Assembly (NCBI GenBank): GCA_963674745.2
Contig: CAXXDV010000003.1
Coordinates: 2,240,001-2,304,000 of the forward strand
Source: Desulfosudaceae bacterium
GTDB lineage: Bacteria > Desulfobacterota > Desulfobacteria > Desulfobacterales > Desulfosudaceae
DNA length: 64,000 nt
Reading direction: 5' to 3'
In this document: in pieces, positions 1 to 64,000 of the stretch
How positions within the stretch are numbered: position 1 is the first letter of the stretch
How the letters are laid out: each line of letters begins with the position of its first letter
The notes under the pieces: model-generated
What the model was told of the DNA's origin: nothing
Database searches by the model: none
The model's input: the letters and a program-made list of their open reading frames with translations, nothing else
Position numbers and translations under genes: made by a program

Positions 1-200
1 CGCTCGGTGTCATCCAGAGCCATCATCCGCTGCAAAACATCAATCAAAGCCGGATTCAGGGAAAAAGAGAACAGGAACAGTCCTGATGCGGCAAACAGAA
101 AAAAATTAAACCTGTTCCATTTTTGTCCGCGAAAAACACGAAAGCTAAAAACAAAAAACAGAATCCCGACAATCATGCCGATCAGCCTGAGACTAGACAT
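1..200 (-). CDS. Membrane protein, N-terminal part only (runs off the window start); resembles DUF2304-type proteins associated with GT2 glycosyltransferases
   Basis: Read manually, not in the ORF track: ATG at 200, open to base 1, MSSLRLIGMIVGILFFVFSFRVFRGQKWNRFNFFLFAASGLFLFSFSLNPALIDVLQRMM...; AAGGA upstream; two hydrophobic segments. Confidence 0.5.
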   Translation of the reverse strand, partial: MSSLRLIGMIVGILFFVFSFRVFRGQKWNRFNFFLFAASGLFLFSFSLNPALIDVLQRMMALDDTE

Positions 201-580
201 GCCGCATCCTTTATAATCTAGATTTCCGGTACATCAAAATTTGCGTGCCTTGATCCTGAACGTTTAACTTTGTCTATTAAAGTACAATTTCTTACAAGCT
301 TAAAGCATCTTAATGTCAAAAAAAAATGAAGTCAACCAGCCGGGCGTCTTCAAAGGGCTAATATCACTATAAAATATAATTCTAAGGCAACCGGCAAATA
401 ATTCTTTTCTTTAGTTAACCGCTTTTGTATCCTTAATCTATAAAGATTACAGCCATCGTCCGTCATTTTTGTCTGACTTCGTTTTTTGAAAGAATCAGAG
501 CCAGGGCAATATTTTCCGGTATACGCGCCAGGGGAAAAACCAGGGTTGGAACAAGCAGAGAAAAAGAGAACACGACATTC

Positions 581-2800
581 ATGAAACATCTGTTGGTGGG
601 AATATTTCTCAAGCGTCAAATCTTTTCGGCAGCCGTCGTTCTGACGGTTCTGGCCCTGCTGACTTACGCCAACATCTTTAAATCACCGTTCATATTTGAC
701 GACGACCGCAACATCACCGAAAATCCGCTTATCCGGATGACCGAAATTACGCCGGAAGCCCTGACCCGGGTTTTAACCCGGGTTTTAAAATGCCCGTCAC
801 CCTTTCGCCCGCTGGCCAACCTCAGCTTTGCGGCCAACTATTTTCTCCACGGTTATGACGTCTGGGGCTATCATGCGGTCAATCTGATAATCCACATGAT
901 TACGGCGCTTATGGTCTTTCTGGTAACCAGACAGACCCTGGCGCTTTGCCAGGCAGATGAAAGGCTTGTCCCTTTTTTCGCCGCGGCCCTTTGGCTGGTC
1001 AACCCCCTGCATACCCAGTCGGTCACATATATTGTTCAGCGAATGAATTCCATGGCCGCCATGTTTTTCATGCTGGCACTGTTCTGCTTCATCCGGGGAC
1101 GAATAAATGCTGAGACCGGACAGCCCCGCTACCGCTCAGTCATGATGTACATTTTCTGCCTGATGGCCACTGTATCCGGGCTGGCCTCAAAGCAGATTGT
1201 GGCTGTCCTGCCGCTTATCCTGCTGCTTTATGAATGGTTTTTCTTTCAAAATCTGGATCGTGCCTGGCTGAGAAAACAGCTTCCCTGGATGGGTATTTTA
1301 ATTCTGGCCTTTGTTGTTCTGATCATTATTTACCTTGGCCACAATCCGCTTGAAACACTCGGCGAGATGTACGAAAAAAAGCCGTTCACCATGAAGCAGC
1401 GCCTGCTGACCGAAGCCGGTATTGTGATCTACTATATTTCACTGCTGGTCTTTCCCTATCCCGGCAGGCTGATCATGGATTACGACTTTCCCCTGGCACA
1501 CTCGCTGATGGATCCGATGGCGACCATCCCGGCCATCGTCGCCTTAATAATGCTGCTTATCGCAGCCGCAAACACGGCTCGGAGAAACCGCCTGATCTCT
1601 TTTGCCATATGCTGGTTCCTGATTACGCTCTTGATTGAATCTACAGTCATCGGAGTGGCCCTGATTTTCGAGCACCGCACTTATCTGCCCTCGGTCTTTC
1701 CGATAATCGGGCTGACGTTTCTGATATCCCGCCTGATCCGGCCCAGGGGACTGGCCCTGGCGTCACTCAGCCTCACTATTGTCGTCTGCGGCCTGTGGAC
1801 ATACCAGCGCAATACCACCTGGCAGAACGCCCTTGACATGTGGCGGGACAATATCGCCAAAAGCCCGTCTAAGGCCAGGCCATATGACGCGCTTGGATCC
1901 GAATATACGGATCTTGATGAATTTGACACGGCAATGACGTATTTTAAGCGATCTCTTGCTCGATCAACCCCACAGGAATATCAACACGCGGTTGCGTTGT
2001 GTAAAATCGGGGAATTATTAGTGCTGATGGATCAGCCTCGAGAAGCAGCGGCTTATTTAAAAAATGCCGTCATGGCGTTCCCTGAATACTGCCAGGCCCT
2101 CATTAATTATGGCGCAGCCTTGATTCTCCTGGGACAAACGGATGAAGCCATCATGTACAACCAACGAGCCCTGGCAATCAACCCTTATCTGGAAAAGGCA
2201 TACAATAACCTTGGTAACGCCTGGTTCAAAAAAGGAGAAGTACCCCTGGCCGTCAGTGCTTTACGCCAGGCAATGGCCCTCAACCCGACCTATTCAAAAG
2301 CCAGTAACAATCTTGCGACAATTCTGAGCATCAACAAACGATACGGCGGCATGATCGACCTGCTGAAACAAGCCGTCCGGCAAGACCCCCAAGATCCGCA
2401 TTTAGCCTATCAGCTGGCGCGGACCAGCCAGGCCTCCGGCATGACGGATCAGGCTATTCTCTGGTATAAACAGGCGCTATCTCTTGATCCGGATCAACCG
2501 ACATATTTGAACGCCTTGGGAGAAAGCTATGTTTCCGCCGGCAGGCTCGCGGACGCGGCAAAGGCACTGGAACGACTGGCCCGACAGCTACCGGATAATC
2601 CCACCGTGTTTTACAACCTGGCCTGCCTCTATGCCCGCCAGGAGGACCGGTATAATGCTGTTGAAAACCTGAAACGTGCCGTTGAGAACGGTTATGACAA
2701 CCGGGAGCATTTGCGGAACGATAAAGACCTGGAAAAAATTCATGATACGGATTATTATAAAAATTTTATCCAAAAATCTTTACCGACACCGCAGAAATAA
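581..2800 (+). CDS. TMTC-like GT-C glycosyltransferase (protein O-mannosyltransferase-like) with C-terminal TPR repeats, copy 1
   Basis: FIFDD..I..N, RPLANLSFAANY, GYHAVN, NPLHTQSVTYIVQR and EHRTYLP motifs; multi-TM N-half; TPR C-half ending YNLACLYA...GY...DKDL. Confidence 0.85.
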   Translation: MKHLLVGIFLKRQIFSAAVVLTVLALLTYANIFKSPFIFDDDRNITENPLIRMTEITPEALTRVLTRVLKCPSPFRPLANLSFAANYFLHGYDVWGYHAVNLIIHMITALMVFLVTRQTLALCQADERLVPFFAAALWLVNPLHTQSVTYIVQRMNSMAAMFFMLALFCFIRGRINAETGQPRYRSVMMYIFCLMATVSGLASKQIVAVLPLILLLYEWFFFQNLDRAWLRKQLPWMGILILAFVVLIIIYLGHNPLETLGEMYEKKPFTMKQRLLTEAGIVIYYISLLVFPYPGRLIMDYDFPLAHSLMDPMATIPAIVALIMLLIAAANTARRNRLISFAICWFLITLLIESTVIGVALIFEHRTYLPSVFPIIGLTFLISRLIRPRGLALASLSLTIVVCGLWTYQRNTTWQNALDMWRDNIAKSPSKARPYDALGSEYTDLDEFDTAMTYFKRSLARSTPQEYQHAVALCKIGELLVLMDQPREAAAYLKNAVMAFPEYCQALINYGAALILLGQTDEAIMYNQRALAINPYLEKAYNNLGNAWFKKGEVPLAVSALRQAMALNPTYSKASNNLATILSINKRYGGMIDLLKQAVRQDPQDPHLAYQLARTSQASGMTDQAILWYKQALSLDPDQPTYLNALGESYVSAGRLADAAKALERLARQLPDNPTVFYNLACLYARQEDRYNAVENLKRAVENGYDNREHLRNDKDLEKIHDTDYYKNFIQKSLPTPQK

Positions 2801-2937
2801 AATCATATCAAAAACAGATATGACGATTTGGTAAAATTCCTGGCCCGGATTGAGGCCCAGAAAGAGATGATGGAGAATGACGACAAAAAATCTTCTACGG
2901 GTATACGACATGACGACAGGGAGAAGCTAATCGATCC

Positions 2938-5133
2938 ATGAATCTTCCTTTATTTGGCAGCCACTCCCGGTGGCGGGTTCTCTTGATGCTTGTTTTTTTG
3001 ACGGCTGTATCGATTCCGGCTTACGTCAACATCCTTGACGCACCGTTTGTTTTTGACGACCTGCCCAACATCGTCAATAGCCCCCATATTCGATTGACAG
3101 AACTTACTTTAGACGGAATCATTAATGGCACCAAGGGGCAGTCTCCATTTCGACCGGTTGCTTATCTCTCTTTCTCATTAAACTATTATTTTTCCCGTTA
3201 TAACGTCACCGGTTTTCATCTGACCAATATTACCATTCATATCGCCGTCGCCTTTATGGTGTTTCTGATCGCCGGCCACACCCTGAGACTGGCTGGTATA
3301 ACCAGAGGTGTTATTCCGGAACTTTCAGCCATAGCCTGGCTGGTACACCCGCTCCATATCCAGTCCGTTACTTATACAGTACAACGCGTCAACAGCCTGG
3401 CCACCCTGTTCTTCCTGCTCAGTCTTTATCTGTATATCCTGGCCAGGCTGGCGCAGCGAACAGGCAAAAACAATCGCCTCAGAGCTGGTATGCTGTTTTC
3501 TGGATGCCTGGTTTCCGGGTTGCTGGCGCTGTTTTCAAAAGAAATTGCGGCGACACTGCCGGTATGCATCCTTCTTTACGAAATATTCTTTTTCCAGGGC
3601 CTGAGTCTTTCACGGCTTAAAAGGCCGGCCGAATGGCTGATCCTGATCTTCGTGATCTTAATACCCATCGCTATTCTCTATATTAAAGCGTCCCCCGTGG
3701 ACAGGGTTCTGGATTCCTATACCAATAAAGATTTTACCCTCGGCCAGCGCTTGCTAACCGAACCCAGGGTGATTGTCTATTATCTATCGCTCCTTTTTTT
3801 CCCGCACCCGGCCCGGTTAAATGTGGATTATGATTTTCCGATATCCAATTCACCGCTAGACCCGATCATGAGCCTGCTGGCGATAACGGCCATTATCGCC
3901 CTGCTGATAAAAGCCTTTTACCGGCCGAAACATCAACAGTTGTTGTCATTTGCCATTCTCTGGTTTCTGGGCAACCTGATCATCGAGTCTTCTTTTATCG
4001 GGCTGGCGATAATATTCGAACATCGGACCTATCTCCCCTCCACCTTCCTGATATTTGCTCTGGTAACAATTCTCATAAAAAAATTATCCCCTTCGATTGC
4101 CGCCGTTATTATCAGTTTGGCCATCATCACAGGAATGATCTGGACGCATCAGCGCAACGCCGTCTGGGAAGATACGCTCTCCCTGTGGCGGAACTGCGCC
4201 GAGAAAACACCCGGGAAAGCCGGCCCGGCCAACGGGGTGGGGTTGGGTTATCAACTGCACCAGCAACCGGAAAAGGCCCTTAAATGGTTTCTTAAAGCCG
4301 TGCAATTGAATCCGGGCTACCATGAGGCATACAGCAATGTCGGGGGAATCCTTATCAATCTGGGTCGTGCCGCCGAAGCCGTGCCCTATCTGGAAAAGGC
4401 CATCGCCTTGAACCCGGCAAACCATGCGGCCTTCAGCAACCTGGGGTCGGCCATGCAACGGATGAACCAACTCGAAAAAGCCGCCGGATATTATCGAAAA
4501 TCTATCAGCATCTATCCGGATTACGAAACCGCGCACAACAATCTCGGGGCCGTTCTGGTGGACATGGGGGATGTCGATCTAGCCCGGCACCACCTTAATC
4601 AGGCCATTCGCATCAACCCCGGATATCCAGACCCTTTTAACAACCTGGGACGGGCCATGATGCGGCTGGGGCGGACCGCGGATGCCATCAGCTATTATCA
4701 AAAAGCAATCGCCTTGAACCCGGAATACGCCATGGCCCATTTCAACTTGGGCACGGCCTGTTTCGAGGAACAGGACCTGGACTGCGCTCGTCGACACCTG
4801 GAACAGGCGGCCCGGTTTGCGCCGAACCCCGTGCTGGCCTTGAATAATCTGACGGCCGTACTGGTCATGCAGAAAGAATACGGGAAGGCGGCCGAAACCC
4901 TGGTCGAATTAATCGGGCTGCTCCCTGAAAGCGCCACCGTGCGTTACAACCTGGCCTGCGTTTACGCCATGGACGACAAAAAAGGGGACGCGATAAAATA
5001 TCTCAAACAAGCCGTCAATCTGGGTTATGACCACTGGGAGAACATGAGAAAAGATCCGGATCTGAAAAAAATTCGTGATACGGACTATTATCAAAACCTG
5101 GTACATGAGAATACCAGGAAGACTGAACAATGA
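2938..5133 (+). CDS. TMTC-like GT-C/TPR protein, copy 2
   Basis: FVFDD, RPVAYLSFSLNY, HPLHIQSVTYTVQR, EHRTYLP motifs; TPR array. Confidence 0.85.
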   Translation: MNLPLFGSHSRWRVLLMLVFLTAVSIPAYVNILDAPFVFDDLPNIVNSPHIRLTELTLDGIINGTKGQSPFRPVAYLSFSLNYYFSRYNVTGFHLTNITIHIAVAFMVFLIAGHTLRLAGITRGVIPELSAIAWLVHPLHIQSVTYTVQRVNSLATLFFLLSLYLYILARLAQRTGKNNRLRAGMLFSGCLVSGLLALFSKEIAATLPVCILLYEIFFFQGLSLSRLKRPAEWLILIFVILIPIAILYIKASPVDRVLDSYTNKDFTLGQRLLTEPRVIVYYLSLLFFPHPARLNVDYDFPISNSPLDPIMSLLAITAIIALLIKAFYRPKHQQLLSFAILWFLGNLIIESSFIGLAIIFEHRTYLPSTFLIFALVTILIKKLSPSIAAVIISLAIITGMIWTHQRNAVWEDTLSLWRNCAEKTPGKAGPANGVGLGYQLHQQPEKALKWFLKAVQLNPGYHEAYSNVGGILINLGRAAEAVPYLEKAIALNPANHAAFSNLGSAMQRMNQLEKAAGYYRKSISIYPDYETAHNNLGAVLVDMGDVDLARHHLNQAIRINPGYPDPFNNLGRAMMRLGRTADAISYYQKAIALNPEYAMAHFNLGTACFEEQDLDCARRHLEQAARFAPNPVLALNNLTAVLVMQKEYGKAAETLVELIGLLPESATVRYNLACVYAMDDKKGDAIKYLKQAVNLGYDHWENMRKDPDLKKIRDTDYYQNLVHENTRKTEQ

Positions 5134-5139
5134 CATTTC

Positions 5140-7593
5140 TTGCGGCAGCATCATATGCTGATATCAAACAAAAAACACGAATACACGATGCCCGGCAATA
5201 ACCCAAGTTTAACAATTCGTTCTTCAAGCGACTTCCCGGCATTCCACTTCCTTCTATCAGCCGCGGTAATGGCCCTGATCACCTTATTCGCTTATGCCGA
5301 TACCTTCAACGTCCCGTTTATTTACGATGATGTCAATAATATCACCTTAAACCGCCATATCCGGATGACAGCCGTCACTTTTGACAGCATTGCAGCCGTA
5401 TCCGAAAGCCCCAGTCCGCGCCCCTTCGCCAACCTGACGTTGGCCTTGAATTACTATTTCGGCCGTTATGACGTCCGGGGCTACCATGCCGTCAATCTGA
5501 CCATTCATATTCTGACGGGCCTTCTGCTGTTTCTGGTCGCCCGGTCCACCCTGCGGCTCTGCGGAACGGAGGACGTGATAGCACCGCTTCTGGCCGCGGC
5601 CCTGTGGCTGGTCAACCCGGTTCACACCCAGTCGGTGACCTACACCGTTCAGCGCATGAGCTCTCTGGCCACCCTGTTCTACCTTTTGGCCCTGTCATGT
5701 TATATCCGGGCGCGAATAACGGCTTTATCCGGACAAGGCCGCATTCCGCAAGTGCTTCTTTACGCGCTCTGCCTGGCCTCCGGTATACTCGGGCTGCTTT
5801 CCAAGCAGACAACGGCCACCCTGCCGGTGATGCTGTTTTTATATGAATGGTATTTCTTTCAGGACCGGAATCCGGGCTGGCTGAAAAAACAGGTACCCTG
5901 GATCGGTCTGACCGCCCTCCTGGTTCTTGTCGTGGCTGCCCCCTACCTGGGTACCAGCCCGCTGGATAAAATGCTGACAATCTATGAAAAGCAGCCGTTC
6001 ACCCCGGCCCAGCGGCTGCTGACCGAGCCGGCCGTGGTGATCTATTATATCAGCCTGCTGTTGTTTCCCCATCCGGACCGGCTGACCCTGCTTTACGATT
6101 TTCCGATTTTTTCATCGATGACCACCCCGATGACGGCCCTGGCAGGTATCATGGGTGTTTCCGTCCTGGTCCTGGCCGGTCTGATGCTGTCAGGGAAACA
6201 CCGCCTGCTGTCTTTCGCCGTTTTCTGGTTTCTGGGTAACCTGGTCATCGAATCCTCGGTCTTAGGCCTGGCAATTGTTTTTGAGCACCGGACCTACCTG
6301 CCGTCGGTTTTTCCCTTGATCGCCCTGACCGCGCTGGGGGTATCGGCATTCCGAAAACGGTGGCCGGCCGTAGTGATTGCCGGTTTCCTGATCCTCATCT
6401 GCGGCTTCTGGACACACCAGCGCAACACGGTCTGGAATGATACTGTCGGCTTCTGGCAGGACAATGTCGCCAAGGCCCCTGATATGCCGGAAGTCAACAA
6501 CAACCTGGGACAGGCCCTGCTGAAAAAAGGAGAAACCGAACAGGCGGCCGATTACTTCAAAATTGCCATGAAAAAAGATCCCGACCTGGAATCAGCCCGA
6601 GTCAACCTGGGGGTAACCCTGCAGCGAATGGGACAATCAGAATTAGCGGCCTCCCTCTACCGGACAATACTGACAACCAATCCCGCCAATACCAAGGCCC
6701 GGTTCAACCTGGCGATGCTTTTCAAAGAGGGCGGCCATACAGAAGCCGCTGTCAGGCAGTTAAAAAAAATAATCGCCGTCGACCCCCATGACACCAGCAC
6801 CATGCTCAATCTCGGCACGATCCTGCTGGAACAGCAGCACAACGCTCAAGCACTCATGTGGTTCAGAAAAGCCCTTACCCTGGATGCCGATGACCCCAAG
6901 CTCCTCAACAATCTGGGTGTTGTGCTGCACCGCCTGGACCGGACCGAAGAAGCCATAAGCGTACTGCGGCAGGGACTGACGCTGGCCCCGCACAACCCCA
7001 TGCTTCATAATAGCTTGGGATTGGCGCTGCTGGATTGTGGTCGATACGAAAAGGCCATGGAACATTTTCAACTGGCCCTGGCCGCCGATCCCGAAATGGC
7101 TGACGCCGTCAACAACCTCGGACTGGCGGCCGAAAAACAGGGAAAAACTGATCAGGCCATTGATTATTACCGGCAGGCCATGGGACTATCCCCGGCATAC
7201 GATCTGGCCCGCTACAATCTCGCGAATCTTCTCCTGAAAACGGGTCAGCCCGACAGCGCCATTTCCCTGCTGAACGACATCACCACCGTAAGTCCGGAAC
7301 ATCAGCCGGCCCTGCATCGGCTCATCGTTGCCCTGGTTGACGCACGGGCAATAGGCCCGGCAACCAGGCTGGCCGAAAAAACAGCGGCGGCATTACCCGA
7401 AGAGGCTGTTGCGCACTACAACCTGGCCTGCCTTTACGCGAGGCAGAACGATACAGACAAGGCTGTTAATGCCCTGCGAACAGCGATCGACAGAGGATAT
7501 GACCGCTGGGATTATCTGTGCGACGATAAAGACCTTGAGAATATTCACTATACGGAATATTATAAACTATTGACGCGGCAATGTGATCAATGA
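5140..7593 (+). CDS. TMTC-like GT-C/TPR protein, copy 3 (longest TPR array; true start may be ATG 5155 or 5188)
   Basis: FIYDD, RPFANLTLALNY, EHRTYLP motifs; TPR array. Confidence 0.85.
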   Translation: MRQHHMLISNKKHEYTMPGNNPSLTIRSSSDFPAFHFLLSAAVMALITLFAYADTFNVPFIYDDVNNITLNRHIRMTAVTFDSIAAVSESPSPRPFANLTLALNYYFGRYDVRGYHAVNLTIHILTGLLLFLVARSTLRLCGTEDVIAPLLAAALWLVNPVHTQSVTYTVQRMSSLATLFYLLALSCYIRARITALSGQGRIPQVLLYALCLASGILGLLSKQTTATLPVMLFLYEWYFFQDRNPGWLKKQVPWIGLTALLVLVVAAPYLGTSPLDKMLTIYEKQPFTPAQRLLTEPAVVIYYISLLLFPHPDRLTLLYDFPIFSSMTTPMTALAGIMGVSVLVLAGLMLSGKHRLLSFAVFWFLGNLVIESSVLGLAIVFEHRTYLPSVFPLIALTALGVSAFRKRWPAVVIAGFLILICGFWTHQRNTVWNDTVGFWQDNVAKAPDMPEVNNNLGQALLKKGETEQAADYFKIAMKKDPDLESARVNLGVTLQRMGQSELAASLYRTILTTNPANTKARFNLAMLFKEGGHTEAAVRQLKKIIAVDPHDTSTMLNLGTILLEQQHNAQALMWFRKALTLDADDPKLLNNLGVVLHRLDRTEEAISVLRQGLTLAPHNPMLHNSLGLALLDCGRYEKAMEHFQLALAADPEMADAVNNLGLAAEKQGKTDQAIDYYRQAMGLSPAYDLARYNLANLLLKTGQPDSAISLLNDITTVSPEHQPALHRLIVALVDARAIGPATRLAEKTAAALPEEAVAHYNLACLYARQNDTDKAVNALRTAIDRGYDRWDYLCDDKDLENIHYTEYYKLLTRQCDQ
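5355..6599 (+). repeat. ~1.25 kb near-identical direct repeat, copy A (GT-C domain of TMTC-like gene 3)
   Basis: Matches 7848-9092 at offset 2493 with only scattered substitutions. Confidence 0.95.
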
Positions 7594-7680
7594 AGCTTAA
7601 GCAGTCACTGAAATATACCAATCCTGTCCCGGATGCCCGATCAATGGCAATGACGGGCGGAGGGGCTCCCGACGTCCGGA

Positions 7681-9675
7681 ATGCGAGGGCATAAAACAGC
7701 CATGACGACCGTTCTTTTAAACAGCCATCCCGGGCGCCAGACCGTTCTTGCGGTCGCTGTCATGACGTTACTGGCTTTACTGGTTTACGCTAATACTTTC
7801 AATGTTCCTTTTAATTACGACGACACCAACAACATTCTCACGAACACCCATATCCGGATGACAGCCGTCACTTTTGACAGCATTGCAGCCGTATCCGAAA
7901 GCCCCAGTCCGCGCCCCTTCGCCAATCTGACGTTGGCCTTGAATTACTATTTCGGCCGTTATGACGTCCGGGGCTACCATGCCGTCAATCTGACCATTCA
8001 TATTCTGACGGGCCTTCTGCTGTTTCTGGTCGCCCGGTCCACCCTGCGGCTCTGCGGAACGGAGGACGTGATAGCACCGCTTCTAGCCGCGGCCCTGTGG
8101 CTGGTCAACCCGGTTCACACCCAGTCGGTGACCTACACCGTTCAGCGCATGAGCTCTCTGGCCACCCTGTTCTACCTTTTGGCCCTGTCATGTTATATCC
8201 GGGCGCGAATAACGGCTTTATCCGGACAAGGCCGCATTCCGCAAGTGCTTCTTTACGCGCTCTGCCTGGCCTCCGGTATACTCGGGCTGCTTTCCAAGCA
8301 GACAACGGCCACCCTGCCGGTGATGCTGTTTTTATATGAATGGTATTTCTTTCAGGACCGGAATCCGGGCTGGCTGAAAAAACAGGTACCCTGGATCGGT
8401 CTGACCGCCCTCCTGGTTCTTATCGTGGCTGCCCCCTACCTGGGTACCAGCCCGCTGGATAAAATACTGACGACCTATGTAAAACAGCCGTTCACCCCGG
8501 CCCAGCGGCTGCTGACCGAGCCGGCCGTGGTGATCTATTATATCAGCCTGCTGTTGTTTCCCCATCCGGACCGGCTGACCCTGCTTTACGATTTTCCGAT
8601 TTTTTCATCAATGACCACCCCGATGACGGCCCTGGCAGGTATCATGGGTGTTTCCGTCCTGGTCCTGGCCGGTCTGATGCTGTCAGGGAAACACCGCCTG
8701 CTGTCTTTCGCCGTTTTCTGGTTTCTGGGCAACCTGGTCATCGAATCCTCGGTCTTAGGCCTGGCAATTGTTTTTGAGCACCGGACCTACCTGCCGTCGG
8801 TTTTTCCCTTGATCGCCCTGACCGCGCTGGGGGTATCGGCATTCCGAAAACGGTGGCCGGCCGTAGTGATTGCCGGTTTCCTGATCCTCATCTGCGGCTT
8901 CTGGACACACCAGCGCAACACGGTCTGGAATGATACTGTCGGCTTCTGGCAGGACAATGTCGCCAAGGCCCCTGATATGCCGGAAGTCAACAACAACCTG
9001 GGACAGGCCCTGCTGAAAAAAGGAGAAACCGAACAGGCGGCCGATTACTTCAAAACTGCCATAGAAAAAGATCCCGACCTGGAATCAGCCCGTCTTAACC
9101 TGGGCGTGGTAATGCTGATGACCGGAAAAATAAAACAGGCCGAAGCGCACCTTGAACAGGCCGCTTTGCTGGTTCCGGATTGCGGTCACTATAACAATCT
9201 GGGACTGACCGTCATGAAAACAGGCGACATTGAACGGGCCATTGCCTTTTTCAACCAGGCCCTTTATTTCAATCCCCATGATGCCAATACTCACTTCAAT
9301 CTGGGTACGGCCTGGTTTCAGCAAAAAAATCTGGATCGGGCCCGGAAACATCTGCAGCAGGCGGCCCGGTTGGCACCGGATCCTGTACTGGCACTGAATA
9401 ACCTTACAACTGTTTTGGTCATGCAAAAAAAATACGAGGAAGCCGCTAATACACTTCGCCACCTCTCCCGACTGAAACCGCATAATCCTGCGATCTATTA
9501 CAACCTGGCCTGCGTTTACGCCCTTAAAAACGAAAAGGAAACGTCCGTAGAAACGCTTAAAAGGGCCGTGGATTTGGGTTACAACCGCTGGCATCATCTG
9601 AAAAACGATCCCGACCTCGCCAACATACATGACACGGCTTACTTTAAGCGCCTGACAGGAACCGGAGGCATGTGA
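7681..9675 (+). CDS. TMTC-like GT-C/TPR protein, copy 4 (shortest TPR array)
   Basis: FNYDD and the same motifs; membrane domain almost identical to copy 3. Confidence 0.85.
   Translation: MRGHKTAMTTVLLNSHPGRQTVLAVAVMTLLALLVYANTFNVPFNYDDTNNILTNTHIRMTAVTFDSIAAVSESPSPRPFANLTLALNYYFGRYDVRGYHAVNLTIHILTGLLLFLVARSTLRLCGTEDVIAPLLAAALWLVNPVHTQSVTYTVQRMSSLATLFYLLALSCYIRARITALSGQGRIPQVLLYALCLASGILGLLSKQTTATLPVMLFLYEWYFFQDRNPGWLKKQVPWIGLTALLVLIVAAPYLGTSPLDKILTTYVKQPFTPAQRLLTEPAVVIYYISLLLFPHPDRLTLLYDFPIFSSMTTPMTALAGIMGVSVLVLAGLMLSGKHRLLSFAVFWFLGNLVIESSVLGLAIVFEHRTYLPSVFPLIALTALGVSAFRKRWPAVVIAGFLILICGFWTHQRNTVWNDTVGFWQDNVAKAPDMPEVNNNLGQALLKKGETEQAADYFKTAIEKDPDLESARLNLGVVMLMTGKIKQAEAHLEQAALLVPDCGHYNNLGLTVMKTGDIERAIAFFNQALYFNPHDANTHFNLGTAWFQQKNLDRARKHLQQAARLAPDPVLALNNLTTVLVMQKKYEEAANTLRHLSRLKPHNPAIYYNLACVYALKNEKETSVETLKRAVDLGYNRWHHLKNDPDLANIHDTAYFKRLTGTGGM
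7848..9092 (+). repeat. ~1.25 kb near-identical direct repeat, copy B (GT-C domain of TMTC-like gene 4)
   Basis: Matches 5355-6599. Confidence 0.95.
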
Positions 9676-9826
9676 TGACGACAAAGATCAGACATGACGT
9701 TTTTTGGCAAAAAAAAGACAAAAAAGGGCAAACGCCGGTTCTGCGTTGTTGCACCGGAAAAATAAAAAACATGCAACTATTTTATAATATTATAATTTAA
9801 GCCAAAGACGGCCTTTAAAATAAAGC

Positions 9827-9842
9827 TGGCATTTTATTTGCT
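9827..9842 (+). promoter_or_regulatory. Sigma-54 (-24/-12) promoter upstream of the filament subunit genes
   Basis: TGGCAT-TTTAT-TTGCT; GG at 9828-29 and GC at 9840-41 give canonical spacing; AT-rich upstream region. Confidence 0.7.
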
Positions 9843-10125
9843 TTTTTATTTTTGATACGCTTTTGCTTCATCAGCTTATTTGTTGGCGGGGAAAAAAAAT
9901 ATTGACAGGTTTATTTTGTCAGTGTTATGAGTTGATGACGTAAACACTGTTTACGTCTGTGAAAGGGGGTGATAAGGGCAAACTGGTTCTATCCAGACTC
10001 TGTTTTTTAGAGTCGACTATCGTCGGACTACCGTGCAAAACCCAAGCACATCCTTGGTCGGCGAAAAAGTTAAAAGTACTCAATTTAGTAAACCAAACGC
10101 TCAATCAACTTGTGGAGGAAACAGA

Positions 10126-10662
10126 ATGAAGAAGTTAATCGTTAGTTTAGTTGTCGGCGCTTTACTGGTATTGCCGCTTTCCGCTATGGCCATGGACGCC
10201 ATCAGCAATGCTGAGCTTGACGGCGTAGCCGGTCAGGCCGGTGTTACCATCGGCTTTGGCGGTACCACCACCACCACCATCGATTTCAGCGAGCTGAGCT
10301 GGGGAGATCCGGACGGCCTTGGTGCCGGTTGTGGCGCTAATCAGGGCTGGCTGATCATTGACGGTGATATCAGCATACAGCAGATAATTGCCGACGGCCA
10401 GACGCTGACACTGGATGTCGGTACCACCAACGCGGACAGCTGTAGCCCGGGCACAGACGCCGTTGTGATTCCCACTTCCGGAACCACCTTTGTCGCGGTG
10501 GGGCTGCCGTCTACCACAATGAACATCAGTGTTGCCAATCAGCTGACCATCGGGATGGGCACCGCAGCCGGCACCATTGCCGGTACAGTCGGCCTGCTGA
10601 ATCTGGAAAGCCTGTCAGTTGATGCGGGTACCCCAACTACCCTTTACATCTGGGCGCACTAA
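10126..10662 (+). CDS. Secreted FilA/DUF6160-like filament subunit, copy 1
   Basis: GGAGG RBS before ATG 10126; Sec signal MKKLIV...SAMA; then MDAISNAELDGVAGQAG, WGDPDG, Gly/Thr-rich beta pattern, C-terminal LYIWAH. Confidence 0.7.
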   Translation: MKKLIVSLVVGALLVLPLSAMAMDAISNAELDGVAGQAGVTIGFGGTTTTTIDFSELSWGDPDGLGAGCGANQGWLIIDGDISIQQIIADGQTLTLDVGTTNADSCSPGTDAVVIPTSGTTFVAVGLPSTTMNISVANQLTIGMGTAAGTIAGTVGLLNLESLSVDAGTPTTLYIWAH

Positions 10663-10696
10663 TTCGTTTTTCAATCTCAGTACGTTTCGGGGGAAT

Positions 10697-11299
10697 ATGT
10701 CTGCTTCAACGGGCATAAATCAAAAAAAAGAGTGGTTAAGACGGATTACCTTTGCCGGCCTTATCCTGATGTTCGGCTTTGCCGTTGTTTCACCGCTACC
10801 CTGCTCGGCAATGGAAGCCCTGACCCAACAGGAACTGGGTGATTTATCCGGAAGGAGCGGTATCAGTATGGGATTCGCCAGCCCTGCGACCGTCAGGGCG
10901 ACGTTTACCTCGCTGAGCTTCGGGGACTCAGATGGCTGGGGCGATGGCACAGGCGGAACTAATAATGCCGGCTGGCTGGTACTCACCGGCAACGGTGCCG
11001 AGTTAAACATTGAGATTCCTGCTAACGCGCAACTTGACATTGATGTCGGCCACACCGTAAGCACCTGCGCCCCCAAGAGTGGCGCAGCTTACGCCGGGTT
11101 AAAAATTCCGGCCGACTCCACTTTTTTTACTTTCAGCCTGACCGAAACCAATATTGTCCTGGTGGTTCCGGATACTGTCTATATTGGTCTCAGCCAATCG
11201 GGCAGTTCAGTAGGTGATTATATGGGTTATATGCGGGCGGACAATGTCGCCATCGATAAAGCGAACAAGAAAAGCTCCTGCTATATTTGGACGCATTAA
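10697..11299 (+). CDS. Secreted FilA/DUF6160-like subunit, divergent paralog
   Basis: Signal peptide, MEALTQQELGDLSGRSG, FGDSDG, C-terminal CYIWTH; ATG 10697 preferred to the overlapping start in the track. Confidence 0.65.
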   Translation: MSASTGINQKKEWLRRITFAGLILMFGFAVVSPLPCSAMEALTQQELGDLSGRSGISMGFASPATVRATFTSLSFGDSDGWGDGTGGTNNAGWLVLTGNGAELNIEIPANAQLDIDVGHTVSTCAPKSGAAYAGLKIPADSTFFTFSLTETNIVLVVPDTVYIGLSQSGSSVGDYMGYMRADNVAIDKANKKSSCYIWTH

Positions 11300-11359
11300 C
11301 GATAGCGCCCCCGTACTGAAAAAAAGAGGTATTACAACAACCAACATAAGGAGAAAGAA

Positions 11360-11896
11360 ATGAAAAAACTCGGATTAATTTGTTTAATCGTTAGTTTACT
11401 GGCCCTTCCGATGTCGGCCATGGCCCTGGAAAAAATGTCCGGAGAAGATCTGGGCGGCGTTACCGGTCAGGCCGGTGTTACCATCGGCTTTGGCGGTACC
11501 ACCACCACCACCATCGATTTCAGCGAGCTGAGCTGGGGAGATCCGGACGGCCTTGGTGCCGGTTGTGGCGCTAATCAGGGCTGGCTGATCATTGACGGTG
11601 ATATCAGCATACAGCAGATAATTGCCGACGGCCAGACGCTGACACTGGATGTCGGTACCACCAACGCGGACAGCTGTAGCCCGGGCACAGACGCCGTTGT
11701 GATTCCCACTTCCGGAACCACCTTTATCGCGGTGGGGCTGCCGTCTACCACAATGAACATCAGTGTTGCCAATCAGCTGACCATCGGGATGGGCACCGCA
11801 GCCGGCACCATTGCCGGTACTGTCGGGCTGCTGAATCTGCAGAGCCTGACCGTTGATGCGGGTACCCCGAGTACCCTTTACATCTGGGCTCACTAA
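11360..11896 (+). CDS. Secreted FilA/DUF6160-like subunit, copy 3 (mature part nearly identical to copy 1)
   Basis: AAGGAG RBS; signal peptide; LEKMSGEDLGGVTGQAG; LYIWAH end. Confidence 0.7.
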   Translation: MKKLGLICLIVSLLALPMSAMALEKMSGEDLGGVTGQAGVTIGFGGTTTTTIDFSELSWGDPDGLGAGCGANQGWLIIDGDISIQQIIADGQTLTLDVGTTNADSCSPGTDAVVIPTSGTTFIAVGLPSTTMNISVANQLTIGMGTAAGTIAGTVGLLNLQSLTVDAGTPSTLYIWAH

Positions 11897-11938
11897 GATC
11901 CCTGTGTCCGTTTGATGTATTATAACGGATAACAATAT

Positions 11939-11991
11939 GGATGTTTTTGGGCAGGCGGTAAAATAAATATACCCCTGCCCGAAAACATCCC
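11939..11991 (+). terminator. Long stem-loop after the third subunit gene (terminator-like or mRNA-stabilising)
   Basis: GGATGTTTTTGGGCAGG...CCTGCCCGAAAACATCC inverted repeat; no strong U-tract. Confidence 0.5.
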
Positions 11992-12009
11992 TTATAATAA
12001 TGCGCTATT

Positions 12010-13119
12010 ATGCAACCATTTAGAACCTTTACCCTCAATCCCAGCCTTATCAGGCAGACGTTCACCTGCTTTCTTTTTCTTTTGATTACCGTTTCTGCTT
12101 ACGCCGGCACAACTGAATTGTTGTCCGACGCCTGCATAGCAGACATTACAGCCGGTGCCGGTGATACGGTAATAACGGCTTTTTATGAGACCCCGACCAC
12201 AGCCTACATTGATAATACGCCCCGCTGGTGGGGGGATATGGATGGTGCTGCCGGTGCCGGATGCGGTAACGCACCCGGATTTATCGTCACCAACCTTCCC
12301 TACAATGATTTCCAGCATGATAATTTTAAGTATTCATTTAACAGTCAGGCTGAATTGGATGCGTTCATAAATGATCTGGCTACGTTGCCGGGCAGCCCAA
12401 TTAATGTGCTTGCCACTGACTATATCAAAAGCAACCCCGGTACCGACCATATTTTTTCCAATGACGGCAGGCCCCCCCGTGTCCAGGAAATCATCATTAC
12501 CACTGACCAGAAAATAAACGGAGATTTTGTCCGTACCCATAACGGCCAGGTCATTACCCAGAACGTGCGTTTTGACCTTGAATTCCTGCCGCCTTACGCG
12601 AGATCTTACACTACTGAAACAACGGAGCAAACAGCTGAGGGCAGGGACGGGAAAACCGGTCGCCTGCTCCCCTCCAGATCTTTCAGACAGTACAATCAAT
12701 ATGAATGGGTGCAACGAAATAATTCCGGCGTTGAAATCATACGGAATGCGGACGGAACATTCTACTTTACCCAGCGTCAGCCACACACGTTTAATTTCGG
12801 TGCGATTTATCTGGAATGTACGACTACGGGCGATCAGCCCATACTTTCATCTTCTGGTTATGTTGTCGTACCGCCAAACACCACTTTTCTGAGAAACACC
12901 ATTTATAATGATTTGAATGTTTACAGCCCTGCTTTGGGCATGACGATCGGCCTTGCCCCTGCCGGAGAAACCGATCCGGAAACCGGGGAAATTTCTCCCG
13001 ACCTTGATCACTATCAGGAACTGGGAATACTTGATATAAGAAATTTGAATATTTCGCTAAAAGGCGGCAACGATATTTATGTTTATGCCAATGAGGATCT
13101 GGATGTGCGCTGCCCCTAA
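12010..13119 (+). CDS. Large FilA-like paralog with inserted domain (candidate minor or tip subunit)
   Basis: Signal peptide; LLSDACIADITAGAG; WWGDMDGAAGAGCG; VVVPPNTTF; LGILDIRNL...IYVYAN align to the small subunits around a central insert. Confidence 0.55.
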   Translation: MQPFRTFTLNPSLIRQTFTCFLFLLITVSAYAGTTELLSDACIADITAGAGDTVITAFYETPTTAYIDNTPRWWGDMDGAAGAGCGNAPGFIVTNLPYNDFQHDNFKYSFNSQAELDAFINDLATLPGSPINVLATDYIKSNPGTDHIFSNDGRPPRVQEIIITTDQKINGDFVRTHNGQVITQNVRFDLEFLPPYARSYTTETTEQTAEGRDGKTGRLLPSRSFRQYNQYEWVQRNNSGVEIIRNADGTFYFTQRQPHTFNFGAIYLECTTTGDQPILSSSGYVVVPPNTTFLRNTIYNDLNVYSPALGMTIGLAPAGETDPETGEISPDLDHYQELGILDIRNLNISLKGGNDIYVYANEDLDVRCP

Positions 13120-13353
13120 AAAAGACTTCCAGATCATCGACTTCTATTATCACATTTCCTCTTTGATTATCTCTTATTTTAAGCAAGCGGTTATTACCAA
13201 ATTTATTTACACGGTTTTAATAAACGGAACCAGAACATTCGTGTGTTTTTTAATTTTTTCTTTACAAAACAAGTTTCATATGATTAAGCTTAATACGATA
13301 AACAATGTTCACCAGTTGATTTTGCTTAAACCGGTGCCTGGGGGAGACTAATT

Positions 13354-14136
13354 ATGCACGTACTTATTGCTTTCTTAATCAGTACTGCCTTGCTTTCCGG
13401 TTTTCTCCCCTCAAGGGAGATACCTGACAATGAGGTGCGTTTTATTTATGCCCCTATTGACGGTATAACAACCAACACGGATTACTATCTTCCCCACGCT
13501 CTCCAGCCGGTCGAACTGCATTTTGAGATGAGAAACGCGTCGGATATAGAAAAATCACGCATTATTTCTCAGAAATATGACTATAGTTGCGGATCTGCTG
13601 CCCTGGCCACACTCTTAAGATACCACCTTGCTGAAGATTTTGAGGAAACGCACATTATTCACGGCCTGCTGAAATACGGGGACAAGGAAAAAATTATAGA
13701 GAGAAGGGCGTTCTCCCTTCTGGATATGAAAAAATTTGTTAATGCCATCGGATACCAGGGCGTGGGCTACAAGGCTGAAATAGAGGACCTTGAAACGCTG
13801 AACATGCCCTGCATTCTACCCATGGAACTTTACGGTTATCGCCATTTTACCGTGTTCAAAGACGTTTATAAAGGCCATGTTTTTCTGGCTGACCCGTTTC
13901 AGGGAAACACCAGCTACCCGATAGAACAATTTAAAAAGTTGTGGCATGAAAATGTTATTTTTGTCGTTTATCCTTCAGGAGAAGAGCAATTGGCCTTATT
14001 AAAATTGAAAAACGACGATCTCCGTTTTATGGATGAAGATCGGACACTGGATATCATGTTTCGAGACAGAATGTTAGAGAAAGAACCAATGCCGATTGAG
14101 ACAGATCCTAAAACACGACAATACTATAAAAGATAA
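13354..14136 (+). CDS. C39 family cysteine peptidase (FilB/FapD-like), stand-alone, with N-terminal signal
   Basis: SQKYDYSCGSAALATLL (Gln, Cys), RHFTV (His), LADP (Asp); FSLLDMK motif. Confidence 0.9.
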   Translation: MHVLIAFLISTALLSGFLPSREIPDNEVRFIYAPIDGITTNTDYYLPHALQPVELHFEMRNASDIEKSRIISQKYDYSCGSAALATLLRYHLAEDFEETHIIHGLLKYGDKEKIIERRAFSLLDMKKFVNAIGYQGVGYKAEIEDLETLNMPCILPMELYGYRHFTVFKDVYKGHVFLADPFQGNTSYPIEQFKKLWHENVIFVVYPSGEEQLALLKLKNDDLRFMDEDRTLDIMFRDRMLEKEPMPIETDPKTRQYYKR

Positions 14137-14160
14137 ACCGCAATGCGCCTCAGGAGGTAC

Positions 14161-16092
14161 ATGTTGAAGGCAAATATAAAAATTATTTTCATGGCGGCGT
14201 TATTACTGACAGCCCTGGTAATAAATGGAAACGGTCAGGAAAACCAGACAGGTACCAAGGCCAGCGACCAGGCTGAAACCGGTTTTTCAAAAAGCCTCAC
14301 CTCGAGAGAGTTGGAGCGGCAAACCGCTGCCGGCCTGAAAAAGGACCTGGCCCCTGAAGCACTTGAGGCAGCCACTGGTGCCGGCCTGAAAAAAAATCTG
14401 GACAGTGATGAACTGCAGGAGTCCACGGCCGCCGGCCTGAAAAAAGACCTGACCACTGAAGAGTTAAATTCATCCATTGGAGCGGGCATCAGGCGTGTCT
14501 CATCGCTGGAACTGGATAAAGCATCCGGCCGGGGATTTATGACCGACATGACCCGGGCGGAGCTGGAAAATCTTGTCGGTAAGGGCTTTATCGGCAAGCT
14601 TACACCTGATGAAATTGAACAAATCAGCGCCCGGGGAACATTATCTGATGAACAGGCGCGAATGACCATCAAAGACCTTGCTTCTGTTTTCGCTCAGGGC
14701 GTTAAATTCATCATTGACACATCAAAATTTTCAGAAGAGGAGCTGGGCGAAATTAAAGGCCGGGGCACCCTTCAGGATATCGGTAAATTCCCCTACTCGA
14801 TCCAGGTGGGGGTTTTCAGGGACAAAGCCAATGCCATTGCCATGCTGGAAACCATTAAAGGACAAGGCTATGATCCTTATATTTTCAGAACCCGTGATGA
14901 CCTCGGCAATTCGCTGTTTGCCGTTCGCCTCGGCGATTATGAATCCATTCAGGAAGCTTATGCCGAAGTGACACATTACAAGGGCAAAGAACACAAGGAA
15001 GCTTTTGTCACCTACATCAACTCTACCAAAAGTGTGGATGAAAAAGACATCGTTAATGAAAAAGATGAAAGCGCACGTCCGGATCTTTCTAATCAGCTTG
15101 ATTTTGACAAAGAATACGCCAGCGAGGATCTGAGGGCTCTTTACAAACAGATTCAAGCACTTGAAGGTGAAGTTGATAAATTACGGACTGAGTCGCAAGC
15201 CAGGAAAAAACTCAAGATGACAGAAGCCGAGCAGCAAAAGGAGGAAGAAGAAATCCTCTCCGCTGCCGGGCGTGAGTATGTGCTGTCGCCGGCCGGAACT
15301 TTAAGCTTTGATTATAATTTCGGATACACCCATAACAGTTATGACGAGGCTGAATGGAACGTTTCCCGCATCAAGCATACAGCTGATCATACACTGACGA
15401 ACACCCTGTCAACCACTTACGCTCTGTTCGACAACCTTTCTTTGTCCGCGTCCATTCCGTTCAAATATAAGTATCACGATCTGGGTGTCAGCGGGTCAAA
15501 AGATGTCAGCGATTTAGGCGACCTTTCTTTAAGCTTCAGCTGGCAGCCTACCAAATCCCAACAGTCGATACCGCCTATCATTGTTACTACCAGTGTTTCC
15601 GCGCCTACCGGTCGGGGACCGTATGAAATCAACCCGGAAGTTGATTTATCAACCGGTTCCGGTATTTATTCGTTTTCACTTGGTGTCAACACCAACAAAA
15701 AAGTCGATCCGGTAGTGGTTTACGGGGGGCTTGCTTATTCCTTTCTGTTAAAGGAAAAAGACTTGGACTACTATCTGGGAACAGGCGCTGTTCTTAATGA
15801 AGTAGAACCGGGCGGGGGGGTTGCCTTGAGCCTGGGGCTTGGTTATGCCATGTCCTATGCGGCAACTATCAACGTAGGCATCAGTATGACTTATTCCTTC
15901 GGGTCAACGTATTATTATCTGGACGGCAGTAAGTCGGAAACCGGTGATGCGGTCAGCGCCAGCCTCAGCCTGGGTACCGGCTGGCGTTTTTCAAGCCAGC
16001 GGACAATCAGTTTTTCCGTTGGCATCGGCCTGACCAATGATGCTTCGGACTTCTCATTTTCCTTTAGAATACCCTTTGATTACGCACTGTAA
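14161..16092 (+). CDS. Outer-membrane transporter (FilC/FapF-like beta-barrel) fused to N-terminal 17-aa repeats, a SPOR domain and a coiled coil
   Basis: AGGAGG RBS; signal peptide; YSIQVGVFRDKANA SPOR motif; LRALYKQIQALEGEVDKL coiled coil; LGDLSL...APTG barrel motifs; C-terminal FSFRIPF. Confidence 0.7.
   Translation: MLKANIKIIFMAALLLTALVINGNGQENQTGTKASDQAETGFSKSLTSRELERQTAAGLKKDLAPEALEAATGAGLKKNLDSDELQESTAAGLKKDLTTEELNSSIGAGIRRVSSLELDKASGRGFMTDMTRAELENLVGKGFIGKLTPDEIEQISARGTLSDEQARMTIKDLASVFAQGVKFIIDTSKFSEEELGEIKGRGTLQDIGKFPYSIQVGVFRDKANAIAMLETIKGQGYDPYIFRTRDDLGNSLFAVRLGDYESIQEAYAEVTHYKGKEHKEAFVTYINSTKSVDEKDIVNEKDESARPDLSNQLDFDKEYASEDLRALYKQIQALEGEVDKLRTESQARKKLKMTEAEQQKEEEEILSAAGREYVLSPAGTLSFDYNFGYTHNSYDEAEWNVSRIKHTADHTLTNTLSTTYALFDNLSLSASIPFKYKYHDLGVSGSKDVSDLGDLSLSFSWQPTKSQQSIPPIIVTTSVSAPTGRGPYEINPEVDLSTGSGIYSFSLGVNTNKKVDPVVVYGGLAYSFLLKEKDLDYYLGTGAVLNEVEPGGGVALSLGLGYAMSYAATINVGISMTYSFGSTYYYLDGSKSETGDAVSASLSLGTGWRFSSQRTISFSVGIGLTNDASDFSFSFRIPFDYAL
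14284..14766 (+). repeat. About 9 tandem 16-22 aa repeats, consensus L-T/S-x-x-E-L-x4-G/A-x-G
   Basis: GCCGGCCTGAAAAA at 14329, 14380 and 14431 (51-bp period); translated repeats visible. Confidence 0.85.
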
Positions 16093-16110
16093 AACGTGAC
16101 AGGAGAATTG

Positions 16111-17928
16111 ATGCGATCACGACCACAGGCCAGACCGGGATGGTTATTTTTAATTGCCTGTTTTATATTCAGCCTCGGCGGCAGTATCAACTGCCAGGCA
16201 GCCCTTTTTGAAAACATGGCCATCTGTGCCAAGGCCATCTCGCTGGCAAACTCCTGTACCGCCTATCCTCCGGATCAAATGTCCATTCACTATAATCCGG
16301 CCGGGCTATCCACTGTTCATGACGGTCTCCAATTGAGCCAGGGGCTTCTCACCGCCTCGTTTGCATTAAAATCAAGGTTTGATCCGGATCCGGACTTTCC
16401 CGGATGGCTGGGCGGAATTTACAGCGGGGAGCCGGGTGATTCTGATTATTACGACTACCGCCCCGAAGCCGATCCGGTTGCCGGCCAAAGCGGTACCAGT
16501 TCAGGTGTTCATCTTTACCTTCCCCTGATGGGCTCCCAGGACATGAGTTCTGTCGGTATGCCGACGCCGTTTGGTTTTTCTCTGGCCGCAGCCCCTTTCC
16601 CTTTTGGCCTGTCTTACCGGAAACCGAATTCACGCGTAACCTTCGGATTCGGTTTATATGCCCCTGCCATGGGCGGGTTTTACCGTGATGACGATGACCC
16701 CGCCCGGTACAACGGACGGGCGCTTTCCATGCAGCACATTGTTTACGCCGCACCAGCCGTCAGCTATCAACTGACGGATACCCTTTCCGTAGGGGTTACC
16801 CTGGGGCTTGGTCAGGGTGCCACCGAGATTGACACGGACATGCGATTGCCCAACGACATGACCGCATTGACGGAAATTCTCGGTATATCAACGCAAGGAT
16901 TGAACATCCCCGTTATTTCTCAATTGACCCTCCCCCCGCCATGGATGGGCGGCGGTGTCGGCCCTTATGACGATATCGGCAACATGTCTCTTGCTGTCCG
17001 TGATGACTATACACCGAGCTACAATCTTGGTCTTCTTTGGGAACCGTCCAACTGGTTTTCATTCGGTCTCTGTTATCAAAGTGAAGTCAAAATGGAATAT
17101 AGCGGCAGCTTCAAATTCACCTACAGCGAGGAATTTCAAGGTTTTGTCGCCTGGATGGGCAGTTCGCCACTACTCCTGGCCGTTTCCCAGCTGCTGGATC
17201 TTCCCTACCGATCCACACCTTACCAGCAAGGGGCAGTCAACTTGACAGGTGGAGACTTCCCGGAGAGAATCCAGACCGGTATCATGCTTCGCCCCATCCG
17301 CCGTCTTAGGCTGATGTGTGATCTGCACTGGATAAACTATTCCAAGACCAAGGCCTATACCATAATCTTTGACCAGGACATCCAGGCTTTAATGATATCC
17401 AAATTCATCGGGCACCTGGATGGGAATAACAGATTAAAGATTGACATGAACATGAAGGATGAAGTCCATCTCAGCTTCGGCCTTGAATACCAACTGCTGG
17501 ACTGGCTGTCCTTAAGATGCGGTTATGAAGACAGAAAAACATCTGTAAACATGGACTATTTCTCGTTGCTGGCACCGCTGGCCGATATAGACTACTATGG
17601 TGTCGGCCTGGGCATTCAATTAAAAAGCGGCCTGAAAATCGATCTGGCCGCCGGGTTTCTCAAGTCCGACTCATGGGAGGTGCCCAACAATTCCAGTAAG
17701 AATCTGAACTCTACGGAATTTATCGATGCAGTGTACAACCCCTATGGGGGTATGGATGTTTCGGGCAGCATGGAAGCCACCCTCATTGCCGCCAATTTTT
17801 CCCTGCCGTTCGAATATCTTTACCGGGTCGGCGACTTGTTAAAAGATACCGGGCAAAAAATCAAAGAGAATATGCCTTTTATGAAAAAATCGAAAAAGCC
17901 TGAAACACAGGACCCGATCAATAAGTAA
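16111..17928 (+). CDS. FadL/OmpP1/TodX-family outer-membrane protein (FilD-like)
   Basis: Signal peptide; KAISLANSCTAYPP..SIHYNPAGL FadL-type N-terminal motif; alternating beta-strand pattern. Confidence 0.8.
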   Translation: MRSRPQARPGWLFLIACFIFSLGGSINCQAALFENMAICAKAISLANSCTAYPPDQMSIHYNPAGLSTVHDGLQLSQGLLTASFALKSRFDPDPDFPGWLGGIYSGEPGDSDYYDYRPEADPVAGQSGTSSGVHLYLPLMGSQDMSSVGMPTPFGFSLAAAPFPFGLSYRKPNSRVTFGFGLYAPAMGGFYRDDDDPARYNGRALSMQHIVYAAPAVSYQLTDTLSVGVTLGLGQGATEIDTDMRLPNDMTALTEILGISTQGLNIPVISQLTLPPPWMGGGVGPYDDIGNMSLAVRDDYTPSYNLGLLWEPSNWFSFGLCYQSEVKMEYSGSFKFTYSEEFQGFVAWMGSSPLLLAVSQLLDLPYRSTPYQQGAVNLTGGDFPERIQTGIMLRPIRRLRLMCDLHWINYSKTKAYTIIFDQDIQALMISKFIGHLDGNNRLKIDMNMKDEVHLSFGLEYQLLDWLSLRCGYEDRKTSVNMDYFSLLAPLADIDYYGVGLGIQLKSGLKIDLAAGFLKSDSWEVPNNSSKNLNSTEFIDAVYNPYGGMDVSGSMEATLIAANFSLPFEYLYRVGDLLKDTGQKIKENMPFMKKSKKPETQDPINK

Positions 17929-18093
17929 CACTTTTTTTAGAAGGACAAAATAAGCTCAATATCAGCTTTTTAATTCAAAAGGCCAAAACTCCTGATAGAA
18001 TTCACATTGCAGTGTAGTGTCAGGATGCGTTCTTGCGATGTGCTGATATTGAATTTTTTTTTGCGGTCTTTAATCACATGGGAAAGAGGAAAA

Positions 18094-19764
18094 ATGAGAT
18101 TACTGCTGTTTTCTTTACTGCTTGTCACATCACCGGGCATTTTATTCGCAAACCAGGCAAAAACCACGATAGAAGAAAGGATGGTTCCTCTAGGTCATGG
18201 CATCAGCGGAGAAGAGATATATGTCAACTCACTTGAAATAAGCCCCGATTTTAAACATATCGGCTATGTTTCCAGAATTGGTGGGACATTCCGGGTGTGG
18301 CTGGACGGAGTGTCCAAGAAAAGCCACAGTGGTGTTACCAGGCAGTCTCCGTTCTTCTCTCCCGAACAGAACCGGCTGGCATATATTGCCAATGAAGGGG
18401 ACAACATGTTTGTTGTCATTGATAACCACGAACATGACCGATATAAACAAGTCGGAACCCTGACGTTCAGCCCTGACGGTTCTCGAGTCGCGTATCGGGC
18501 CGAAGATGCCAAGGGAAGTCAGTTTGTCGTTATTAACGGTAAAGAGGGGCCGAAATTCGATGTGGGAATTACTAATGATATCGGCATTGTCTTCAGCCCT
18601 GATTCAAAGCATGTGGCTTATGTCGGTATCAACGACAAGGACTCCGTTATATTTGTTAAAGACAACAAAAAAATAGACAGTTTTAAACAAATCAAGCAGG
18701 TCAAATTTTCCCCTGACTCAAATCACCTTGCCTATTCTGCCATGAAAGACGATGGATGGGTCGTTGTCCTGGATAATAAATCTGGCCAAACGTATATAAT
18801 GGTCGACAACCTGATGTTTTCTCCTGACAGCACTCAGCTGGTTTATATGGCTCAAAAAAGCCGCCGCTCGATTATCGTAATAAACAACAAAGAAATCAGT
18901 GAGGGAATCGGTGTGCTTTTCCCCTCCTTTTCGCCCCATAAGGGACGGTTTGCGTACATCATTGCTGAAAAGAATAATAAATTTTGCTATGTCCTGGATG
19001 GGGAAAAAGAACTTTTAGTGGATAAACCCGGCCGGATGATTTTCAGCCATGATGATACCAGCGCGGCCTATGCCGCTTTGATAAAGGACAAGTGGCATGT
19101 TTTAAAAGACGGTGTTAAGGGCCCGGCTTTTAAAAAGATCTACGCTTTTTCCTATTCCCCTGCCAGCAATGATATTCTGTACGCCGCTGAAAATGAAGCG
19201 GGTCAAAAATGTGTTGTAGTCAACCACATTCCGGAAAAATTTTATAACTCAATTGGCGCACCCGTATACAGCAAAAATGGTCAAAAATATGCATACGTGG
19301 CCACGAACAACGACGGGAAGATGTTCATAATCATCAATGGACAGGAGCAAAAAACGACATATCCCATAATCGGGATTCCCGTGGAAGAAGTCAATGAGTC
19401 GGGGGTCAGCGCCCAGCATCCGTATTTCAGTGACACCGGCAAACGGCTGGCTTTTCCGGTTTACGATCCTGACCAAAAGAAAGCCTTCATGGTGGTTGAC
19501 GGAAAAAACCAGCAAACCTTTGACGCGGTTATGGCGCCCTGCTTTTCTCCCGATGAAAAACACATCGCCTATATGGGCAAAAAAGGAAACAGCTGGCACA
19601 TGGTCGTGAATGGGAAACCCGGCCGCCATACCTGCGACGGAATGATTCGCGGTGCAACCATCGCATTTGATCCCGCTAATAACTGCTTTTTTATACTGGT
19701 TGCCAGCAACACTGAATCAGGCCTTTCTTTTTACCGCATGGAGGCTGAGATCAAAAGCCCTTAA
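18094..19764 (+). CDS. Secreted beta-propeller repeat protein (TolB/PD40-like)
   Basis: About 10 repeats of FSPD...AY.A......VV.DG; signal peptide after GAGG RBS. Confidence 0.75.
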   Translation: MRLLLFSLLLVTSPGILFANQAKTTIEERMVPLGHGISGEEIYVNSLEISPDFKHIGYVSRIGGTFRVWLDGVSKKSHSGVTRQSPFFSPEQNRLAYIANEGDNMFVVIDNHEHDRYKQVGTLTFSPDGSRVAYRAEDAKGSQFVVINGKEGPKFDVGITNDIGIVFSPDSKHVAYVGINDKDSVIFVKDNKKIDSFKQIKQVKFSPDSNHLAYSAMKDDGWVVVLDNKSGQTYIMVDNLMFSPDSTQLVYMAQKSRRSIIVINNKEISEGIGVLFPSFSPHKGRFAYIIAEKNNKFCYVLDGEKELLVDKPGRMIFSHDDTSAAYAALIKDKWHVLKDGVKGPAFKKIYAFSYSPASNDILYAAENEAGQKCVVVNHIPEKFYNSIGAPVYSKNGQKYAYVATNNDGKMFIIINGQEQKTTYPIIGIPVEEVNESGVSAQHPYFSDTGKRLAFPVYDPDQKKAFMVVDGKNQQTFDAVMAPCFSPDEKHIAYMGKKGNSWHMVVNGKPGRHTCDGMIRGATIAFDPANNCFFILVASNTESGLSFYRMEAEIKSP

Positions 19765-19790
19765 CCCGGATATTTCTTGCGGCCAGATTA

Positions 19791-20570
19791 TCAATCCTTC
19801 AATTGCCGGCTGATTTCAGCGGCCACCTTTTCACCGGACAGCAGCATACCACCGAAAATCGGTCCCATACGGGGACCGCCAAAGGTGGCGTTGCCGGCCA
19901 TTCCGGTTACATAAAGGCCGGGATAGACCTCCCGCGTGTTCTCCAGGGTCAATGATTCAGCCCGTTCCGACCACATGGATTTTTCACCTTCTATGCCGCC
20001 GCTGGCGGTATTCAATGTTCCGGGGGTTTTCTCGGATACCACCCGGACCACTTCAGTAGCATGGCCGGTGGCGTCAATCACAAAACCGGACCTGATGGCC
20101 AATGGATCGATGTGTAACCCGGCCATCTCGACCGGAGACCAGTTAAGCACCAGGCCGGTCACCCGTCCCGGCCGGATGAGCACGTCCTCCACGCTGACGC
20201 AGTTAAAAACCGTCAGACCCGCTTTAACCGCCCGGCTGGTCAGGGTCGAAACAGCTTCCACGGCATCAGTGGTGTAATAATCATCCTGATATTGACGATA
20301 ACCGACACCTGTTTCATCCAGGATGTGCAGCGCGCTCTTTTGTACCACGATTTCGTTGAACATCATGCCGCCGCCCCACATGCCGCCGCCGATACTTAAT
20401 TTACGTTCATACATAGCCACCTTGTGACCGGCCCTGGCCAGATAAAAACCGGCCACCAGTCCGGACGGTCCACCGCCGACAATGGCCACGTCTATCTCCA
20501 GATTGGCTGTCAATTTTTCATAATACCGGTCGATAATTGCCCGGGTGATGATGACTTCATTGAGTTCCAT
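19791..20570 (-). CDS. thi4: Sulfide-dependent adenosine diphosphate thiazole synthase (Thi4)
   Basis: [45 protein letters not shown]. Confidence 0.95.
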
Positions 20571-20573
20571 GTA

Positions 20574-21863
20574 TTATTTTCCTTTTATCTCCGAAATCGT
20601 GTTATGCAGCTTAACCGCGCACAGATCGCCGCACATGGTGCATATCTCTTTTTCTCCGGCTTCGCTCTCCTCACGGCGCTTTCCGGGTAAAACCGGATCC
20701 AGAGCAAGGCGGTACATGCCTTTCCAGTCCAGTGCTTTCCGACATGCCGACATCTCAATATCCCGTTCTATTGCGCCCGGCACGCCTTTGGCAATATCAC
20801 CGGAATGAGCGGCAATCCTTGCCGCAATCACGCCCATACGGACGTCTTCCATGTCCGGCAGGCACAAGTGTTCGGCCGGGGTGACATAACAAAGAAAGTC
20901 CGCCCCGGCAGCGGCCGCCACCGCTCCTCCGATGGCGGCGGTAATATGATCATATCCCGGGGCGCAATCCGTGGTCAACGGGCCGAGCACATAAAACGGC
21001 GCGCCATCACAAAGCTCTTTTTCGAGCTGCATGTTGGCTGCAATCTGGTTCAGGGGAACATGTCCCGGCCCCTCGATCATCACCTGAACCCCGGCCGCTC
21101 TGGCGCGCCGCGCCAGTCCGCCCAGGACCACCAGCTCTTCGATCTGGGCAGCATCCGTGGCATCGGCTATGGCACCGGGGCGCAGCCCGTCGCCCAGGCT
21201 CAACGTCACATCATATTTGAAAGCAATGGCCAGTAAACGTTCAAAATCCGCATACAGGGGGTTCTCCTGCTGATTATGGTGCATCCACGAAGCCAGAAGC
21301 GCGCCGCCCCGGCTGACAATACCGGCCACCCGATCGCCTTCTCTGGCCAGACGACTCGCCTTCTGGGTCACGCCGCAATGAACGGTAATATAATCTATCC
21401 CCTGTTGACACTGCTCTTCGATAACTTCGAATAACCTGTCCGGCACCATTTCATAAAAAGCCCGTGCCTGGCAACTCATCTCGGACGCCACCGCGTAAAT
21501 GGGGACCGCCCCTACCATGACCGGTGAATTTTCCAGAACGAGCTTCCTGACGGCTTGCAGGTCGCCTCCGGTGGACAAATCCATCACACTGTCGGCCCCG
21601 GCGTTAACGGCTATTTTCAATTTTTTAAGTTCTTCAGCCGTATCAAAATGCTCCGGAGAAGTGCCGATATTGGCATTGACTTTCGTCCTCAGGCCGTTAC
21701 CGATTCCCATGGCCGGAAAATCCCGGTTAATATTCTTCGGGATAACAATCCTGCCGGAAGCGACCCCTTCCCTGATCATTTCAGGCGAACGGTTTTCACT
21801 TGCCGCGACAAGCTTCATCTCGTCCGTTACAACGCCCTGTCTGGCCTGGCTTAACTGTGTCAT
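20574..21863 (-). CDS. thiC: Phosphomethylpyrimidine synthase ThiC (short form)
   Basis: [52 protein letters not shown]; adjacent to thi4 with a TPP riboswitch upstream. Confidence 0.93.
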
Positions 21864-22002
21864 AATACAGCCTCCTTTTTATAGCCCCGGTGATTCAAAA
21901 GCTCAAAATTGTTTTCCAACTGTTCTTTTTTTAAAAGCCCGCCGGTAACTGCTGCTTTCTCAAGAACGATTATTCCACAACCCTGGTTTATCGTCGGCAG
22001 AT

Positions 22003-22030
22003 CTGGATTCTGACGTTCGCCAGAATGACG
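22003..22030. repeat. REP-like palindrome (TGGAT...ATGAC family); a relative lies at 56961-56990
   Basis: CTGGATTCTGACGTTCGCCAGAATGACG hairpin; 56961 CTGGATGCCGGATCGGAGTCCGGCATGACG. Confidence 0.55.
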
Positions 22031-22070
22031 AATATGGAGATAATGTTTCATACCAGAAATTGCGAGTTCC

Positions 22071-22130
22071 ATCACTTAATCACCTAAACACATAATCACA
22101 TAATCACTAAGCATTAACCACCAGATCACA
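22071..22130. repeat. Octamer tandem array (TAA[CTA]CAC[ACT])n
   Basis: atcact taatcacc taaacaca taatcaca taatcact; continues beyond the IS at 23768-23783. Confidence 0.8.
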
Positions 22131-22284
22131 CGCCAAGGCTGAAGCGAATTGTCACCTTAACACCTAAAACATTAACACCCTGATATGATTGACAGTTGTC
22201 AAATGGAAAATAGTTCTCCTGCCAGTTTTTAATCTGGTCTCCTTGCATTTATGAAATTCCAGGGTACCCGGAGGGGCGGAACCT

Positions 22285-22420
22285 TTAATGCGACGGTTGT
22301 TCACTCTGATATACGCGGGTTGGATACCGCATGACTTTTCTTCGTCGCGGAGCTGCCTCTGTCTAAAATCTGGAGTTAGGCCGAAAGGCTTATCCTATAG
22401 GGTGTCCGAGGGTTCTCCTT
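22285..22420 (-). ncRNA. Candidate bridge RNA/seekRNA core (two internal-loop hairpins); transcript ends uncertain
   Basis: Stems GCGACG/CGTCGC and GGAG..CCTC/GAGG..CTCC enclose loops that match the reconstructed target and the junction sequences. Confidence 0.7.
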
Positions 22421-22521
22421 TCCGTGGCTGCGCCCCCGCGGCTGCCCTGGAATATGATGTTGTAAATGGTCTATCGAACCTCCTGTTGATCATGTTTTTG
22501 TATTTTGCCTTTTGATTGGCT

Positions 22522-23637
22522 CTAATTTGTCAAAGATGCTTCGGATTCAATGGCGATTGCCCAGATAAAACCGCAAAGTTCCCGGGCGATAGCGGTTATA
22601 ATGACCTGCTTGGTTTTTCCTTTGGCCCAAAAATGCCGGTAGCGTCCACAGAGTCTTAATTGTGCTTTCCAGGAAATATCACGGATGCTTTGCGGTAATC
22701 CTTCCTGTTTCTTCAGTAATGCTCGAGTAACCCGTGCTCTGTGCCGGTACGACCAGGCCGCTTCAACCAGTATGCGGCGCACATGCGAATTACCGGTTTT
22801 GGTGATCGGGCCGCGCTTGATATTTTCGCCGGTGGAATATTCTGATGGCACCAGGCCAAGATAGCTCATCAGTTGATCCGGGTGGTCAAAACGATTAAAA
22901 CTTCCGATCTCCACGGTGATTATAGCGGCAGCGAGTAACGAGATGCCGCGCAGGCTCTGGAGCGCTTGAACGACAGGAAACATCCGCCATTGCGGTATGA
23001 GCTGATGTATCTGCTCGGTGAGCCGCTGAACACGCAGGCTGCAATGATCCAGATGGTCGACATATTCTTGCAGGACAATTTGCTGGGACTCATGGGGCAT
23101 TTTGATATCGGCAATCCAGCGCCGATGAGCCTGGGTCCACGGCGTACGTCCGGTATACGTAAAACCGCTACGCAGCAGAAAAGCCGACAATCGCTGCTTG
23201 CAACGTTTTTCATCCTGCTTGATATCACTACGCGCTCTGACCAGGTCTCGCAAGGCCTCGTCTTCGGCAAGGGGAACATGAACGGAAGTCAAGTCGCCGG
23301 ATCGATGCAAACGCGCCAGCATAAGAGAATCGCGCCGGTCATTTTTAATCCGGTTCCCGCTCTGCTTGGGAATCAGCGAAGGCGCTACCACCTTACAGTC
23401 AAAACCCTTGGCAGTAAGATGACGATAGATCTGATAACCGCAGGGACCGGCCTCATACACAAAATGCAGATCGGCATTTTTACTGACCATCTTACGTGTC
23501 ACCTTGTCCAGTGCCGCCAATGTTCCATCGATTTGACCATAGTGTACAACTTCACCATTACACCCGCCTTGGGCGATGGAAATATCAATACTTTTTTTGT
23601 GGACATCCATACCGATAAATATGCTATTCTTCTTCAT
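22522..23637 (-). CDS. IS110-family DEDD transposase/recombinase
   Basis: IGMDVHK, YEAGPCG, KNDRRDS (DEDD); LGLVPSEYSTG catalytic Ser; GPITKTGN..VRRILVEAAW. Confidence 0.97.
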   Translation of the reverse strand: MKKNSIFIGMDVHKKSIDISIAQGGCNGEVVHYGQIDGTLAALDKVTRKMVSKNADLHFVYEAGPCGYQIYRHLTAKGFDCKVVAPSLIPKQSGNRIKNDRRDSLMLARLHRSGDLTSVHVPLAEDEALRDLVRARSDIKQDEKRCKQRLSAFLLRSGFTYTGRTPWTQAHRRWIADIKMPHESQQIVLQEYVDHLDHCSLRVQRLTEQIHQLIPQWRMFPVVQALQSLRGISLLAAAIITVEIGSFNRFDHPDQLMSYLGLVPSEYSTGENIKRGPITKTGNSHVRRILVEAAWSYRHRARVTRALLKKQEGLPQSIRDISWKAQLRLCGRYRHFWAKGKTKQVIITAIARELCGFIWAIAIESEASLTN

Positions 23638-23787
23638 GACCTGCCTCCTTGGTATTGGCTCTGTGCCAGGTTAATGTAGGTTGACCTTTAGCATAACCCA
23701 CGTTTGCAAGGATGGCAGGTCATTTCCTTCTATTTTAACTGTCAATCATTATGTCTAAAACGTTATTTAACCACTTAACCACATTCG

Positions 23788-23826
23788 AAAAAAAAAGGCT
23801 GGTCCCGCAACAGGAACCAGCCTTTT
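23788..23826 (-). terminator. Intrinsic terminator of the TPP riboswitch expression platform
   Basis: Minus strand GGCTGGTTCC-TGTTGCG-GGACCAGCC followed by a T9 tract. Confidence 0.85.
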
Positions 23827-23844
23827 AAAATACATCAAAATCAC

Positions 23845-23922
23845 TGACTGTTCCCTTCGCTGGCATTATCCAGATCAGGTTCAAAGGGTATAATCTCAGG
23901 CAAATCTGCCACCCCCGGTCAG
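23845..23922 (-). ncRNA. TPP (THI-box) riboswitch aptamer
   Basis: Minus strand CTGACCGGGGGTG...CTGAGATTATACCCTTTGAACCTGATCTGGATAATGCCAGCGAAGGGAACAGTCAG matches THI-box hallmarks; points toward thiC-thi4. Confidence 0.95.
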
Positions 23923-23950
23923 AACAAGAAGCATGAGCGCTTGTTCGTTT

Positions 23951-24027
23951 TGGTGGGCCGTGAAGGAATCGAACCTTCAACCTACTGATTAAGAGTCAGG
24001 TGCTCTGCCTAGTTGAGCTAACGGCCC
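23951..24027 (-). tRNA. tRNA-Lys (anticodon CTT), encoded CCA
   Basis: GGGCCGTTAGCTCAACTAGGCAGAGCACCTGACTCTTAATCAGTAGGTTGAAGGTTCGATTCCTTCACGGCCCACCA cloverleaf. Confidence 0.97.
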
Positions 24028-24068
24028 ATCGGCACGCGGCCATTACCATGGCCGCCAATTACGGTGTC

Positions 24069-24097
24069 ACTATAATAATCGTTAAAATGCAAGTCAA
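24069..24097 (-). promoter_or_regulatory. Sigma-70 promoter for tRNA-Lys (and probably the riboswitch leader)
   Basis: TTGACT-17nt-TATAGT on the minus strand. Confidence 0.7.
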
Positions 24098-24143
24098 GGA
24101 GAAAATGGGCCTGTTTTTCACTCTGAATTTCCAACCTTAAGCA

Positions 24144-24172
24144 TTGACGATATTCTTTGGCTGCGTTATATT
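24144..24172 (+). promoter_or_regulatory. Sigma-70 promoter for the AmmeMemoRadiSam cluster
   Basis: TTGACG-17nt-TATATT. Confidence 0.6.
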
Positions 24173-24205
24173 ATCAACCATTAATCCAATAATATCCACA
24201 GCTAT

Positions 24206-25663
24206 ATGATGAAATCATTTTTAAAAACCACCTTCTTTGTGTTGATCGTTCTCATTGCGGCAACCGGCCCGATGATTGCGGAAACCCGTGATCCGGCGGT
24301 GGCCGGCATGTTTTATCCCGGGGATGAGGCCACACTCAGGCAGATCATTTCCGACCTGACCGAAAAGGCCGCAAAATCCCGGCTCACATTCCCGGCTGAC
24401 CAACCGCTCCGTGCTTTAATCATGCCCCACGCCGGGTATTCCTACTCCGGGTATACCGCGGCCCATGCCGCCCCCCTGCTTGAGAAAAAACGATTTAATA
24501 AGATCATCATCATGGGGCCGGATCACCGGGTCGGATTTAACGGTTGTGCCATCAGTAACGTAACGGCTTATCAGACGCCCCTGGGCAAGATCGCTCTTCA
24601 CCCGGACAGTCAGGCGCTGCGGAAGAATAAAGAACTGTTTATTACCCCGCCGCCGGTTTCAGAGACAAAAGAACATGCCATTGAGGTTATTCTCCCGTTT
24701 CTACAGGCATGGCTCCCCCCATTCGAACTGATTCCGATAATCGTCGGCAACGCCCCGGTAGATGCCATCAGCCGTGCGATTTCGCCCGTTTTGGATGATA
24801 AGACCCTGCTCATCGCCAGCAGTGATCTGTCCCATTATCTGCCGTATTCCCAGGCTGTGGCACGCGACCGGGAAACCATAGAATGGATTTTAAACCTTCA
24901 GCCGGACAACCTGATCAGGAGCCGCAACCGGGCCTGTGGAAAAATACCGATTGCGGTTGTGATTAATCTGGCGAAGACCTATAATTGGCAACCGAAATTA
25001 ATACATTGCTCAAACAGTGGCGACACCTCGGGACAACGGGACCGTGTCGTCGGATACTCAGTCATCGCATTTTACGGAGGGCAGTTCATGGCCAAAAAGA
25101 TTACCAAAAAGCAGGGCGGCGCACTGGTTCAACTGGCCCGCAAAACCATTTTTGAACGGCTTGGCCTTAAAGCGGAAAGCCCGGAGCTCAACCTGGAAAA
25201 AGAACCCGCGCTTCAGGAAAACGCCGGTACGTTTGTGACGCTGACGATTGACGGTATGCTCAGGGGATGCATCGGAAGCCTGACGGCTGACGAGCCCATC
25301 GTTTCCAGCATCAAACGCAATGCGGTCAACGCCGCTTTCCAGGACCCCCGGTTTCCCCCGCTGACACCGGAAGAGGCCGAGCAGGTAGCCGTGGAAGTCA
25401 GTATTCTGACCCAACCCGAACCGCTTGGCTATAAAAACCCCAAGGACCTGCTGGCCCAACTGAACCCCAATGTTGACGGTGTCATTATCCAGAAAGGTCT
25501 GGCCAGGGCGACATTCCTGCCCCAGGTATGGGAGCAGCTTCCGGAGAAGGAGGCTTTTCTGGAACACCTGTGTACCAAAGCCGGATTACCTCCGAACGCA
25601 TGGGAGCACCAGGATCTGAAAGTCTTTACCTATCAGGTTCAGAAATTTGAGAACAAAAAATGA
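24206..25663 (+). CDS. amrB: AmmeMemoRadiSam protein B (MEMO1) fused to protein A (AMMECR1), with N-terminal signal peptide
   Basis: RDPAVAGMFYP, PHAGYSYSG, EHAIEV, ASSDLSHY, NSGD..VVGY; then GTFVTL...LRGCIG, DPRF, ATFLPQVW, LCTKAG. Confidence 0.9.
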   Translation: MMKSFLKTTFFVLIVLIAATGPMIAETRDPAVAGMFYPGDEATLRQIISDLTEKAAKSRLTFPADQPLRALIMPHAGYSYSGYTAAHAAPLLEKKRFNKIIIMGPDHRVGFNGCAISNVTAYQTPLGKIALHPDSQALRKNKELFITPPPVSETKEHAIEVILPFLQAWLPPFELIPIIVGNAPVDAISRAISPVLDDKTLLIASSDLSHYLPYSQAVARDRETIEWILNLQPDNLIRSRNRACGKIPIAVVINLAKTYNWQPKLIHCSNSGDTSGQRDRVVGYSVIAFYGGQFMAKKITKKQGGALVQLARKTIFERLGLKAESPELNLEKEPALQENAGTFVTLTIDGMLRGCIGSLTADEPIVSSIKRNAVNAAFQDPRFPPLTPEEAEQVAVEVSILTQPEPLGYKNPKDLLAQLNPNVDGVIIQKGLARATFLPQVWEQLPEKEAFLEHLCTKAGLPPNAWEHQDLKVFTYQVQKFENKK

Positions 25664-27758
25664 ACGTGCCATAATACGTATCATTCTGGCCACCGGGGTC
25701 GCCTCGGTGGCCACTCAACTGCTGACCATCCGGGAATTTCTGGCTCTGTTTGCCGGGAATGAATTCGTAATTGCCGTTATTTTCTTTAACTGGTTAATTA
25801 TCGGTGGTGCCGGCACCCTGCTGGCATACCGGGCCGCCGATTCTTTTTTCAGGCCTTCGCCGATCCGTCTGGGATGGCTTTCACTCCTGGCGGCGGCCAT
25901 GCAGCCGGTTAATCTTCTGACCATTCGCCTGCTCCGAAACGTTGTATTCATACCCGGCAGCGAGACCGGATTTTATCAGACGTTTGTCTATACCCTTTTA
26001 ACAACAGCTCCCTACTCATTGCTGATCGGTTTTCTGCTCCCTTTCAGCCTTTTTGTTATCAGGCGTGAGTCCCCGGCTTATCCGGGCACCACGATTTACA
26101 TTATGGACAACATCGGTGATGTTGCCGGTGGCGCGCTTTTTTCCTTTGTGCTTCTGTTTATCGCCACACCTATGCAAAGTATCGCCTTTTCCGGATTGAT
26201 ACTGATGGTGGCGGCCATCCCTCTGTTGATGCCCAATCGCGGCGTTTCCGTCTACTTGTTGACAGCCGCGATACTGGCCGCAACAACGATTCTAACGGTC
26301 CCTGTTTTCATAGAAATCAGGACGCTGGAAGTTACCGGCGGAAACCTGGTATGGTACCGGGAAGCCCGAACCGGCAGAATCCAGGTTACGCATCAGGCCG
26401 ACCAGTATACCCTGTACCTGGACGGCAGCCCCATCGCCAGTTCTTATAATCTTCGGCAAGCGGAGGCGGCGGCGCACTATCCCCTTTGTCAGAGGGCCCA
26501 TTCCGAGCGGGTCCTGATCATTTCGGCAGTAACGGGCATCATGAACGAAATCAAGAAGCACCAACCGCGGGAAATAGATTATGTTGAGCTGTCCCCTGAA
26601 CTGGCCGAGACCATGCTTCGTTTCAACCTGATCCAAAAAAATGACCGGATGAGCGTCATTCATGATGATGCCAGGGCCTTTTTATCCCGGACAAAAAAGC
26701 GATATGATACCGTTATCATGTGCCTGCCGGAACCGGATACATATCAGCTTAACCGTTTTTATACACAGTCCTTCTTCTCCCTGGTCAGGAAGCGTTTGAC
26801 CGAAAACGGCGTTTTTTCCTTCATGTTGATGGGATTTGACAACTATCCGACCGAAGCTGATCGTCAGAAACTGTCTTCCGTGCATAACACGGCCGCCGCC
26901 TGCTTCCCGAATATAACCATGATTCCCGGTGAAGACATCTTTTTTCTGTGCGGCGAGAAGCCGTTAACCACGGATATTCCGACCCGGTTGGAACAAAAAG
27001 GGATCAAAACCGCTTTTATCAAAGATTATTTTGCCGGAGACGTTACCCATGACCGGCTGGCGTACCTTGAAAACATGATCGACCCGGACGCTCCGATAAA
27101 CAAGGACATCCGTCCCCGGCTGATGCGTTTGATGTTTGCCCGGTGGTTTGCGCTGTTTGACACTTCTCCGGCTTTTTTTTACGCGGCCGGCGGCCTTATT
27201 CTGCTGGGTTACTTGCTGTTCGCCTCACGTGGCGAATTTATTCTTTTTTCCACCGGGTTCGCCAATATGGCGACAGAGATCCTGACCATATTTGCTTTCC
27301 AGATTTTTATCGGTTATATTTATTATCAAATCGGACTTATTGTAACCGTATTTCTGGCCGGTCTGTTACCCGGTGCCTGGACCGGCGGTCATGTGCGATA
27401 CCATTCCCGGCGGACACTCATGCTCCTGGACGGTGCCATCATCATGTTGACCGGTTTTTTTGCCGTTGCCGTGATAACCGCGGAAACCCGACTTCCGGCC
27501 GTGTTTTTTCTTGCCTATGGATTTATCTTTTCCTTTGTCTGCGGTTTTCAATTCCCGGTAATTTTGCACCTGTTCGGCGATAAAAACAGACAGACCAGTG
27601 GCGCTTTTACCGCTGACCTGGTCGGCGCCGCCTTCGGCGCGCTGCTGACCAGTATCCTGTTAATCCCTTATGCCGGTCTGGCGGGGACCGCAATGGCCAT
27701 TATCGGATTAAAAACGATCAGCCTGATCCTCATCGGAGTTATCCATGGCACCCATTGA
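25647..27758 (+). CDS. Membrane-embedded spermidine-synthase-like (SAM-dependent fold) protein
   Basis: TM blocks at both ends; central YVELSP..DDARAFL...YDTVI..LPEP...NRFYT. Confidence 0.75.
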   Translation: MRTKNERAIIRIILATGVASVATQLLTIREFLALFAGNEFVIAVIFFNWLIIGGAGTLLAYRAADSFFRPSPIRLGWLSLLAAAMQPVNLLTIRLLRNVVFIPGSETGFYQTFVYTLLTTAPYSLLIGFLLPFSLFVIRRESPAYPGTTIYIMDNIGDVAGGALFSFVLLFIATPMQSIAFSGLILMVAAIPLLMPNRGVSVYLLTAAILAATTILTVPVFIEIRTLEVTGGNLVWYREARTGRIQVTHQADQYTLYLDGSPIASSYNLRQAEAAAHYPLCQRAHSERVLIISAVTGIMNEIKKHQPREIDYVELSPELAETMLRFNLIQKNDRMSVIHDDARAFLSRTKKRYDTVIMCLPEPDTYQLNRFYTQSFFSLVRKRLTENGVFSFMLMGFDNYPTEADRQKLSSVHNTAAACFPNITMIPGEDIFFLCGEKPLTTDIPTRLEQKGIKTAFIKDYFAGDVTHDRLAYLENMIDPDAPINKDIRPRLMRLMFARWFALFDTSPAFFYAAGGLILLGYLLFASRGEFILFSTGFANMATEILTIFAFQIFIGYIYYQIGLIVTVFLAGLLPGAWTGGHVRYHSRRTLMLLDGAIIMLTGFFAVAVITAETRLPAVFFLAYGFIFSFVCGFQFPVILHLFGDKNRQTSGAFTADLVGAAFGALLTSILLIPYAGLAGTAMAIIGLKTISLILIGVIHGTH

Positions 27759-28932
27759 CAGACGGAAATTTCTAAAAGCAGGCGCCGCCGGCGTCATGCT
27801 GCTCTGCTACGGTCCACCGGCAGCCGGTTTTTCCCTGTTGGGACCAAAACGGGCGACCTCGGGCCGGGATGATATCAGCGGTCAGGTCTTTACCGGTGAC
27901 GCGCCCGAAAAGCCCTGGAAATGGTCCCGGGAGGCAAAACATTACGAAATATTCCGGGGTGAACAGACCGTATGCGGGCTTTGCCCCAATGTCTGTCGTC
28001 TTTCACCGGGAGATCGCGGTGTCTGCCGTTCCAGGGTCAATATTGGCGGTGTTATGTACACCCTGTCTTACGGTAATCCCTGTGCCGTCCATATCGACCC
28101 CATTGAAAAAAAACCGCTGCTTCATTTCAAGCCCCTGTCCCGGGCCTTTTCCATTGCCGCCGCGGGATGTAATTTCCGGTGTCTGAACTGCCAGAACTGG
28201 CAGATCTCCCAGGCCAGGCCGGAAGACGTCCGTCATTACGAACTTTTCCCCGAAGATGTGGTCAGGGCGGCCGAACAATCCGGGTCGGCGTCGATTGCCT
28301 ACACCTATTCGGAAGCCACCACATTTTTTGAGTACATGATCGATACGGCAACCATCGCGCACACGAAAAACCTGTCCAACCTCTGGATCTCCAATGGCTT
28401 TATCAACCCCGGCCCCCTGGCAGACCTTTGCCGGGTGATCGATGCCGCCAACGTCAATCTGAAAGCATATGATGACGCCATCTACAAAAAATTAAACGGC
28501 GGGCGTCTGCAACCGGTCCTGGATACCTTCTGCACACTGCACCGGCAGAAAATCCATTTTGAGATCACCAACCTGGTTGTTCCCGGGTATACGGATGACG
28601 AAAAAATGGTCAAAAAAATGTGCGCCTGGATTGTTGAAGCCCTGGGACTTGACCATCCGCTTCATTTCTCCCGCTTTTCACCCCAGTACAAGCTCAAACG
28701 ACTGCCGCCGACGCCGGTCGCCACCCTCAGCCGTTTTCGACAAATCGCCATGGCGGCCGGTATCCGTTACGTTTACGTGGGCAATGTACCGGGTCACGAT
28801 GGGGCCAATACCTATTGCCATAACTGTAAAAAGCTGTTGATTGAAAGAAACGGATACACCTTCGGCGCCTTCAACCTGAAAGACGGTAAATGCCGGTTCT
28901 GCGGCACACCGATCCCGGGGGTATGGGTTTAA
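27745..28932 (+). CDS. amrS: AmmeMemoRadiSam radical SAM enzyme with twin-arginine-type N-terminus
   Basis: DPIEKKPL, GCNFRCLNCQNWQISQ (CxxxCxxC), IAYTYSE, YVYVGNVPG; N-terminal DRRKFLK. Confidence 0.92.
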   Translation: MAPIDRRKFLKAGAAGVMLLCYGPPAAGFSLLGPKRATSGRDDISGQVFTGDAPEKPWKWSREAKHYEIFRGEQTVCGLCPNVCRLSPGDRGVCRSRVNIGGVMYTLSYGNPCAVHIDPIEKKPLLHFKPLSRAFSIAAAGCNFRCLNCQNWQISQARPEDVRHYELFPEDVVRAAEQSGSASIAYTYSEATTFFEYMIDTATIAHTKNLSNLWISNGFINPGPLADLCRVIDAANVNLKAYDDAIYKKLNGGRLQPVLDTFCTLHRQKIHFEITNLVVPGYTDDEKMVKKMCAWIVEALGLDHPLHFSRFSPQYKLKRLPPTPVATLSRFRQIAMAAGIRYVYVGNVPGHDGANTYCHNCKKLLIERNGYTFGAFNLKDGKCRFCGTPIPGVWV

Positions 28933-28936
28933 CGAC

Positions 28937-29040
28937 GTGATTATGTGGTTATGTGGTTAAGTGTTTATGTGGTTAAGTGGTTATGTGATTAAGTGATTAA
29001 GTGATTAAGTGTTTATGTGGTTATGTGGTTATGTGGTTTG
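28937..29040. repeat. 13-unit octamer array (GTG[GAT]TTA[AT])n
   Basis: Direct reading; inverse-orientation copies at 29533-29568 and 29627-29658. Confidence 0.95.
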
Positions 29041-29359
29041 TATAGGTATATGCGTGGTTAAAAAGTCGATATTATTTTTAGATGCTTTAGCTTTTTTCAC
29101 TATTATTTTCGCTCCTGCGCTCTTTGTTCCGGCTTACTTTTTCGACAAAGAAGTTAGCACCGTGGCCATTATTGACGGAGAACAATCTTTTGTAATAATG
29201 ACAGTTGAAAAGGCAAAATGGGGGAATGTTTTATTCCCGATTCTCATTTTATTGGTAATATATAATTTTTGTTTATTATTCGTTTTCGTCAAAAAGCGGA
29301 TAAAAATAAATCGCAATAAAGGCACGTCAGAACACTTTAAACCGGATGATGATCAATGA
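29009..29359 (+). CDS. Small AT-rich two-TM hypothetical protein (true start probably the GTG near 29054, after the repeat)
   Basis: Open frame with two hydrophobic segments; much lower GC than neighbours. Confidence 0.45.
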   Translation: MFMWLCGYVVCIGICVVKKSILFLDALAFFTIIFAPALFVPAYFFDKEVSTVAIIDGEQSFVIMTVEKAKWGNVLFPILILLVIYNFCLLFVFVKKRIKINRNKGTSEHFKPDDDQ

Positions 29360-29645
29360 TGTTTGGTGTTTATGGGTTTGTTTCTGTGCGTCAGGGTTTT
29401 CGGCCTTCAGGAATTTATGTCCTCAGGCTGAACTATAAATTACCACAAAGTGATAAATGATTGCCCCCCTTCTAAATAACAAAACCATGATTCTTTTAGA
29501 ACGTATTCCAAAAAAATAGCCGGCCAGGACGCTAATCACATAACCACTTAACCACATAATCACATAAACTTTTAGGTGCCACTGTTACTTGTCGGTTTGG
29601 TTCCGGGCCGTGCCCGGTTGGGACGCTAACCACTTAATCACATAA

Positions 29646-31175
29646 TCACTTAACCACTTTTTTCCGAAAAGCCATCGTCACGGCCTGAAAGGCATGAATA
29701 AAAAAGGTGCGCAGGAATTTCGGGTCCCGGAGCAACTGCCGGGAATAAAAATCCAGAAAGCCCCGGGGGTTGCGGAACGGAAAACGGCAGAGATTGATAA
29801 AATAGGTCACGGCCTGAATCCGGCGCAGGTCTTCAGTAGTAAAATCACCGGTCGCCAGGTCTGACTGGAAATAATTATTGGCTTCATGATAAGCGTAGTC
29901 CCCGTCAATATACCCCTCGTCCAGGCACTTTTCCCAGAGTTCCGATCCCGGCAGGGGGTTGAAAATGAAAGGCATGATGTAATCCAGCTTGAGATCAAGG
30001 GCAAACCGCATGGAACGTTTGATCTCGGTCAGTCGTTCACCGGGAAACCCGACAATAAAATATCCTACCGTGGTAATCCCGTATTTTCCGGCCAGCCGGG
30101 CCACTTCGTGCACCTTTTCAAACGTAAAGGGTTTTTTCACAAAGGCATCAAAAGACTTCCGGCTGCCGGTCTCAACGGCCAGCGTGATCTCATAGCAGCC
30201 GCTGTCCTTCATGAGCCGGACCATTTCCTCATCCAGGGTCCATAGCGCAATCCCGTTGGGTGTGTTCCAGGGCATGACCAGGCCGCGTTCCTTCATGCCG
30301 GAAAAAATCGCCCGGGCCCTTTTCCTGTCAATGGTCAGGTTATCATCCTGCCATTTCAATTCTTCAACGCCATACCTTTGCCGGAGATGCTCTATTTCCG
30401 TCAGCACATTTTCGGCCGACCGCTTGCGGAACCGTTTTCCCCAATGCCGCCAGGAGGAGCAGAACGGGCAGGCATGCGGACACCCGCGGCTGGAAACAAG
30501 GGGCGTATTCCGCTTTTTGCGCCAGTGAATCCCCATGGGGACCATGATGTCGAAATATTTTTCCATGGGAAGCAGGTCCCGGGCCGGCAGTGGCAGCGTA
30601 TCCAGATCTTCAATCCAGCTTGTACGGGGGTTGATTCTGACACTACCGTTTTCCCGCCAGGCGATACCGTCAATGGCCGACCGGTCCTCCCCCCGGTTAT
30701 GCGCTTTGATGATGTCCCGCAGGCCGAGTTCGCCCTCGCCCAGCACTACGTAATCGACATCCATGGTCTTTAAAACAATCTCCGGCAGAAACGAGGGGTG
30801 GGTGCCGCCCGTTACCACGACAATATCCCGGTCGATCTCATTTTTTATTCTACGGCTGATTTCCCGAATGCAGGCCGCCTGGCTCGAAAACATACAGGAC
30901 AAGCCGACCAGGTCCGGCGCACAGGAACGGATGCGATTGATAACATCCCGGTAAGCGAGGCCGACCAGTTCAATATCACGATTAACCGGCTTCCTTCTGT
31001 CCGGCGCTTCGACCAGACAGTCCAGAAGGGAAACGTCGACCTGCTCGCGGACAAAAGCCGCCAGTGAAGCGATACCCATGGGTGGGCACACCATTGAATC
31101 CACCTGCCGGATATCATACATGGGAGGAAAAATCAGCATCACCCGTTTGATCGGTCGCAAACCCTTCTGAGCCAT
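29646..31175 (-). CDS. B12-binding domain radical SAM protein
   Basis: PPMGIASLAA, GGTHPS, GEGE, SRGCPHACPFC; AAGGAG RBS. Confidence 0.9.
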   Translation of the reverse strand: MAQKGLRPIKRVMLIFPPMYDIRQVDSMVCPPMGIASLAAFVREQVDVSLLDCLVEAPDRRKPVNRDIELVGLAYRDVINRIRSCAPDLVGLSCMFSSQAACIREISRRIKNEIDRDIVVVTGGTHPSFLPEIVLKTMDVDYVVLGEGELGLRDIIKAHNRGEDRSAIDGIAWRENGSVRINPRTSWIEDLDTLPLPARDLLPMEKYFDIMVPMGIHWRKKRNTPLVSSRGCPHACPFCSSWRHWGKRFRKRSAENVLTEIEHLRQRYGVEELKWQDDNLTIDRKRARAIFSGMKERGLVMPWNTPNGIALWTLDEEMVRLMKDSGCYEITLAVETGSRKSFDAFVKKPFTFEKVHEVARLAGKYGITTVGYFIVGFPGERLTEIKRSMRFALDLKLDYIMPFIFNPLPGSELWEKCLDEGYIDGDYAYHEANNYFQSDLATGDFTTEDLRRIQAVTYFINLCRFPFRNPRGFLDFYSRQLLRDPKFLRTFFIHAFQAVTMAFRKKVVK

Positions 31176-31404
31176 CACAACTCCTTGAAAAAGCAATCCC
31201 CACTTTCGGGAAAAATTACCGGTCTATTACCTGAAGACTCTGTTAATAACGGTTGCCTGTCAAAAAATTACTATACCGCAAAGGGCACCAGATAAAAAAG
31301 GAAAATTATTATTGACAATTGGTAAACAGAAGCATTAAATAAAGAGATTTTAAAAGATAACCAAGCATTTAAGAACGAAACAATTAAGGAGGCAGAATAA
31401 AGCA

Positions 31405-31674
31405 GTGGCCAATCATCAATCAGCGATAAAACGGACAAGACAGAACCTGAAGCGGAATTTACGCAATAAATCCAGGAAAACAGCGGTAAAAAGCGTCACC
31501 AAGCGACTGGAAGCCGCGGTCAATGAAAACAAAACCGAAGAAGCTGTGCTGGAGTTCAAAAAAGCGCAGAAAATGATCGCTAAAACAGCGTCCAAAGGTG
31601 TTTTTCATAAAAAAACTGCCGCCAGAAAAATCTCCCGGCTGGCCAGACTTGTCAATAAAGCCAGCGTCTCTTAA
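31405..31674 (+). CDS. rpsT: 30S ribosomal protein S20
   Basis: MANHQSAIKR...RN...KGVFHKKTAARKISRL; AAGGAGG RBS; TTGACA at 31312. Confidence 0.98.
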   Translation: MANHQSAIKRTRQNLKRNLRNKSRKTAVKSVTKRLEAAVNENKTEEAVLEFKKAQKMIAKTASKGVFHKKTAARKISRLARLVNKASVS

Positions 31675-31759
31675 TCCGGGTTCTTCCATTCACCGTATAA
31701 TTCATGGGCGCCCAACGCTTCCACACACCTGCGGTAAGCGCCCAGCTTGAAATCCATAC

Positions 31760-32287
31760 TTAAAAATTGACGGTCATCTGGTTATAAATCCGTTGCGCCA
31801 GGTCATCGGCCAGTTTCCTGACCGCCCGCCGCAGGTTTTGATCAGTAGCCGATTTTTCGGCCTCGACCATGTAAACTTCATTATCACGGATATTATCCTC
31901 CGCCCACACGGCTTCCCCTTCACGGTTCACCAGCCGGACGTTCAAGACAACCCGCACCCGTCTTTCCACCGCGACATATTTGTTCCGGTGGCTGACCGTA
32001 CCGGTGCTGATGGATTTAATCACTCCTTCTAAAACCGCATCCGCTTTCTCCTTCTCCACAAGACTGCCGGCGCGGCGCCGGGTAAACTCCTGAACCATGC
32101 TGTTGGTAAAATCGTTTTCAATACCCAGCAGAGAAGACCTGTTTTCAAACACCGACACAAAAACCGTATCAACTTCTTCGGGCAGATCCCCCTTCTGCGC
32201 AAACCGGTATCCGCAAGCGGATATGGCGCAAGAGATAAAGAGGCTCAGGGAAATTATCCCCCAAATTTTAGTTGTTCGCATTCGCAT
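31760..32287 (-). CDS. lptE: LPS assembly lipoprotein LptE
   Basis: Lipobox ISACGYRF; position downstream of leuS; the track's longer N-terminus is translated REP. Confidence 0.8.
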   Translation of the reverse strand: MRMRTTKIWGIISLSLFISCAISACGYRFAQKGDLPEEVDTVFVSVFENRSSLLGIENDFTNSMVQEFTRRRAGSLVEKEKADAVLEGVIKSISTGTVSHRNKYVAVERRVRVVLNVRLVNREGEAVWAEDNIRDNEVYMVEAEKSATDQNLRRAVRKLADDLAQRIYNQMTVNF

Positions 32288-32323
32288 ATTTGGTTTTATC
32301 CATGCTGCACCTGCAAGAATCAC

Positions 32324-32453
32324 GTAGGGGCAACCCCCTGTGGTTGCCCTTTGCCGGGCAGGCACGGGGGCCTGCCCCTACATTATACATGAGCACCCAC
32401 CCCGGTCCGTAGGGGTGCCCTTTTACCGGGCGGCCACAGGGGGCAGCCCCTGC
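32324..32453. repeat. GTAG-type REP cluster (inverted doublets)
   Basis: GTAGGGGCAACCCCCTGTGGTTGCCCT / GGGCAGGCACGGGGGCCTGCCCCTAC; identical units at 51426-51543. Confidence 0.85.
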
Positions 32454-32455
32454 AA

Positions 32456-35047
32456 CTATGCCTGGACAACGATGTTGACCAGCTTCTCGGGCACCACAAT
32501 CACCTTTCTGACAGCCTTATCCCCGATGAATTTCTGGACCGGCTCACAGGCCAGGGCCAACTTTTCAAGCGTCTGTTTGTCGGTATCCGGAGCGGCCATA
32601 AATTTCCCCCGCAGTTTGCCGTTGACCTGGACCACGATCAACTTTTCGTCCAGGGCCAGGGCGGCTTCCTGATGTTCCGGCCAGGGAGAGCGGAGAATAC
32701 TCTCCTGGTTACCGAAAAAGGCCCATATCTCCTCGGCAAAATGAGGTGTAATGGGTGAAAGCAGCATGGCCAGGGTCTGGATTACCAATTTCATTACCTG
32801 ACGGGTTTCGGGTATGCCGTCATCCTCGATACCGTAGGCTTCGTTCACCAGCTCCATCACAGCACTGATGGCGGTATTGAAATGGAACCGCTGGTCAAAC
32901 TCCACCGACACTTTTTTGATGGTCTGATGCATCTTGCGGTAAAGGCTATGCAGCCGGGGTGACAGGTCCTCTTTTTCCCCTTTAAAAACGTCCGCGGATT
33001 TGATCGTTTCCATCCAGATGGACGAAAGCCGCCAGACCCGGTTCATGAAGCGATAGGCACCCTCCACCCCCTGGTCGCTCCACTGCAGCGCCTCTTCAGG
33101 AGGAGAAACAAACAGGCAGAACAGCCGGGTAACATCAGCCCCGTACCGGTCCAGCAGAAAATTCGGATCCACCACGTTTTTCTTGGACTTGGACATTTTC
33201 TCCACCCGCCCGAAAACCACCGGCTGACCGCAGTGAGCGCACACACTTTGTTCGTCTTCACCGGTCGCTTCTTCGGGGTAAAGAAAACCATGTTCCGGAC
33301 AGGAGGCCGTTTCCTTGCACACCATTCCCTGCGTCAGCAGATGGGTAAACGGCTCTTTGAAATCAACCAGCCCCAGCGCATTCAGCACGCGTGTAAAATA
33401 CCTGGAATACAACAAATGCAGTACCGCGTGTTCGACCCCGCCGATATACTGATCCGCGGGCATCCAGTAGTCCACGGCATCTTTCTCAAACATGGCCTCC
33501 GTGCAGTCCGGACTGCAATACCGCAGGTAATACCAGGAGGAATCGACAAAAGTGTCCATGGTATCGGTTTCCCGCCGGGCCTGGCCGCCGCACCCGGGGC
33601 AGGTCGTCCGGACAAAGCTGTCCAGCACCGGCAGCGGTGATTTACCGCCTTCCAGCAGGTCGGCGTCTTCAGGCAGCACCACCGGCAAATCCTTGTCCGG
33701 GACCGGAACAATACCGCATGTTGGGCAATGGATCATGGGAATCGGGGCGCCCCAGTAACGCTGCCGGGAAATCCCCCAGTCACGCAACCGGTAACTGACC
33801 GTCTTTTTGCCGATGCCCTTTTCTTCCAGGCGGGCGGCAATGTCATCCAGGGCCTGCCGGTTGTCTAAACCATCGAATTCACCTGAATTGACCAGCCGGC
33901 CCGGTCCGGTATAGGCCTCGGTCATTTCCCCGGCCGTCAATGATTCGTCTTCGGGATTAATGACCACGATCACGTCCAGCCCGTATTTTTTGGCAAATTC
34001 GAAATCGCGCTGGTCATGAGCCGGCACACTCATAACCGCACCGGTACCGTACTCCATCAGGGCAAAATTGGCCGTGTAGACCGGCATGCGCCGGCCGGTG
34101 AAAGGGTTGAGACACCAGGCGCCGGTAAAGACGCCTTCTTTCTCGTACGACTCTATGGTCTTGCTGGTGCGATCGGTGGCCGCCATTTTCTCTACGAACA
34201 GGCGCACCGCCTCTTCCTGATCGGTCCCGGCGGCCAGTTGCTCCACCATGGGATGTTCCGGGGCCAGGCACATAAAGGTCGCCCCGAAAACCGTATCCTG
34301 GCGGGTCGTAAAAACAGGCAGAACCTCATCGCTGCCCTCTACGGGAAAACGAATTTCCGCGCCCATGCTTTTACCGATCCAGTTTTTCTGCATGGTCAAC
34401 ACTTTTTCGGGCCAGCCGGGCATTCGCTCACAATAGGTCAGCAGGTCTTCGGCAAAGTCTGTTATCCTGAAAAACCACTGGGGCAATTTCTTCTGCTGTA
34501 CCGGTTTGCCGCAACGCCAGCAGGCACCGGCCTCCACCTGCTCATTGGCCAGCACGGTGGCACATTTATCGCACCAGTTAACATAGGATTCCTTGCGATA
34601 GACCATGCCCTTTTCATACATCCTGACAAACAGCCACTGCTCCCAGCGGTAGTATTCAGGATCGCAGGTGGCGATTTCCCGGCGCCAGTCATAGCTGAGC
34701 CCCATGCGCTTGAGCTGGGAACGCATGTAGTCGATGTTCTCCCGGGTCCACTGTGACGGATGGGTATTATTGGCAATGGCCGCGTTTTCCGCGGGCATGC
34801 CGAAAGCATCCCAGCCCATGGGATGAAGCACGTTGTATCCCCGCATTCTTTTAAAGCGGGCGATTACATCGCCGATGGTATAGTTACGGACATGCCCCAT
34901 ATGTATTTTGCCGGAAGGATAGGGGAACATTTCAAAAAGATAATACTTTTTACGGCCCTGTTCCTCGGCAACGGAAAAAAGACCTTTTTCCTCCCAGAAA
35001 GACTGCCACTTTTCTTCAATCGCCTTGAAGGGATATTTGTCCTCCAT
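32456..35047 (-). CDS. leuS: Leucine--tRNA ligase
   Basis: [29 protein letters not shown]. Confidence 0.99.
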
Positions 35048-35127
35048 TTATGTACTGCCCTCCACATTCAACTCAATCATTATTAAGGGTTCAAGGATTC
35101 AAGAGAACATCGCTTTTCATCAACGAC

Positions 35128-36585
35128 TCAACTTTTATCCCCATGTTCCTCTTTTACGGCATTGATGATCCCGGTCGTACTGACCCCTTCCTTGAGCGGC
35201 ACCAGGCAGACTTTTCCGCCATACTGTTCCACCTCGTCCCGACCGACCACCGTCTCCAGGCTGTAATCGCCGCCCTTGACCAGGACATCGGGTTTAAACG
35301 CCTCGATCAACGCCAGCGGCGTATCCTCGGAAAAAATCACCACCATATCCACGCAACCGATGGCCGTCAACAATGCGGCGCGTTCCTTTTCAGGAAGTAC
35401 CGGGCGGGACACGCCCTTCAGTTGCCTTACCGAATCATCGGAATTGATGCCGACGATCAGGCGTTCTCCCTGGGCAGCCGCGGCATGAAGCAACCTGACG
35501 TGTCCGGTATGCAGCAAGTCAAAGCAACCGTTGGTAAACACAACCCGCTTGCCTTCCCGGCGCCAGAGGGTGACCATCTTTTCCGCGTCATCCCGGGAGA
35601 ATATCTTCCCGTCCGAGGCCCGGCCCCTCCCCCGGATGGCCGCCTCAAGCTCGACAATGGTCACCGGGCTGGTACCCACTTTCTGGACCACCACACCGGC
35701 CGCGCAGTTGGCCAGAACGGCCGCCTCGCTGATAGGCATACCACAGCCGAAAGCCGCGGCCACAACGCTGACCACCGTATCTCCGGCGCCTGACACATCA
35801 AACACATCCCTGGCTTCGGTGGGAATATGCAGGGGTTCGGAGTCCCGGCCAAAAAGCGACATCCCCCGGTCGCCCCTGGTAACCAGCAGGTTGTCGAGAT
35901 GATACTGTTTGATGACCGCCTCAGCCTGTGCCGAAAAACGGTTTTCGTCATCCACCGATGCGGCACTGATAGCCGTGAATTCGGCGGCATTGGGGGTAAT
36001 ACAGGTGGCCCGTGCATACCGTGACCAGTCTTTTCCCTTGGGATCTACAAAAACGGGCACACCGGCGGCCGTGCAACGCGAGATAAAAACTTCGGCCAGG
36101 CCGTCTGTTAACAGTCCCTTGCCGTAATCCGAGAGAATGACCACATCCACCCGTGAAACAAGACGCTCAAAATCGGCCAGCAACCGGTCACTGCCCGGCG
36201 CTTCCGCCGGCCACCGACGTTCTTCATCAAGACGGACCAGTTGCTGCTTTTGTCCCAGGACACGGGTTTTGGTCGTCGTGATATGCGCCCCGTCCACCAT
36301 CAGGTGCTCATCAATATTGTTTTCCGCCAGCATCCGGACAACATGCTCACCGGCTGAATCATCTCCCCGCACACCGATCAGAGAAACACGGCATCCCAGG
36401 CCGGCCAGGTTTAAAGCCACGTTGCCCGCCCCGCCCAGAAGGTATGTCTTCTTTTTTACATTAACCACCGGCACCGGTGCTTCCGGTGAAATCCGGCCGA
36501 CTTCACCCCAGTAATAAACATCCAGCATGACATCACCGGCCACCAGAACCCGACAGGATGAAAAATCCGGACAATAAACCGTCAT
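35128..36585 (-). CDS. hldE: Bifunctional heptose 7-phosphate kinase / heptose 1-phosphate adenylyltransferase
   Basis: RISPEAPVPV, DVSGAGDT, FTNGCFDLLHTGH, KGGDY. Confidence 0.97.
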   Translation of the reverse strand: MTVYCPDFSSCRVLVAGDVMLDVYYWGEVGRISPEAPVPVVNVKKKTYLLGGAGNVALNLAGLGCRVSLIGVRGDDSAGEHVVRMLAENNIDEHLMVDGAHITTTKTRVLGQKQQLVRLDEERRWPAEAPGSDRLLADFERLVSRVDVVILSDYGKGLLTDGLAEVFISRCTAAGVPVFVDPKGKDWSRYARATCITPNAAEFTAISAASVDDENRFSAQAEAVIKQYHLDNLLVTRGDRGMSLFGRDSEPLHIPTEARDVFDVSGAGDTVVSVVAAAFGCGMPISEAAVLANCAAGVVVQKVGTSPVTIVELEAAIRGRGRASDGKIFSRDDAEKMVTLWRREGKRVVFTNGCFDLLHTGHVRLLHAAAAQGERLIVGINSDDSVRQLKGVSRPVLPEKERAALLTAIGCVDMVVIFSEDTPLALIEAFKPDVLVKGGDYSLETVVGRDEVEQYGGKVCLVPLKEGVSTTGIINAVKEEHGDKS

Positions 36586-37160
36586 GGCGTCGTCCCCTTT
36601 TCCCGGTTCATTTCCTCAATAACCCCCGCAAAATAATGAAGAATCAGTATATGCGCTTCCTGGATCCGGGCCGTATTGTCGGACGGCACGATAATGACAT
36701 GCTCGGCGCGGTCCTTCATCCGTCCGCCATCGCGGCCGCAGAGGGCGATCCTTTCCAGGCCGAGCTGCCGGGCAAGATCCAGGGCGCTGATGATATTGGC
36801 GGAGTTTCCGGAAGTCGATATGCCCACCAGTGCGTCTCCGGGACCGGCCAGTGCGCCCAGTTGCCGTGTAAACACACTGTCATAGGCGTAATCATTGGTC
36901 ACGGCTGTCAGGATCGAAGTGTCGGTGGTCAGGGCAACGGCCGGGAACGGACGCCGCTCTGCTTCAAAACGACCGATCAGTTCCGCCGCAAAATGCTGGG
37001 CATCGGCTGCCGAACCGCCGTTGCCGCAGACGAATATACGACCACCACCGGCGATGATCCCTGCCAGTGAGCGGGCGGCACCGTCGACAGCGTCATTTAT
37101 TCCGGCCAGACGGTCAATACAGGCCTGGTGATCTTTGATGATATTTTTAAAACTTGGCAT
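36582..37160 (-). CDS. gmhA: Phosphoheptose isomerase
   Basis: CGNGGSAADAQHFAAE, STSGNS, RIQEAH. Confidence 0.97.
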   Translation of the reverse strand: MPSFKNIIKDHQACIDRLAGINDAVDGAARSLAGIIAGGGRIFVCGNGGSAADAQHFAAELIGRFEAERRPFPAVALTTDTSILTAVTNDYAYDSVFTRQLGALAGPGDALVGISTSGNSANIISALDLARQLGLERIALCGRDGGRMKDRAEHVIIVPSDNTARIQEAHILILHYFAGVIEEMNREKGTTP

Positions 37161-37170
37161 CTTTTTTTTC

Positions 37171-38139
37171 CTAAAGATAGGGATCCGTTGCCTGCAGATA
37201 ATTTTTTACGTAATCGGCCACCGCATCTTCAAGGCCCGTAAACGCGACCGGACAACCCCGGCCGGACAGGCGTTTCATTTCCGCCTCGGTGAAATACTGA
37301 TAACGATCCCGAAGTATTTCCGGCATATCAATATACTCGATCCGCGGTGACATATCCATGGCCGAAAAAACCGCTTTGGCCAGATCGTTCCAGGTCCTGG
37401 CCCGGCCTGTGCCGATGTTATAAAGCCCGGTTACGTCCTGATTCTCCAGCAACCAGCTGATGATACCGGCGCAGTCTTTGACATACACAAAATCCCTTTG
37501 CTGTCCACCGTCCTCGTATTCCGGGCGGTAAGACTTGAACAGCCGGATGGTGCCTTCCGCGCCCACCTGAGCGAAGGCTTTGACCACAACACTGCGCATA
37601 TCGCCTTTATGATACTCATTGGGACCGAAAACATTAAAGAATTTAAGACTCACCAGCCGGTCAAGGAAATTGTGGCGACGCGCCCAGACATCAAACAGCT
37701 GTTTGGAATAACCGTACATGTTCAAGGGGACCAGTTGGTCAAGCGATTCCGCGTCATCGGAAAAACCCCGACTGCCGTCTCCATAGGTGGCGGCACTGGA
37801 CGCGTTGATAAACCGGATATTCCGGTAGACCGCGTACTGGGCCAGACGCCGGGAATAGTGGTAATTGTTTTCCATCAGATAATCGGCGTCATTTTCGGTG
37901 GTGGAAGAGCAGGCGCCCATATGAATGATGGCCTCGATATTATCGATTTCGCCGTTCAGTAATCTATCTAAAAATACTTTTTTATGCATATAGTCCAGAT
38001 AGCGCCGGTTGACCAGGTTCTTCCACTTGTCCGATGTGCCCAGATGGTCGACCACCAGGATATCCTCCCGGCCGGCCTCATTCAATTTCCAGATGACGGC
38101 ACTGCCGATGAAACCGGCGCCGCCTGTTACGATTATCAT
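37171..38139 (-). CDS. hldD: ADP-L-glycero-D-manno-heptose 6-epimerase
   Basis: VTGGAGFIGS, PLNMYGYSK, NEYHKGDMRS, YQYFTEA. Confidence 0.97.
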   Translation of the reverse strand: MIIVTGGAGFIGSAVIWKLNEAGREDILVVDHLGTSDKWKNLVNRRYLDYMHKKVFLDRLLNGEIDNIEAIIHMGACSSTTENDADYLMENNYHYSRRLAQYAVYRNIRFINASSAATYGDGSRGFSDDAESLDQLVPLNMYGYSKQLFDVWARRHNFLDRLVSLKFFNVFGPNEYHKGDMRSVVVKAFAQVGAEGTIRLFKSYRPEYEDGGQQRDFVYVKDCAGIISWLLENQDVTGLYNIGTGRARTWNDLAKAVFSAMDMSPRIEYIDMPEILRDRYQYFTEAEMKRLSGRGCPVAFTGLEDAVADYVKNYLQATDPYL

Positions 38140-38416
38140 CTATCTCTCCGAAATTTTGATTCAATATACCCACTCCGGTCCGGTTCTCACTAAAAAAAAC
38201 CGTTCAAGAGGTGGATTGGACGCAAAACCCCTGCATTGCTTTTGGTGATTGTTGCCATAAACACCTGAAAAAGGCAATACCGGCCGTTATTTTTCCGCAT
38301 TCGACAAGACTGTTTGAAAAAGCAATTGACTTGCCTCGACAAATCTCATATTTATTCTCTAAAGTTACAATCTAATGTTTTTATGGAATAATCAGGCTGA
38401 AACACAGGACATATAA

Positions 38417-39877
38417 ATGAGCGCCAAAATTCTGATTAATGCTGTTGATACGGAAGAATGTCGAATCGCCCGGGTTAAAGACAACCGCCTGGACGAATTC
38501 CATCTGGAAACAGCCGCCCGGGCAACAACAAAAAGCAATATTTACAAAGGGATCATTGCCAGGGTGGAGCCGTCCCTCCAGGCCGCGTTTGTCGATTATG
38601 GTGAGGACCGGCACGGATTTCTCCAGAAACAGGAAATCCACAGCGATTATTTCCAACACGGTGATATCGGTGCGCCCATACAGAACCTGATCAAAACCGG
38701 CCAGGAAATGCTGGTTCAGGTCACCCGTGACCCGCTGATGAATAAAGGTGCCGCCATTACGACCTTTCTGTCCATCCCCGGCAGATACTGCGTGCTGATG
38801 CCGGGCAGCAACACCATCGGTGTTTCCAAGCAGATCAACGATGATGACGAGCGCAAACGGCTCAAAGAAATCCTGGGAAAGATATCGATACCCGACAATA
38901 TCGGTGTCATCATGCGTACCGCTGCAAAAGAGGCCACCAAAACGGTTATATCAAATGATATCCGTTATCTCCTCCGGCTCTGGAAAAACATCAAAAAAAA
39001 GGGCATCGACACCCCTGCACCGGCCCCCCTGCATAAAGAACGCAACCTGGCGGTACGGGTCATCCGCGACTACCTGACCGCCGACATCACGGAAATCCTG
39101 ATCGACGAACCGTCTGTTTTCCAGGAAGTCAAAGATTTTGTTAACATTGTTTCACCCAAACACGCCAAGATCGTCAAGTTTTACAACGGCAGTCGACCGC
39201 TGTTCACCAAGCACCAGCTTGAAGAACAAATTGAATCCATTTTTAACAAATCCGTCAAACTGCCCTCAGGCGGTTCTATTGTTCTGGACCAGACGGAAGC
39301 CATGGTGGCGATTGATGTCAATTCAGGAAAATCAAAACAGGGGGCTTCCATTGAAGAGACAGCCGTCCAGACCAACCTGGAAGCCGCTGAAGAGATTGCC
39401 CGGCAATTGCGTTTAAGAGATCTGGGCGGGCTGGTCGTCATTGATTTTATAGACATGAAAACACGCGCCCATAACTCGTCCGTTGAAAAATGCCTTAAAG
39501 CCAACCTTAAAAACGATAAGGCCAGAACCCGGGTCGGCTCTATTTCACGGTTCGGCCTGCTGGAAATGTCGCGGCAGCGAATAAGACAGTCCCTGGAGAC
39601 GTCCACGTTTGTCAGTTGTAACCAATGCAGGGGCAAAGGATACGTGTTGGCGGCCGACAAACTGGGAATTCGTTTTATGCGAAAGCTTCAATTGGAAACC
39701 CTCAAAAAAAGCGGTTCCCATATCACCGGCCTGGTCCCCATGGAAGTGGCGGAATATATTTTAAACCGCAAAAAAAGCGAGCTTCTGGAACTGGAAACCC
39801 GGCGCGGCCTGACCATCACCATCAAAGGGGACGCGTCCATACCCCGGGATGAGAGCAAAATCCACTGGCAGACATAA
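38417..39877 (+). CDS. Ribonuclease E/G family endoribonuclease
   Basis: NIYKG..VEPSLQAAFVDYG, AIDVNSG, LRDLGGLVVIDFIDM; promoter-like TTGACT-17-TATTTA at 38326-38354. Confidence 0.95.
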   Translation: MSAKILINAVDTEECRIARVKDNRLDEFHLETAARATTKSNIYKGIIARVEPSLQAAFVDYGEDRHGFLQKQEIHSDYFQHGDIGAPIQNLIKTGQEMLVQVTRDPLMNKGAAITTFLSIPGRYCVLMPGSNTIGVSKQINDDDERKRLKEILGKISIPDNIGVIMRTAAKEATKTVISNDIRYLLRLWKNIKKKGIDTPAPAPLHKERNLAVRVIRDYLTADITEILIDEPSVFQEVKDFVNIVSPKHAKIVKFYNGSRPLFTKHQLEEQIESIFNKSVKLPSGGSIVLDQTEAMVAIDVNSGKSKQGASIEETAVQTNLEAAEEIARQLRLRDLGGLVVIDFIDMKTRAHNSSVEKCLKANLKNDKARTRVGSISRFGLLEMSRQRIRQSLETSTFVSCNQCRGKGYVLAADKLGIRFMRKLQLETLKKSGSHITGLVPMEVAEYILNRKKSELLELETRRGLTITIKGDASIPRDESKIHWQT

Positions 39878-39937
39878 CCTGCTGGAACGACCATTTTTGC
39901 TTCAAAACGACCATCAATACAAAAAAAGGGAAAAGCC

Positions 39938-40753
39938 ATGTCTGAGCAATCGACGGAAAACAGTATTGGCCGTTCACCCTGGGCGGCTGCCGTGGTGGTC
40001 GGCATTCTGGCCGTTGCCGCTGTATTTGCCCTGTTTTTCTTTTTTTCAGGTCGCGAGCAGCCGGAGACACAGACACTGTTAAAAGAAACCAAACCGGCCG
40101 CCTCTCCGGCCGAAAAACCCGGGCAAACACCTGTTGTTGATTTCAACCACCTGGATGAGGATATGACGCTTCGGCAGGAAATGGACAAAAGAAAAGAAAA
40201 ATACGGTATCAATGAAGCGCTTGATCTGGTGGTCCGGGAGGACGAAGCCGTTAAAGTAGGCGATGCCACCATTTCCATGGAAACCATCCGGGAGAAATCA
40301 GACCTTAAAAAAGGTTGGGTTGTTGAAAAAGACTTGCAAAATAACCGTTCAGTCAATAAAGAAAGTGTGGCGGAGTACGGCATACATGTGGTACAACCCG
40401 GTGAAAATATCTGGGACATTCATTTCGCTTTGTTGAAGGACTATTTTGCGGGAAAAGGAATTGACCTTTCACCGCTGGCTGATGAGCCGCAGAAAAACGG
40501 TACCAGTTCGGGTGTGGGGAAAATTCTCAAGTTTTCCGAAAACATTGTTACGATTTATAACCTTAAAGAAAACAAATTGGAGATTGACTTGAACAACATT
40601 CAACCATTAGAACGGATTGTCGTTTACCGTATGGATGGTGTTTTCAGTCTCCTGGATCAAATCGACTATAAAGACATAAAAAAACTGGCCTTTGACGGCC
40701 GAACGCTGTGGGTTCCGGCGGAAACTCCGGCATTACCGGCATTAAACGAATAG
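39938..40753 (+). CDS. Membrane-anchored hypothetical protein with a LysM-like start motif
   Basis: One N-terminal TM; YGIHVVQPGENIWDI. Confidence 0.6.
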   Translation: MSEQSTENSIGRSPWAAAVVVGILAVAAVFALFFFFSGREQPETQTLLKETKPAASPAEKPGQTPVVDFNHLDEDMTLRQEMDKRKEKYGINEALDLVVREDEAVKVGDATISMETIREKSDLKKGWVVEKDLQNNRSVNKESVAEYGIHVVQPGENIWDIHFALLKDYFAGKGIDLSPLADEPQKNGTSSGVGKILKFSENIVTIYNLKENKLEIDLNNIQPLERIVVYRMDGVFSLLDQIDYKDIKKLAFDGRTLWVPAETPALPALNE

Positions 40754-40811
40754 GGTATCTCTAAAAAAGCAATTTTTAGAGGTGCCCGATAGAAACCGAG
40801 GGAGGGAAACA

Positions 40812-41195
40812 GTGTTTGTAGACATTGCACACGCCATGGGGCAGGCACCGGCCGGGGCTCAGGCGCCGGAAGGCAGCGGGTTGGCACTCTTTTTACAAAG
40901 CCCGTTGTCCATGATGATTCTCATCTTTGTCATCTTTTACTTTTTATTGATCAGGCCGCAAAACAAGAAAAACAAAGCCCATCAGGACATGCTCAACGCA
41001 TTGAAAAACGGTGACCGGGTGATTACCAACGGCGGTATTTACGGACGGGTCACCAAGGTTGAAGATGCCGTTGTTACGGTTGAAGTGGCCGACAGGGTAA
41101 GGATCAAGCTCTCCCGCCAGGCCATTGCCAGTCTTCAGGCCGGGGGGGCATCCGGCCAGGACGAATCAAAAAACACATCCGGCAAAAAGGAATAA
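40812..41195 (+). CDS. yajC: Preprotein translocase subunit YajC
   Basis: FYFLLIRPQ, GDRVITNGGIYG; GTG after GGAGG. Confidence 0.95.
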   Translation: MFVDIAHAMGQAPAGAQAPEGSGLALFLQSPLSMMILIFVIFYFLLIRPQNKKNKAHQDMLNALKNGDRVITNGGIYGRVTKVEDAVVTVEVADRVRIKLSRQAIASLQAGGASGQDESKNTSGKKE

Positions 41196-41207
41196 GGATA
41201 AAAAGAC

Positions 41208-42782
41208 GTGAAAGACTCTCTGTGGAAACAATTATTGGTCGCAGGCGTACTGATTTGGGCCGTTATTATGGTGCTGCCCACGATAAATTCCGAGTGGTGG
41301 CCCCACAAAATCATCAATCTGGGGCTTGACCTTCAGGGCGGCATGCACCTGGTGCTGGAAGTACAGACTGAAAAGGCTGTCGAAGCGCAGATCACCGGCC
41401 ATGCCCAGTCGCTTAAAAGCGCGCTCAGGGAAAAACGTATCCGGCACACGGATGTTAACGCTCTGGGGGATAAAATCAAGATCACCGTCAGAGGGCAGGA
41501 GAATGTTGATGTCTTAAATGCCATACTGAAAAAGGATTTCAATGACCTCAAAACGGTATCGGCCAAACAACAGGATAACAAGCAGGAAATCATCCTGAGC
41601 CTGCCCGAGGACCGTGTCAAGGATATCAAGAAAATGGCCACCAGCCAGGCGCTGGAAACGATTCGCAACCGTATTGACGAATTCGGCGTCAGTGAACCAA
41701 GCATCCGCATCCAGGGCAAACGCCAGATCCTGATTCAACTGCCCGGGGTTACGGACACGGCCCGTGCCAAGGACCTGATCGGCAAGACAGCGCTGCTTGA
41801 ATTCAGGCTGGTGGATGAAGCGCATGACGTATCAAAAGCCCTTAAAGGCGATGTGCCGGCGGGTAGTGAGCTTCTGTACGAGATCAACCGGGATCCGGAA
41901 ACCGGCCTGTCGAAACGAATCCCCTACCTGATTAAAAAAGGCACCCCCCTGACGGGTGCGGACCTGGCCGACGCCCAGGTACGTATCGACGGCCGTTACA
42001 ACGAACCTTATGTGGGGCTGGAGTTTAACCGGAAAGGCGCCATTATTTTTGAAAAAATAACCGAAGAAAACCTGAAAAAACGGCTGGCCATCGTCCTTGA
42101 CAACCATGTCTATTCGGCACCGGTGATCCAGGACCGGATCAGCGGCGGGTCTGCCCAGATCACAGGCAGTTTTACGGATCAGGAAGCCCATGATCTGGCC
42201 ATTGTTTTGCGGGCCGGTTCTCTACCGGCGCCGGTGACCATTCTGGAAGAAAGGACCGTGGGGCCATCCCTGGGGCATGAATCAATCCGTAAGGGGCTGA
42301 TCTCAATGATCGTGGGCGGCATCATCGTGATTCTTTTCATGGCCGTATATTACAAAGGCGCCGGTTTGATCGCCGATTTCGCGCTGCTGGCCAACATTCT
42401 GCTCATCGCTGCCGGGCTGGCGGCCCTTCAGGCGACCCTGACCCTGCCGGGCATTGCCGGTATTATTCTGACCATCGGCATGGCGGTGGACGCCAACGTC
42501 ATTATCTTTGAACGCATCCGGGAAGAACTGCGCCTGGGGAAACCCGCGTATGCCGCCATGTCGGCTGGGTTTGACAGGGCCGCCCTGACGATTCTGGACG
42601 CCAATGTCACCACCCTGATCGCGGCCCTGGTGTTGATCCAGTTCGGCACCGGTCCGGTCCGGGGATTCGCGGTCACATTAAGTCTGGGGGTTGTGGCCAG
42701 TATGTTTACGGCACTGATCCTGTCCCGACTGGTTTTCGACTACATACTGATCAACCGGAAAATTAAAACATTAAGCATTTAA
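41208..42782 (+). CDS. secD: Protein translocase subunit SecD
   Basis: LGLDLQGG, RIDEFGVSEP, LRAGSLPAP, GMAVDANV. Confidence 0.98.
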   Translation: MKDSLWKQLLVAGVLIWAVIMVLPTINSEWWPHKIINLGLDLQGGMHLVLEVQTEKAVEAQITGHAQSLKSALREKRIRHTDVNALGDKIKITVRGQENVDVLNAILKKDFNDLKTVSAKQQDNKQEIILSLPEDRVKDIKKMATSQALETIRNRIDEFGVSEPSIRIQGKRQILIQLPGVTDTARAKDLIGKTALLEFRLVDEAHDVSKALKGDVPAGSELLYEINRDPETGLSKRIPYLIKKGTPLTGADLADAQVRIDGRYNEPYVGLEFNRKGAIIFEKITEENLKKRLAIVLDNHVYSAPVIQDRISGGSAQITGSFTDQEAHDLAIVLRAGSLPAPVTILEERTVGPSLGHESIRKGLISMIVGGIIVILFMAVYYKGAGLIADFALLANILLIAAGLAALQATLTLPGIAGIILTIGMAVDANVIIFERIREELRLGKPAYAAMSAGFDRAALTILDANVTTLIAALVLIQFGTGPVRGFAVTLSLGVVASMFTALILSRLVFDYILINRKIKTLSI

Positions 42783-42812
42783 TTACAATCCAGGGTTAAC
42801 AGGAAACGATCA

Positions 42813-43850
42813 ATGGAAATAATCAAACCGGGAACGAATTATAATATTGTCGGCAAACAAAAAGCCGCATTCACCATGTCAGCTGTATTAATTATATTGA
42901 CGATTTTATCGCTGTTCTTCCATAAAGGACCGAAATTCGGCATTGATTTTTCAGGTGGCACCCTTATCCAGCTTCAATTTGATGCCCCCGTAGGCGTTGA
43001 CGCCATCAAATCCGGGTTTGACGATATCGGCATCGACGTTAGCATGGTACAAAAGTACGGAGAACACGAAGAGGGAAACTGCCAGTACCTTGTCAATACA
43101 GGCATGACAGGCATTACCGAGCAGGATTTTTCCAACCGGGTCCATCAGACATTAAAAGCCGCCACCGGCCATTCGGCTGAGATTTTAAGGGTGGAAATGG
43201 TCGGTCCCCAGGTGGGTAAGGAATTGCGGGGCAAAGCCCTGATGGCCATCTTTTTTGCGCTGCTCTTTATCAATATCTACATCTCCGGCCGTTTCGAACT
43301 CAAATGGCTGGAAAGCGCTATCGTCGCCGGGGGTCTGATCGGCGCCGTCAAGCTGTTTTCGATGTTTCACGTCAGCCTGCCGGTGCTTATTATTATCGCC
43401 CTGGGGGTTTCCCTGCTGCTTTTCTGGCTACTGAATTTAAAATACGCCATGGGCGCCATCGTGGCCCTCATTCACGACGTGACCATCACGGTGGGTATCT
43501 TTTCCATTATGGAAAAAGAATTTACGCTGCCCATTATCGCGGCCCTGTTGACAATTGTCGGTTATTCCCTGAACGATACGATTATTGTTTTTGACCGGAT
43601 TCGGGAAAACCTGAAAAAACATTCCAAAAAAACACAGGCGGAAAACATCAATGCCAGCATCAATGAAACCCTGAGCCGGACCCTGCTGACGTCACTAACG
43701 ACTTTGGTTGTGGTAGTGGCCTTGTTCCTCTTCGGCGGGAGCATTATCCATGATTTTGCCTTTGCCATGATCGTCGGGATCGTAACCGGAACCTACTCCT
43801 CTATTTTCGTCGCCAGTCCGATTCTGCTGTGGTGGCAGTATAAGAAATAG
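42813..43850 (+). CDS. secF: Protein translocase subunit SecF
   Basis: GIDFSGG, GYSLNDTIIVFDRIRE, GTYSSIFVA. Confidence 0.98.
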   Translation: MEIIKPGTNYNIVGKQKAAFTMSAVLIILTILSLFFHKGPKFGIDFSGGTLIQLQFDAPVGVDAIKSGFDDIGIDVSMVQKYGEHEEGNCQYLVNTGMTGITEQDFSNRVHQTLKAATGHSAEILRVEMVGPQVGKELRGKALMAIFFALLFINIYISGRFELKWLESAIVAGGLIGAVKLFSMFHVSLPVLIIIALGVSLLLFWLLNLKYAMGAIVALIHDVTITVGIFSIMEKEFTLPIIAALLTIVGYSLNDTIIVFDRIRENLKKHSKKTQAENINASINETLSRTLLTSLTTLVVVVALFLFGGSIIHDFAFAMIVGIVTGTYSSIFVASPILLWWQYKK

Positions 43851-44028
43851 GGTTCGAGGATTCGAGGGGTCGAGGGAACGGCCCCGCAATATAATTTAAA
43901 AAGAAAAGTTATATAAACAATTTTGAGCTCAGGATGATGCTCTCTTCAACAAATAATTCGTTAAGCGCTCTTGCAAGATTTTGTTCTTTCAGTCCCTTGA
44001 CCCCTTGGGTCCTTGAACCCTTGGCCCC
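43850..44028. repeat. Second octamer family (GG[GA][TG]TC[AG]A)n as an inverted pair of arrays around an AT-rich spacer; single arrays at 35087, 53908 and 62477
   Basis: gggttcga ggattcga ggggtcga at 43850-76 and cccttgac cccttggg tccttgaa cccttggc at 43994-44028. Confidence 0.75.
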
Positions 44029-44084
44029 TATTTCTTTCCCGGCAAGTCCGGGAAAAACCCAACAGCAACTTTATTCCTGCCGTT

Positions 44085-45212
44085 ATGGACGACCTTACTC
44101 CCTGGTTCAGCTTAAAAAGCATTCCAGGCGTCGGAAACTATACTTATAAACGGTTAATCACCGCCTTTGGGTCAGCCGCCCGGGTTTTTGCCGCCGCCCG
44201 GACGCAGCTCCTGGCCGTCGAAGGGGTAACCGAAGCAATAGCCGGACATATCACGGGCTATCAGGTCCCGGATACGGTTTATAAAAATATTGATCTCTGC
44301 CGCCAGAAGAATATCCGGGTCGTCACCCTGACCGATCCGGTTTATCCACGCCTGTTAAGCGAGTTACCCGACCCGCCGCCTTATTTATACGTGCTGGGGG
44401 CCCTGGAACCGGACGCCGCCTGCATATCCATCGTAGGGTCCAGAAACCCCACCGGCTACGGTCGATCCATGGCCCGTCGACTGGGCCGGGAACTGGCTGA
44501 ATATGGCCTGCTGATTGTCAGCGGCATGGCTAGAGGTATTGATACCGAGGCCCATCAGGGCGCACTGGAAGCCGGTGGAAAAACGGTTGCCGTTCTGGGC
44601 AGTGGCCTGGCCCGGATTTACCCCCGGGAAAACAAGGCCCTGGCTGAAAATATCGTCGATAACGGCGCGGTTGTTTCAGAATTTCCCATCTTTGCCGAGC
44701 CCCAGGCCCACCATTTTCCCATGCGCAACCGCATTATCAGCGGTATGGCGGTCGGTACCATTGTCGTCGAAGCCGCCAGGAAAAGCGGTTCCCTGATAAC
44801 CGCCCGCCTGGCGGCCGAACAGGGCCGGGAAGTGTTCGCCGTACCGGGCAGCATCCAGTCTTTCAAAAGCACTGGCACCCACGGTTTGCTAAAACAAGGC
44901 GCCCGGCTGATCGAAAACGCCGCAGATGTGCTGCCTGAAATCGCCCATATGGTTGATATACAAACTTTTTCCATGAAAAAAGAACAGGCTTCATGCGACC
45001 CGTCGATCATAAATTCCACCCGGGGGGTTGACACCGATGAGACTCTGGTGTTAAGAACCCTTGAATGTTACCCGATCCATATTGACGATATTGTCCGCAA
45101 AACAGGACTGGAACCGGGAAAAACAGCGGGAATCCTGATTCGCCTCGAACTTGCGGGACGGATCCGGCAGGAACCCGGCAACTATTTTTTATTAAAAGAG
45201 GACGATAAGTGA
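44085..45212 (+). CDS. dprA: DNA-processing protein DprA
   Basis: IVGSR, VSGMARGID, FPMRNRIISG, SGSLITA, EVFAVPG. Confidence 0.97.
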   Translation: MDDLTPWFSLKSIPGVGNYTYKRLITAFGSAARVFAAARTQLLAVEGVTEAIAGHITGYQVPDTVYKNIDLCRQKNIRVVTLTDPVYPRLLSELPDPPPYLYVLGALEPDAACISIVGSRNPTGYGRSMARRLGRELAEYGLLIVSGMARGIDTEAHQGALEAGGKTVAVLGSGLARIYPRENKALAENIVDNGAVVSEFPIFAEPQAHHFPMRNRIISGMAVGTIVVEAARKSGSLITARLAAEQGREVFAVPGSIQSFKSTGTHGLLKQGARLIENAADVLPEIAHMVDIQTFSMKKEQASCDPSIINSTRGVDTDETLVLRTLECYPIHIDDIVRKTGLEPGKTAGILIRLELAGRIRQEPGNYFLLKEDDK

Positions 45213-47479
45213 GCAAACCGGTTATCATTGTCGAATCACCGACCAAGGTGAAGACCATCAAAAAACATACCGGTAATAAATATGCCGTCACCGCCACGTC
45301 GGGCCATTTAATGGACCTGCCGCCCAGTGAACTGGGCATTGATATTGAACACGATTTTAAGCCCAAGTATGTCAACATCAAAGGCAAACAGAAGGTCATC
45401 AAGGCCCTCAAAAGCGCGGTCGGAGACGCCACGGACGTATATCTCGCCCCCGACCCGGATCGCGAAGGAGAGGCCATTGCTTTTCATACGGCGGAAATTC
45501 TGAAAAAAAAGGATCGGCGGTTTTACCGGGTCTTGTTTCATGAGCTGACCAAAAACGGTATTCAAAAAGGCCTTGAGTCCCCCCATGAACTTAACAGCCA
45601 TAAATACGATTCTCAGCAGGCCCGCCGGATACTTGACCGGCTGGTGGGGTACCAGATATCACCCCTGTTGTGGAAAAAAGTCCGTAACGGACTCAGTGCC
45701 GGTCGCGTGCAATCGGTGGCGGTCAGGATTATTTGCGACCGGGAGCGGGAGATCTTTGCCTTTGAGCCGGAAGAGTACTGGTCGATAACCGCCGCTGTTG
45801 AAGGCGGCAATCCGCCTCAATTCTCCGCCAAACTGGCCCGGCACAAAGATAAAAAAATAGCCATTCACAATGAAACGGCGGCGAAAAAAGCAACAGAAGA
45901 AATTTCCCGGCAGGAGCTGATAGTTGAAAAGATCATCAAAAAAACGGTTAAACGCAACCCCCTGCCCCCTTTTATTACCAGCACGCTTCAACAGGAAGCC
46001 ATCAAGAAGCTCGGCTTTTCAGCCAAAAAGGCCATGGCCGTCGCCCAGCAACTTTACGAAGGTATTAACCTGGGTCCGGAACCGGTCGGCCTGATCACCT
46101 ATATGCGTACGGATTCCACCAGAATCGCGCCGGAAGCCGCGCACGAGGCAATGGCCCTGATCAAAGAAAAATTCGGCATCCAGTATGCAGTGGAGCGGCC
46201 ACGCTTTTTTGCCAATAAAAATAAAGCCCAGGACGCCCATGAAGCGATCAGACCGACCTCCGTGGCGCTGGAACCGGAAAAGATCAGTTCCCACCTGTCA
46301 GCGGAACAAATGAAGCTTTATGCACTGATCTGGAAACGATTTGTCGCCTCCCAGATGCACCACGCCCTGATCGATCAGAAATCCATCAGTATCAAAGCCG
46401 GGGATTACCTTTTCCGGGCCAGCGGTTCCACCGTCAACTTTCCGGGATTCATGGTGCTTTACCAGGTCACGGAAGAAAAGAACAACTCCCCGGGTGCCAA
46501 AGATGAGCTTCCTGAATTATCTGAAAACGAGCCGTTGAAACTGATCAAGCTCGATCCCAAACAACATTTTACGGCACCCCCGCCACGCTTTTCAGAAGCG
46601 TCCCTGGTCAAGGAACTGGAAGAAAACGGCATCGGGCGGCCCAGCACATACGCCACCATCCTGTCGACCATCCGTGATAAAGGGTATGTGGACCTGGTCA
46701 ACAAATACTTTCGGCCGACAGAGCTGGGATTGATTGTCAATGATCTGCTGACCGACAATTTTCCCGATATCCTGGATATTGAATTCACAGCCAGACTCGA
46801 AGACGATCTGGACCGGATTGAATCCGCCCAGAAACAGTCTTCCGTCCTTCTAAAAGAGTTTTATGAACCATTTGCCCAAAAACTCGAAACCGCCCAGGAC
46901 GAAATGCTTAGCATCAAAGGCGTAGGCGCGACCACCAATTTATCCTGCCCGGAATGCGGCAAGGAACTGCGCATCAAAATCGGTAAGAACGGCCCGTTTC
47001 TGGCCTGCACGGGCTACCCGGAGTGCACTTTTTCCAGCAACTACATCCGTTCTGAAAAAGGCGTCGTTGAGCCGTCGATCCCTGATCAATCCATGGCCGA
47101 GGGCCTGATGTGTGACAAATGCGGTCACCCCATGATTGTCAAGCAGGGCAAATACGGCGATTTTCTGGCCTGCTCGGCCTACCCGGAATGCAAGAACGCC
47201 CAATCGCTTAATTCCGGTCATAACGCCGTCCCTGTCGGCGTTAAATGCCCGGAAAAAGGCTGTGATGGAGAGGTCGTCGAAAAGAAATCAAAACGTGGAA
47301 AGATCTTTTACGGGTGCAGTCGTTTTCCGAATTGCCAGTTCGCCACCTGGGATAAGCCGATCAACAAGACCTGCCCGCAATGCAACGCGCCCGTCATGGT
47401 TGAAAAAACAACTAAAAAAGAGGGCACCATCCTTCAATGCCTGGACAAAAGTTGCGGGTACCGGCAAAAAAACGGATAA
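45209..47479 (+). CDS. topA: DNA topoisomerase I
   Basis: IVESPTK, DPDREGE, SAGRVQS, ITYMRTDS, C-terminal Zn ribbons. Confidence 0.98.
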   Translation: MSKPVIIVESPTKVKTIKKHTGNKYAVTATSGHLMDLPPSELGIDIEHDFKPKYVNIKGKQKVIKALKSAVGDATDVYLAPDPDREGEAIAFHTAEILKKKDRRFYRVLFHELTKNGIQKGLESPHELNSHKYDSQQARRILDRLVGYQISPLLWKKVRNGLSAGRVQSVAVRIICDREREIFAFEPEEYWSITAAVEGGNPPQFSAKLARHKDKKIAIHNETAAKKATEEISRQELIVEKIIKKTVKRNPLPPFITSTLQQEAIKKLGFSAKKAMAVAQQLYEGINLGPEPVGLITYMRTDSTRIAPEAAHEAMALIKEKFGIQYAVERPRFFANKNKAQDAHEAIRPTSVALEPEKISSHLSAEQMKLYALIWKRFVASQMHHALIDQKSISIKAGDYLFRASGSTVNFPGFMVLYQVTEEKNNSPGAKDELPELSENEPLKLIKLDPKQHFTAPPPRFSEASLVKELEENGIGRPSTYATILSTIRDKGYVDLVNKYFRPTELGLIVNDLLTDNFPDILDIEFTARLEDDLDRIESAQKQSSVLLKEFYEPFAQKLETAQDEMLSIKGVGATTNLSCPECGKELRIKIGKNGPFLACTGYPECTFSSNYIRSEKGVVEPSIPDQSMAEGLMCDKCGHPMIVKQGKYGDFLACSAYPECKNAQSLNSGHNAVPVGVKCPEKGCDGEVVEKKSKRGKIFYGCSRFPNCQFATWDKPINKTCPQCNAPVMVEKTTKKEGTILQCLDKSCGYRQKNG

Positions 47480-47490
47480 CAGGTTAATTA

Positions 47491-47937
47491 ATGGAATTAA
47501 TCGATTACACGGGCCGACGCTTTGTCAAACATCTTGAATCCACGGACAAATATGCGGCCATTGAGGAACTGGCCGGTCTTTTTCGTAACAGCGGTATCTG
47601 CCCGGACATCGACAGCCTCATCGCCGCGCTCAAGGAGCGTGAGCAGATCATGTCAACAGGCATCGGTTTTGGAATCGCGGTTCCTCACGCCAGAATTAAA
47701 GAGGTCAAACGGATCGCCTTTGCCATCGGCATATCCAGGAACGGCATTGATTTTGATGCCATGGACAGGGAGCCGGCCAACCTGATCATACTGGTCGCCG
47801 CCGGTGATTTGCAGCATATGGAATATTTAAGATTGTTGTCCCGCATTATGAATCTTTTAAAACAAGAGCATGCACAGGAACGAATCATCTCCGCCACTGA
47901 CCTTGATCAGGTCATCGATATTATAAAAAACGCATAA
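47491..47937 (+). CDS. PTS EIIA (Ntr/fructose-type) domain protein
   Basis: REQIMSTGIGFGIAVPHAR. Confidence 0.9.
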   Translation: MELIDYTGRRFVKHLESTDKYAAIEELAGLFRNSGICPDIDSLIAALKEREQIMSTGIGFGIAVPHARIKEVKRIAFAIGISRNGIDFDAMDREPANLIILVAAGDLQHMEYLRLLSRIMNLLKQEHAQERIISATDLDQVIDIIKNA

Positions 47938-47958
47938 TTTTTTTAACAGTACAACCCC

Positions 47959-49776
47959 ATGACACAACCCCTGCCGCAGAAACACCGCTTTTTTTCTCTG
48001 CCTTTTATAAAGGACTCCATTGCCGGTATTTACCGGGGTTCAGACATATCCCGGTATGTGGGACAAATCTTTTTCGCGATTTTGATCGGTGCCCTGGCTG
48101 GTCTGGGTGCCATGCTTTTCCATCACGCGGTTGAGGCCATGCGGGTTCTGTTTACCCGTCCCGGCCTGCCGCACCTGACATTTTACGACATCAGCCTGAT
48201 GGTTGTTATTCCCGTTATCGGCGGCGTGCTGGTCGCATCAGCCACCTGGGCTTTTCCAAAAATAGCCCGGGAAAAAGGCGTCGACAGTGTCATCAAGGCG
48301 CTGATTATTAAAAACGGATATATACCGTTAAAGACGACTGTTTTTCATATGATCGTTTCGATCCTGTCCATCGGCACGGGCGCTCCGCTGGGGCCTGAAG
48401 GCCCGGTGGCAAAAATCGGCAGCGGTATCGGCTCGTTTATGTCCCAACGGTTTCACTTAAACCGGAAAAGCATGAAACTGTTCACGGCAGCCGGTGCCGG
48501 CGCCGCCATATCCGCGGTCTTTAACGCGCCCATAGCCGGTGTTTTTTTCGGGATTGAAGTCGTTCTCCTCAATGACCTGAAGAATGAAGCCTTGAGTTTC
48601 CTGATCATCTCTTCGGTTGTGGCGGATATCCTGTCACGGGCGTTACTGGGGAATGAAACGATTTTCACCATTCCGGACTACCCGCTTATTCTGTTTTCAG
48701 AATATCCCTGGTTTCTTGTATTCGCCCTGTTCTGCGGTCTGCTGTCCCTGCTGTATTTCGGGGCCGGGAATTTTTTCAAACACCTGTTTGATCATATCCT
48801 GGGGCTCAAAAATCCCTATTTGAGACTTTTGCCGGTTTCCCTCCTGTTTGGGGTTGTTCTGCTGAAATACGAGGCCCTGTTCGGCATGGGATACAATACC
48901 ATGAACCAGGTTTTAAACAGTGAATTCGCGCTATCGGCCGTCATCAGCCTGCTGGTATTTAGAATACTGTTCCTGGCGCTGTTTTTAACCGCCGGCGCCT
49001 ACGGGGGAACATACGCCCCCTCCCTGGCGATTGGCGCCATGTTCGGTTTTGTCTTCGCCACCGTGGTCAACCTTCTCTTCGGCCTGACCTTGAATCCGAC
49101 TGCTTTCGCCCTGGTGGGGATGGGGGGTATGCTGGCCGGTATTAACTCCACGCCCCTGACAGCCATGATGCTGGTATTTGAACTGACCCGGGACTACCGC
49201 ATTATCCTGCCGCTGATGCTGGCCTCCATCCTGTCCTACATCGTTGTCCTCTACGTAAACAAACGAACCGTATACGCCCAGGCACTGCTCAAGGAGGGCA
49301 TTGATGTCAGCGCCATGGGTGAAGTGGACATCCTCGGCCGGGTCAAGGTCAAACAACTGATGGTGACCAACGTCGAGACCGTCATTTACCGTATGCCTTT
49401 TCAGGAACTGCTCAGAAAGCTGCTGCATTCAGCTTACGGAGAGGTCTGCGTCGTCAATGACGAAGACGGGCTGATGGGTGTTATTTCCCTCAAAAGCGTC
49501 CGGCAGGCCTTAATTACCCATGAGCTTGTGGATCTGCTCATCGCCGGTGACCTGGTCATCCCCATTCCGGCCGTTACTGAGGAAGACCCGGTCTCCAGCG
49601 CCCTTGAGAACATTAAAAAATTTGATATTGAAAACATACCGGTCATTTCGTCCGGCCGTGAGCCGTTAAAAATTACGGGTATATTGAGACATCAGGATAT
49701 CCTTCAGGCATACAACGCGCTTCGGGAAGGATGGGCGACCAATCGGTTTCTGACCAACTACAACAATCCGGATTAA
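47959..49776 (+). CDS. ClC-family chloride channel/transporter with CBS domains
   Basis: LGPEGP, FNAPIAGVFFGIE, FELTRDY; CBS pair. Confidence 0.92.
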   Translation: MTQPLPQKHRFFSLPFIKDSIAGIYRGSDISRYVGQIFFAILIGALAGLGAMLFHHAVEAMRVLFTRPGLPHLTFYDISLMVVIPVIGGVLVASATWAFPKIAREKGVDSVIKALIIKNGYIPLKTTVFHMIVSILSIGTGAPLGPEGPVAKIGSGIGSFMSQRFHLNRKSMKLFTAAGAGAAISAVFNAPIAGVFFGIEVVLLNDLKNEALSFLIISSVVADILSRALLGNETIFTIPDYPLILFSEYPWFLVFALFCGLLSLLYFGAGNFFKHLFDHILGLKNPYLRLLPVSLLFGVVLLKYEALFGMGYNTMNQVLNSEFALSAVISLLVFRILFLALFLTAGAYGGTYAPSLAIGAMFGFVFATVVNLLFGLTLNPTAFALVGMGGMLAGINSTPLTAMMLVFELTRDYRIILPLMLASILSYIVVLYVNKRTVYAQALLKEGIDVSAMGEVDILGRVKVKQLMVTNVETVIYRMPFQELLRKLLHSAYGEVCVVNDEDGLMGVISLKSVRQALITHELVDLLIAGDLVIPIPAVTEEDPVSSALENIKKFDIENIPVISSGREPLKITGILRHQDILQAYNALREGWATNRFLTNYNNPD

Positions 49777-49871
49777 ATCCGTTAAATGCATTACTTACGG
49801 TTGCATTGTTAAATTAATCATGGCATAATCCTTTTTTTCTGGGATACGGGTTAACATCTAAGATAAAAGAC

Positions 49872-51197
49872 ATGAACGACGATACGACTTATAAAGAACG
49901 CCGCCGTGAACCCCGGGTAAGTATTGATAACGGCACAGCCGCCGTACTGACCCATAATCAGGTCAGGATCGGAAAAATTATAGATATCGGCATGGGCGGT
50001 ATCGGGTTCAGTTATATCGGTGATAACGATGGCGATTTGACGGGAAAATCCTCCCGTATCGACATGCTGATCCACAACTACAATTTCTACTTTGAAAAAA
50101 TCCCCTGCAGCATTATTACCGATTTTGTTGTCCAGAACAATTTTTCACTGGATGCCAAACCCCTTAAACGATGTGACATCAAGTTTCTGGAGCTCAACCG
50201 GTCGCAAAAAGCCCAGCTGGAATACCTGATTTCCAGCCAGGAGAAACAGCCCCCGGCCAAACACAGCTATCTGGAAAAACAGCTGATCCACAGCGAGGAA
50301 AAATACCGTACCATACTGGAAAGTATCGAAGAAGGGTATTTTGAGGTGGATATCGCCGGGAATGTGACTTTTTTTAACAGTTCCATGCTGAAAATGATCG
50401 GATACACCGAAGAAGAACTGCTGGGACTGAACTACCGCAAATTCATGGACCAGTGGACAAGCCAGAAAGTCTTCCGGGAATATAACAAGGCCTATCGAAC
50501 CGGCGCCCTGCCGACGCCTTTTGACTGGGAACTGGTCAAGAAAAACGGCGAAAAGATTCACGTGGAGACATCGCTTTCCTTTATTAAAAACTCGCGGGAT
50601 GAAGTAATCGGTTTTCGGGGTGTGGCCCGTGACATCAGCGTCCGCAAGAAATTCGAAGAAGAATTATTGTATATGGCCTCACATGATCACCTGACAGGTC
50701 TGTACAATCGCGGGGCACTGTTTGAACGTCTCCGCGAAACACTGGCCTATTCCAGGCGGTTTGATAAAAAATGCGCCCTTCTTTTTCTGGATCTGGACAA
50801 TTTTAAAAACGTCAATGACGCTTTCGGGCATGAAACCGGTGACATGGTTCTCCAGGAAACGGCCAGGCGCCTGGCGTCGATGTTAAGAGAAACAGATTAT
50901 CTGTGCCGCCATGGAGGTGATGAATTTACCATTTTGCTGAACAATCCGGACAACATGAATCCGGAAGAAGTCGCCCGTAAAATCATTGAAAAAATTTCCG
51001 TTCCTTTTCAGATCAAATCGGACAGCATCGATTTTGTTACCACCAGTATCGGTATCAGCATCTATCCGGATGACGGGACGACCATCGACGACCTGGTCAA
51101 GCATGCCGACCAGGCCATGTATAAAGCCAAAGAGCAGCGCAACACCTATATCTGTTATGACAAAGGCGGTTTCTCGCCGACAATGACCCGTTCCTGA
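49872..51197 (+). CDS. Diguanylate cyclase, PilZ-PAS-GGDEF
   Basis: RRREPR/DIGMGG PilZ-like motifs; PAS; RETD I-site; GGDEF. Confidence 0.9.
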   Translation: MNDDTTYKERRREPRVSIDNGTAAVLTHNQVRIGKIIDIGMGGIGFSYIGDNDGDLTGKSSRIDMLIHNYNFYFEKIPCSIITDFVVQNNFSLDAKPLKRCDIKFLELNRSQKAQLEYLISSQEKQPPAKHSYLEKQLIHSEEKYRTILESIEEGYFEVDIAGNVTFFNSSMLKMIGYTEEELLGLNYRKFMDQWTSQKVFREYNKAYRTGALPTPFDWELVKKNGEKIHVETSLSFIKNSRDEVIGFRGVARDISVRKKFEEELLYMASHDHLTGLYNRGALFERLRETLAYSRRFDKKCALLFLDLDNFKNVNDAFGHETGDMVLQETARRLASMLRETDYLCRHGGDEFTILLNNPDNMNPEEVARKIIEKISVPFQIKSDSIDFVTTSIGISIYPDDGTTIDDLVKHADQAMYKAKEQRNTYICYDKGGFSPTMTRS

Positions 51198-51263
51198 TCG
51201 CTTTTCCAGAAAGCTTCATTATCCGCAACACAACTGTTTAAAATAATCGGACCGGCCGGTTGT

Positions 51264-51543
51264 GTGGTGAAGTGGTTATGTGATTATGTGTTTAAGTGGT
51301 TAGGTGATCGGGGTTTGAGAAGGGGCGGGTGCCCGCTTTGCGGGGGCAGGGCCCCCAATAAACGCCAGCTTGTTTTTTTAGAATAAACGCTGAACATTGA
51401 ACGGCCAACATCGAACATCCAATTCGGGCAGGCACGGGGGCCTGCCCCTACATTTATTCATGAACGATCGCCACGGTCCGTAGGGGCAACCCCCTGTGGT
51501 TGCCCTATCCGTTTTTCGGGCAGGCACGGGGGCCTGCCCCTAC
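51264..51543. repeat. Composite intergenic repeat patch: octamer array, AACAT[CT]G-type heptamers and a GTAG REP cluster
   Basis: 51264-51309 octamers; ~51390-51423 aacattg/aacatcg units; 51426-51543 REPs. Confidence 0.8.
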
Positions 51544-51581
51544 CGCCTTTTTTATCGTATGTTAGTCTGGTTTGAAAAATT

Positions 51582-52613
51582 TTATGAAATATCCGGACCA
51601 GTGTCATTTGGTGTGATCAGCAACAGGTTGTTCTCCAGCCGTGTTTTGACCAACTGCTTGTATTCCAGCATCTGGACGTGGGTGTAGACCTCTGATACGG
51701 CCAGAAAAATTTCAAGGGGCAGCCGGGCCGTATTGAGGTTGGTAAAAAGTTTGCGGGCGATTTTGTAAACCACGGATTCGCCTCCGGAAATGATGCCCAT
51801 GATCAGGTCTTCCCGCTGCCTGAAGTTCTCCTTGTACATAGCGGTCACTTCGGCCAGATTTTCAATGGGCCTGCCATGGGCCGGGAAGACCAGCCGCGGC
51901 GCCAGCCGGTTGATCTTATCAACTGATTCATAGAATTCTTTCTGGCTCATACGGCTGGGCAACGTTTTACCTTCTTCCAGCATGACAAAGGCGTTGGGGG
52001 TAATGTGCGGCAGGATATGATCCCCGGAAAAAAGTACATTTTCCTGCTCGGCATGCAGACAGATGGAATCGACTGTATGACCGGGGGTTTCAATGACACG
52101 ACAGGCATAATCACCCAGGGGAATTACCTGTCCCTCGGTAATATGGGTGGTCACCCGGCACTTTTCACCCAGTAAGGCGAAGGCCGAGGAGAGCACACGC
52201 ATGGAATTACGAACCAGCGTGGGAACCCCCATCAGGGTTAAAAAATGGCCCATTGTCTCCCTGGAAACGCCCAGTCCGGTGGCGATACTGGTTGTCCTGA
52301 CAAAATTACCGGCCACGTCAACAGGGGATTCGGCAGCACGCAGAATTTTCTTAACCGCCCCGTAATGATCAATATGGCTGTGGGTCAAAACAATACGATC
52401 AACGTCACTGAAAGACAAGCCGTGTTCGGCCAGGGCTTTGCCGAGAATACTGAACCCCTTTGATGTGCCGCTGTCCAGAAGAGTGACATTATCCCTGCCG
52501 ATAAAAAGGTATACATTGACCGGCCCTGGTTTTTCTCCCGGCAGGGGCAGCGTCACCCGAAAAACGCCGGGCATGACTTGTGCGCTCAATTTTAAATTAT
52601 GTGGTTGAAGCAT
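51582..52613 (-). CDS. MBL-fold metallo-hydrolase
   Basis: THSHIDHYG, TPGHT, SGDH, PAHG. Confidence 0.92.
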   Translation of the reverse strand: MLQPHNLKLSAQVMPGVFRVTLPLPGEKPGPVNVYLFIGRDNVTLLDSGTSKGFSILGKALAEHGLSFSDVDRIVLTHSHIDHYGAVKKILRAAESPVDVAGNFVRTTSIATGLGVSRETMGHFLTLMGVPTLVRNSMRVLSSAFALLGEKCRVTTHITEGQVIPLGDYACRVIETPGHTVDSICLHAEQENVLFSGDHILPHITPNAFVMLEEGKTLPSRMSQKEFYESVDKINRLAPRLVFPAHGRPIENLAEVTAMYKENFRQREDLIMGIISGGESVVYKIARKLFTNLNTARLPLEIFLAVSEVYTHVQMLEYKQLVKTRLENNLLLITPNDTGPDIS

Positions 52614-52636
52614 GAAGAGATTTCCCGTGCGGCATT

Positions 52637-52683
52637 TGATACACCCGTAAAAGTCATAATTCGGACTTTTTACGAAGCCATCA
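52637..52683. repeat. Palindromic repeat TGAT..GTAAAA[A]G..GACTTTTTAC..ATCA; a relative lies at 63454-63504
   Basis: Two imperfect hairpins with shared ends. Confidence 0.6.
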
Positions 52684-53005
52684 GCATTTTTCGGATAACA
52701 CTTTTATCCCCCTTGTCGATATCATCCAAGGCCAGTTTTATCGCGGCTTCAACCAGGGTAGATTTATTGTCAATACGAACGTCCCCCTCAAGTTTAAGCG
52801 CGTAAAAGGTCCTGTCAAACCGTTCCAGAAGTTCTGCAGGCAAATAAAAACCGGCTTTTTTTTTGGCTGCCGAAACAGAAGTCTTCTTCTTTTCTTCTAC
52901 AGAAGAAGTCTTCTGTTCATGTTGATGACCGGTCGCCAGGCTTACTGGATCAAACGGCCCGGGGTCGAAAAACTCAGGCGTCTTTTTCTTTTTGTGTGCC
53001 ATCAT
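52670..53005 (-). CDS. Small ParA-partner protein (putative DNA-binding, ribbon-helix-helix-like C-terminus)
   Basis: Overlaps the parA end; low-complexity N-terminus, then KAGFYLPAELLERF...NKSTLVEAAIKLAL. Confidence 0.6.
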   Translation of the reverse strand: MMAHKKKKTPEFFDPGPFDPVSLATGHQHEQKTSSVEEKKKTSVSAAKKKAGFYLPAELLERFDRTFYALKLEGDVRIDNKSTLVEAAIKLALDDIDKGDKSVIRKMLMAS

Positions 53006-53759
53006 CCATCACCCTCCTGATAAGTTCTCGATATCCCTCTGCGCCCGTTGATCCCGGACGGTGCTCAAAAATGGTCTTACCGGCAGTGGCGGCCTCTGAA
53101 AGGCTGGTGTTGTAACCCACAGGCTCGCACATCTGTCGGGAAAAATACTTATCCAGAAGCGCCAGGATCGAAAAACTGTGCCTGGTGCGCCGGTCAAACA
53201 TGGTCGGTACCACGTATTTTAACCGCAGATCGGGGTTGAGTTTCTGGGCTGACAGCAGGTAGGTAAAGAACGTCTTCAACCCGGCCAGGGCCGGCCCCTG
53301 CAAAGCCACCGGGCAGATGACCTCGTTCGCCGCCATGAGGATGTTGACACTTAACACATCCCATCCCGGTGAGCAGTCAAAAATCAGGTAATCGACCGAA
53401 CCGCCCCGAGGAATCAGTGCTTCGGCCAGAACGCTGTGCCGCCGATCGGCCGGTTGTTCACCCAGACGGTTTTTCAGTTCGACCAGCAGCATGCCGCCTG
53501 AGATGAGCCATAAATTATCACGCGCCGGATACAGGGCCTGCGACTTGCTGATAGCGGTCCCGTTTTTTTCCTCTCCGGTGACAAATTCATATAAGCCGTA
53601 ATCCGGTTTCACACCCAGAAATTCAGAAGCCTGGGCCTGGGTATCGCAATCCACCAGAACCACGCTGGCACCGTTTAAGGCCAGTCCATGGGCCAGGTTA
53701 ACAGCCGTGGTTGTTTTGCCGACGCCTCCCTTGGCCATGGCCACCGCAATCTTTCGCAT
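52974..53759 (-). CDS. ParA/Soj family ATPase
   Basis: KGGVGKTTTAVNLA, DCDTQA, DCSP, PTMFDRRT. Confidence 0.95.
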   Translation of the reverse strand: MRKIAVAMAKGGVGKTTTAVNLAHGLALNGASVVLVDCDTQAQASEFLGVKPDYGLYEFVTGEEKNGTAISKSQALYPARDNLWLISGGMLLVELKNRLGEQPADRRHSVLAEALIPRGGSVDYLIFDCSPGWDVLSVNILMAANEVICPVALQGPALAGLKTFFTYLLSAQKLNPDLRLKYVVPTMFDRRTRHSFSILALLDKYFSRQMCEPVGYNTSLSEAATAGKTIFEHRPGSTGAEGYRELIRRVMDDGTQKEKDA

Positions 53760-53782
53760 GTCCCCCCTCTTCTATTCTAGTA

Positions 53783-53824
53783 TTCTTCTACAGAAGAAAT
53801 ACCGGTTTTTGATTCTAAAGTCAA
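53783..53824 (-). promoter_or_regulatory. Putative parA promoter overlapped by the 16-bp inverted repeat TTCTTCT-AC-AGAAGAA
   Basis: TTGACT-17nt-TATTTC on the minus strand; inverted repeat 53783-53798 is repeated at 52892-52907. Confidence 0.6.
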
Positions 53825-53931
53825 TATACGGTATATTATTTTTTAAATTGTCTGTTCGTTGCAGCAAACCAATGACATATTTTTAAGTCGACCCTTTGGT
53901 TTTAGAAGGGGTCGAGGATTCAAGGGGTCAA

Positions 53932-54759
53932 GTGAACGACCATAATATAGAAATTTCCACCACCTTCAAAAAACATTATCCCTTTCGACTGGCCTGCCCT
54001 TCGTTTATTTACCCGGCCGGATATGCGGACAACGTCAGGCGCCTTGGTGCCTGCGTTGATGAAATTGAGCTGCTGCTTCTGGAAAGTGCGCCCGAATGCC
54101 TGCCCTTAAAAAATGAAATCCATGAACTGGCGGCCTTGAAGAACGATTCCGAGATTACGTTCAACATTCATTTACCGACAGACATTCACTTCGAAGACGG
54201 AAAGCCGGCATCCGGGAATACGGCTGTTGATGCCCTTCTGCAGGCCATTGATCTTGCCCGGCCTCTGGAACCCGTGTCCTGGACACTCCATGTTCCGTTC
54301 AACGGTGAGCCCGATAATGAAGACGGCATCATTGCCTGGCAGGAACGCGTCCGGCATAACCTGAAACGACTGCTGTCCGTAAGCGGCCTTCCGGCCAGGA
54401 TTGTCGCGATTGAAAATCTTGATTATCCACTGGAATACCTGGACGCCGTCATCCGGGAACTGGATTTTTCAATTTGCCTGGATACCGGGCATCTTATGGT
54501 TCAGGGAAAAGATTGCGTGGATTTCTACAGGACCTGGCAGGAACGGATCATCATTATCCACACCCACGGTGTGCAGAGCGGACGGGACCATCTGCCCCTG
54601 GACCGTCTTTCAAGAGTTCAGACCGAGCAGATCACCCACATCCTCCAGGCGTTTGAACAGAGCCTGTCATTGGAAGTCTTTTCGCTTCCAGCGCTGACCG
54701 CCTCTCTGGATTATCTTGACAGGATATGTCGAAATTTACCACAATCCCAACATGAATGA
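53932..54759 (+). CDS. cbiR: TIM-barrel (AP endonuclease 2-like) protein, probably cobamide-remodelling phosphodiesterase CbiR
   Basis: FRLACPSFIYP..NV..L...VDEIELLLLES, HLP.D, IENLDY, CLDTGH, HTHG...DH, LEVF. Confidence 0.65.
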   Translation: MNDHNIEISTTFKKHYPFRLACPSFIYPAGYADNVRRLGACVDEIELLLLESAPECLPLKNEIHELAALKNDSEITFNIHLPTDIHFEDGKPASGNTAVDALLQAIDLARPLEPVSWTLHVPFNGEPDNEDGIIAWQERVRHNLKRLLSVSGLPARIVAIENLDYPLEYLDAVIRELDFSICLDTGHLMVQGKDCVDFYRTWQERIIIIHTHGVQSGRDHLPLDRLSRVQTEQITHILQAFEQSLSLEVFSLPALTASLDYLDRICRNLPQSQHE

Positions 54760-56146
54760 ACCGTTTATAGAAAAGACGTCCAAACGGCGTATTCTACTCG
54801 TCCTTCTGGTTGTCATCAGCATGATGGCCCTGGAGACCGGCCAGTATTTCATATTTTATGATTATTCTCTGGAAAAAATCCAAAAACGCGGCAAACTGGT
54901 CGTTCTGACGGAAAACAACGCCAACTCCTATTACCTGTATCGTGAAGCCCCCATGGGGTTTGAATATGAACTAGCCAAGGCCTTTGCCGATTACCTCGGT
55001 GTGAAACTTGAAATCAGGACCCCGGGCTGGACGCAACTTTTCAAATCACTGCTGGAGGGAAAAGGCGACCTGATCGCAGCCGGCATCAGCATCAACCCGG
55101 AACGGAAGGGATTGTGTTCATTTTCAGAGTCTTATATGACTGTTCAACAGCAGGTCATTTTAAACAAACGCAATAACGTCATCAATAACCTCGAAGATCT
55201 GACCGGTCACATCATCCATGTCAGGCAGGGCACCGCTTATGAAAAACAATTAAAAGTCCTTCAGCACCAGGGGCTTAAGCTGACCTTATTATCTCACACG
55301 GACATCACCACCGAAGAGTTAATCCAGCTGGTGGCCGCCCGGCAGATACCGGTCACCATTGCCAACTCCAACATTGCCCTGCTGAATCGTCGATATTATC
55401 CGGACATCAAAATTGCCTTTCCCATTGGTGAGAAGCAGCACCTGGCCTGGGCCGTGCGTCAAAAAGACAAAAACCTGCTGAACGAAATCAACACCTTTTT
55501 AGATATCATGAAAAAAAACGGTTCACTGAAGAAAATTTTCAACCGTTACTATGCCACCGTCAACGATTTTGACTATGTGGATTTGAAGAAATTTCACCGC
55601 CGTTTGCAAACCCGGCTTCCTGAGTTCAGGGAAGTCATTGAACAACAGGCTGAAAGGTATGGTTTTGACTGGCGATTGATCGCGGCCGTGATTTATCAGG
55701 AATCCCATTTTAATCCATTTGCCACCAGCCATACCGGCGTCAAGGGCATTATGCAGCTAACGGAGATGACGGCGGATGAGCTTGGTGTCAAAGACCGGTT
55801 CGATCCAGTGGAGAGCATTAAGGGTGGTGTGCAATACCTGGCCAAAATGCGTGCCCGGTTCAGCCATATTAAAGACCGCCATACCCGCCTGCAGTTTACC
55901 CTGGCCAGTTACAACATCGGCTACGGCCATGTCCGTGACGCCCAGAAGCTGGCGCGAAAGATGGGGCTGGATGACGCTTCCTGGCAGGATTTAAAAACCG
56001 TCCTGCCGCTGCTGCGAAACAAGACATATTACGCCACAACCGACTACGGTTACGCCCGGGGCAACGAAGCGGTCCGTTATGTCCAACGGGTTCTGCTTTA
56101 TTATGATATTTTAAAAAACAGGGCGCTGGAGCTGAAAAGAATCTAG
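54752..56146 (+). CDS. mltF: Membrane-bound lytic murein transglycosylase MltF
   Basis: SBP domain (GFEYELA) plus SLT domain (YQESHF, GIMQL, ASYNIGYGH, GYARGNEA). Confidence 0.93.
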   Translation: MNEPFIEKTSKRRILLVLLVVISMMALETGQYFIFYDYSLEKIQKRGKLVVLTENNANSYYLYREAPMGFEYELAKAFADYLGVKLEIRTPGWTQLFKSLLEGKGDLIAAGISINPERKGLCSFSESYMTVQQQVILNKRNNVINNLEDLTGHIIHVRQGTAYEKQLKVLQHQGLKLTLLSHTDITTEELIQLVAARQIPVTIANSNIALLNRRYYPDIKIAFPIGEKQHLAWAVRQKDKNLLNEINTFLDIMKKNGSLKKIFNRYYATVNDFDYVDLKKFHRRLQTRLPEFREVIEQQAERYGFDWRLIAAVIYQESHFNPFATSHTGVKGIMQLTEMTADELGVKDRFDPVESIKGGVQYLAKMRARFSHIKDRHTRLQFTLASYNIGYGHVRDAQKLARKMGLDDASWQDLKTVLPLLRNKTYYATTDYGYARGNEAVRYVQRVLLYYDILKNRALELKRI

Positions 56147-56417
56147 CCCGATATTTCACGAGTTGTTTTGGACGGTTCAGCAAGGCGCAGGTCGCGAAGC
56201 TGTAGTAAATCTACCGCGAGCGGCCTGCAACACAGCTGAAGCGTTCAAGGTGACTCGCCCGAAGGGTGAATTTTTTCGACATAAAAATGCTGCTTAATTC
56301 CTTAAACCGCTTACGACAGTTTGTCTTTATGAAAAACGCGTAAACATTATTTTAACTAATTGTATTTGGTAGACATCTTTTCCTGTGTCGAAAAAATTCA
56401 TGAAATATTCGGGCTAG
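56143..56417. mobile_element. MITE-like element with ~20-bp terminal inverted repeats, bounded by CTAG
   Basis: CTAGCCCGATATTTCACGA ... TCATGAAATATTCGGGCTAG; internal ~95-nt hairpin 56160-56256; no ORF. Confidence 0.75.
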
Positions 56418-56752
56418 CCCGGGGGCCAGCCGAAAGGCCGCCCCGCCAGGACATGCAGGTGAACGTGAAACACGGTCTGCCCCACGGCTTCACCGTTATT
56501 GATCACCATCCGGTAGTCGCTGATATTCTTCTGGCGGCACACCTTTGCGGCCACATGGAACAGGCGGCCGATCAACTCGCTCTGCCCCGCCTCCATTTCC
56601 GCGATCATGGGGATATGCGCCCTGGGAACAACCAGAAAATGGGTCGGGGCCTGGGGGTTAATGTCGTTAAACGCCACCACGGTATCATCTTCATAAACCA
56701 TATCACCCGGGATCTCGCCACTGGCGATTTTACAGAAAAGGCAGTCTGTCAT
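56414..56752 (-). CDS. hinT: Histidine triad nucleotide-binding protein
   Basis: DCLFCKI, DINPQAPTH, GQTVFHVHLHVL; AGGAGG RBS. Confidence 0.95.
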   Translation of the reverse strand: MTDCLFCKIASGEIPGDMVYEDDTVVAFNDINPQAPTHFLVVPRAHIPMIAEMEAGQSELIGRLFHVAAKVCRQKNISDYRMVINNGEAVGQTVFHVHLHVLAGRPFGWPPG

Positions 56753-57154
56753 CTCGTCCTCCTTCATGGTAGGGGCATCATTGATTATGGTGTATACAAA
56801 AAAAAGCCCCGGCCGAAGCAGGAAGAAGCATTGGTTTTTGTTGCGTCAGCAGAGGCCAAACCGGAGAAAACCGTCAAGCCCTCCCCGCGTTTATCTCTGG
56901 TTTTATATCAATAAACGCGTTTAAGGTCAACTTTGATCAAATAAGGGACTGATCTTTTTTCTGGATGCCGGATCGGAGTCCGGCATGACGAGGCGAACCC
57001 CATAATCACTTAATCACATAATCACTTAACCACGACCACACACAAAAAAGAGTATTGCAGTTTTTGTTCGTCGACGTTAATATACTCAAAAATAAGGCTA
57101 ATTTTACTCCAAACAAATCCGGCCGGAAGGCCGGGGAAAAAGCATCAGGGAACC

Positions 57155-57838
57155 ATGGAAGAACGGCCGCCCATTATCAGAATATTTCACGTTTACAAAC
57201 GGTTCGGCTCTCACACGGTACTGACTGACATTTCCGTGGATATCGCTGCCAACGATTTCCTGTTTGTTACCGGCCCCAGTGGCGCGGGAAAGACGACGCT
57301 GCTGAAACTGATGTACCTGGGCGAATCCATTTCAGAAGGTCAGATCCTGGTTGACGGCATGAACCTGACCCGCATGAAACGGGACCGGATTGCCTTTCTA
57401 AGACGAAAATTCGGTATTATATTCCAGGATTACAACCTGATCCCGACCAAAAACGTTTTTGATAATATCGCCCTGGTGCTTGAGGTCATGGGGCAGAGCA
57501 AAAGAAGTCAGATTGTCAAAAAAGTAAACAGTGTTCTCCGGGCAGTGGGTATGGAAAAACAGGCGGACGCGTTCCCGCCCAGCCTGTCCGGAGGTGAACA
57601 GCAGAAAGTCACGATCGCCCGGGCAATTGCCGGCGACCCGAAAATCATCCTGGCTGATGAGCCTACCGGAAGCCTGGATGAAGATTCGGCCGAAGATATC
57701 ATCAACCTGTTAAAACTGCTTCACTCACGCGGCGTGACCGTAATCATCGCCACCCATGACAAGGAGTTGATATCCAGCATTAAAAACGCCAGAGAACTCC
57801 GCTTAAGCCATGGGCATGTACTGGAGTTACCCCATTAA
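57155..57838 (+). CDS. ftsE: Cell division ATP-binding protein FtsE
   Basis: [21 protein letters not shown]; upstream of ftsX. Confidence 0.9.
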
Positions 57839-57839
57839 C

Positions 57840-58724
57840 ATGATGAACCGTCTTTTTTTAAAACGTGCCGTTGATGACTTAAAGGACAATGTTCTGCTGA
57901 ACATGATCACCTTTATCACCATTGCCATGTCCGTACTGATCATCAGCACATTCGCGCTTTTCATGATCAATGCCGGCAATGTCATCCACTCCTGGGAAAA
58001 AGGCGTTCGCATCATCGTTTATATTAAGAATAACGTGCAGCTGGTGGAAATAGACAACCTGAAAAACGACATTCAACAGATGGAAGGCGTGGCCGATATC
58101 AAATTCGTTTCCAAACAGGACGGCCTTGAACGCCTGAAAAAACAGATGCAGGGCCAGTTGTCGCTGCTGGAAAACCTGGCCGACAACCCCCTGCCGGACA
58201 CCCTTGAAGTGTGGGTCGCGCCGAAATACAAAACCTGGAAACAAATAGAAATGATGGCCATCCATATCGAATCCAGCCATCTGGTGGAGGATGTTGAATA
58301 CGGCCAGAACTGGATGAAACGGTTTACGGGTTTTCTTAATCTGTTCAAGGTCACAGGCGGCCTGATGGGCGCGGTATTTTTTCTGGCGGTTATTTTTATT
58401 ATCGCCAATACCATTCGCCTGCTTTTTTATTCCAAGAGCGATGAAATCAAAATTATGCGACTGGTCGGTGCAACCGACAGTTTTACCACGGCGCCGTTCT
58501 ACATCGAAGGCCTGATAATGGGGGGTGTCGGCGGCATCGCCGGCATCCTGATCCTCTATCTGGCCTACGTGCTGCTTATTACCAATATCGACCTGAATTT
58601 TGTTTCTTTTTATTTTACGATAAAATTTCTTCCTTTTATTATATCGCTGGCAATTATTCTGTTCAGCATGCTGACCGGGTGGATAGGATGTTATATCTCC
58701 TTGAAACAACTTTTAAAAAATTAA
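57840..58724 (+). CDS. ftsX: Cell division permease FtsX
   Basis: NPLP, IIANTIRL, EIKIMRLVGAT..F...PF.IEG. Confidence 0.92.
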   Translation: MMNRLFLKRAVDDLKDNVLLNMITFITIAMSVLIISTFALFMINAGNVIHSWEKGVRIIVYIKNNVQLVEIDNLKNDIQQMEGVADIKFVSKQDGLERLKKQMQGQLSLLENLADNPLPDTLEVWVAPKYKTWKQIEMMAIHIESSHLVEDVEYGQNWMKRFTGFLNLFKVTGGLMGAVFFLAVIFIIANTIRLLFYSKSDEIKIMRLVGATDSFTTAPFYIEGLIMGGVGGIAGILILYLAYVLLITNIDLNFVSFYFTIKFLPFIISLAIILFSMLTGWIGCYISLKQLLKN

Positions 58725-60076
58725 TTATTCCGCTGCTGCTCGTGTCATGGGTAATGGCGTCCATTACCCCGGACGGCAGGTGCCAGACGACCCAAATGGC
58801 CACCATTAAGGCTTCGGCTTTGAATGTGCGTTGCGCTCCCAGTCCAAAGGCAAGCCGGGTCGGTGTGTTGAAAAAAGGCACATTGATCACCATCCACGAG
58901 AATACCGGCGAGTGGCTGAAAGTCGCTTACAAGGATATCAACGGATATATTGTCAATGACGCGCGTTATCTTCATCTGGAAGAAACGGACGAACAAATCC
59001 TGCAACTCAAAGAACAGGCCGAGCAGATAGAAGAAAAAATCAAACGTCACAAGTCCGATCTGAAAGCCTTTGTTCACAAGGAAACCCAAATTTTAGAGCG
59101 GTTGAATGAAATTGAGCTGTCCCGAAACGACCTCGCCCGTCAGGCTACCACCCTGCGGGAAAAAATCGACCGCATCCGTGTCACCATTGACGAGAACCAG
59201 CAGGCGGCAAAAATTCTTGAACAACGCATCAAAGACACCGGTGCTTATGCCAACAAGCGGCTGATCGCGCTCTACAAACTTAACCTTCTGGGAAAACTGA
59301 ATGTTTTCGGCTCAGCGGATTCGGTTTACGAGGTTTTAAGAGCTAAAAAAGATATGGCCATCATCTTACAGCATGACGCGGAGGCCCTGGCCAGTCACCT
59401 GCAGAATAAAGAACGACTGAAATCCATCATGGACCGACTGGCTGTCGAAGAAAAGGAGAAAGCATCACTTGAAAAAGAAATGCAGTGCCGCATTGAAAGC
59501 ATGAGCGTGGAAGCGAATAAGCGGCAAACCATTTTAGAAGATGTCCGCGAAAAGGAATCCGCCAGGAAAGCGGTTCTGGCGTCACTTGAAAAGGCAGCCC
59601 AGGCACTGGACCAGACCATTGTCGATCTGTTTGAAAAAGCCCAGACCCGCAAACGGTTAAAAGGGTCTTTTTCCTCGCTTAAAGGGTTGCTCCCCCTGCC
59701 TGTCAGCGGTAAAATAATTACGGCATTCGGTAAATACAAGGACGAAGATCTGAAAATCGTTAATTTTAGGAGCGGTATCGATATTCAGGCGGAACGCGGA
59801 GAACCGGTACGGGCGGTTTTCCGTGGCGAGGTGCTGTTCGCCCAGTGGTTCAAAGGGTACGGCAACATGATGATTATCGATCACGGTGAAAAATATTATA
59901 CGGTTTACGCTCATGCCCAGGAACTTTTTAAAAAAGCGGGCGATTTTGTCGAAACCAATGAAGTCGTTGCGACTGTCGGCAATACCGCTTCCCTTTCAAA
60001 CGGGACGGCGCTTTACTTTGAACTCCGGCATCAGGGTAAACCGGTGGATCCACTGACCTGGCTTAATACCGGTTGA
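58679..60076 (+). CDS. envC: EnvC-like murein hydrolase activator (SH3b, coiled coil, M23); start uncertain
   Basis: LNVR..P SH3b; long coiled coil; GIDI, YAH, LYFELR..DP. Confidence 0.8.
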   Translation: MDRMLYLLETTFKKLIIPLLLVSWVMASITPDGRCQTTQMATIKASALNVRCAPSPKASRVGVLKKGTLITIHENTGEWLKVAYKDINGYIVNDARYLHLEETDEQILQLKEQAEQIEEKIKRHKSDLKAFVHKETQILERLNEIELSRNDLARQATTLREKIDRIRVTIDENQQAAKILEQRIKDTGAYANKRLIALYKLNLLGKLNVFGSADSVYEVLRAKKDMAIILQHDAEALASHLQNKERLKSIMDRLAVEEKEKASLEKEMQCRIESMSVEANKRQTILEDVREKESARKAVLASLEKAAQALDQTIVDLFEKAQTRKRLKGSFSSLKGLLPLPVSGKIITAFGKYKDEDLKIVNFRSGIDIQAERGEPVRAVFRGEVLFAQWFKGYGNMMIIDHGEKYYTVYAHAQELFKKAGDFVETNEVVATVGNTASLSNGTALYFELRHQGKPVDPLTWLNTG

Positions 60077-60136
60077 ATAAGTCCCTGTAGCATCGTATTT
60101 GGTTAACTGAAACCACCCTACTATAAAGGATTTACC

Positions 60137-61480
60137 ATGAACAAAAGCCTTACCAAAACCCTGAAACTGAGTACCGTTATCCTTGCGACCTCACTGGTCC
60201 TGATTATCATTGCCGGACGTTTCGGCAACATATCCGCAAGCGATTCGGACGTATACAAAGAGTTGAGAATATTCACCGCCGTCATCCAGGAAATGGAAGA
60301 TGAATATGTGGATCCGGTCGACACCAAAGAAATGATTAAAGCAGCCATCCAGGGGATGGTCAGCAGCCTTGATCCCCATTCCGAATATCTCCCGCCTGAT
60401 GCCTTTGAAGACATCCAGACAGACACCAAAGGCGAATTTGAAGGTATCGGTATTGTGATTACCAAATCCAAAGGGTTATTGACGGTTATTTCGCCCATTG
60501 AAGGCACGCCCGCATTCCGCGCCGGTGTAAAGGCCGGAGATATCATTGAAAAAATTGACGGGGAACCCACCGAAAAAATGGATCTCTGGGAAGCGGTCAA
60601 GCACATGCGGGGCGAAAAAGGCACAACAGTGATCATTTCTGTTTTGAGAAAAGGCGAAACCGGGCCACTGGAGTTTGAATTAACCCGCGATGTCATCCCT
60701 ATTAACAGCGTAAAATCAACAACTCTCAAACCGGGTTTCGGTTATGTCCGGGTCACCAATTTTCAGGCCAACACCACCGACGACTTACAAAAGGCGCTTG
60801 ACCAGCTGAGTGCTGAGAGTGATGGAGACCTGAAAGGGTTGATTCTTGACCTTAGAAACAATCCCGGCGGCCTGCTGGATCAGGCCGTTTCAATATCGGA
60901 CATCTTCCTGGATGAGGGTGTCATCCTGTCCGTAAAACACAGGAACGATGAAGAAGTCTACAAGGCGAAAAAAAATCATACGCCCCGGGACTACCCCATT
61001 GTCACCCTTATTAATGGCGGCAGTGCCAGTGCTTCGGAAATTGTTGCCGGCGCACTTCAGGACCATAAACGCGCCCTGCTGCTGGGGACGACCTCCTTCG
61101 GCAAGGGCTCCGTCCAGACGATTAAACCCCTGGGTGACGGTTCCGGCATCAAGTTTACCGTTGCCAGGTACTATACGCCCAGCGGCCGGTCTATTCAAGC
61201 CAAGGGCATCGTGCCGGACATTGAAGTTCCTTTCAAAATCATCAAACCCGAGGAAAACCATCCCAGAAAATTTCTGGCGGAAAAGGACCTGCAAAATCAT
61301 CTCGAAGCGGAACCGCAGAAAACAGAAGACTCAACAGAGCCGGTTGACAGCGACGCCGGGGCTGAAACGCCTGAAACCCGTTATGGCGAAGTAAGTCCCG
61401 AGAAACTGTTAACCGACACCCAGATCATACGGGCTCTTGACGCACTGATCTCTTATGGCATCTTTTCCAGCATAAAATAA
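60137..61480 (+). CDS. ctpA: S41 carboxyl-terminal processing protease (CtpA-like)
   Basis: LDPHS, PDZ GIGI, DLRNNPGG, SASASEI, FGKGSVQ. Confidence 0.93.
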   Translation: MNKSLTKTLKLSTVILATSLVLIIIAGRFGNISASDSDVYKELRIFTAVIQEMEDEYVDPVDTKEMIKAAIQGMVSSLDPHSEYLPPDAFEDIQTDTKGEFEGIGIVITKSKGLLTVISPIEGTPAFRAGVKAGDIIEKIDGEPTEKMDLWEAVKHMRGEKGTTVIISVLRKGETGPLEFELTRDVIPINSVKSTTLKPGFGYVRVTNFQANTTDDLQKALDQLSAESDGDLKGLILDLRNNPGGLLDQAVSISDIFLDEGVILSVKHRNDEEVYKAKKNHTPRDYPIVTLINGGSASASEIVAGALQDHKRALLLGTTSFGKGSVQTIKPLGDGSGIKFTVARYYTPSGRSIQAKGIVPDIEVPFKIIKPEENHPRKFLAEKDLQNHLEAEPQKTEDSTEPVDSDAGAETPETRYGEVSPEKLLTDTQIIRALDALISYGIFSSIK

Positions 61481-61506
61481 CAACGGGTAAAAAAGCCGAA
61501 GATCAA

Positions 61507-62475
61507 ATGGCGAAAAAAAGAAAACCCGTTGCAGGAAAACAGGTGCAGCAGGAGAAAAATCTTCTGCTGCACCTGGTCAAGGCAACAGCCGCAACGATCA
61601 TCCTGTTTTTTTTTGTTGTCGTGGCAGGGCTGGTTACGCTTACCCTGTTTCCGGTTTCTGATCCCGATGTAAAGACGACTGCCGTAAAAAAGCCGGCAAC
61701 AGCCTCACAAGGCATTATCTTTGAAGTCTATCCCAAGGAGAAAAAAATACCGCCACCGAACAACGGCAGCGACACTACCGGGCTTTCTGAAATAAAAACC
61801 GGCCCCAAACCGCTGATCGCCATTATTATCGATGATATGGGATATGATAAAAAAATCGCCGCTCGTCTCATCGCACTTGATTCGTCCCTGACGTTGTCTG
61901 TTCTGCCGCACAGCCCGTTTACCCGGGAAATTGCCGTCGCAGCCCACGAGGCCGGTCTCGAAGTCATGCTGCACCTACCCATGGAACCCGTGGAATATCC
62001 TGGGATAGACCCCGGTCCGGGTGTACTGCTTACGGATATGGCGCCGGACGCCCTTCTCCGGCAACTGGAAGAGGACATCGCTGAGGTGCCGCATATCAAG
62101 GGCGTAAACAATCACATGGGATCGAAATTAACCACCCAATCCGTCCAGCTGTACCAGATATTTTCCGTTCTCAAAAAACACGGCCTGTTTTTTATCGACA
62201 GCTGTACCACCAGAGAATCCCTGTGCCGGCCATCTGCCGGGAAGTTGCAGGTCCCCTTTGCCAAACGGGACGTTTTTCTGGACAATTCTTTGTCCCAAAC
62301 GGACATAAAAGGTCAAATGGGATTATTGCTGGATATTGCTTATCGAAAAGGCCGGGCCATCGGCATCGCCCATCCGCACCCGGAAACCTGCAGCGCCCTT
62401 GAGCAATACCTGCCGCTGTTAAAAGAACGAGCCCGGCTGGTACCGGCCTCGATGCTGGTCGAGTCTGCCAATTAA
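61507..62475 (+). CDS. Divergent polysaccharide deacetylase family protein
   Basis: IIIDDMG, HLPMEP, NNHMGS, RDVFLD, IAHP. Confidence 0.93.
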   Translation: MAKKRKPVAGKQVQQEKNLLLHLVKATAATIILFFFVVVAGLVTLTLFPVSDPDVKTTAVKKPATASQGIIFEVYPKEKKIPPPNNGSDTTGLSEIKTGPKPLIAIIIDDMGYDKKIAARLIALDSSLTLSVLPHSPFTREIAVAAHEAGLEVMLHLPMEPVEYPGIDPGPGVLLTDMAPDALLRQLEEDIAEVPHIKGVNNHMGSKLTTQSVQLYQIFSVLKKHGLFFIDSCTTRESLCRPSAGKLQVPFAKRDVFLDNSLSQTDIKGQMGLLLDIAYRKGRAIGIAHPHPETCSALEQYLPLLKERARLVPASMLVESAN

Positions 62476-62544
62476 AGGGTTCAAGGGGTCCAGGGGTCGA
62501 GGATTCAAGGGTTTGTTATTGATAAGCAGAAAATGAACGTCTTT

Positions 62545-63438
62545 TTACTTTGACACGATACAAACCCATTCTTCTTCTGTCATTTCGTCAACAATCCGGA
62601 ATCCGAACTGTTGAAGTTGATCTTCCACCAGACCGCGCTTTGAGCGGATAATTCCCGAACAGACGAACATACCGCCCGGCGCCAGCACCTGTTTGACCGC
62701 GGGTATCAGTTTCACCACCACTTCGGCCAGGATATTGGCACAGACCATATCAAACGGCCCGCCCACACCGTCAACCAGGTCGGTGACTGACACACCGGAC
62801 CGATCCGAAGGCACCCGGTTCAGAGCCAGGTTGGCCCGTGCAATTTCAACCGCTACCGGATCATTATCGACGCCACAAACGCGGGTCGCACCCATCAGAA
62901 AAGCGCCAACCATCAAAATACCCGATCCGGTACCGACATCAAGAAACGACATACCCTTTTTAAAATACCGCTCCAGCGAGATCAGGCACATCCGGGTGGT
63001 GGCGTGGGTACCTGTACCAAACGCCATGCCGGGATCGATTTCGATAACGATATCGCCCGAAGCGGGTTCGCAGTTCCGCCAGGTCGGCTTGACAACAATA
63101 TGCCGACCGATTTTCTGGGGGTAAAAGTGGTCTTTCCAGGAATCCGCCCAATCCTCTTCATCTATTTCTTCATAAGCAAGAGCGCACCGTGATATAGCAT
63201 CTACGGCCAATGCCCGGACAGACGAGGCCAGAAGCGAACGGTTTTCCGAAAGCGATTCGTTGGAGGGGAAATATCCGGTCACAGAGACACGCACCTGCCC
63301 GGCAGATTTTTCAGGCGTCTCGTTGATCACAACCCCTTTCAACCCAAGGCCGTAAAACAAATCTGCCAGAATTTCCGTAACGCTATCGATTGACTGAAGG
63401 ACTGTTTCTGCACTGACGGTTGCGGCTATCCACTTCAT
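62545..63438 (-). CDS. prmA: Ribosomal protein L11 methyltransferase
   Basis: DPGMAFGTGTHATT, LDVGTGSGIL, ANILA, SGII. Confidence 0.96.
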   Translation of the reverse strand: MKWIAATVSAETVLQSIDSVTEILADLFYGLGLKGVVINETPEKSAGQVRVSVTGYFPSNESLSENRSLLASSVRALAVDAISRCALAYEEIDEEDWADSWKDHFYPQKIGRHIVVKPTWRNCEPASGDIVIEIDPGMAFGTGTHATTRMCLISLERYFKKGMSFLDVGTGSGILMVGAFLMGATRVCGVDNDPVAVEIARANLALNRVPSDRSGVSVTDLVDGVGGPFDMVCANILAEVVVKLIPAVKQVLAPGGMFVCSGIIRSKRGLVEDQLQQFGFRIVDEMTEEEWVCIVSK

Positions 63439-63690
63439 CAGAATCCACCTATTTGATGGCTTTGTAAAAAGCCGTCTGAATTTTGACTTTTTACGGGCGC
63501 ATCACCTTTTTGTTTCTTTTTCTTTTTGATATATTAAGATGATTGTGTTTACAATATCTATTCAATTAAACAAGACGGCCTTGTAAAAAGCAGCCGGACC
63601 GACCGCCTTACGCCTGGCCCTCGGCCGCAATTGTTTTTTGCGTAGCCGTCAAGCATCGTTATTAAAAATATCAGGGAAAGGAAGCACATT

Positions 63691-64000
63691 ATGGCAGATC
63701 TTTACTTTCACGTATGGGTCACGGTTACCAGCCTGACAATCATCATCCTGGTCGCCGCATACATCATTTACGACAGGATCGCGTTGTCCTACCAGTCCCT
63801 TGAAAAAAACGAAAAAGCCGCCCGCATGCAGCGTCTGAACAGCATCACCATGATCATCCTGGGCAGCCTGGCGTTTGTCGGAAGCGCCTACTGGATTTTT
63901 TACGTCCAGACGCATGAAATATACATTACCAAGGAACTTCGGGGCTTTCACGATATCCTGCCCGGTATCATCATGGGCGGCATCGGCCTGATCGTATTGA
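63691..64000 (+). CDS. Membrane protein, N-terminal part only (runs off the window end)
   Basis: Read manually: ATG 63691 after GGAAAGGA, open to the end, MADLYFHVWVTVTSLTIIILVAAYII...; three hydrophobic segments. Confidence 0.65.
   Translation, partial: MADLYFHVWVTVTSLTIIILVAAYIIYDRIALSYQSLEKNEKAARMQRLNSITMIILGSLAFVGSAYWIFYVQTHEIYITKELRGFHDILPGIIMGGIGLIVL

Follow-up and report, generated by a model that had tools for sequence, protein, structure and literature searches.

A Fil-type pilus operon at the end of a candidate glycosylation island in a Desulfosudaceae bacterium

Results

A glycosyltransferase array precedes a Fil-type pilus operon

Within the window, the 64,000-nucleotide stretch of DNA analysed here, four membrane glycosyltransferases (GTs) stand before a Fil-type pilus operon, and we consider it about an even call that this operon ends a glycosylation island supplied by lipid-linked donors and that the adjacent enzymes count the FilA subunits among their likely acceptors. 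All 12 of the co-oriented open reading frames proposed by the first-pass annotation are present on the plus strand (581..19764), with four GT-C-fold/TPR enzymes in the left half and the Fil operon, comprising FilA/DUF6160 subunits, an intact C39 peptidase, FilC, FilD and a propeller, in the right half. The earlier recognition of a Fil-like cluster also stood, as Pfam and NCBIfam models matched FilA to FilD in order. Related bacteria show the same pairing, so the filament may carry a sugar coat. Our literature searches, judged by their listings, gave no description of a Fil-GT pairing.

The window truncates the locus, which continues for about 35 kb upstream (G000:C3:2204150-2240200). This part holds three further close GT paralogues and a fourth, more distant TMTC-like gene, DPY19-like and PMT-like GT-C enzymes, genes of the donor (lipid-sugar) pathway and two large FilA-like genes, bringing the full locus to seven close GTs and six FilA-like genes. 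Just upstream of the window lie the donor genes, namely GT2-DUF2304, PssD/PssE, amino-sugar and flippase-like genes. A DPPR-synthase-like UbiA, scoring below cut-off, lies 35 kb upstream, and an ALO domain (DprE1-type) was not found in the genome. The GT array and filA are separated by 450 AT-rich base pairs (9676..10125) that contain a perfect TTGACA (9902-9907). A separate fil promoter in this gap is possible; a consensus scan called none there, and a promoter/terminator scan returned nothing specific. Because of the gap, we treat co-transcription of the array and fil as putative. RNA contigs from close relatives (one study, four libraries) cover filA and filB-D, along with short stretches of the GT genes other than GT1, which is uncovered; the depth is unfit for ranking genes.

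The four enzymes share a predicted GT-C fold and periplasmic TPR tails

GT1 (581..2800, 739 aa) and its paralogue GT2 (2938..5133, 731 aa) are membrane glycosyltransferases with TPR matches in their periplasmic tails. GT3 (5140..7593, 817 aa from a TTG start, with an alternative ATG at 5188) has the longest TPR tail and GT4 (7681..9675, 664 aa) a shorter one. The membrane domain of GT4 is a recent duplicate of that of GT3 (98.7% DNA identity over 1257 bp, 7848-9104 versus 5355-6611), so the array holds about three distinct catalytic domains. With a strict threshold, hydropathy plots of the window enzymes showed 9-10 peaks. The N-terminal domains matched no Pfam model for TMTC or PMT even at E<=5, and PDB sequence searches with the membrane domains returned nothing. 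The AlphaFold2 model of the GT1 N-terminal domain resembled Pmt1/2 most closely (Z 19.6, rmsd 5.0, 332 residues aligned), then Pmt4 (Z 19.0), ArnT (18.9) and STT3 (18.8); all 20 entries with Z>=8 were GT-C-fold proteins, and the next entry scored 5.3. By modelled fold and motifs, then, the window enzymes belong to the GT-C superfamily, as the first-pass annotation had proposed. GT1 displays FIFDD, RP, KQ and EHRTY motifs, and the acidic pair after the first transmembrane segment (D40-D41) is invariant in 13 of 13 GT rows. Among ESM Atlas neighbours of GT4 are PMT_2 clusters (0.98) and a eukaryotic TMTC_DUF1736 cluster (0.92, rank 25). GT2 alone of the four has KE at TMTC motif M4; in GT1, GT3 and GT4, KQ replaces this metal-binding KE. 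The sugar donor is probably not plain mannose.

The subunits belong to a filament-forming family

FilA A1 (10126..10662, 178 aa; its start is most likely ATG 10126 rather than GTG 10033) and FilA A3 (11360..11896, 178 aa) exceed the DUF6160 cut-off of 27 bits, with 30.9 and 38.4 bits, respectively; A1 stays below the cut-off of NF050077. The FilA-like A2 (10697..11299, 200 aa, 29% identical to A3) fell below the DUF6160 cut-off (E 0.025) and matched NF050077 at E 6e-6. A4 (12010..13119, 369 aa), a large, divergent secreted protein, matched no Pfam or NCBIfam model and was missed by our FilA profile. It retains a WGDxDG motif and the FilA-type C-terminal strand pattern, has same-position orthologues in four genomes (G129, G067, L097 and L098), and looks weakly FilA-like; it is possibly a minor or tip subunit. 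A1 and A3 (87% amino acid identity; 97.3% DNA identity over 442 bp) are recent duplicates, which leaves about three distinct subunit types. The GGTTTTTIDF stretch ascribed to the subunits occurs in A1 and A3 and not in A2 or A4; TTTTT appears in 14 of 124 aligned FilA rows.

A1 has a signal peptide and a 15-residue leader ending in GQ, with a predicted mature start at Ala38. Leader scores are 35 bits for A1, 23.5 for A2 and 5.5 for A4. One leader-scoring reading frame elsewhere (G000:C3:1346329-1346913) was not counted as FilA, having a helical-looking body and no fil neighbours. Alignment of profiles with hhalign linked A3 to Massilia FilA (98%), which in turn matched PDB 9XFV, the cryo-EM filament 'pilus-like-alpha', at E 4.5e-29. 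This strong two-step link through one intermediate homologue places FilA, on sequence similarity, in a filament-forming family. The 9XFV chain begins at the predicted leader cut, in line with N-terminal processing of the subunits; both properties had been anticipated. Searches with FilA profiles did not find 9XFV directly, and we dismissed their hit on the Ig-domain entry 9ncf because it covered a short repeat. The A3 model is all-beta (pLDDT 86.9), with the Thr run opening a long strand. Structural agreement of the FilA model with 9XFV is weak (Foldseek probability 0.41; VIA Z 3.4, rmsd 6.0, 104 aligned), and fold searches with the model found nothing at Z>=5 or E<=0.001, which is not proof of a new fold. 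A four-copy complex prediction scored 0.38 against a mark of 0.42 and carries no weight either way.

FilC carries repeats of the FilA leader

FilB (13354..14136) is a stand-alone C39 peptidase with an N-terminal hydrophobic segment, above cut-off for Pfam C39 and under cut-off for NF050078 (1e-55) and FapD (6e-37). Its triad, Cys79-His164-Asp180, is intact and invariant in 13 of 13 rows. FilC (14143..16092, 649 aa) is a FapF-like outer-membrane barrel with a coiled coil (NF050079 7e-55, FapF 1e-18); ahead of the barrel stand leader-like repeats and a SPOR domain (residues 217-289). The repeats reproduce the FilA leader motif in eight tandem units of about 17 residues each (residues 69-207; 14347..14763): eight sites reach at least 6 bits, against a mean of 0.2 and a maximum of 2 in 1000 shuffles. 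Other FilC proteins contain seven such sites (G129, G111) or four (G067, L097, L098), and the remaining ones scanned 0-2. FilD (16096..17928, 610 aa) is a FadL/OmpP1-type outer-membrane barrel (Toluene_X 6e-39; NF050080 7e-94, below cut-off). The last gene (18007..19764) encodes a secreted beta-propeller with TmcD/TolB-like repeats (PD40/WD40; NF045725 5e-36, below cut-off), present at 11 of 25 deltaproteobacterial fil loci versus 0 of 55 other fil loci.

GT-C/TPR genes recur beside fil

In 12 of the order's 24 Fil-positive genomes, representing 6 of the 11 families that could be assessed, a GT-C/TPR gene lies no more than about 4 kb from filA, well above the 6.1% of this genome that lies within 10 kb of a non-island GT, a random background that may understate chance proximity because GTs cluster with other envelope genes. 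Binomial values (1.7e-5 at p=0.06; 0.012 at p=0.2) are overstated because kin are not independent. Linkage well above background in this lineage is supported, and the first-pass interpretation as a whole partly so. Seven of the 24 show no GT in the flanks read, and several 'unlinked' genomes (G043, G052, G012) have a short flank on one side; five (G038, G055, G057, G122, G073) were unscored, their contigs being too short. FilA and FilD were found together in the same 23 of 151 genomes. A GT is linked at 8 of 25 deltaproteobacterial fil loci (gaps of 97-2989 bp); elsewhere in the phylum, 4 of 11 additional genomes show a link, and named isolates such as L121 (titled Desulfatibacillum alkenivorans) carry the pairing.

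Proximity of this kind could arise without a shared function. The GTs would then serve a general envelope island whose acceptors are type IV pilins, exported proteins or lipids/LPS, FilA would be unmodified, and the fil operon would merely share the variable surface-structure region. We hold this to be a credible account, if clearly on the short side of even. Consistent with it, the GT keeps company most constantly with the donor cassette and with type IV pilin rather than with fil: the same GT terminates the same cassette in the Fil-negative L280, L285 and L291, and its family lies beside pilin in 11 of 20 loci read and in this genome. Of 151 genomes, 71 carry the close GT clade, and 54 of these 71 are Fil-negative; a far-clade profile matches 59 of the 151, mostly Fil-negative ones. 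This genome holds 26 TMTC-like enzymes, and five close paralogues in it are without a fil neighbour. Bacterial TMTC-like enzymes are very common, and to our knowledge an acceptor is known for almost none. The idea of a GT lineage dedicated to Fil dissolved on wider sampling: an apparent far-clade lineage (12 rows, SH-aLRT 95) was a sampling artefact that disappeared once Fil-negative genomes had contributed another 25 rows (both trees are of the quick SH-aLRT kind, and the first, with the 12-row lineage, leaves out GT4 as a GT3 duplicate). Mature FilAs at GT-linked loci are not enriched in Ser+Thr (0.194, n=27, versus 0.183 in unlinked ones, n=29, p 0.31; gamma/beta 0.208, n=17, p 0.14), and Thr-richness, once read as a sign of glycosylation, has lost that value. 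Nor is any GT linked at the 55 non-deltaproteobacterial fil loci, which may reflect mere absence of the TMTC-like family there.

Against an incidental neighbourhood, GT genes are interleaved with filA in three genomes of one family (f20: G019, G101, G150; their second fil clusters have no GT in the flanks read), directly abut filA in families f1, f6 and f73, and flank fil on both sides in G345. Moreover, the pilin locus already has GTs of its own, which form a separate subclade (SH-aLRT 92) with 13 rows beside pilin and 0 beside fil. The first-pass annotation had named linkage to type IV pilins instead of fil as evidence against its proposal; what we found is linkage to both. GT2 is the sister of a fil-adjacent gene in G129 (SH-aLRT 100), and GT3 that of the GT immediately upstream of filA in the same genome (96). 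Fil-adjacent GTs come from two different clades, which suggests repeated recruitment.

Alternatively, glycosylation might be confined to the large accessory proteins, whether A4, the upstream FilA-like pair, the propeller or FilC, or most paralogues might extend a glycan stepwise rather than prime protein, so that the array mirrors glycan complexity and not subunit number. In keeping with such an account, the number of GTs per locus (2-10) does not follow that of filA genes, and the ratio varies widely; one enzyme per subunit is not supported, and the four-to-four match is a coincidence. A sulfotransferase, a B12 radical SAM enzyme and an acetyltransferase in the upstream island, the coexistence of KQ and KE variants, the DPY19-like GT on the strand of the two large FilA-like genes, and a report that TfpW polymerises besides transferring all point the same way. 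The long TPR tails kept by all four window GTs instead suggest protein binding, and we judge this alternative improbable. We find it very improbable that the four enzymes are true TMTC orthologues, each O-mannosylating one of the four subunits at the Thr run: the common architecture, the DD motif, the Atlas match and the strand position of the run speak for it, but the proteins show no DUF1736 match and lack the SHKSY mannose-contact residues and the RxD aspartate, TMTC membership and a mannose donor are not supported, seven close GTs face six FilA-like genes, GT3/GT4 and A1/A3 are recent duplicates, and the run is unconserved in distant FilAs.

Discussion

If FilA is indeed among the acceptors, we picture the following sequence. 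The subunits would cross the inner membrane by means of their Sec-type signal peptides. In the periplasm, the GT-C/TPR enzymes would take either one sugar or a short glycan off a polyprenyl-phosphate carrier made by the upstream genes and, in a TfpW-like manner suggested by fold and gene content, move it onto Ser/Thr of TPR-bound subunits. FilB, with its intact triad, would remove the 15-residue leader after G-[QR], a cut site that the start of 9XFV points to, perhaps while docked on the leader-mimic repeats of FilC. Export through FilC/FilD would follow, and the subunits would assemble into a helical filament rich in beta structure, as the homologue 9XFV does. Glycosylation would be an optional decoration by enzymes recruited from a general family, not specific to Fil. 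A broader proposal, that TfpW/TMTC-like GT-C/TPR enzymes were repeatedly recruited in Desulfobacterota-type bacteria to glycosylate Fil, a filament outside the type IV class, and that in this lineage the FilC repeats dock or titrate the C39 peptidase, coupling leader removal to export, strikes us as plausible, though a little less than even.

A small, highly conserved subunit encoded beside GTs offers a tractable test substrate for TMTC-like enzymes. Were FilA glycosylated, the TfpW principle would hold for a second class of filament, and TPR-guided O-glycosylation could be studied in a bacterial model; were the recruitment reading true, the large GT-C/TPR family would gain a second concrete class of substrate. 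Taken together, the leader motif, the start of the 9XFV chain and the FilC repeats make the target of a periplasmic C39 peptidase directly testable.

Several known systems invite comparison. Like animal TMTC1-4, the window GTs combine a GT-C membrane domain with a TPR tail, and they keep DD (M1), the RP of M2, the R of M3, the K of M4 and the E/R/Y of M7. They differ in having PFRP/SPRP and QRMN/QRVN/QRMS instead of SHKSYRP and RxD, KQ at M4 in three of the four, and DY/DF in place of DW, with no PF08409 match at E<=5 in the four N-terminal domains and no evident cadherin-like substrate. Set against KE(T/Q)xxT (M4) and ERxxY (M7), GT2 has KE, and all four carry EHRTY with a shift of one residue. 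Full-length, uncharacterised prokaryotic TMTC homologues exist, one of them deltaproteobacterial (PMC7801869). Closer in setting is TfpW of Pseudomonas aeruginosa group IV, described as an 11-TM GT-C enzyme with TPR, and with DDX in its first periplasmic loop, whose gene lies beside its pilin substrate (bioRxiv 10.1101/2020.04.19.049825). By that described architecture, the window GTs resemble it in DD, about 11 transmembrane segments, a periplasmic TPR tail and an adjoining filament subunit gene, and a clade sister to theirs stands next to type IV pilin; unlike TfpW, they adjoin a non-type-IV subunit, are many rather than one, and come from a genome without an ALO domain.

The Pseudomonas Fap system likewise pairs a periplasmic C39 peptidase with a coiled-coil barrel, and FapD activity is required for secretion, its target being described as unclear (PMC5557850). 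In contrast to Fap, the window subunits are modelled as folded all-beta, A1-A4 lack N/Q amyloid repeats, a second, FadL-type barrel is present, and the Fil models score far higher. The nearest relative is the Fil pilus of Acinetobacter (NF050077-NF050080; DUF6160), whose fimbriae in strain Tol 5 are deduced to be long curved fibres (PMC3498257). It has the same filA-filB-filC-filD order, and all four models are the best NCBIfam matches; none of the 12 genes gave a match of FilE or FilF type. Scores stay below the curated cut-offs (FilA 26-36 of 220, FilB 189 of 475, FilC 187 of 630 and FilD 315 of 970 bits); since these are narrow 'exception' models, the low values mark a distant branch, not a different system. 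What sets this branch apart from Acinetobacter Fil is its several subunit paralogues, the SPOR and leader-repeat extension of FilC, an added propeller and the GT array.

Gene content and extent of the locus

All twelve co-oriented genes reported by a first-pass annotation are found in the window sequence, on the plus strand: four GT-C/TPR genes (GT1-GT4, 581-9675), four FilA or FilA-like subunit genes (A1-A4, 10126-13119, with the A1 start most likely at 10126), the C39 peptidase gene filB (13354-14136), filC (14143-16092), filD (16096-17928) and a propeller gene (18007-19764). DNA identity between A1 and A3 is 97.3% across 442 bp, and between GT3 and GT4 it is 98.7% across 1257 bp, which points to recent duplication within both sets of four. 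A second propeller gene copy (32% identity) lies distant from the fil locus, at G000:C1:2322865-2324376 of the same genome (G000).

The window corresponds to G000:C3:2240001-2304000, and the labels of homologues indicate Desulfobacterota. Its edge cuts the locus, which continues through 35 kb upstream. In addition to three further close GT paralogues, this segment holds a distant TMTC-like gene and DPY19-like and PMT-like GT-Cs. It also encodes an epimerase, a DegT aminotransferase and a PglD-type acetyltransferase; a GT2-type gene that precedes DUF2304, and a DUF2304-like/GT2 fusion; a PssD/PssE pair and two LPG_synthase_TM genes of flippase-like type; a sulfotransferase and B12 radical SAM genes; and a DPPR-synthase-like UbiA. 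Two large FilA-like genes, both with a leader (411 and 569 aa), lie there as well, in a minus-strand run at G000:C3:2214334-2221282 (L001, L002) that includes a TMTC-like gene and a DPY19-like GT-C carrying a TPR; proteins homologous to the 411-aa one are encoded at filA array ends in several families. On the other side of the operon, window positions 19791-23926 encode minus-strand thi4 and thiC, with a TPP riboswitch (23833-23926), followed by a tRNA (23954-24027). An IS110 transposase gene (22522-23637) separates thi4/thiC from their riboswitch and may have uncoupled thiamine regulation. Beyond it, an AmmeMemoRadiSAM-type trio (24206-28932) comprises a Memo-AMMECR1 fusion, a spermidine-synthase-like membrane protein and a Tat radical SAM protein.

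A Fil operon with a filament-like subunit

The right half of the locus is a Fil operon, as had been proposed. A1 and A3 score above the DUF6160 cut-off, and the top NCBIfam matches are FilA, FilB (1e-55), FilC (7e-55) and FilD (7e-94), every one below its curated cut-off. Within the order, FilD occurs in 23 of 151 genomes and FilA in 24, all 23 FilD genomes included. RNA contigs from four marine-sediment libraries of one study, derived from relatives and not from the strain itself, include A1-A3 and, in some runs, A4, filB, filC, filD and short stretches of GT2-GT4; one 847-base contig, present in two runs, extends from the end of A1 through all of A2 into the start of A3. These contigs show presence in RNA libraries only.

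The predicted structure of A3 is all-beta (pLDDT 86.9), with the first 17 residues of the model devoid of regular structure. Its sole pilus-like match in a fold search, a weak one, is 9XFV, a helical filament solved by cryo-EM and described as coming from a cave water sample (PMC12956863). Sequence bridges the gap left by this weak match, since A3 aligns to Massilia FilA with 98% probability and Massilia FilA matches 9XFV at E 4.5e-29. The 9XFV chain starts immediately after the leader G-R, a position aligned to GQ|Ala38 of A3. From this start we infer, with good reason, that FilB removes the FilA leader at this putative cleavage site, although an uncut, disordered N-terminus would appear identical. 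The C39 triad of FilB is unchanged in all 13 aligned rows.

Leader-like sequences recur in FilC. Scored with a matrix from 124 FilA leaders, window FilC contains eight sites of at least 6 bits (the site threshold) between residues 69 and 207, spaced by about 17 residues; 1000 shuffled controls gave a mean of 0.2 sites and a maximum of 2. FilC has seven such sites each in G129 and G111 and four each in G067, L097 and L098, and the remaining scanned FilC proteins have 0-2. These repeats may dock or titrate FilB. Elsewhere in G000, an orphan secreted ORF without fil neighbours (G000:C3:1346329-1346913) carries a FilA-type leader (24.9 bits) ahead of a helical-looking body and is a possible additional FilB substrate.

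Fil loci of other genomes vary in several ways. G061 has about ten near-identical filA genes on separate contigs (L077-L085), apart from filBCD, which may form a mobile subunit cassette or one that varies antigenically. The C39 peptidase of family f6, at about 507 aa, is close to double the normal length and has a C-terminal extension (L048:11420-12949; L076:5412-6935), and f53 operons contain a tandem filC pair (L045, L063). In G111, a 2192-aa secreted repeat protein, a candidate adhesin, is encoded between the filA array and filB (L049:8319-14897).

GT-C/TPR enzymes recur beside filA

The membrane domain of the window GTs found no match in sequence-library searches. Compared by fold, its model resembles Pmt1-Pmt2 (Z 19.6, rmsd 5.0, 332 aligned) and also Pmt4, ArnT and STT3, well above unrelated rows. 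The proposed likeness to TMTC enzymes, the animal O-mannosyltransferases, holds in part: against a published motif list (PMC7801869), the DD is invariant and the RP of M2 and the R of M3 are kept, the rest of M2 and M3 is lost, and DW is absent. M4 has KQ in three of the four, and M7 reads EHRTY. GT1-GT4 are predicted to act in the manner of TMTC or TfpW, a Pseudomonas pilin glycosyltransferase, and are not classed as TMTC members.

We read the filA flanks in all 24 Fil-positive genomes, covering every main cluster and most scattered copies. In 12 of them a GT-C/TPR gene lies within about 4 kb of filA: G000, G129 and G067 (f1), G005, G091 and G144 (f6), G111, G134, G086, and G019, G101 and G150 (f20), where the GT sits within the filA array. 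Seven showed no linked GT in the DNA read, and the contigs of five were too short. Linkage thus occurs in 6 of 11 assessable families, against a background in which 6.1% of G000 lies within 10 kb of a non-island GT. The corresponding binomial values (1.7e-5 at p=0.06, 0.012 at p=0.2) are inflated, since related genomes do not count as independent cases. A second set of 80 FilB loci, from partly overlapping genomes and not summed with the first, had a GT at 8 of 25 deltaproteobacterial loci (5 of 11 full-length) and at none of 55 non-deltaproteobacterial loci (0 of 41 full-length). A phylum survey of 401 genomes gave 37 FilB matches; four of the 11 strong new ones read were linked, and four weaker ones read had no GT. 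The association is real, recurrent and testable. The enzymes are not Fil-specific, and FilA glycosylation is only putative.

Enzyme distribution and competing explanations

The close GT clade, one of two groups of these enzymes, was recovered from 71 of the 151 genomes, and 54 of these are Fil-negative. A type IV pilin, the alternative partner that the first-pass annotation had weighed, does lie near 11 of the 20 close-clade loci read away from fil, and the same holds in G000. The pilin-adjacent enzymes group in a subclade of their own (SH-aLRT 92; 13 pilin rows, of which 2 lie on short contigs, and 0 fil rows), separate from the window genes. The window GTs are therefore distinct from the pilin enzymes, although the group that holds them also contains five dispersed G000 copies. 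In G000:C3:2460370-2469126 (L007), a type IV pilin gene stands ahead of a close-clade GT-C/TPR, a VKOR-DsbA fusion, a far-clade GT-C/TPR, GT9 and a PMT_2 protein. A seemingly all-Fil GT clade dissolved once Fil-negative rows were included. In Fil-negative genomes similar GTs terminate the same GT2/flippase-like cassette, and filA was found at none of 20 further loci read. Four Fil-negative loci (L280, L285, L287, L291) share a DUF2304-like/GT2 fusion, usually accompanied by a second GT2, a sulfotransferase and a flippase-like gene, and a terminal GT-C/TPR, a gene content that suggests a sulfated lipid-linked glycan donor.

We consider it an even call that the locus makes a Fil filament and that some of the neighbouring GT-C/TPR enzymes decorate its subunits. 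Decoration of the putative FilA acceptors would occur in the periplasm, from a polyprenyl-linked, probably non-mannose donor supplied by the upstream cassette; FilB would then clip the decorated subunits, which would leave via FilC/FilD. Of this scheme, the genes, their linkage, the folds, the catalytic motifs and the homology to a filament are established, whereas the cleavage site, export route, acceptor and donor are predicted. Possible, at a lower level of confidence, is that fil and the GTs hitchhike in a surface island. That the enzymes serve accessory targets or glycan extension is unlikely. Strict TMTC-like one-to-one mannosylation is very improbable, as GT and filA counts disagree across genomes (ten close GTs on the fil contig vs about four subunit genes in G129; three close and three distant GTs vs two in G067). 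Nor did Thr/Ser richness serve as a sign of glycosylation: linked FilAs show no Ser/Thr enrichment, and only close relatives keep the Thr run.

Relation to known systems

The Fil-GT pairing is not described in the literature searched, which took in few subscription papers. Its components are of known kinds: the Fil operon, the GT-C/TPR enzymes, and a GT-C/TPR gene beside a filament subunit. The last arrangement is already known from TfpW, which adjoins its own filament subunit and, going by its preprint (bioRxiv 10.1101/2020.04.19.049825), is the closest characterised prokaryotic analogue of the window GTs.

Follow-up and report, generated by a model that had tools for sequence, protein, structure and literature searches.

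Why should an outer-membrane channel carry within its own chain several copies of a motif that resembles the leader of its cargo? The question is raised by a transporter gene in the window analyzed here, a stretch of 64,000 nucleotides from a Desulfosudaceae bacterium (assembly GCA_963674745.2, contig CAXXDV010000003.1, positions 2,240,001 to 2,304,000). An earlier note on this DNA had described about nine tandem copies of the subunits' leader motif in the transporter, and had suggested that they either tether C39 peptidases at the pore or are themselves cleaved to gate the channel.

All genes of the locus lie on the forward (+) strand: four subunit genes, then a C39 peptidase gene directly upstream of the pore gene, then a gene for a FadL-like protein. 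Fiber subunit 1 (10123..10662), a DUF6160/FilA-like protein of 179 aa in which a Sec signal is followed by the leader ISNAELDGVAGQAG, matches Pfam DUF6160 with 31.4 bits (cut-off 27), stays below the cut-off of NCBIfam FilA and scores 32.8 bits on the leader matrix introduced below. Subunit 2 (10697..11299, with a start codon chosen by us inside ORF 10619-11299) is a diverged DUF6160-like protein with the leader LTQQELGDLSGRSG (FilA E 6e-6; leader matrix 17.9 bits; subunit HMM E 2e-52), and subunit 3 (11360..11896), by its Pfam match a DUF6160 protein, 178 aa long and 87% identical to subunit 1, carries MSGEDLGGVTGQAG (36.8 bits). The fourth gene (12010..13119) encodes a larger subunit-like protein of 369 aa (subunit HMM E 4e-8), which has the leader-like LLSDACIADITAGAG and matches no Pfam family; its homologues in L003 and L004 read LLSDKTIAQI[YD]GG, with a canonical double glycine. 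Double-glycine leaders follow the consensus LSxxELxxIxGG. In the DUF6160 subunits the leader, with the consensus h-S/T-x-x-E-L-x-x-h-x-G-Q/R, comes directly after the Sec signal and is presumably cleaved. The best-conserved subunit stretch, TGQAGVSI, spans this presumed cut in loci with and without repeats alike. An AF2 model of subunit 3 had a mean pLDDT of 55, too low for a fold search or for judging whether the leader is detached.

The C39 cysteine peptidase (13354..14136) is a FilB/FapD-like protein of 260 aa with a hydrophobic N-terminus (Pfam Peptidase_C39 66.3 bits; FilB E 1e-55; FapD E 6e-37), and its gene is the only FilB-like one in the genome. Each of 10 homologues in the alignment has Q73, C79, H164 and D180 unchanged, and the C39 gene lies immediately 5' of the pore gene in all 20 loci with upstream DNA. 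The FadL/FilD-like outer-membrane protein (16096..17928) has 610 aa (Pfam Toluene_X 134 bits; FilD E 7e-94; PorV_fam E 2e-9). Contigs from RNA libraries (four runs of one marine-sediment study), 90-99% alike, fall on the subunit genes and, within the pore gene, on parts such as 14163-14367 and 14542-14783; they are not proof of transcription, and their depth is unfit for ranking genes.

The pore gene (14143..16092; the database version starts at 14164) encodes a protein of 649 aa in which a signal peptide is followed by the repeats, a SPOR domain, a presumed coiled coil and a beta-barrel. The SPOR (peptidoglycan-binding) domain occupies residues 217-289 (14791..15009; Pfam SPOR 41.8 bits, cut-off 21; AF2 pLDDT 65-77). 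The presumed coiled coil, residues 327-373 (15121..15261), corresponds to the one long helix that the AF2 monomer model places ahead of the barrel (320-366 in the 642-aa form); the coiled coil, as well as a trimeric state of the pore, would follow from the likeness to FapF (PMC5557850). The barrel (15298..16089), with a pLDDT of about 70-82, was assigned by Foldseek and by homologue alignment. The ten best Foldseek matches listed are all FapF chains (top 5o67_A, E 2.8e-19, TM (target) 0.76), and the COG4313 channel 4rl8 is matched as well (E 1.9e-11). The protein contains the conserved PTG motif of FapF and COG4313-type barrels (Pfam PF13557), here APTGRGPY (motif described in PMC6173800), with G483 invariant across 18 homologues and P481 and T482 at 90% or more. 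The NCBIfam models FapF (67 bits, cut-off 700) and FilC (NF050079; 187 bits, cut-off 630) score below their cut-offs, the former showing that the protein is a distant relative and not FapF itself. Together, the profile matches, the predicted barrel and the FapF matches bear out the earlier view of an outer-membrane transporter and place it in the FapF/FilC kind, and the protein is a Fil/Fap-type fiber-export outer-membrane channel. The repeat-bearing architecture had been described as not familiar from FapF or FilC, which agrees with the alignments: the FapF profile covers only residues 456-645 and the 384-position FilC profile only residues 293-647, so that the latter includes neither the repeats nor the SPOR domain.

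The repeats are nine 13-residue motifs in tandem at residues 52-208 (window 14296-14766), namely 52-64, 69-81, 86-98, 103-115, 119-131, 136-148, 153-165, 174-186 and 196-208, and translation of 14284-14766 yields exactly the nine strings that had been quoted. Repeats 1-4 (residues 52-115, 14296..14487) are 17-aa units of the form LKKDLTxxELxxST[GA]AG. They are repeats in the DNA too, since Tandem Repeats Finder reports a period of 51 bp (17 aa) at 14326-14462, with 2.7 copies and 74% matches. Repeats 5-9 (residues 119-208, 14497..14766) read VSSLELDKASGRG, MTRAELENLVGKG, LTPDEIEQISARG, MTIKDLASVFAQG and FSEEELGEIKGRG. The pattern [LVMF][TSAD]xx[ED][LI]xxxx[GA]xG, after the one that the earlier note had ascribed to every copy, holds for eight of them and fails in copy 2, where the sequence is E-A-L. 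When residues 41-215 were shuffled 20000 times at constant composition, it occurred 0.007 times on average and at most twice, never eight times. AF2, working from a shallow alignment of 18 sequences, gave a pLDDT below 50 and one short helix per repeat; this low-confidence prediction contains no solenoid, the fold that had been set against leader mimicry. Neither this model nor a Pfam search to E 10 revealed a folded repeat domain or a repeat family, the 8 matches of a PDB sequence search with the repeat region (best E 0.22) were all unrelated proteins, and an ESM Atlas search with residues 45-212 gave no usable match.

How far do the repeats resemble the leaders? From 48 distinct subunit leaders alone we built a matrix of 12 columns with a threshold of 5 bits, on which true leaders score at least 17.9 bits. 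Scanned over the pore ORF, it gave four in-register matches at or above threshold, in copies 5, 6, 8 and 9 (9.6, 9.4, 5.7 and 5.7 bits). The genome background is 186 such windows in 2,913,924 (13,858 ORFs), from which we calculated by hand about 0.04 expected matches per ORF of this size; only one of the 13,858 ORFs, an exact low-complexity tandem, has more matches than the pore. Copies 1, 2, 3, 4 and 7 score -7.8, -6.0, -10.2, 0.7 and -6.6 bits. With five of nine copies below 1 bit, the likeness is partial: it exceeds chance and keeps one register, but by this independent matrix it extends to only about half of the copies that the earlier note had equated with leaders. In the reciprocal scan, covering about 2.9 million windows, a matrix of 90 homologue repeats, with those of the window left out, put the leaders of subunits 2 and 3 in places 12 and 25, or 6 and 18 once the pore gene itself is set aside. 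Other top matches of this matrix come from unrelated ORFs, LTTRELAEMVAA being one example.

Comparison of the repeat and leader logos gave a best offset of 0 and a summed column correlation of 8.19, against a null of 3.72 ± 0.67. None of 2000 column shuffles reached this score, so that the similarity surpasses shuffled controls here as in the sequence shuffles above; columns 5, 6 and 11 had been set in part beforehand by the patterns that collected both sequence sets. The correlation is 0.33-0.86 in columns 1-12, with values of -0.11 and -0.24 in columns 13-14, so the two logos agree in a common register along leader positions -12 to -1, and the agreement stops at the presumed cleavage site. 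The endings differ, leaders having G-x-x-G and the window's repeats G-x-G. Read against the double-glycine consensus, the repeats agree with the subunit leaders from -12 to -2; at -1, copies 5-9 have R, K or Q, and the repeats of the window as a whole R, K, Q or A. The last residues of copies 1-4 are small (A-A-G, G-A-G). Neither the Pfam leader families nor the Pfam DUF6160 model matched the window's repeats, and when a profile of 31 subunits was compared with one of 18 pore proteins, the sole alignment was between signal peptides, at a probability of 1.3%. Double-glycine leaders stand at the N-terminus of an exported precursor, whereas the repeats are internal and in tandem within the transporter.

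Repeat number was surveyed in homologues, as had been proposed. Close homologues carry anything from 0 to 5 copies of units 1-4; repeats 6-9 are retained down to about 47% identity, and repeat 5 is missing in the most distant relatives. Motif positions are conserved in these repeats while the positions in between vary. A related clade (L009, L011, L013 and P0076) has 5-8 repeats of 16 aa, sited after the SPOR domain instead of before it as in the window's clade. They are far closer to the leader (ELATVDGQTG), with the leader-specific G-[QR]-x-G and the stretch DG[QR]TGxVV. They score at least 5 bits on a leader matrix of 14 columns from which the clade's own leaders were excluded (background 149 in 2,886,208 windows), and in Pfam they match, below threshold, the leader portions of Bacteriocin_IIc, Lactococcin and ComC. 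Such repeats are rare, occurring in 2 of the best 150 of 1096 family hits; other family members have plain low-complexity linkers at this position. With the repeat region as query, none of 400 other genomes of the phylum was matched. A quick IQ-TREE analysis of 78 pore cores unites the window's clade (100), the repeat clade related to it (100) and a repeat-free clade in one group of 17 rows (97), within which the branching order is unresolved and compatible with one origin of the repeats or two.

What might such a string do? We tentatively favor, at somewhat below even odds, the reading that the repeats are uncleaved pseudo-leaders that dock the C39 peptidase at the pore. The periplasmic N-terminal part would run, from the barrel inwards, through the coiled coil and the SPOR domain into a flexible stretch in which nine short amphipathic helices, each with G-x-G at its end, copy leader positions -12 to -1. 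Whatever recognizes the subunit leader would find in these helices numerous sites for weak docking; the likeliest partner is the periplasmic C39 peptidase, whose gene lies just upstream. Leader removal would then occur at the mouth of the pore, coupled to export. Since the likeness to the leaders is lost right at the presumed cleavage site and beyond it, we expect the repeats to bind without being cut; that a C39 peptidase would bind or cut them at all is proposed by analogy with double-glycine leaders. The FapF-like barrel, the C39 gene next to the pore gene in 20 of 20 loci and the retained catalytic residues of the peptidase argue for docking, as do the in-register matches to the leader matrix, the reciprocal ranking of the leaders and the logo comparison. 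So does the predicted low-pLDDT string with one short helix per repeat, which is what would be expected of linear docking motifs. The binding domain beyond the repeats (SH3b or SPOR), which cutting would sever, and the co-localization of fapD and fapF, read as a conserved interaction (PMC6173800, PMC5557850), count on the same side. The much more leader-like repeats of the related clade strengthen the idea of mimicry. Against it stand the five low-scoring copies, the absence of G-x-x-G from the window's repeats, the missing match to DUF6160, the profile comparison that aligned signal peptides only, the partly preset logo columns, the generic character of an S/T-x-x-E cap with an amphipathic helix and a glycine stop, and the 148 of the best 150 of 1096 family members that do without repeats. 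Nor do the C39 peptidases bear any mark of a special need for a tether: whether or not their loci have repeats, they are about 250 aa long and have the same hydrophobic N-terminus. A co-fold, run without controls, of repeats 5-9 (105-205 in the 642-aa form) and C39 residues 60-235 (alignment of 10 rows) reached scores of 0.27 and 0.30, where the mark is 0.32, and speaks neither for docking nor against it.

The generic grammar leads to the alternative that survives best, in which the repeats are no more than a flexible spacer of helices, determining how far the periplasmic arm extends, and owe their leader likeness to helix cap, amphipathic helix and glycine stop. On the repeat matrix, generic LTxxELxxh helices of unrelated ORFs do as well as the leaders; on the leader matrix, five of the nine copies fall short. 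The number of units 1-4 drifts, and low-complexity linkers take the same place elsewhere in the family. We nevertheless consider a plain spacer unlikely: four leader-matrix matches put the pore second among 13,858 ORFs, behind only a low-complexity tandem, the related clade has the leader-specific G-[QR]-x-G, and motif positions are kept while spacing positions vary.

The repeats could instead be true C39 substrates, whose cutting would trim or release the N-terminal part of the pore and so switch the channel or free it from peptidoglycan. The same leader likeness (leader matrix, related clade, logos) fits this, as do the small-residue ends of copies 1-4, like those at double-glycine sites, and Rouse et al. 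raise the possibility that FapD cleaves the FapF linker, which bears GG motifs (PMC5557850). Yet copies 5-9 have R, K or Q at position -1, and the logo likeness ends at the presumed scissile bond. Cutting would also have different consequences in the two clades, with repeats before SPOR in one and after it in the other, and it would sever and discard the conserved domain that lies beyond the repeats from the barrel (SH3b in P0015, L005 and L006, SPOR in the related clade). We regard cleavage as quite improbable. It is very doubtful that the repeats bind the subunits and not the peptidase, mimicking the subunit N-terminal segment and filling its site in the fiber as a chaperone-like holding rack at the pore: the conservation of TGQAGVSI across the presumed cut, irrespective of repeats, suggests a structural role for that segment, and the related clade copies the same stretch (DG[QR]TGxVV), but the window's repeats do not copy the post-glycine part, the subunit model (mean pLDDT 55) is too poor to show such a site, and the available portions of two FapF papers (PMC5557850, PMC6173800) held no precedent.

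If the repeats dock the peptidase, they would exemplify a coupling of cleavage to export across the periplasm that needs neither ATP nor a fused enzyme. More generally, and with slightly more reserve than for the locus itself, we suggest an outer-membrane translocon that recruits a free periplasmic C39 peptidase through multivalent, uncleavable copies of its cargo's leader. Cargo and pore both bear a recognizable leader-type motif, which offers a direct and cheap test of docking of a periplasmic C39 peptidase on its pore.

Among known systems, the Acinetobacter Fil "putative pilus" system FilA-FilD (NCBIfam NF050077-NF050080) has all four families matched here in the same order of subunits, C39, pore and FadL-like protein, at scores far under the curated cut-offs (FilC 187 against 630, FilB 189 against 475, FilD 315 against 970). 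A literature search covering few subscription journals found nothing in print on DUF6160, the Fil mechanism or such repeats; on Fil it turned up vaccine papers and no paper on the mechanism. FapF, the functional-amyloid transporter of Pseudomonas (PDB 5O65, 5O67 and 5O68), shares the barrel fold (Foldseek E 2.8e-19, TM 0.76-0.80), the PTG motif, the long periplasmic helix ahead of the barrel and an adjoining gene for a Sec-exported C39 peptidase of the FapD type. At about 21% identity, the pore described here adds a SPOR domain and nine leader-like repeats, and its cargo is DUF6160 subunits instead of FapC-type amyloid repeats. The C39 peptidase is essential for secretion in the Fap system. 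Fap proteins are said, in the portion of the source available, to lack canonical C39 sequences (PMC5557850), whereas the subunits here have a clear leader-like motif. In the sections available the FapD substrate and the link of FapD to the pore are given as undetermined, and the co-localization of fapD and fapF is read as a conserved interaction (PMC6173800, PMC5557850); docking, if true, would provide the first concrete handle on this long-suspected FapD-FapF type of interaction.

Docking would also be a non-covalent outer-membrane counterpart of the fusion of peptidase and transporter in PCATs, where the role of the C39 domain has been described (PMC5557850). In the PCAT1, ComA and LagD type, the C39 peptidase recognizes an amphipathic leader with a terminal glycine pair and is held at the translocon, so that cutting is coupled to export. 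There the peptidase forms a fusion with an inner-membrane transporter and works in the cytoplasm; here it is periplasmic and a protein of its own, with a proposed link to an outer-membrane pore through leader look-alikes, and position -1, a glycine in the double-glycine leaders of PCATs, is Q, R or K. In RTX type 1 secretion (HlyB type) a C39-like domain binds its partner without cutting (PMC5557850). The HlyB-type domain is inactive, whereas Cys, His and Asp are kept here, and the look-alike motif would be the uncuttable part.

Profile matches, barrel fold, PTG motif and neighbouring genes identify the 649-aa protein encoded by the pore ORF (window 14143-16092, + strand) as the pore of a Fil/Fap-type fibre-export system. 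The NCBIfam FilC and FapF profiles cover residues 293-647 and 456-645, respectively, both with scores far under the curated cut-offs, and Pfam places a SPOR domain at residues 217-289. The AlphaFold2 model, calculated from an 18-sequence alignment (mean pLDDT 56; numbering of the 642-aa database form, 7 less than in the 649-aa ORF), contains the SPOR fold, a long helix (320-366) and a barrel (379-641, pLDDT about 70-82). FapF chains ranked first in Foldseek (5o67_A, E 2.8e-19, TM 0.76), with the COG4313 channel 4rl8 next, and the PTG motif described for the FapF/COG4313-type barrel family (PMC6173800) is conserved in the pore protein and its homologues. The pore gene is preceded by three DUF6160/FilA-like subunit genes, one larger subunit-like gene and the gene of a C39 peptidase, and is followed by a FadL/FilD-like gene. 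The genome has no FilB-like gene other than that of the peptidase, and Q73, C79, H164 and D180 of the peptidase are kept in all 10 aligned homologues.

Several other features were observed around this locus. The FadL-like gene is followed, here and in the homologous loci L001-L006, by a gene for a TolB/PD40-like beta-propeller protein (18007-19764, +), possibly a sixth component conserved in this subgroup of systems. Recurring beside Fil-type loci is a multi-pass membrane protein that carries TPR repeats at its C-terminus (window 7681-9675, +; L003, 1971-6463; L004, 601-3111; L011, 13728-15863). These proteins share a YANT..PF.FDD motif, read by eye, and Pfam gave no family for the N-terminal 420 aa. 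Because the subunits contain a poly-threonine run (FGGTTTTTIDF), a role in subunit glycosylation is our guess. RNA-library contigs from four libraries of one marine-sediment study match the subunit genes and parts of the pore gene (10000-16100) at 90-99%; this is evidence of relatives in those libraries, not of transcription of the genes. Farther downstream, a TPP riboswitch (23833-23926, -; Rfam 69.8 bits) is separated from its expected target genes, thiC (20574-21863) and thi4 (19791-20570), by a transposase gene of the IS110 family (22522-23637, -; Pfam Transposase_20 and DEDD_Tnp_IS110); the insertion may have uncoupled the thiamine genes from the riboswitch.

In 48 of the 55 subunit 3 homologues returned by the search the leader-like motif of the subunits stands directly after the Sec cleavage site (...LSAMA before the site, MDAISNAELDGVAGQAGVTIGFG after it), the other 7 having a one-position variant or being fragments, and h-S-D-x-x-L-x-x-h-T-G-Q-A-G-h-S-I heads the subunits in related loci whose pores do or do not have repeats. 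Homologues of the larger subunit-like protein (369 aa; 12010-13119, +) carry LLSDKTIAQI[YD]GG, a textbook double-glycine leader, and the DUF6160 motif, when aligned on it, places G at position -2 and either Q or R at -1. Judging from the family, this motif is a putative leader that would be removed by the C39 peptidase. Elsewhere in the genome, outside the window, leader-like sequences occur near the N-termini of three further ORFs, of 585 aa (contig C3, about 2219869-2219973, -; LSNEDLGSVMGQ, 21.9 bits), 210 aa (C3, about 1346740-1346862, -; IPDAKLDSITGQ, 14.5 bits) and 1421 aa (contig C1, 2492869-2497131, +; LPDSELLDVAGQ, 16.7 bits). These ORFs may encode additional cargo of this export system; the genome has one FilB-like peptidase.

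Translation of 14284-14766 yields the nine leader-like strings quoted in the earlier note, at residues 52-64, 69-81, 86-98, 103-115, 119-131, 136-148, 153-165, 174-186 and 196-208 of the pore protein. The pattern proposed there fits eight copies but not copy 2, which reads E-A-L, and in 20000 shuffles of residues 41-215 the number of matches never reached 8 (mean 0.007, maximum 2). Copies 1-4 have a unit length of 17 aa, for which a 51-bp DNA tandem repeat is still detectable (14326-14462, 2.7 copies, 74% matches), whereas copies 5-9 are less regularly spaced. Pfam, PDB sequence and Atlas searches returned no repeat family for the region. In the AlphaFold2 model each copy forms a short helix without packing, with pLDDT <50 throughout, as expected of docking motifs within a flexible arm, though a model from an alignment of 18 sequences may miss a fold.

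To compare repeats and leaders, we scanned the 13,858 stop-to-stop ORFs of at least 100 aa in the whole genome with a 12-column matrix of 48 distinct subunit leaders only. Scores of at least 5 bits occurred in 186 of 2,913,924 windows. Four of these are in the pore ORF, each of them in register with the repeats (copies 5, 6, 8 and 9; 9.6, 9.4, 5.7 and 5.7 bits), against about 0.04 expected by hand calculation from this rate for an ORF of its size; only one exact low-complexity tandem elsewhere in the genome has more. Counting against the claim of leader resemblance are the low scores of copies 1, 2, 3, 4 and 7 (-7.8, -6.0, -10.2, 0.7 and -6.6 bits); real leaders score at least 17.9 bits. Logo compared with logo, the best match is at offset 0 (8.19 versus a null of 3.72 +/- 0.67, reached in 0 of 2000 column shuffles), columns 5, 6 and 11 being partly fixed by the patterns used in collecting the sequences. 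Because columns 1-12 agree (0.33-0.86) and columns 13-14 disagree (-0.11, -0.24), the likeness spans leader positions -12 to -1 and ends at the expected cut, after which leaders go on x-G and repeats go on G. In the reciprocal scan, with a matrix of 90 repeats from homologues (window excluded), the leaders of subunits 2 and 3 ranked 12 and 25 overall, 6th and 18th outside the pore gene; that of subunit 1 was absent from the top 45. Generic LTxxELxxh helices of unrelated ORFs ranked equally high, and a whole-protein profile-profile comparison did not see the repeat-leader likeness.

Among 18 pore homologues, from Thermodesulfobacteriota-type metagenome bins wherever named, copies 6-9 are kept down to about 47% identity and copy 5 is gone in the most distant. 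The survey of repeat number suggested earlier gave 0 to 5 of the 17-aa units. The 21 loci taken from species-representative genomes divide into 6 with the layout of the window (repeats, then SPOR), 3 with SPOR ahead of the repeats, 3 with SPOR but no repeats, 8 lacking any extension and 1 truncated at a contig end. The three SPOR-first loci and the homologous pore P0076 carry 16-aa repeats (e.g. ELATVDGQTG, EMATVDGRTG), with 5-8 in-register matches of at least 5 bits (background 149 of 2,886,208 windows) to a 14-column leader matrix built without the leaders of that clade. In Pfam, these repeats match, below threshold, the leader portions of Bacteriocin_IIc (E 0.02), Lactococcin and ComC. A quick tree joins both repeat clades and one repeat-free clade in one group (support 97), whose branching order is compatible with one origin or two. 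Leader-like repeats occur in 2 of the best 150 representatives out of 1096 family matches, one per clade; the others, read by eye, have SPOR, lectin-like, OmpA-like or low-complexity extensions. A search of 400 further genomes from the phylum with the repeat region as query gave 0 matches. In the SPOR-first loci L009, L011 and L013, the interval that separates a leader-bearing subunit from the C39 gene encodes a protein of about 2200 aa (about 2140-8810, +).

Because a C39 peptidase is the established reader of double-glycine-type leaders, and its gene adjoins the pore gene in all 20 loci with upstream DNA, we tentatively favour the tether proposed in the earlier note, in which putative weak pseudo-leader sites would hold the peptidase at the pore and couple leader removal to export. 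SPOR domains bind peptidoglycan. Since they do, and since the N-terminal part of FapF is periplasmic (PMC5557850), the repeats would by analogy hang in the periplasm. The many weak sites of such an arm, up to 27 per pore if it were a trimer like FapF, could dock the peptidase at the pore, where removal of the leader would be coupled to export. The other earlier proposal, that the repeats are truly cleaved by the peptidase, appears improbable. In the passages on FapD, two Fap papers leave its substrate open and even consider FapF as a target (PMC5557850, PMC6173800). Here the resemblance breaks off at the cut site, and both layouts have a binding domain on the far side of the repeats (SH3b in the pore P0015 and in L005 and L006; SPOR in the SPOR-first clade), so we lean to repeats that would be bound but uncut. 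Of the rivals to the tether, a plain helical spacer is the most probable, though unlikely; binding of the repeats to the subunits, which carry the leaders they resemble, instead of to the peptidase is the least likely reading.

A further source, where it treats FapD, calls it a precursor-processing protease and no more (bioRxiv 10.64898/2026.10.01.755530), and in the literature searched on DUF6160, FilB/FilC/FilD, periplasmic C39 peptidases and related subjects we found nothing on a repeat-bearing pore. The repeats lie outside all regions covered by known profiles, which bears out the first impression that this architecture is not known from FapF or FilC. Compared with the FapF/FapD and FilC/FilB pairs, the system works alike, its pore being a distant member of the barrel family by fold and motif that falls below the curated scores of both the named FapF and FilC models. 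Many pores of this branch have the SPOR addition; what sets this one apart is its leader-like repeats.

Follow-up and report, generated by a model that had tools for sequence, protein, structure and literature searches.

The question raised by this locus is how an insertion sequence in the leader of a thiamine gene came to its place, and whether that choice can be read from its own non-coding sequence. The window denotes the whole stretch of 64,000 nucleotides that was analyzed. Within it, the element sits in the leader between a TPP riboswitch and thiC (window 19791-24027). The element and its surroundings comprise the following features.

22182..23756, minus strand: complete insertion sequence of 1575 bp, one copy of the CT core counted; based on CT at both junctions, a second copy with the same ends and conserved ends in homologs.
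22175..22181, plus strand: left target half ACACC with CT core; the identical 7 nt stand beside copy 2.
23755..23761, plus strand: second CT core copy with right target half AAAAC; the identical 7 nt stand beside copy 2.
22187..22198, no strand: right-end copy of the subterminal inverted repeat, TGATTGACAGTT on the plus strand; read from the sequence, conserved in homologs.
23737..23748, no strand: left-end copy of the subterminal inverted repeat, AACTGTCAATCA on the plus strand; read from the sequence, conserved in homologs.
22522..23637, minus strand: transposase gene, 371 aa, DEDD/RuvC-like domain and Tnp domain; D11, E62, D100, D103 and S268-T269-G270.
23833-23926, minus strand: TPP riboswitch (Rfam, 69.8 bits) with its own terminator at 23793-23826.
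23954-24027: tRNA near the TPP riboswitch.
20574-21863: thiC, neighbour of the element.
19791-20570: thi4, neighbour of the element.

The dinucleotide CT was found at both junctions (22180-81 and 23755-56), nothing else was common to the two, and the boundary of the element is ambiguous by this 2-nt core. Removal of the element at the core restores ACACC-CT-AAAAC, as a preliminary description of this DNA had proposed. The insertion-site sequence is ACACCCTAAAA, also written ACACCCTAAAAC. The 12-bp subterminal inverted repeats are set 5 and 6 nt inside the ends, and the non-coding sequence within the element measures ~117 nt upstream of the transposase gene versus 340 nt downstream of it. In the relatives considered below the ends are conserved (...CAA(C/T)CATATC-AG on the RNA side, AG-ACATAATG(G/A)TTGACAGTT on the other side), so that their flanks are readable. 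A congeneric genome (G002, locus L086) keeps the order of tRNA, riboswitch and thiC. It was rejected as an orthologous empty site, its leader being only ~55 nt long from terminator to thiC start and free of the octamer arrays found here, and the element boundary is instead based on copy 2 and on the 12-mer target at five places of the genome where it is unoccupied. At the present locus the element splits the riboswitch from thiC, which lie ~1.9 kb apart, so that the insertion may have changed the thiamine regulation of thiC in this strain. A 71-aa open reading frame between the element and thiC (21860-22075, minus strand) showed no Pfam match, was absent at that position in the related genome examined and is probably not a gene.

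The 371-aa protein carries both domains of the IS110 family, the N-terminal DEDD domain (PF01548 DEDD_Tnp_IS110, E 1.7e-17) and the C-terminal Tnp domain (PF02371 Transposase_20, E 3.7e-21), and reached 253 bits with NCBIfam NF033542 'IS110 family RNA-guided transposase' at a cut-off of 140. Solved structures matched were those of ISCro4 (9t56, E 4e-10) and IS621 (8wt6, E 4.5e-7). Residues D11, E62, D100 and D103 align with the catalytic acidic residues of IS621/ISCro4, in an N-terminal alignment that is weak, and T269-G270 faces the Ser-Gly nucleophile motif of IS621, so that the catalytic residues of the family are accounted for; TG is described as an accepted variant of this motif in IS1111 (Siddiquee 2024, PMC11187229). 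The 2-nt core common to donor and target, without terminal inverted repeats or a long target duplication, is likewise that of an IS110-family element. The preliminary description had stopped at this family. The assignment holds at the level of Pfam and NCBIfam, and has to be corrected to the IS1111 subgroup, with the RNA downstream, subterminal repeats of 12 bp, and the CT reading on the strand that carries neither gene nor RNA. The repeats fall within the 7-17 bp given for IS1111 (Durrant 2024, PMC11208160), the gene is followed by the longer of the two non-coding regions, which contains the guide RNA, and the IS1111 motif GL-P----S(t)G is present as GLVPSEYSTG at residues 261-270. Only the length of 371 aa lies outside the 330-350 aa typical of IS1111, which is a tendency and no strict criterion; matches of the relatives reach query residues up to 362-371. 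No named ISfinder relative of the element was identified. Four distant IS110-family transposase genes (22-30% identity) occur in the same genome (G000:C3:1612671-1613525, C1:2189387-2190241, C3:2335150-2336007 and C3:1846142-1846999), two of them forming a pair with equal scores.

Folding of the minus strand of 22182-22521, the 340-nt non-coding region, gave a minimum free energy of -99.3 kcal/mol (z = -3.9), and 0 of 100 shuffles were as stable. The predicted structure consists of a long closing helix that holds two arms, each with an internal loop. All parts lie on the minus strand.

22258..22451, minus strand: structured core of the predicted seekRNA/bridge RNA, from fold and covariation.
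22427-22451 with 22258-22282, minus strand: closing helix P1, ~25 bp; compensatory changes in 17 of 21 P1 pairs.
22397..22407, minus strand: target loop, 5' side, GGACACCCUAU; ACACC at 22401-22405, CU core at 22399-22400 and one more matching A at 22398; covaries with the RNA-side flank (30 unique pairs).
22372..22396, minus strand: apical hairpin of the target arm with a UUUC loop, from the fold; most of 37 distinct segments show the same two stems, with compensatory variants.
22360..22371, minus strand: target loop, 3' side, AGAUUUUAGACA; UUUU guide at 22365-22368, AG core at 22363-22364 and candidate handshake bases ACA at 22360-22362; covaries with the other flank (33 unique pairs).
22331..22342, minus strand: donor loop, 5' side, AAGAAAAGUCAU; pairing with the core G and the left end of the element is limited to GUC (22333-22335) and one A.
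22315..22330, minus strand: apical hairpin of the donor arm; four pairs kept in 40-41 of 41 sequences, without variation.
22296..22314, minus strand: donor loop, 3' side, GUAUAUCAGAGUGAACAAC; AUAUC guide at 22308-22312, AG core at 22306-22307, then nearly invariant AGUG at 22302-22305; matches GATAT+CT at 22180-22186.

The short strings on which the preliminary description had built were all present where it had placed them. In the fold, TAGGGTGT (22398-22405) and CTAAAA (22363-22368) face each other on opposite sides of one internal loop, and CTGATAT (22306-22312) lies in the second, just as the minus-strand fold had been expected to show. A scan of 21800-24100 with Rfam 15 in E-value mode found no match in 22182-22521 at E up to 1; the only families that reached gathering scores nearby were the TPP riboswitch and a tRNA.

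The conservation of this structure was analyzed in relatives of the element. Scanning one genome per species yielded 79 loci with transposases 43-81% identical (best segment), mostly from Desulfobacterales, Desulfuromonadales and related MAGs, with five copies in Desulfosarcina widdelii PP31. Both conserved first-arm anchors were found downstream of the gene in 49 loci, both own copies counted. After removal of L072, L073 and L075, whose anchors were doubtful, and of 6 exact duplicates and 2 truncated loci, 41 distinct core sequences (40 related elements from other genomes in the set) were aligned by MAFFT; as the scaffold was well aligned in this way, no covariance model was built. The consensus structure has 39 pairs. 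In total 97.0% of the cells were paired compared to 88.1% in shuffles, only 35-48% were paired when the partners were slid by 1-3 columns, and 0 of 500 shuffles reached any of five structure measures. Compensatory changes were observed in 20 of the 39 pairs; the closing helix, with 21 pairs, accounts for 17 of these. Covariation with homologous elements, proposed beforehand as a check of the fold, was thus found, and the scaffold is conserved. The inner stems hardly vary in this alignment and speak neither for nor against the structure. One subgroup has the apical hairpin of the target arm displaced by 1 nt. As the MAFFT alignment was used without a covariance model, this hairpin was judged not by pair counts but by single-sequence folds of 37 distinct segments, which gave a two-stem form with many compensatory variants. 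Among the aligned cells 51 G-U stood against 15 A-C, an excess which fits an RNA on the transposase strand.

Two observations concern the ends of the relatives. In the closest ones (L013-L034 and relatives) the left end is ~110 nt longer than in this element (~117 nt here), L024 and L040, and the extra part, located ~110-220 nt upstream of the transposase start, has a conserved inverted repeat CATCATGGCC ... GGCCATGATG. At L007 (2376-2400) an extra 9-bp copy of the right terminus with core (CCATATCAG) lies between the guide-matching flank CTTCAG and the left end, and looks like a footprint or a tandem-junction remnant.

The target loop carries ACACCCU(A) and UUUUAG(ACA), which match the halves of the insertion site on opposite strands. 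ACACCCU has the same sense as the plus-strand left half with core, so it would pair with the bottom strand, while UUUUAG is complementary to plus-strand CTAAAA. This is the bridge RNA geometry described by Durrant 2024 (PMC11208160), in which the bottom strand is bound by the left guide and the top strand by the right one, with the core contained in both. As a control for chance, 200,000 mononucleotide shuffles of the 340-nt non-coding region were searched for both motifs in order within 60 nt; the 7-mer (left half and core) together with the 6-mer (core and right half) was held by 23 of them.

A stronger comparison is provided by the flanks of the relatives (L055, L056 and L072 without the second anchor; L073, L075 and L077 excluded). 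For the RNA-side flank against the 5' side of the target loop, 29 of 38 loci with a readable flank matched at 5-6 of 6 positions, 6 at 4 of 6, and three (L004, L015, L019) at 2 or fewer. Counted over 30 unique pairs, 136 of 180 positions matched (permutation mean 70, maximum 99), a value reached by 0 of 20,000 permutations. Position by position, from the sixth to the first beside the core, the matches numbered 7, 23, 27, 28, 25 and 26 of 30, which indicates a 5-nt guide plus core. For the other flank against the 3' side of the loop, 119 of 198 positions matched in 33 unique pairs (permutation mean 66, maximum 91; 0 of 20,000), with 7, 8, 16, 28, 29 and 31 of 33 per position, indicating a right target guide of 3-4 nt plus core; here L006, L017 and L034 matched at 2 or fewer of 6 positions. 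Some of the low-match loci on either side may have mis-set ends. At L019 (right flank) and at L006, L017 and L034 (left flanks), one flank fits the guide and the other does not; these four may stem from off-target insertion on a half match, from rearrangement after insertion or from ends that were set wrongly, and half-match recombination is the subject of a 2026 preprint.

Altogether, 29 distinct 7-nt strings of guide and core were found among the 49 loci. This natural variation of the guides is the equivalent of reprogramming and the strongest evidence for the guide reading. The proposal of a target-binding loop with two guides around a GAAA/TTTC hairpin is hence supported by the fold, its covariation, the second copy and the tracking of the flanks, and the further proposal that target specificity can be inferred from the loops is carried by ~40 relatives, whose loops track their own flanks.

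We conclude, with a probability of about 90%, that the 3' non-coding region of this IS1111-type element encodes, on the transposase strand, a guide RNA that fixes its insertion site. The anatomy of the element, its fold, the covariation within the structure and between guides and flanks, and a second copy in the same site carry this reading.

For the donor loop the data are less uniform. Its 3' side, AUAUC with AG, matches the RNA-side end GATAT+CT (22180-22186), as stated in the preliminary description. Both partners are invariant in the relatives, which is consistent with pairing and puts the right donor guide beyond the reach of covariation. The left donor guide had been described as a weak match only, and so it is: in this copy the pairing comprises GUC (22333-22335), opposite the core G and the two outermost bases of the left end, and a single additional A (4/6). 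With this weakness of the left donor guide, the loops are complementary to both strands of target and donor, as in the IS110 family. In the relatives the left donor guide reads UAAGUC or UAUGUC and matches at 5-6 of 6 positions; L033, with an altered left end, shows a matching change in the guide (AAUC), and L025 has kept the G opposite a T.

The loop matches had further been said to extend over the product junctions, reminiscent of handshake pairing. The counts themselves are correct, with TGTCTAAAA at 22360-22368 equal to 23752-23760 (9/9) and CACTCTGATAT at 22302-22312 against 22176-22186 (10/11). In IS621, the right guides continue beyond the core by two bases that pair with the other DNA once strands have been exchanged (Hiraizumi 2024, PMC11208158). 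The 9/9 in the target loop arises because the core is followed by ACA, with which the left end of the element also starts. Among 37 loci with a readable left end, 35 start with ACA, and their RNA has AC in 24 and AG in 11 cases; at L025 and L033 the left end starts with ATA and the RNA has AU. The first base accordingly fits in 37 of 37 and the second in 26 of 37, with two informative covariations, so that the support for a handshake in the target loop is mixed. The donor loop speaks against its part of the claim, as it is nearly invariant although the targets differ. We consider it rather probable that the extension beside CTGATAT (CAC-U) belongs to the fixed RNA scaffold and that the 10/11 match to the left product junction is a coincidence. 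The AGUG after the donor core hardly changes in 41 sequences, while the left target halves vary (ACACC, GGACA, GAGCC, GAACC, AGGCA, GGGCA and others), and only the C two positions from the core fits the targets generally. Moreover, beside the core the donor loop has an A, for which a T of the element itself would be the partner, and pairing of an RNA loop with its own DNA partner blocks strand exchange in IS621 (Hiraizumi 2024, PMC11208158). In favor of a handshake, three of the four donor-loop positions do pair with the target in this element, and the C conserved at that target position in all relatives could reflect the need for one handshake pair.

The mobility of the element was judged from its copies in the genome. 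A second copy, the only other one, is identical over 1575 bp with intact reading frames. It is flanked by ...AACACC-CT and CT-AAAACC..., i.e., it occupies the identical 12-bp site in the identical orientation with different outer flanks. Insertion of other copies at unrelated sites, the outcome named beforehand as refuting the guides, was therefore not observed. The directly adjoining flanks of both copies are alike (~27 bp with one difference on one side, 8 bp identical on the other), because both copies lie in 8-bp-repeat arrays. The array sequence is also present without the element elsewhere in the genome (L003), and the exact 12-mer was found unoccupied at five further genome sites, which indicates that activity is low or recent. 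The arrays follow the consensus CYYTAAAA with variants such as CTTTAACA and ACTTAACC, for example at 22080-22181, 23757-23790 and G000:C1:157023-157054; 71 arrays of the strict unit (3-6 units) were counted in the genome versus 0 in a shuffled genome.

Regarding expression, the promoter scan yielded a single promoter-like site, where chance alone predicts 2.4, and no site upstream of the RNA, and the one strong terminator was that of the TPP riboswitch. The RNA would hence most simply arise by read-through from the transposase gene. In addition, a promoter may form at the circle junction only, by analogy with the promoter described at the RE-LE junction of IS621 (Durrant 2024, PMC11208160). 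When the ends are joined via one core, its two candidate halves come to lie 18 nt apart.

22197..22202, minus strand: TTGACA, putative -35 half of the junction promoter, right end; conserved in homologs.
23748..23753, minus strand: CATAAT, putative -10 half of the junction promoter, left end; conserved in homologs.

None of the RNA runs contains the element itself. In three sediment metatranscriptomes 5-10% of its words are present; the contigs that match at 85% likeness fall mostly on the conserved scaffold (22271-22384), and one contig covers 22256-22433 with 6 differences. We are aware that these contigs come from relatives (85-95% likeness) and cannot tell whether this RNA is transcribed, where it ends or on which strand it lies, that their summed depth is no measure of expression, and that uncovered parts prove nothing. 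In a DNA run that does hold the element (X4), the summed contig depth over 22271-22384 was 1300-2000 compared to ~19 over most of the element, with many contigs 85-95% alike, which suggests numerous diverged relatives of the RNA scaffold in that data set.

The guides might be real and the element nevertheless no longer mobile in this host, either because RNA or transposase is not made or because the weak left donor guide prevents donor capture. The presence of only two copies while five exact sites are empty, a left donor guide weaker than in the relatives, and an RNA without a promoter-like site of its own agree with such a loss. We regard it as unlikely, since the identity of both copies over 1575 bp with intact frames points to recent transposition. 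A choice of site by the protein itself, which would read the octamer arrays or inverted repeats in the DNA and leave the non-coding matches as a by-product of past recombination with target DNA, is highly improbable: both copies do lie in very similar arrays with alike flanks, and a preference of the protein for arrays is conceivable, but among relatives that share the conserved ends and the scaffold, 29 different short insertion sites occur, each matched by the element's own loop, the structure shows RNA-type covariation with an excess of G-U, and in experiments with family members the RNA was required and reprogrammable (Siddiquee 2024, PMC11187229).

With the guide RNA as the preferred reading, the element fits an IS1111-type member of the IS110 family with a predicted seekRNA/bridge RNA, a new example of a system published in 2024. 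Location of the RNA, mechanism, predicted bridge RNAs in 93% of the catalogued IS1111 elements and loop-target concordance across orthologues have been described for IS1111 (Durrant 2024, PMC11208160; Siddiquee 2024, PMC11187229). Like ISEc11, ISPa11 and ISKpn4 as described in PMC11187229, it has a long downstream non-coding region, subterminal repeats and the GL-P----(S/T)G motif, and two short segments that match both target strands and overlap at the insertion point, with the top-strand match (in transposase orientation) 5' of the bottom-strand match. It differs from them in the length of its transposase (371 aa versus 330-350 aa for the family), and, as noted above, its left end is short compared to its closest relatives.

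With IS621 (Durrant PMC11208160; Hiraizumi PMC11208158; PDB 8wt6) the element shares two internal loops in the order target-binding, donor-binding, the strands addressed by the guides, a CT core in each guide and the aligned DEDD residues, and also the right target guide followed by donor-matching bases in the handshake position. However, the protein match is distant (E 4.5e-7, mainly in the C-terminal domain) and Thr replaces the nucleophile Ser241. The guide RNA is encoded at the opposite end of the element and not on the strand that reads CT, a long closing helix encloses both arms, and the donor-loop base beside the core can pair with the element's own donor, a pairing that is inhibitory in IS621 (Hiraizumi 2024, PMC11208158). 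Host repeats as targets of IS110-family elements have been described before. ISPpu9 inserts in REP sequences (PMC12288879), also an abundant short intergenic repeat, where the present target is a CYYTAAAA octamer array without a REP palindrome; ISGme8 and ISGme9 lie beside octanucleotide-repeat sites of Geobacter metallireducens (PMC2700814), with the repeat GTTGCTYN there and CYYTAAAA here.

From this family the following mechanism would be expected, with RNA binding, circle formation and strand-exchange chemistry taken over from the published members. A guide RNA (seekRNA/bridge RNA) encoded on the transposase strand would hold two arms by its ~25-bp closing helix. The guides of the target arm would fix insertion at ACACC-CT-AAAA. 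The 3' side of the donor-arm loop (AUAUC+AG) would pair with the RNA-side end of the element, and the 5' side (GUC) weakly with the other end at the circle junction. The DEDD transposase, with Thr269-Gly270 for Ser-Gly, would then exchange strands at the CT core between circular IS and target.

Three features may be particular to this lineage, namely the enclosure of both arms by a long helix, the shortness of the right target guide and the donor-loop base that can pair with the own donor, in a comparison with published IS1111 elements by description only. A more far-reaching view, which we hold to be doubtful, is that these transposases of ~370 aa from genomes of the Desulfobacterota type, whose two RNA loops are enclosed by one long helix, constitute a separate IS1111-like lineage. 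Its guides would be unusually short (5+2 nt on one side, 3-4+2 nt and 1-3 handshake bases on the other), and it would tolerate an own-donor-pairing base of the kind that blocks IS621. Were this true, its rules of strand exchange would differ from those of IS621, and the 29 natural guide variants would be a ready map of the programmable positions in a compact recombinase.

The general picture of how such elements work is unchanged by the present finding, as mechanism and spread in IS1111 are already published. What it adds is an uncharacterised IS1111-type element whose sequence alone suffices to read its target specificity, with natural variation as a check on that reading. The scaffold at 22258-22451, the mapped guide positions and the panel of natural guide variants are a resource for testing this lineage as a programmable recombinase.
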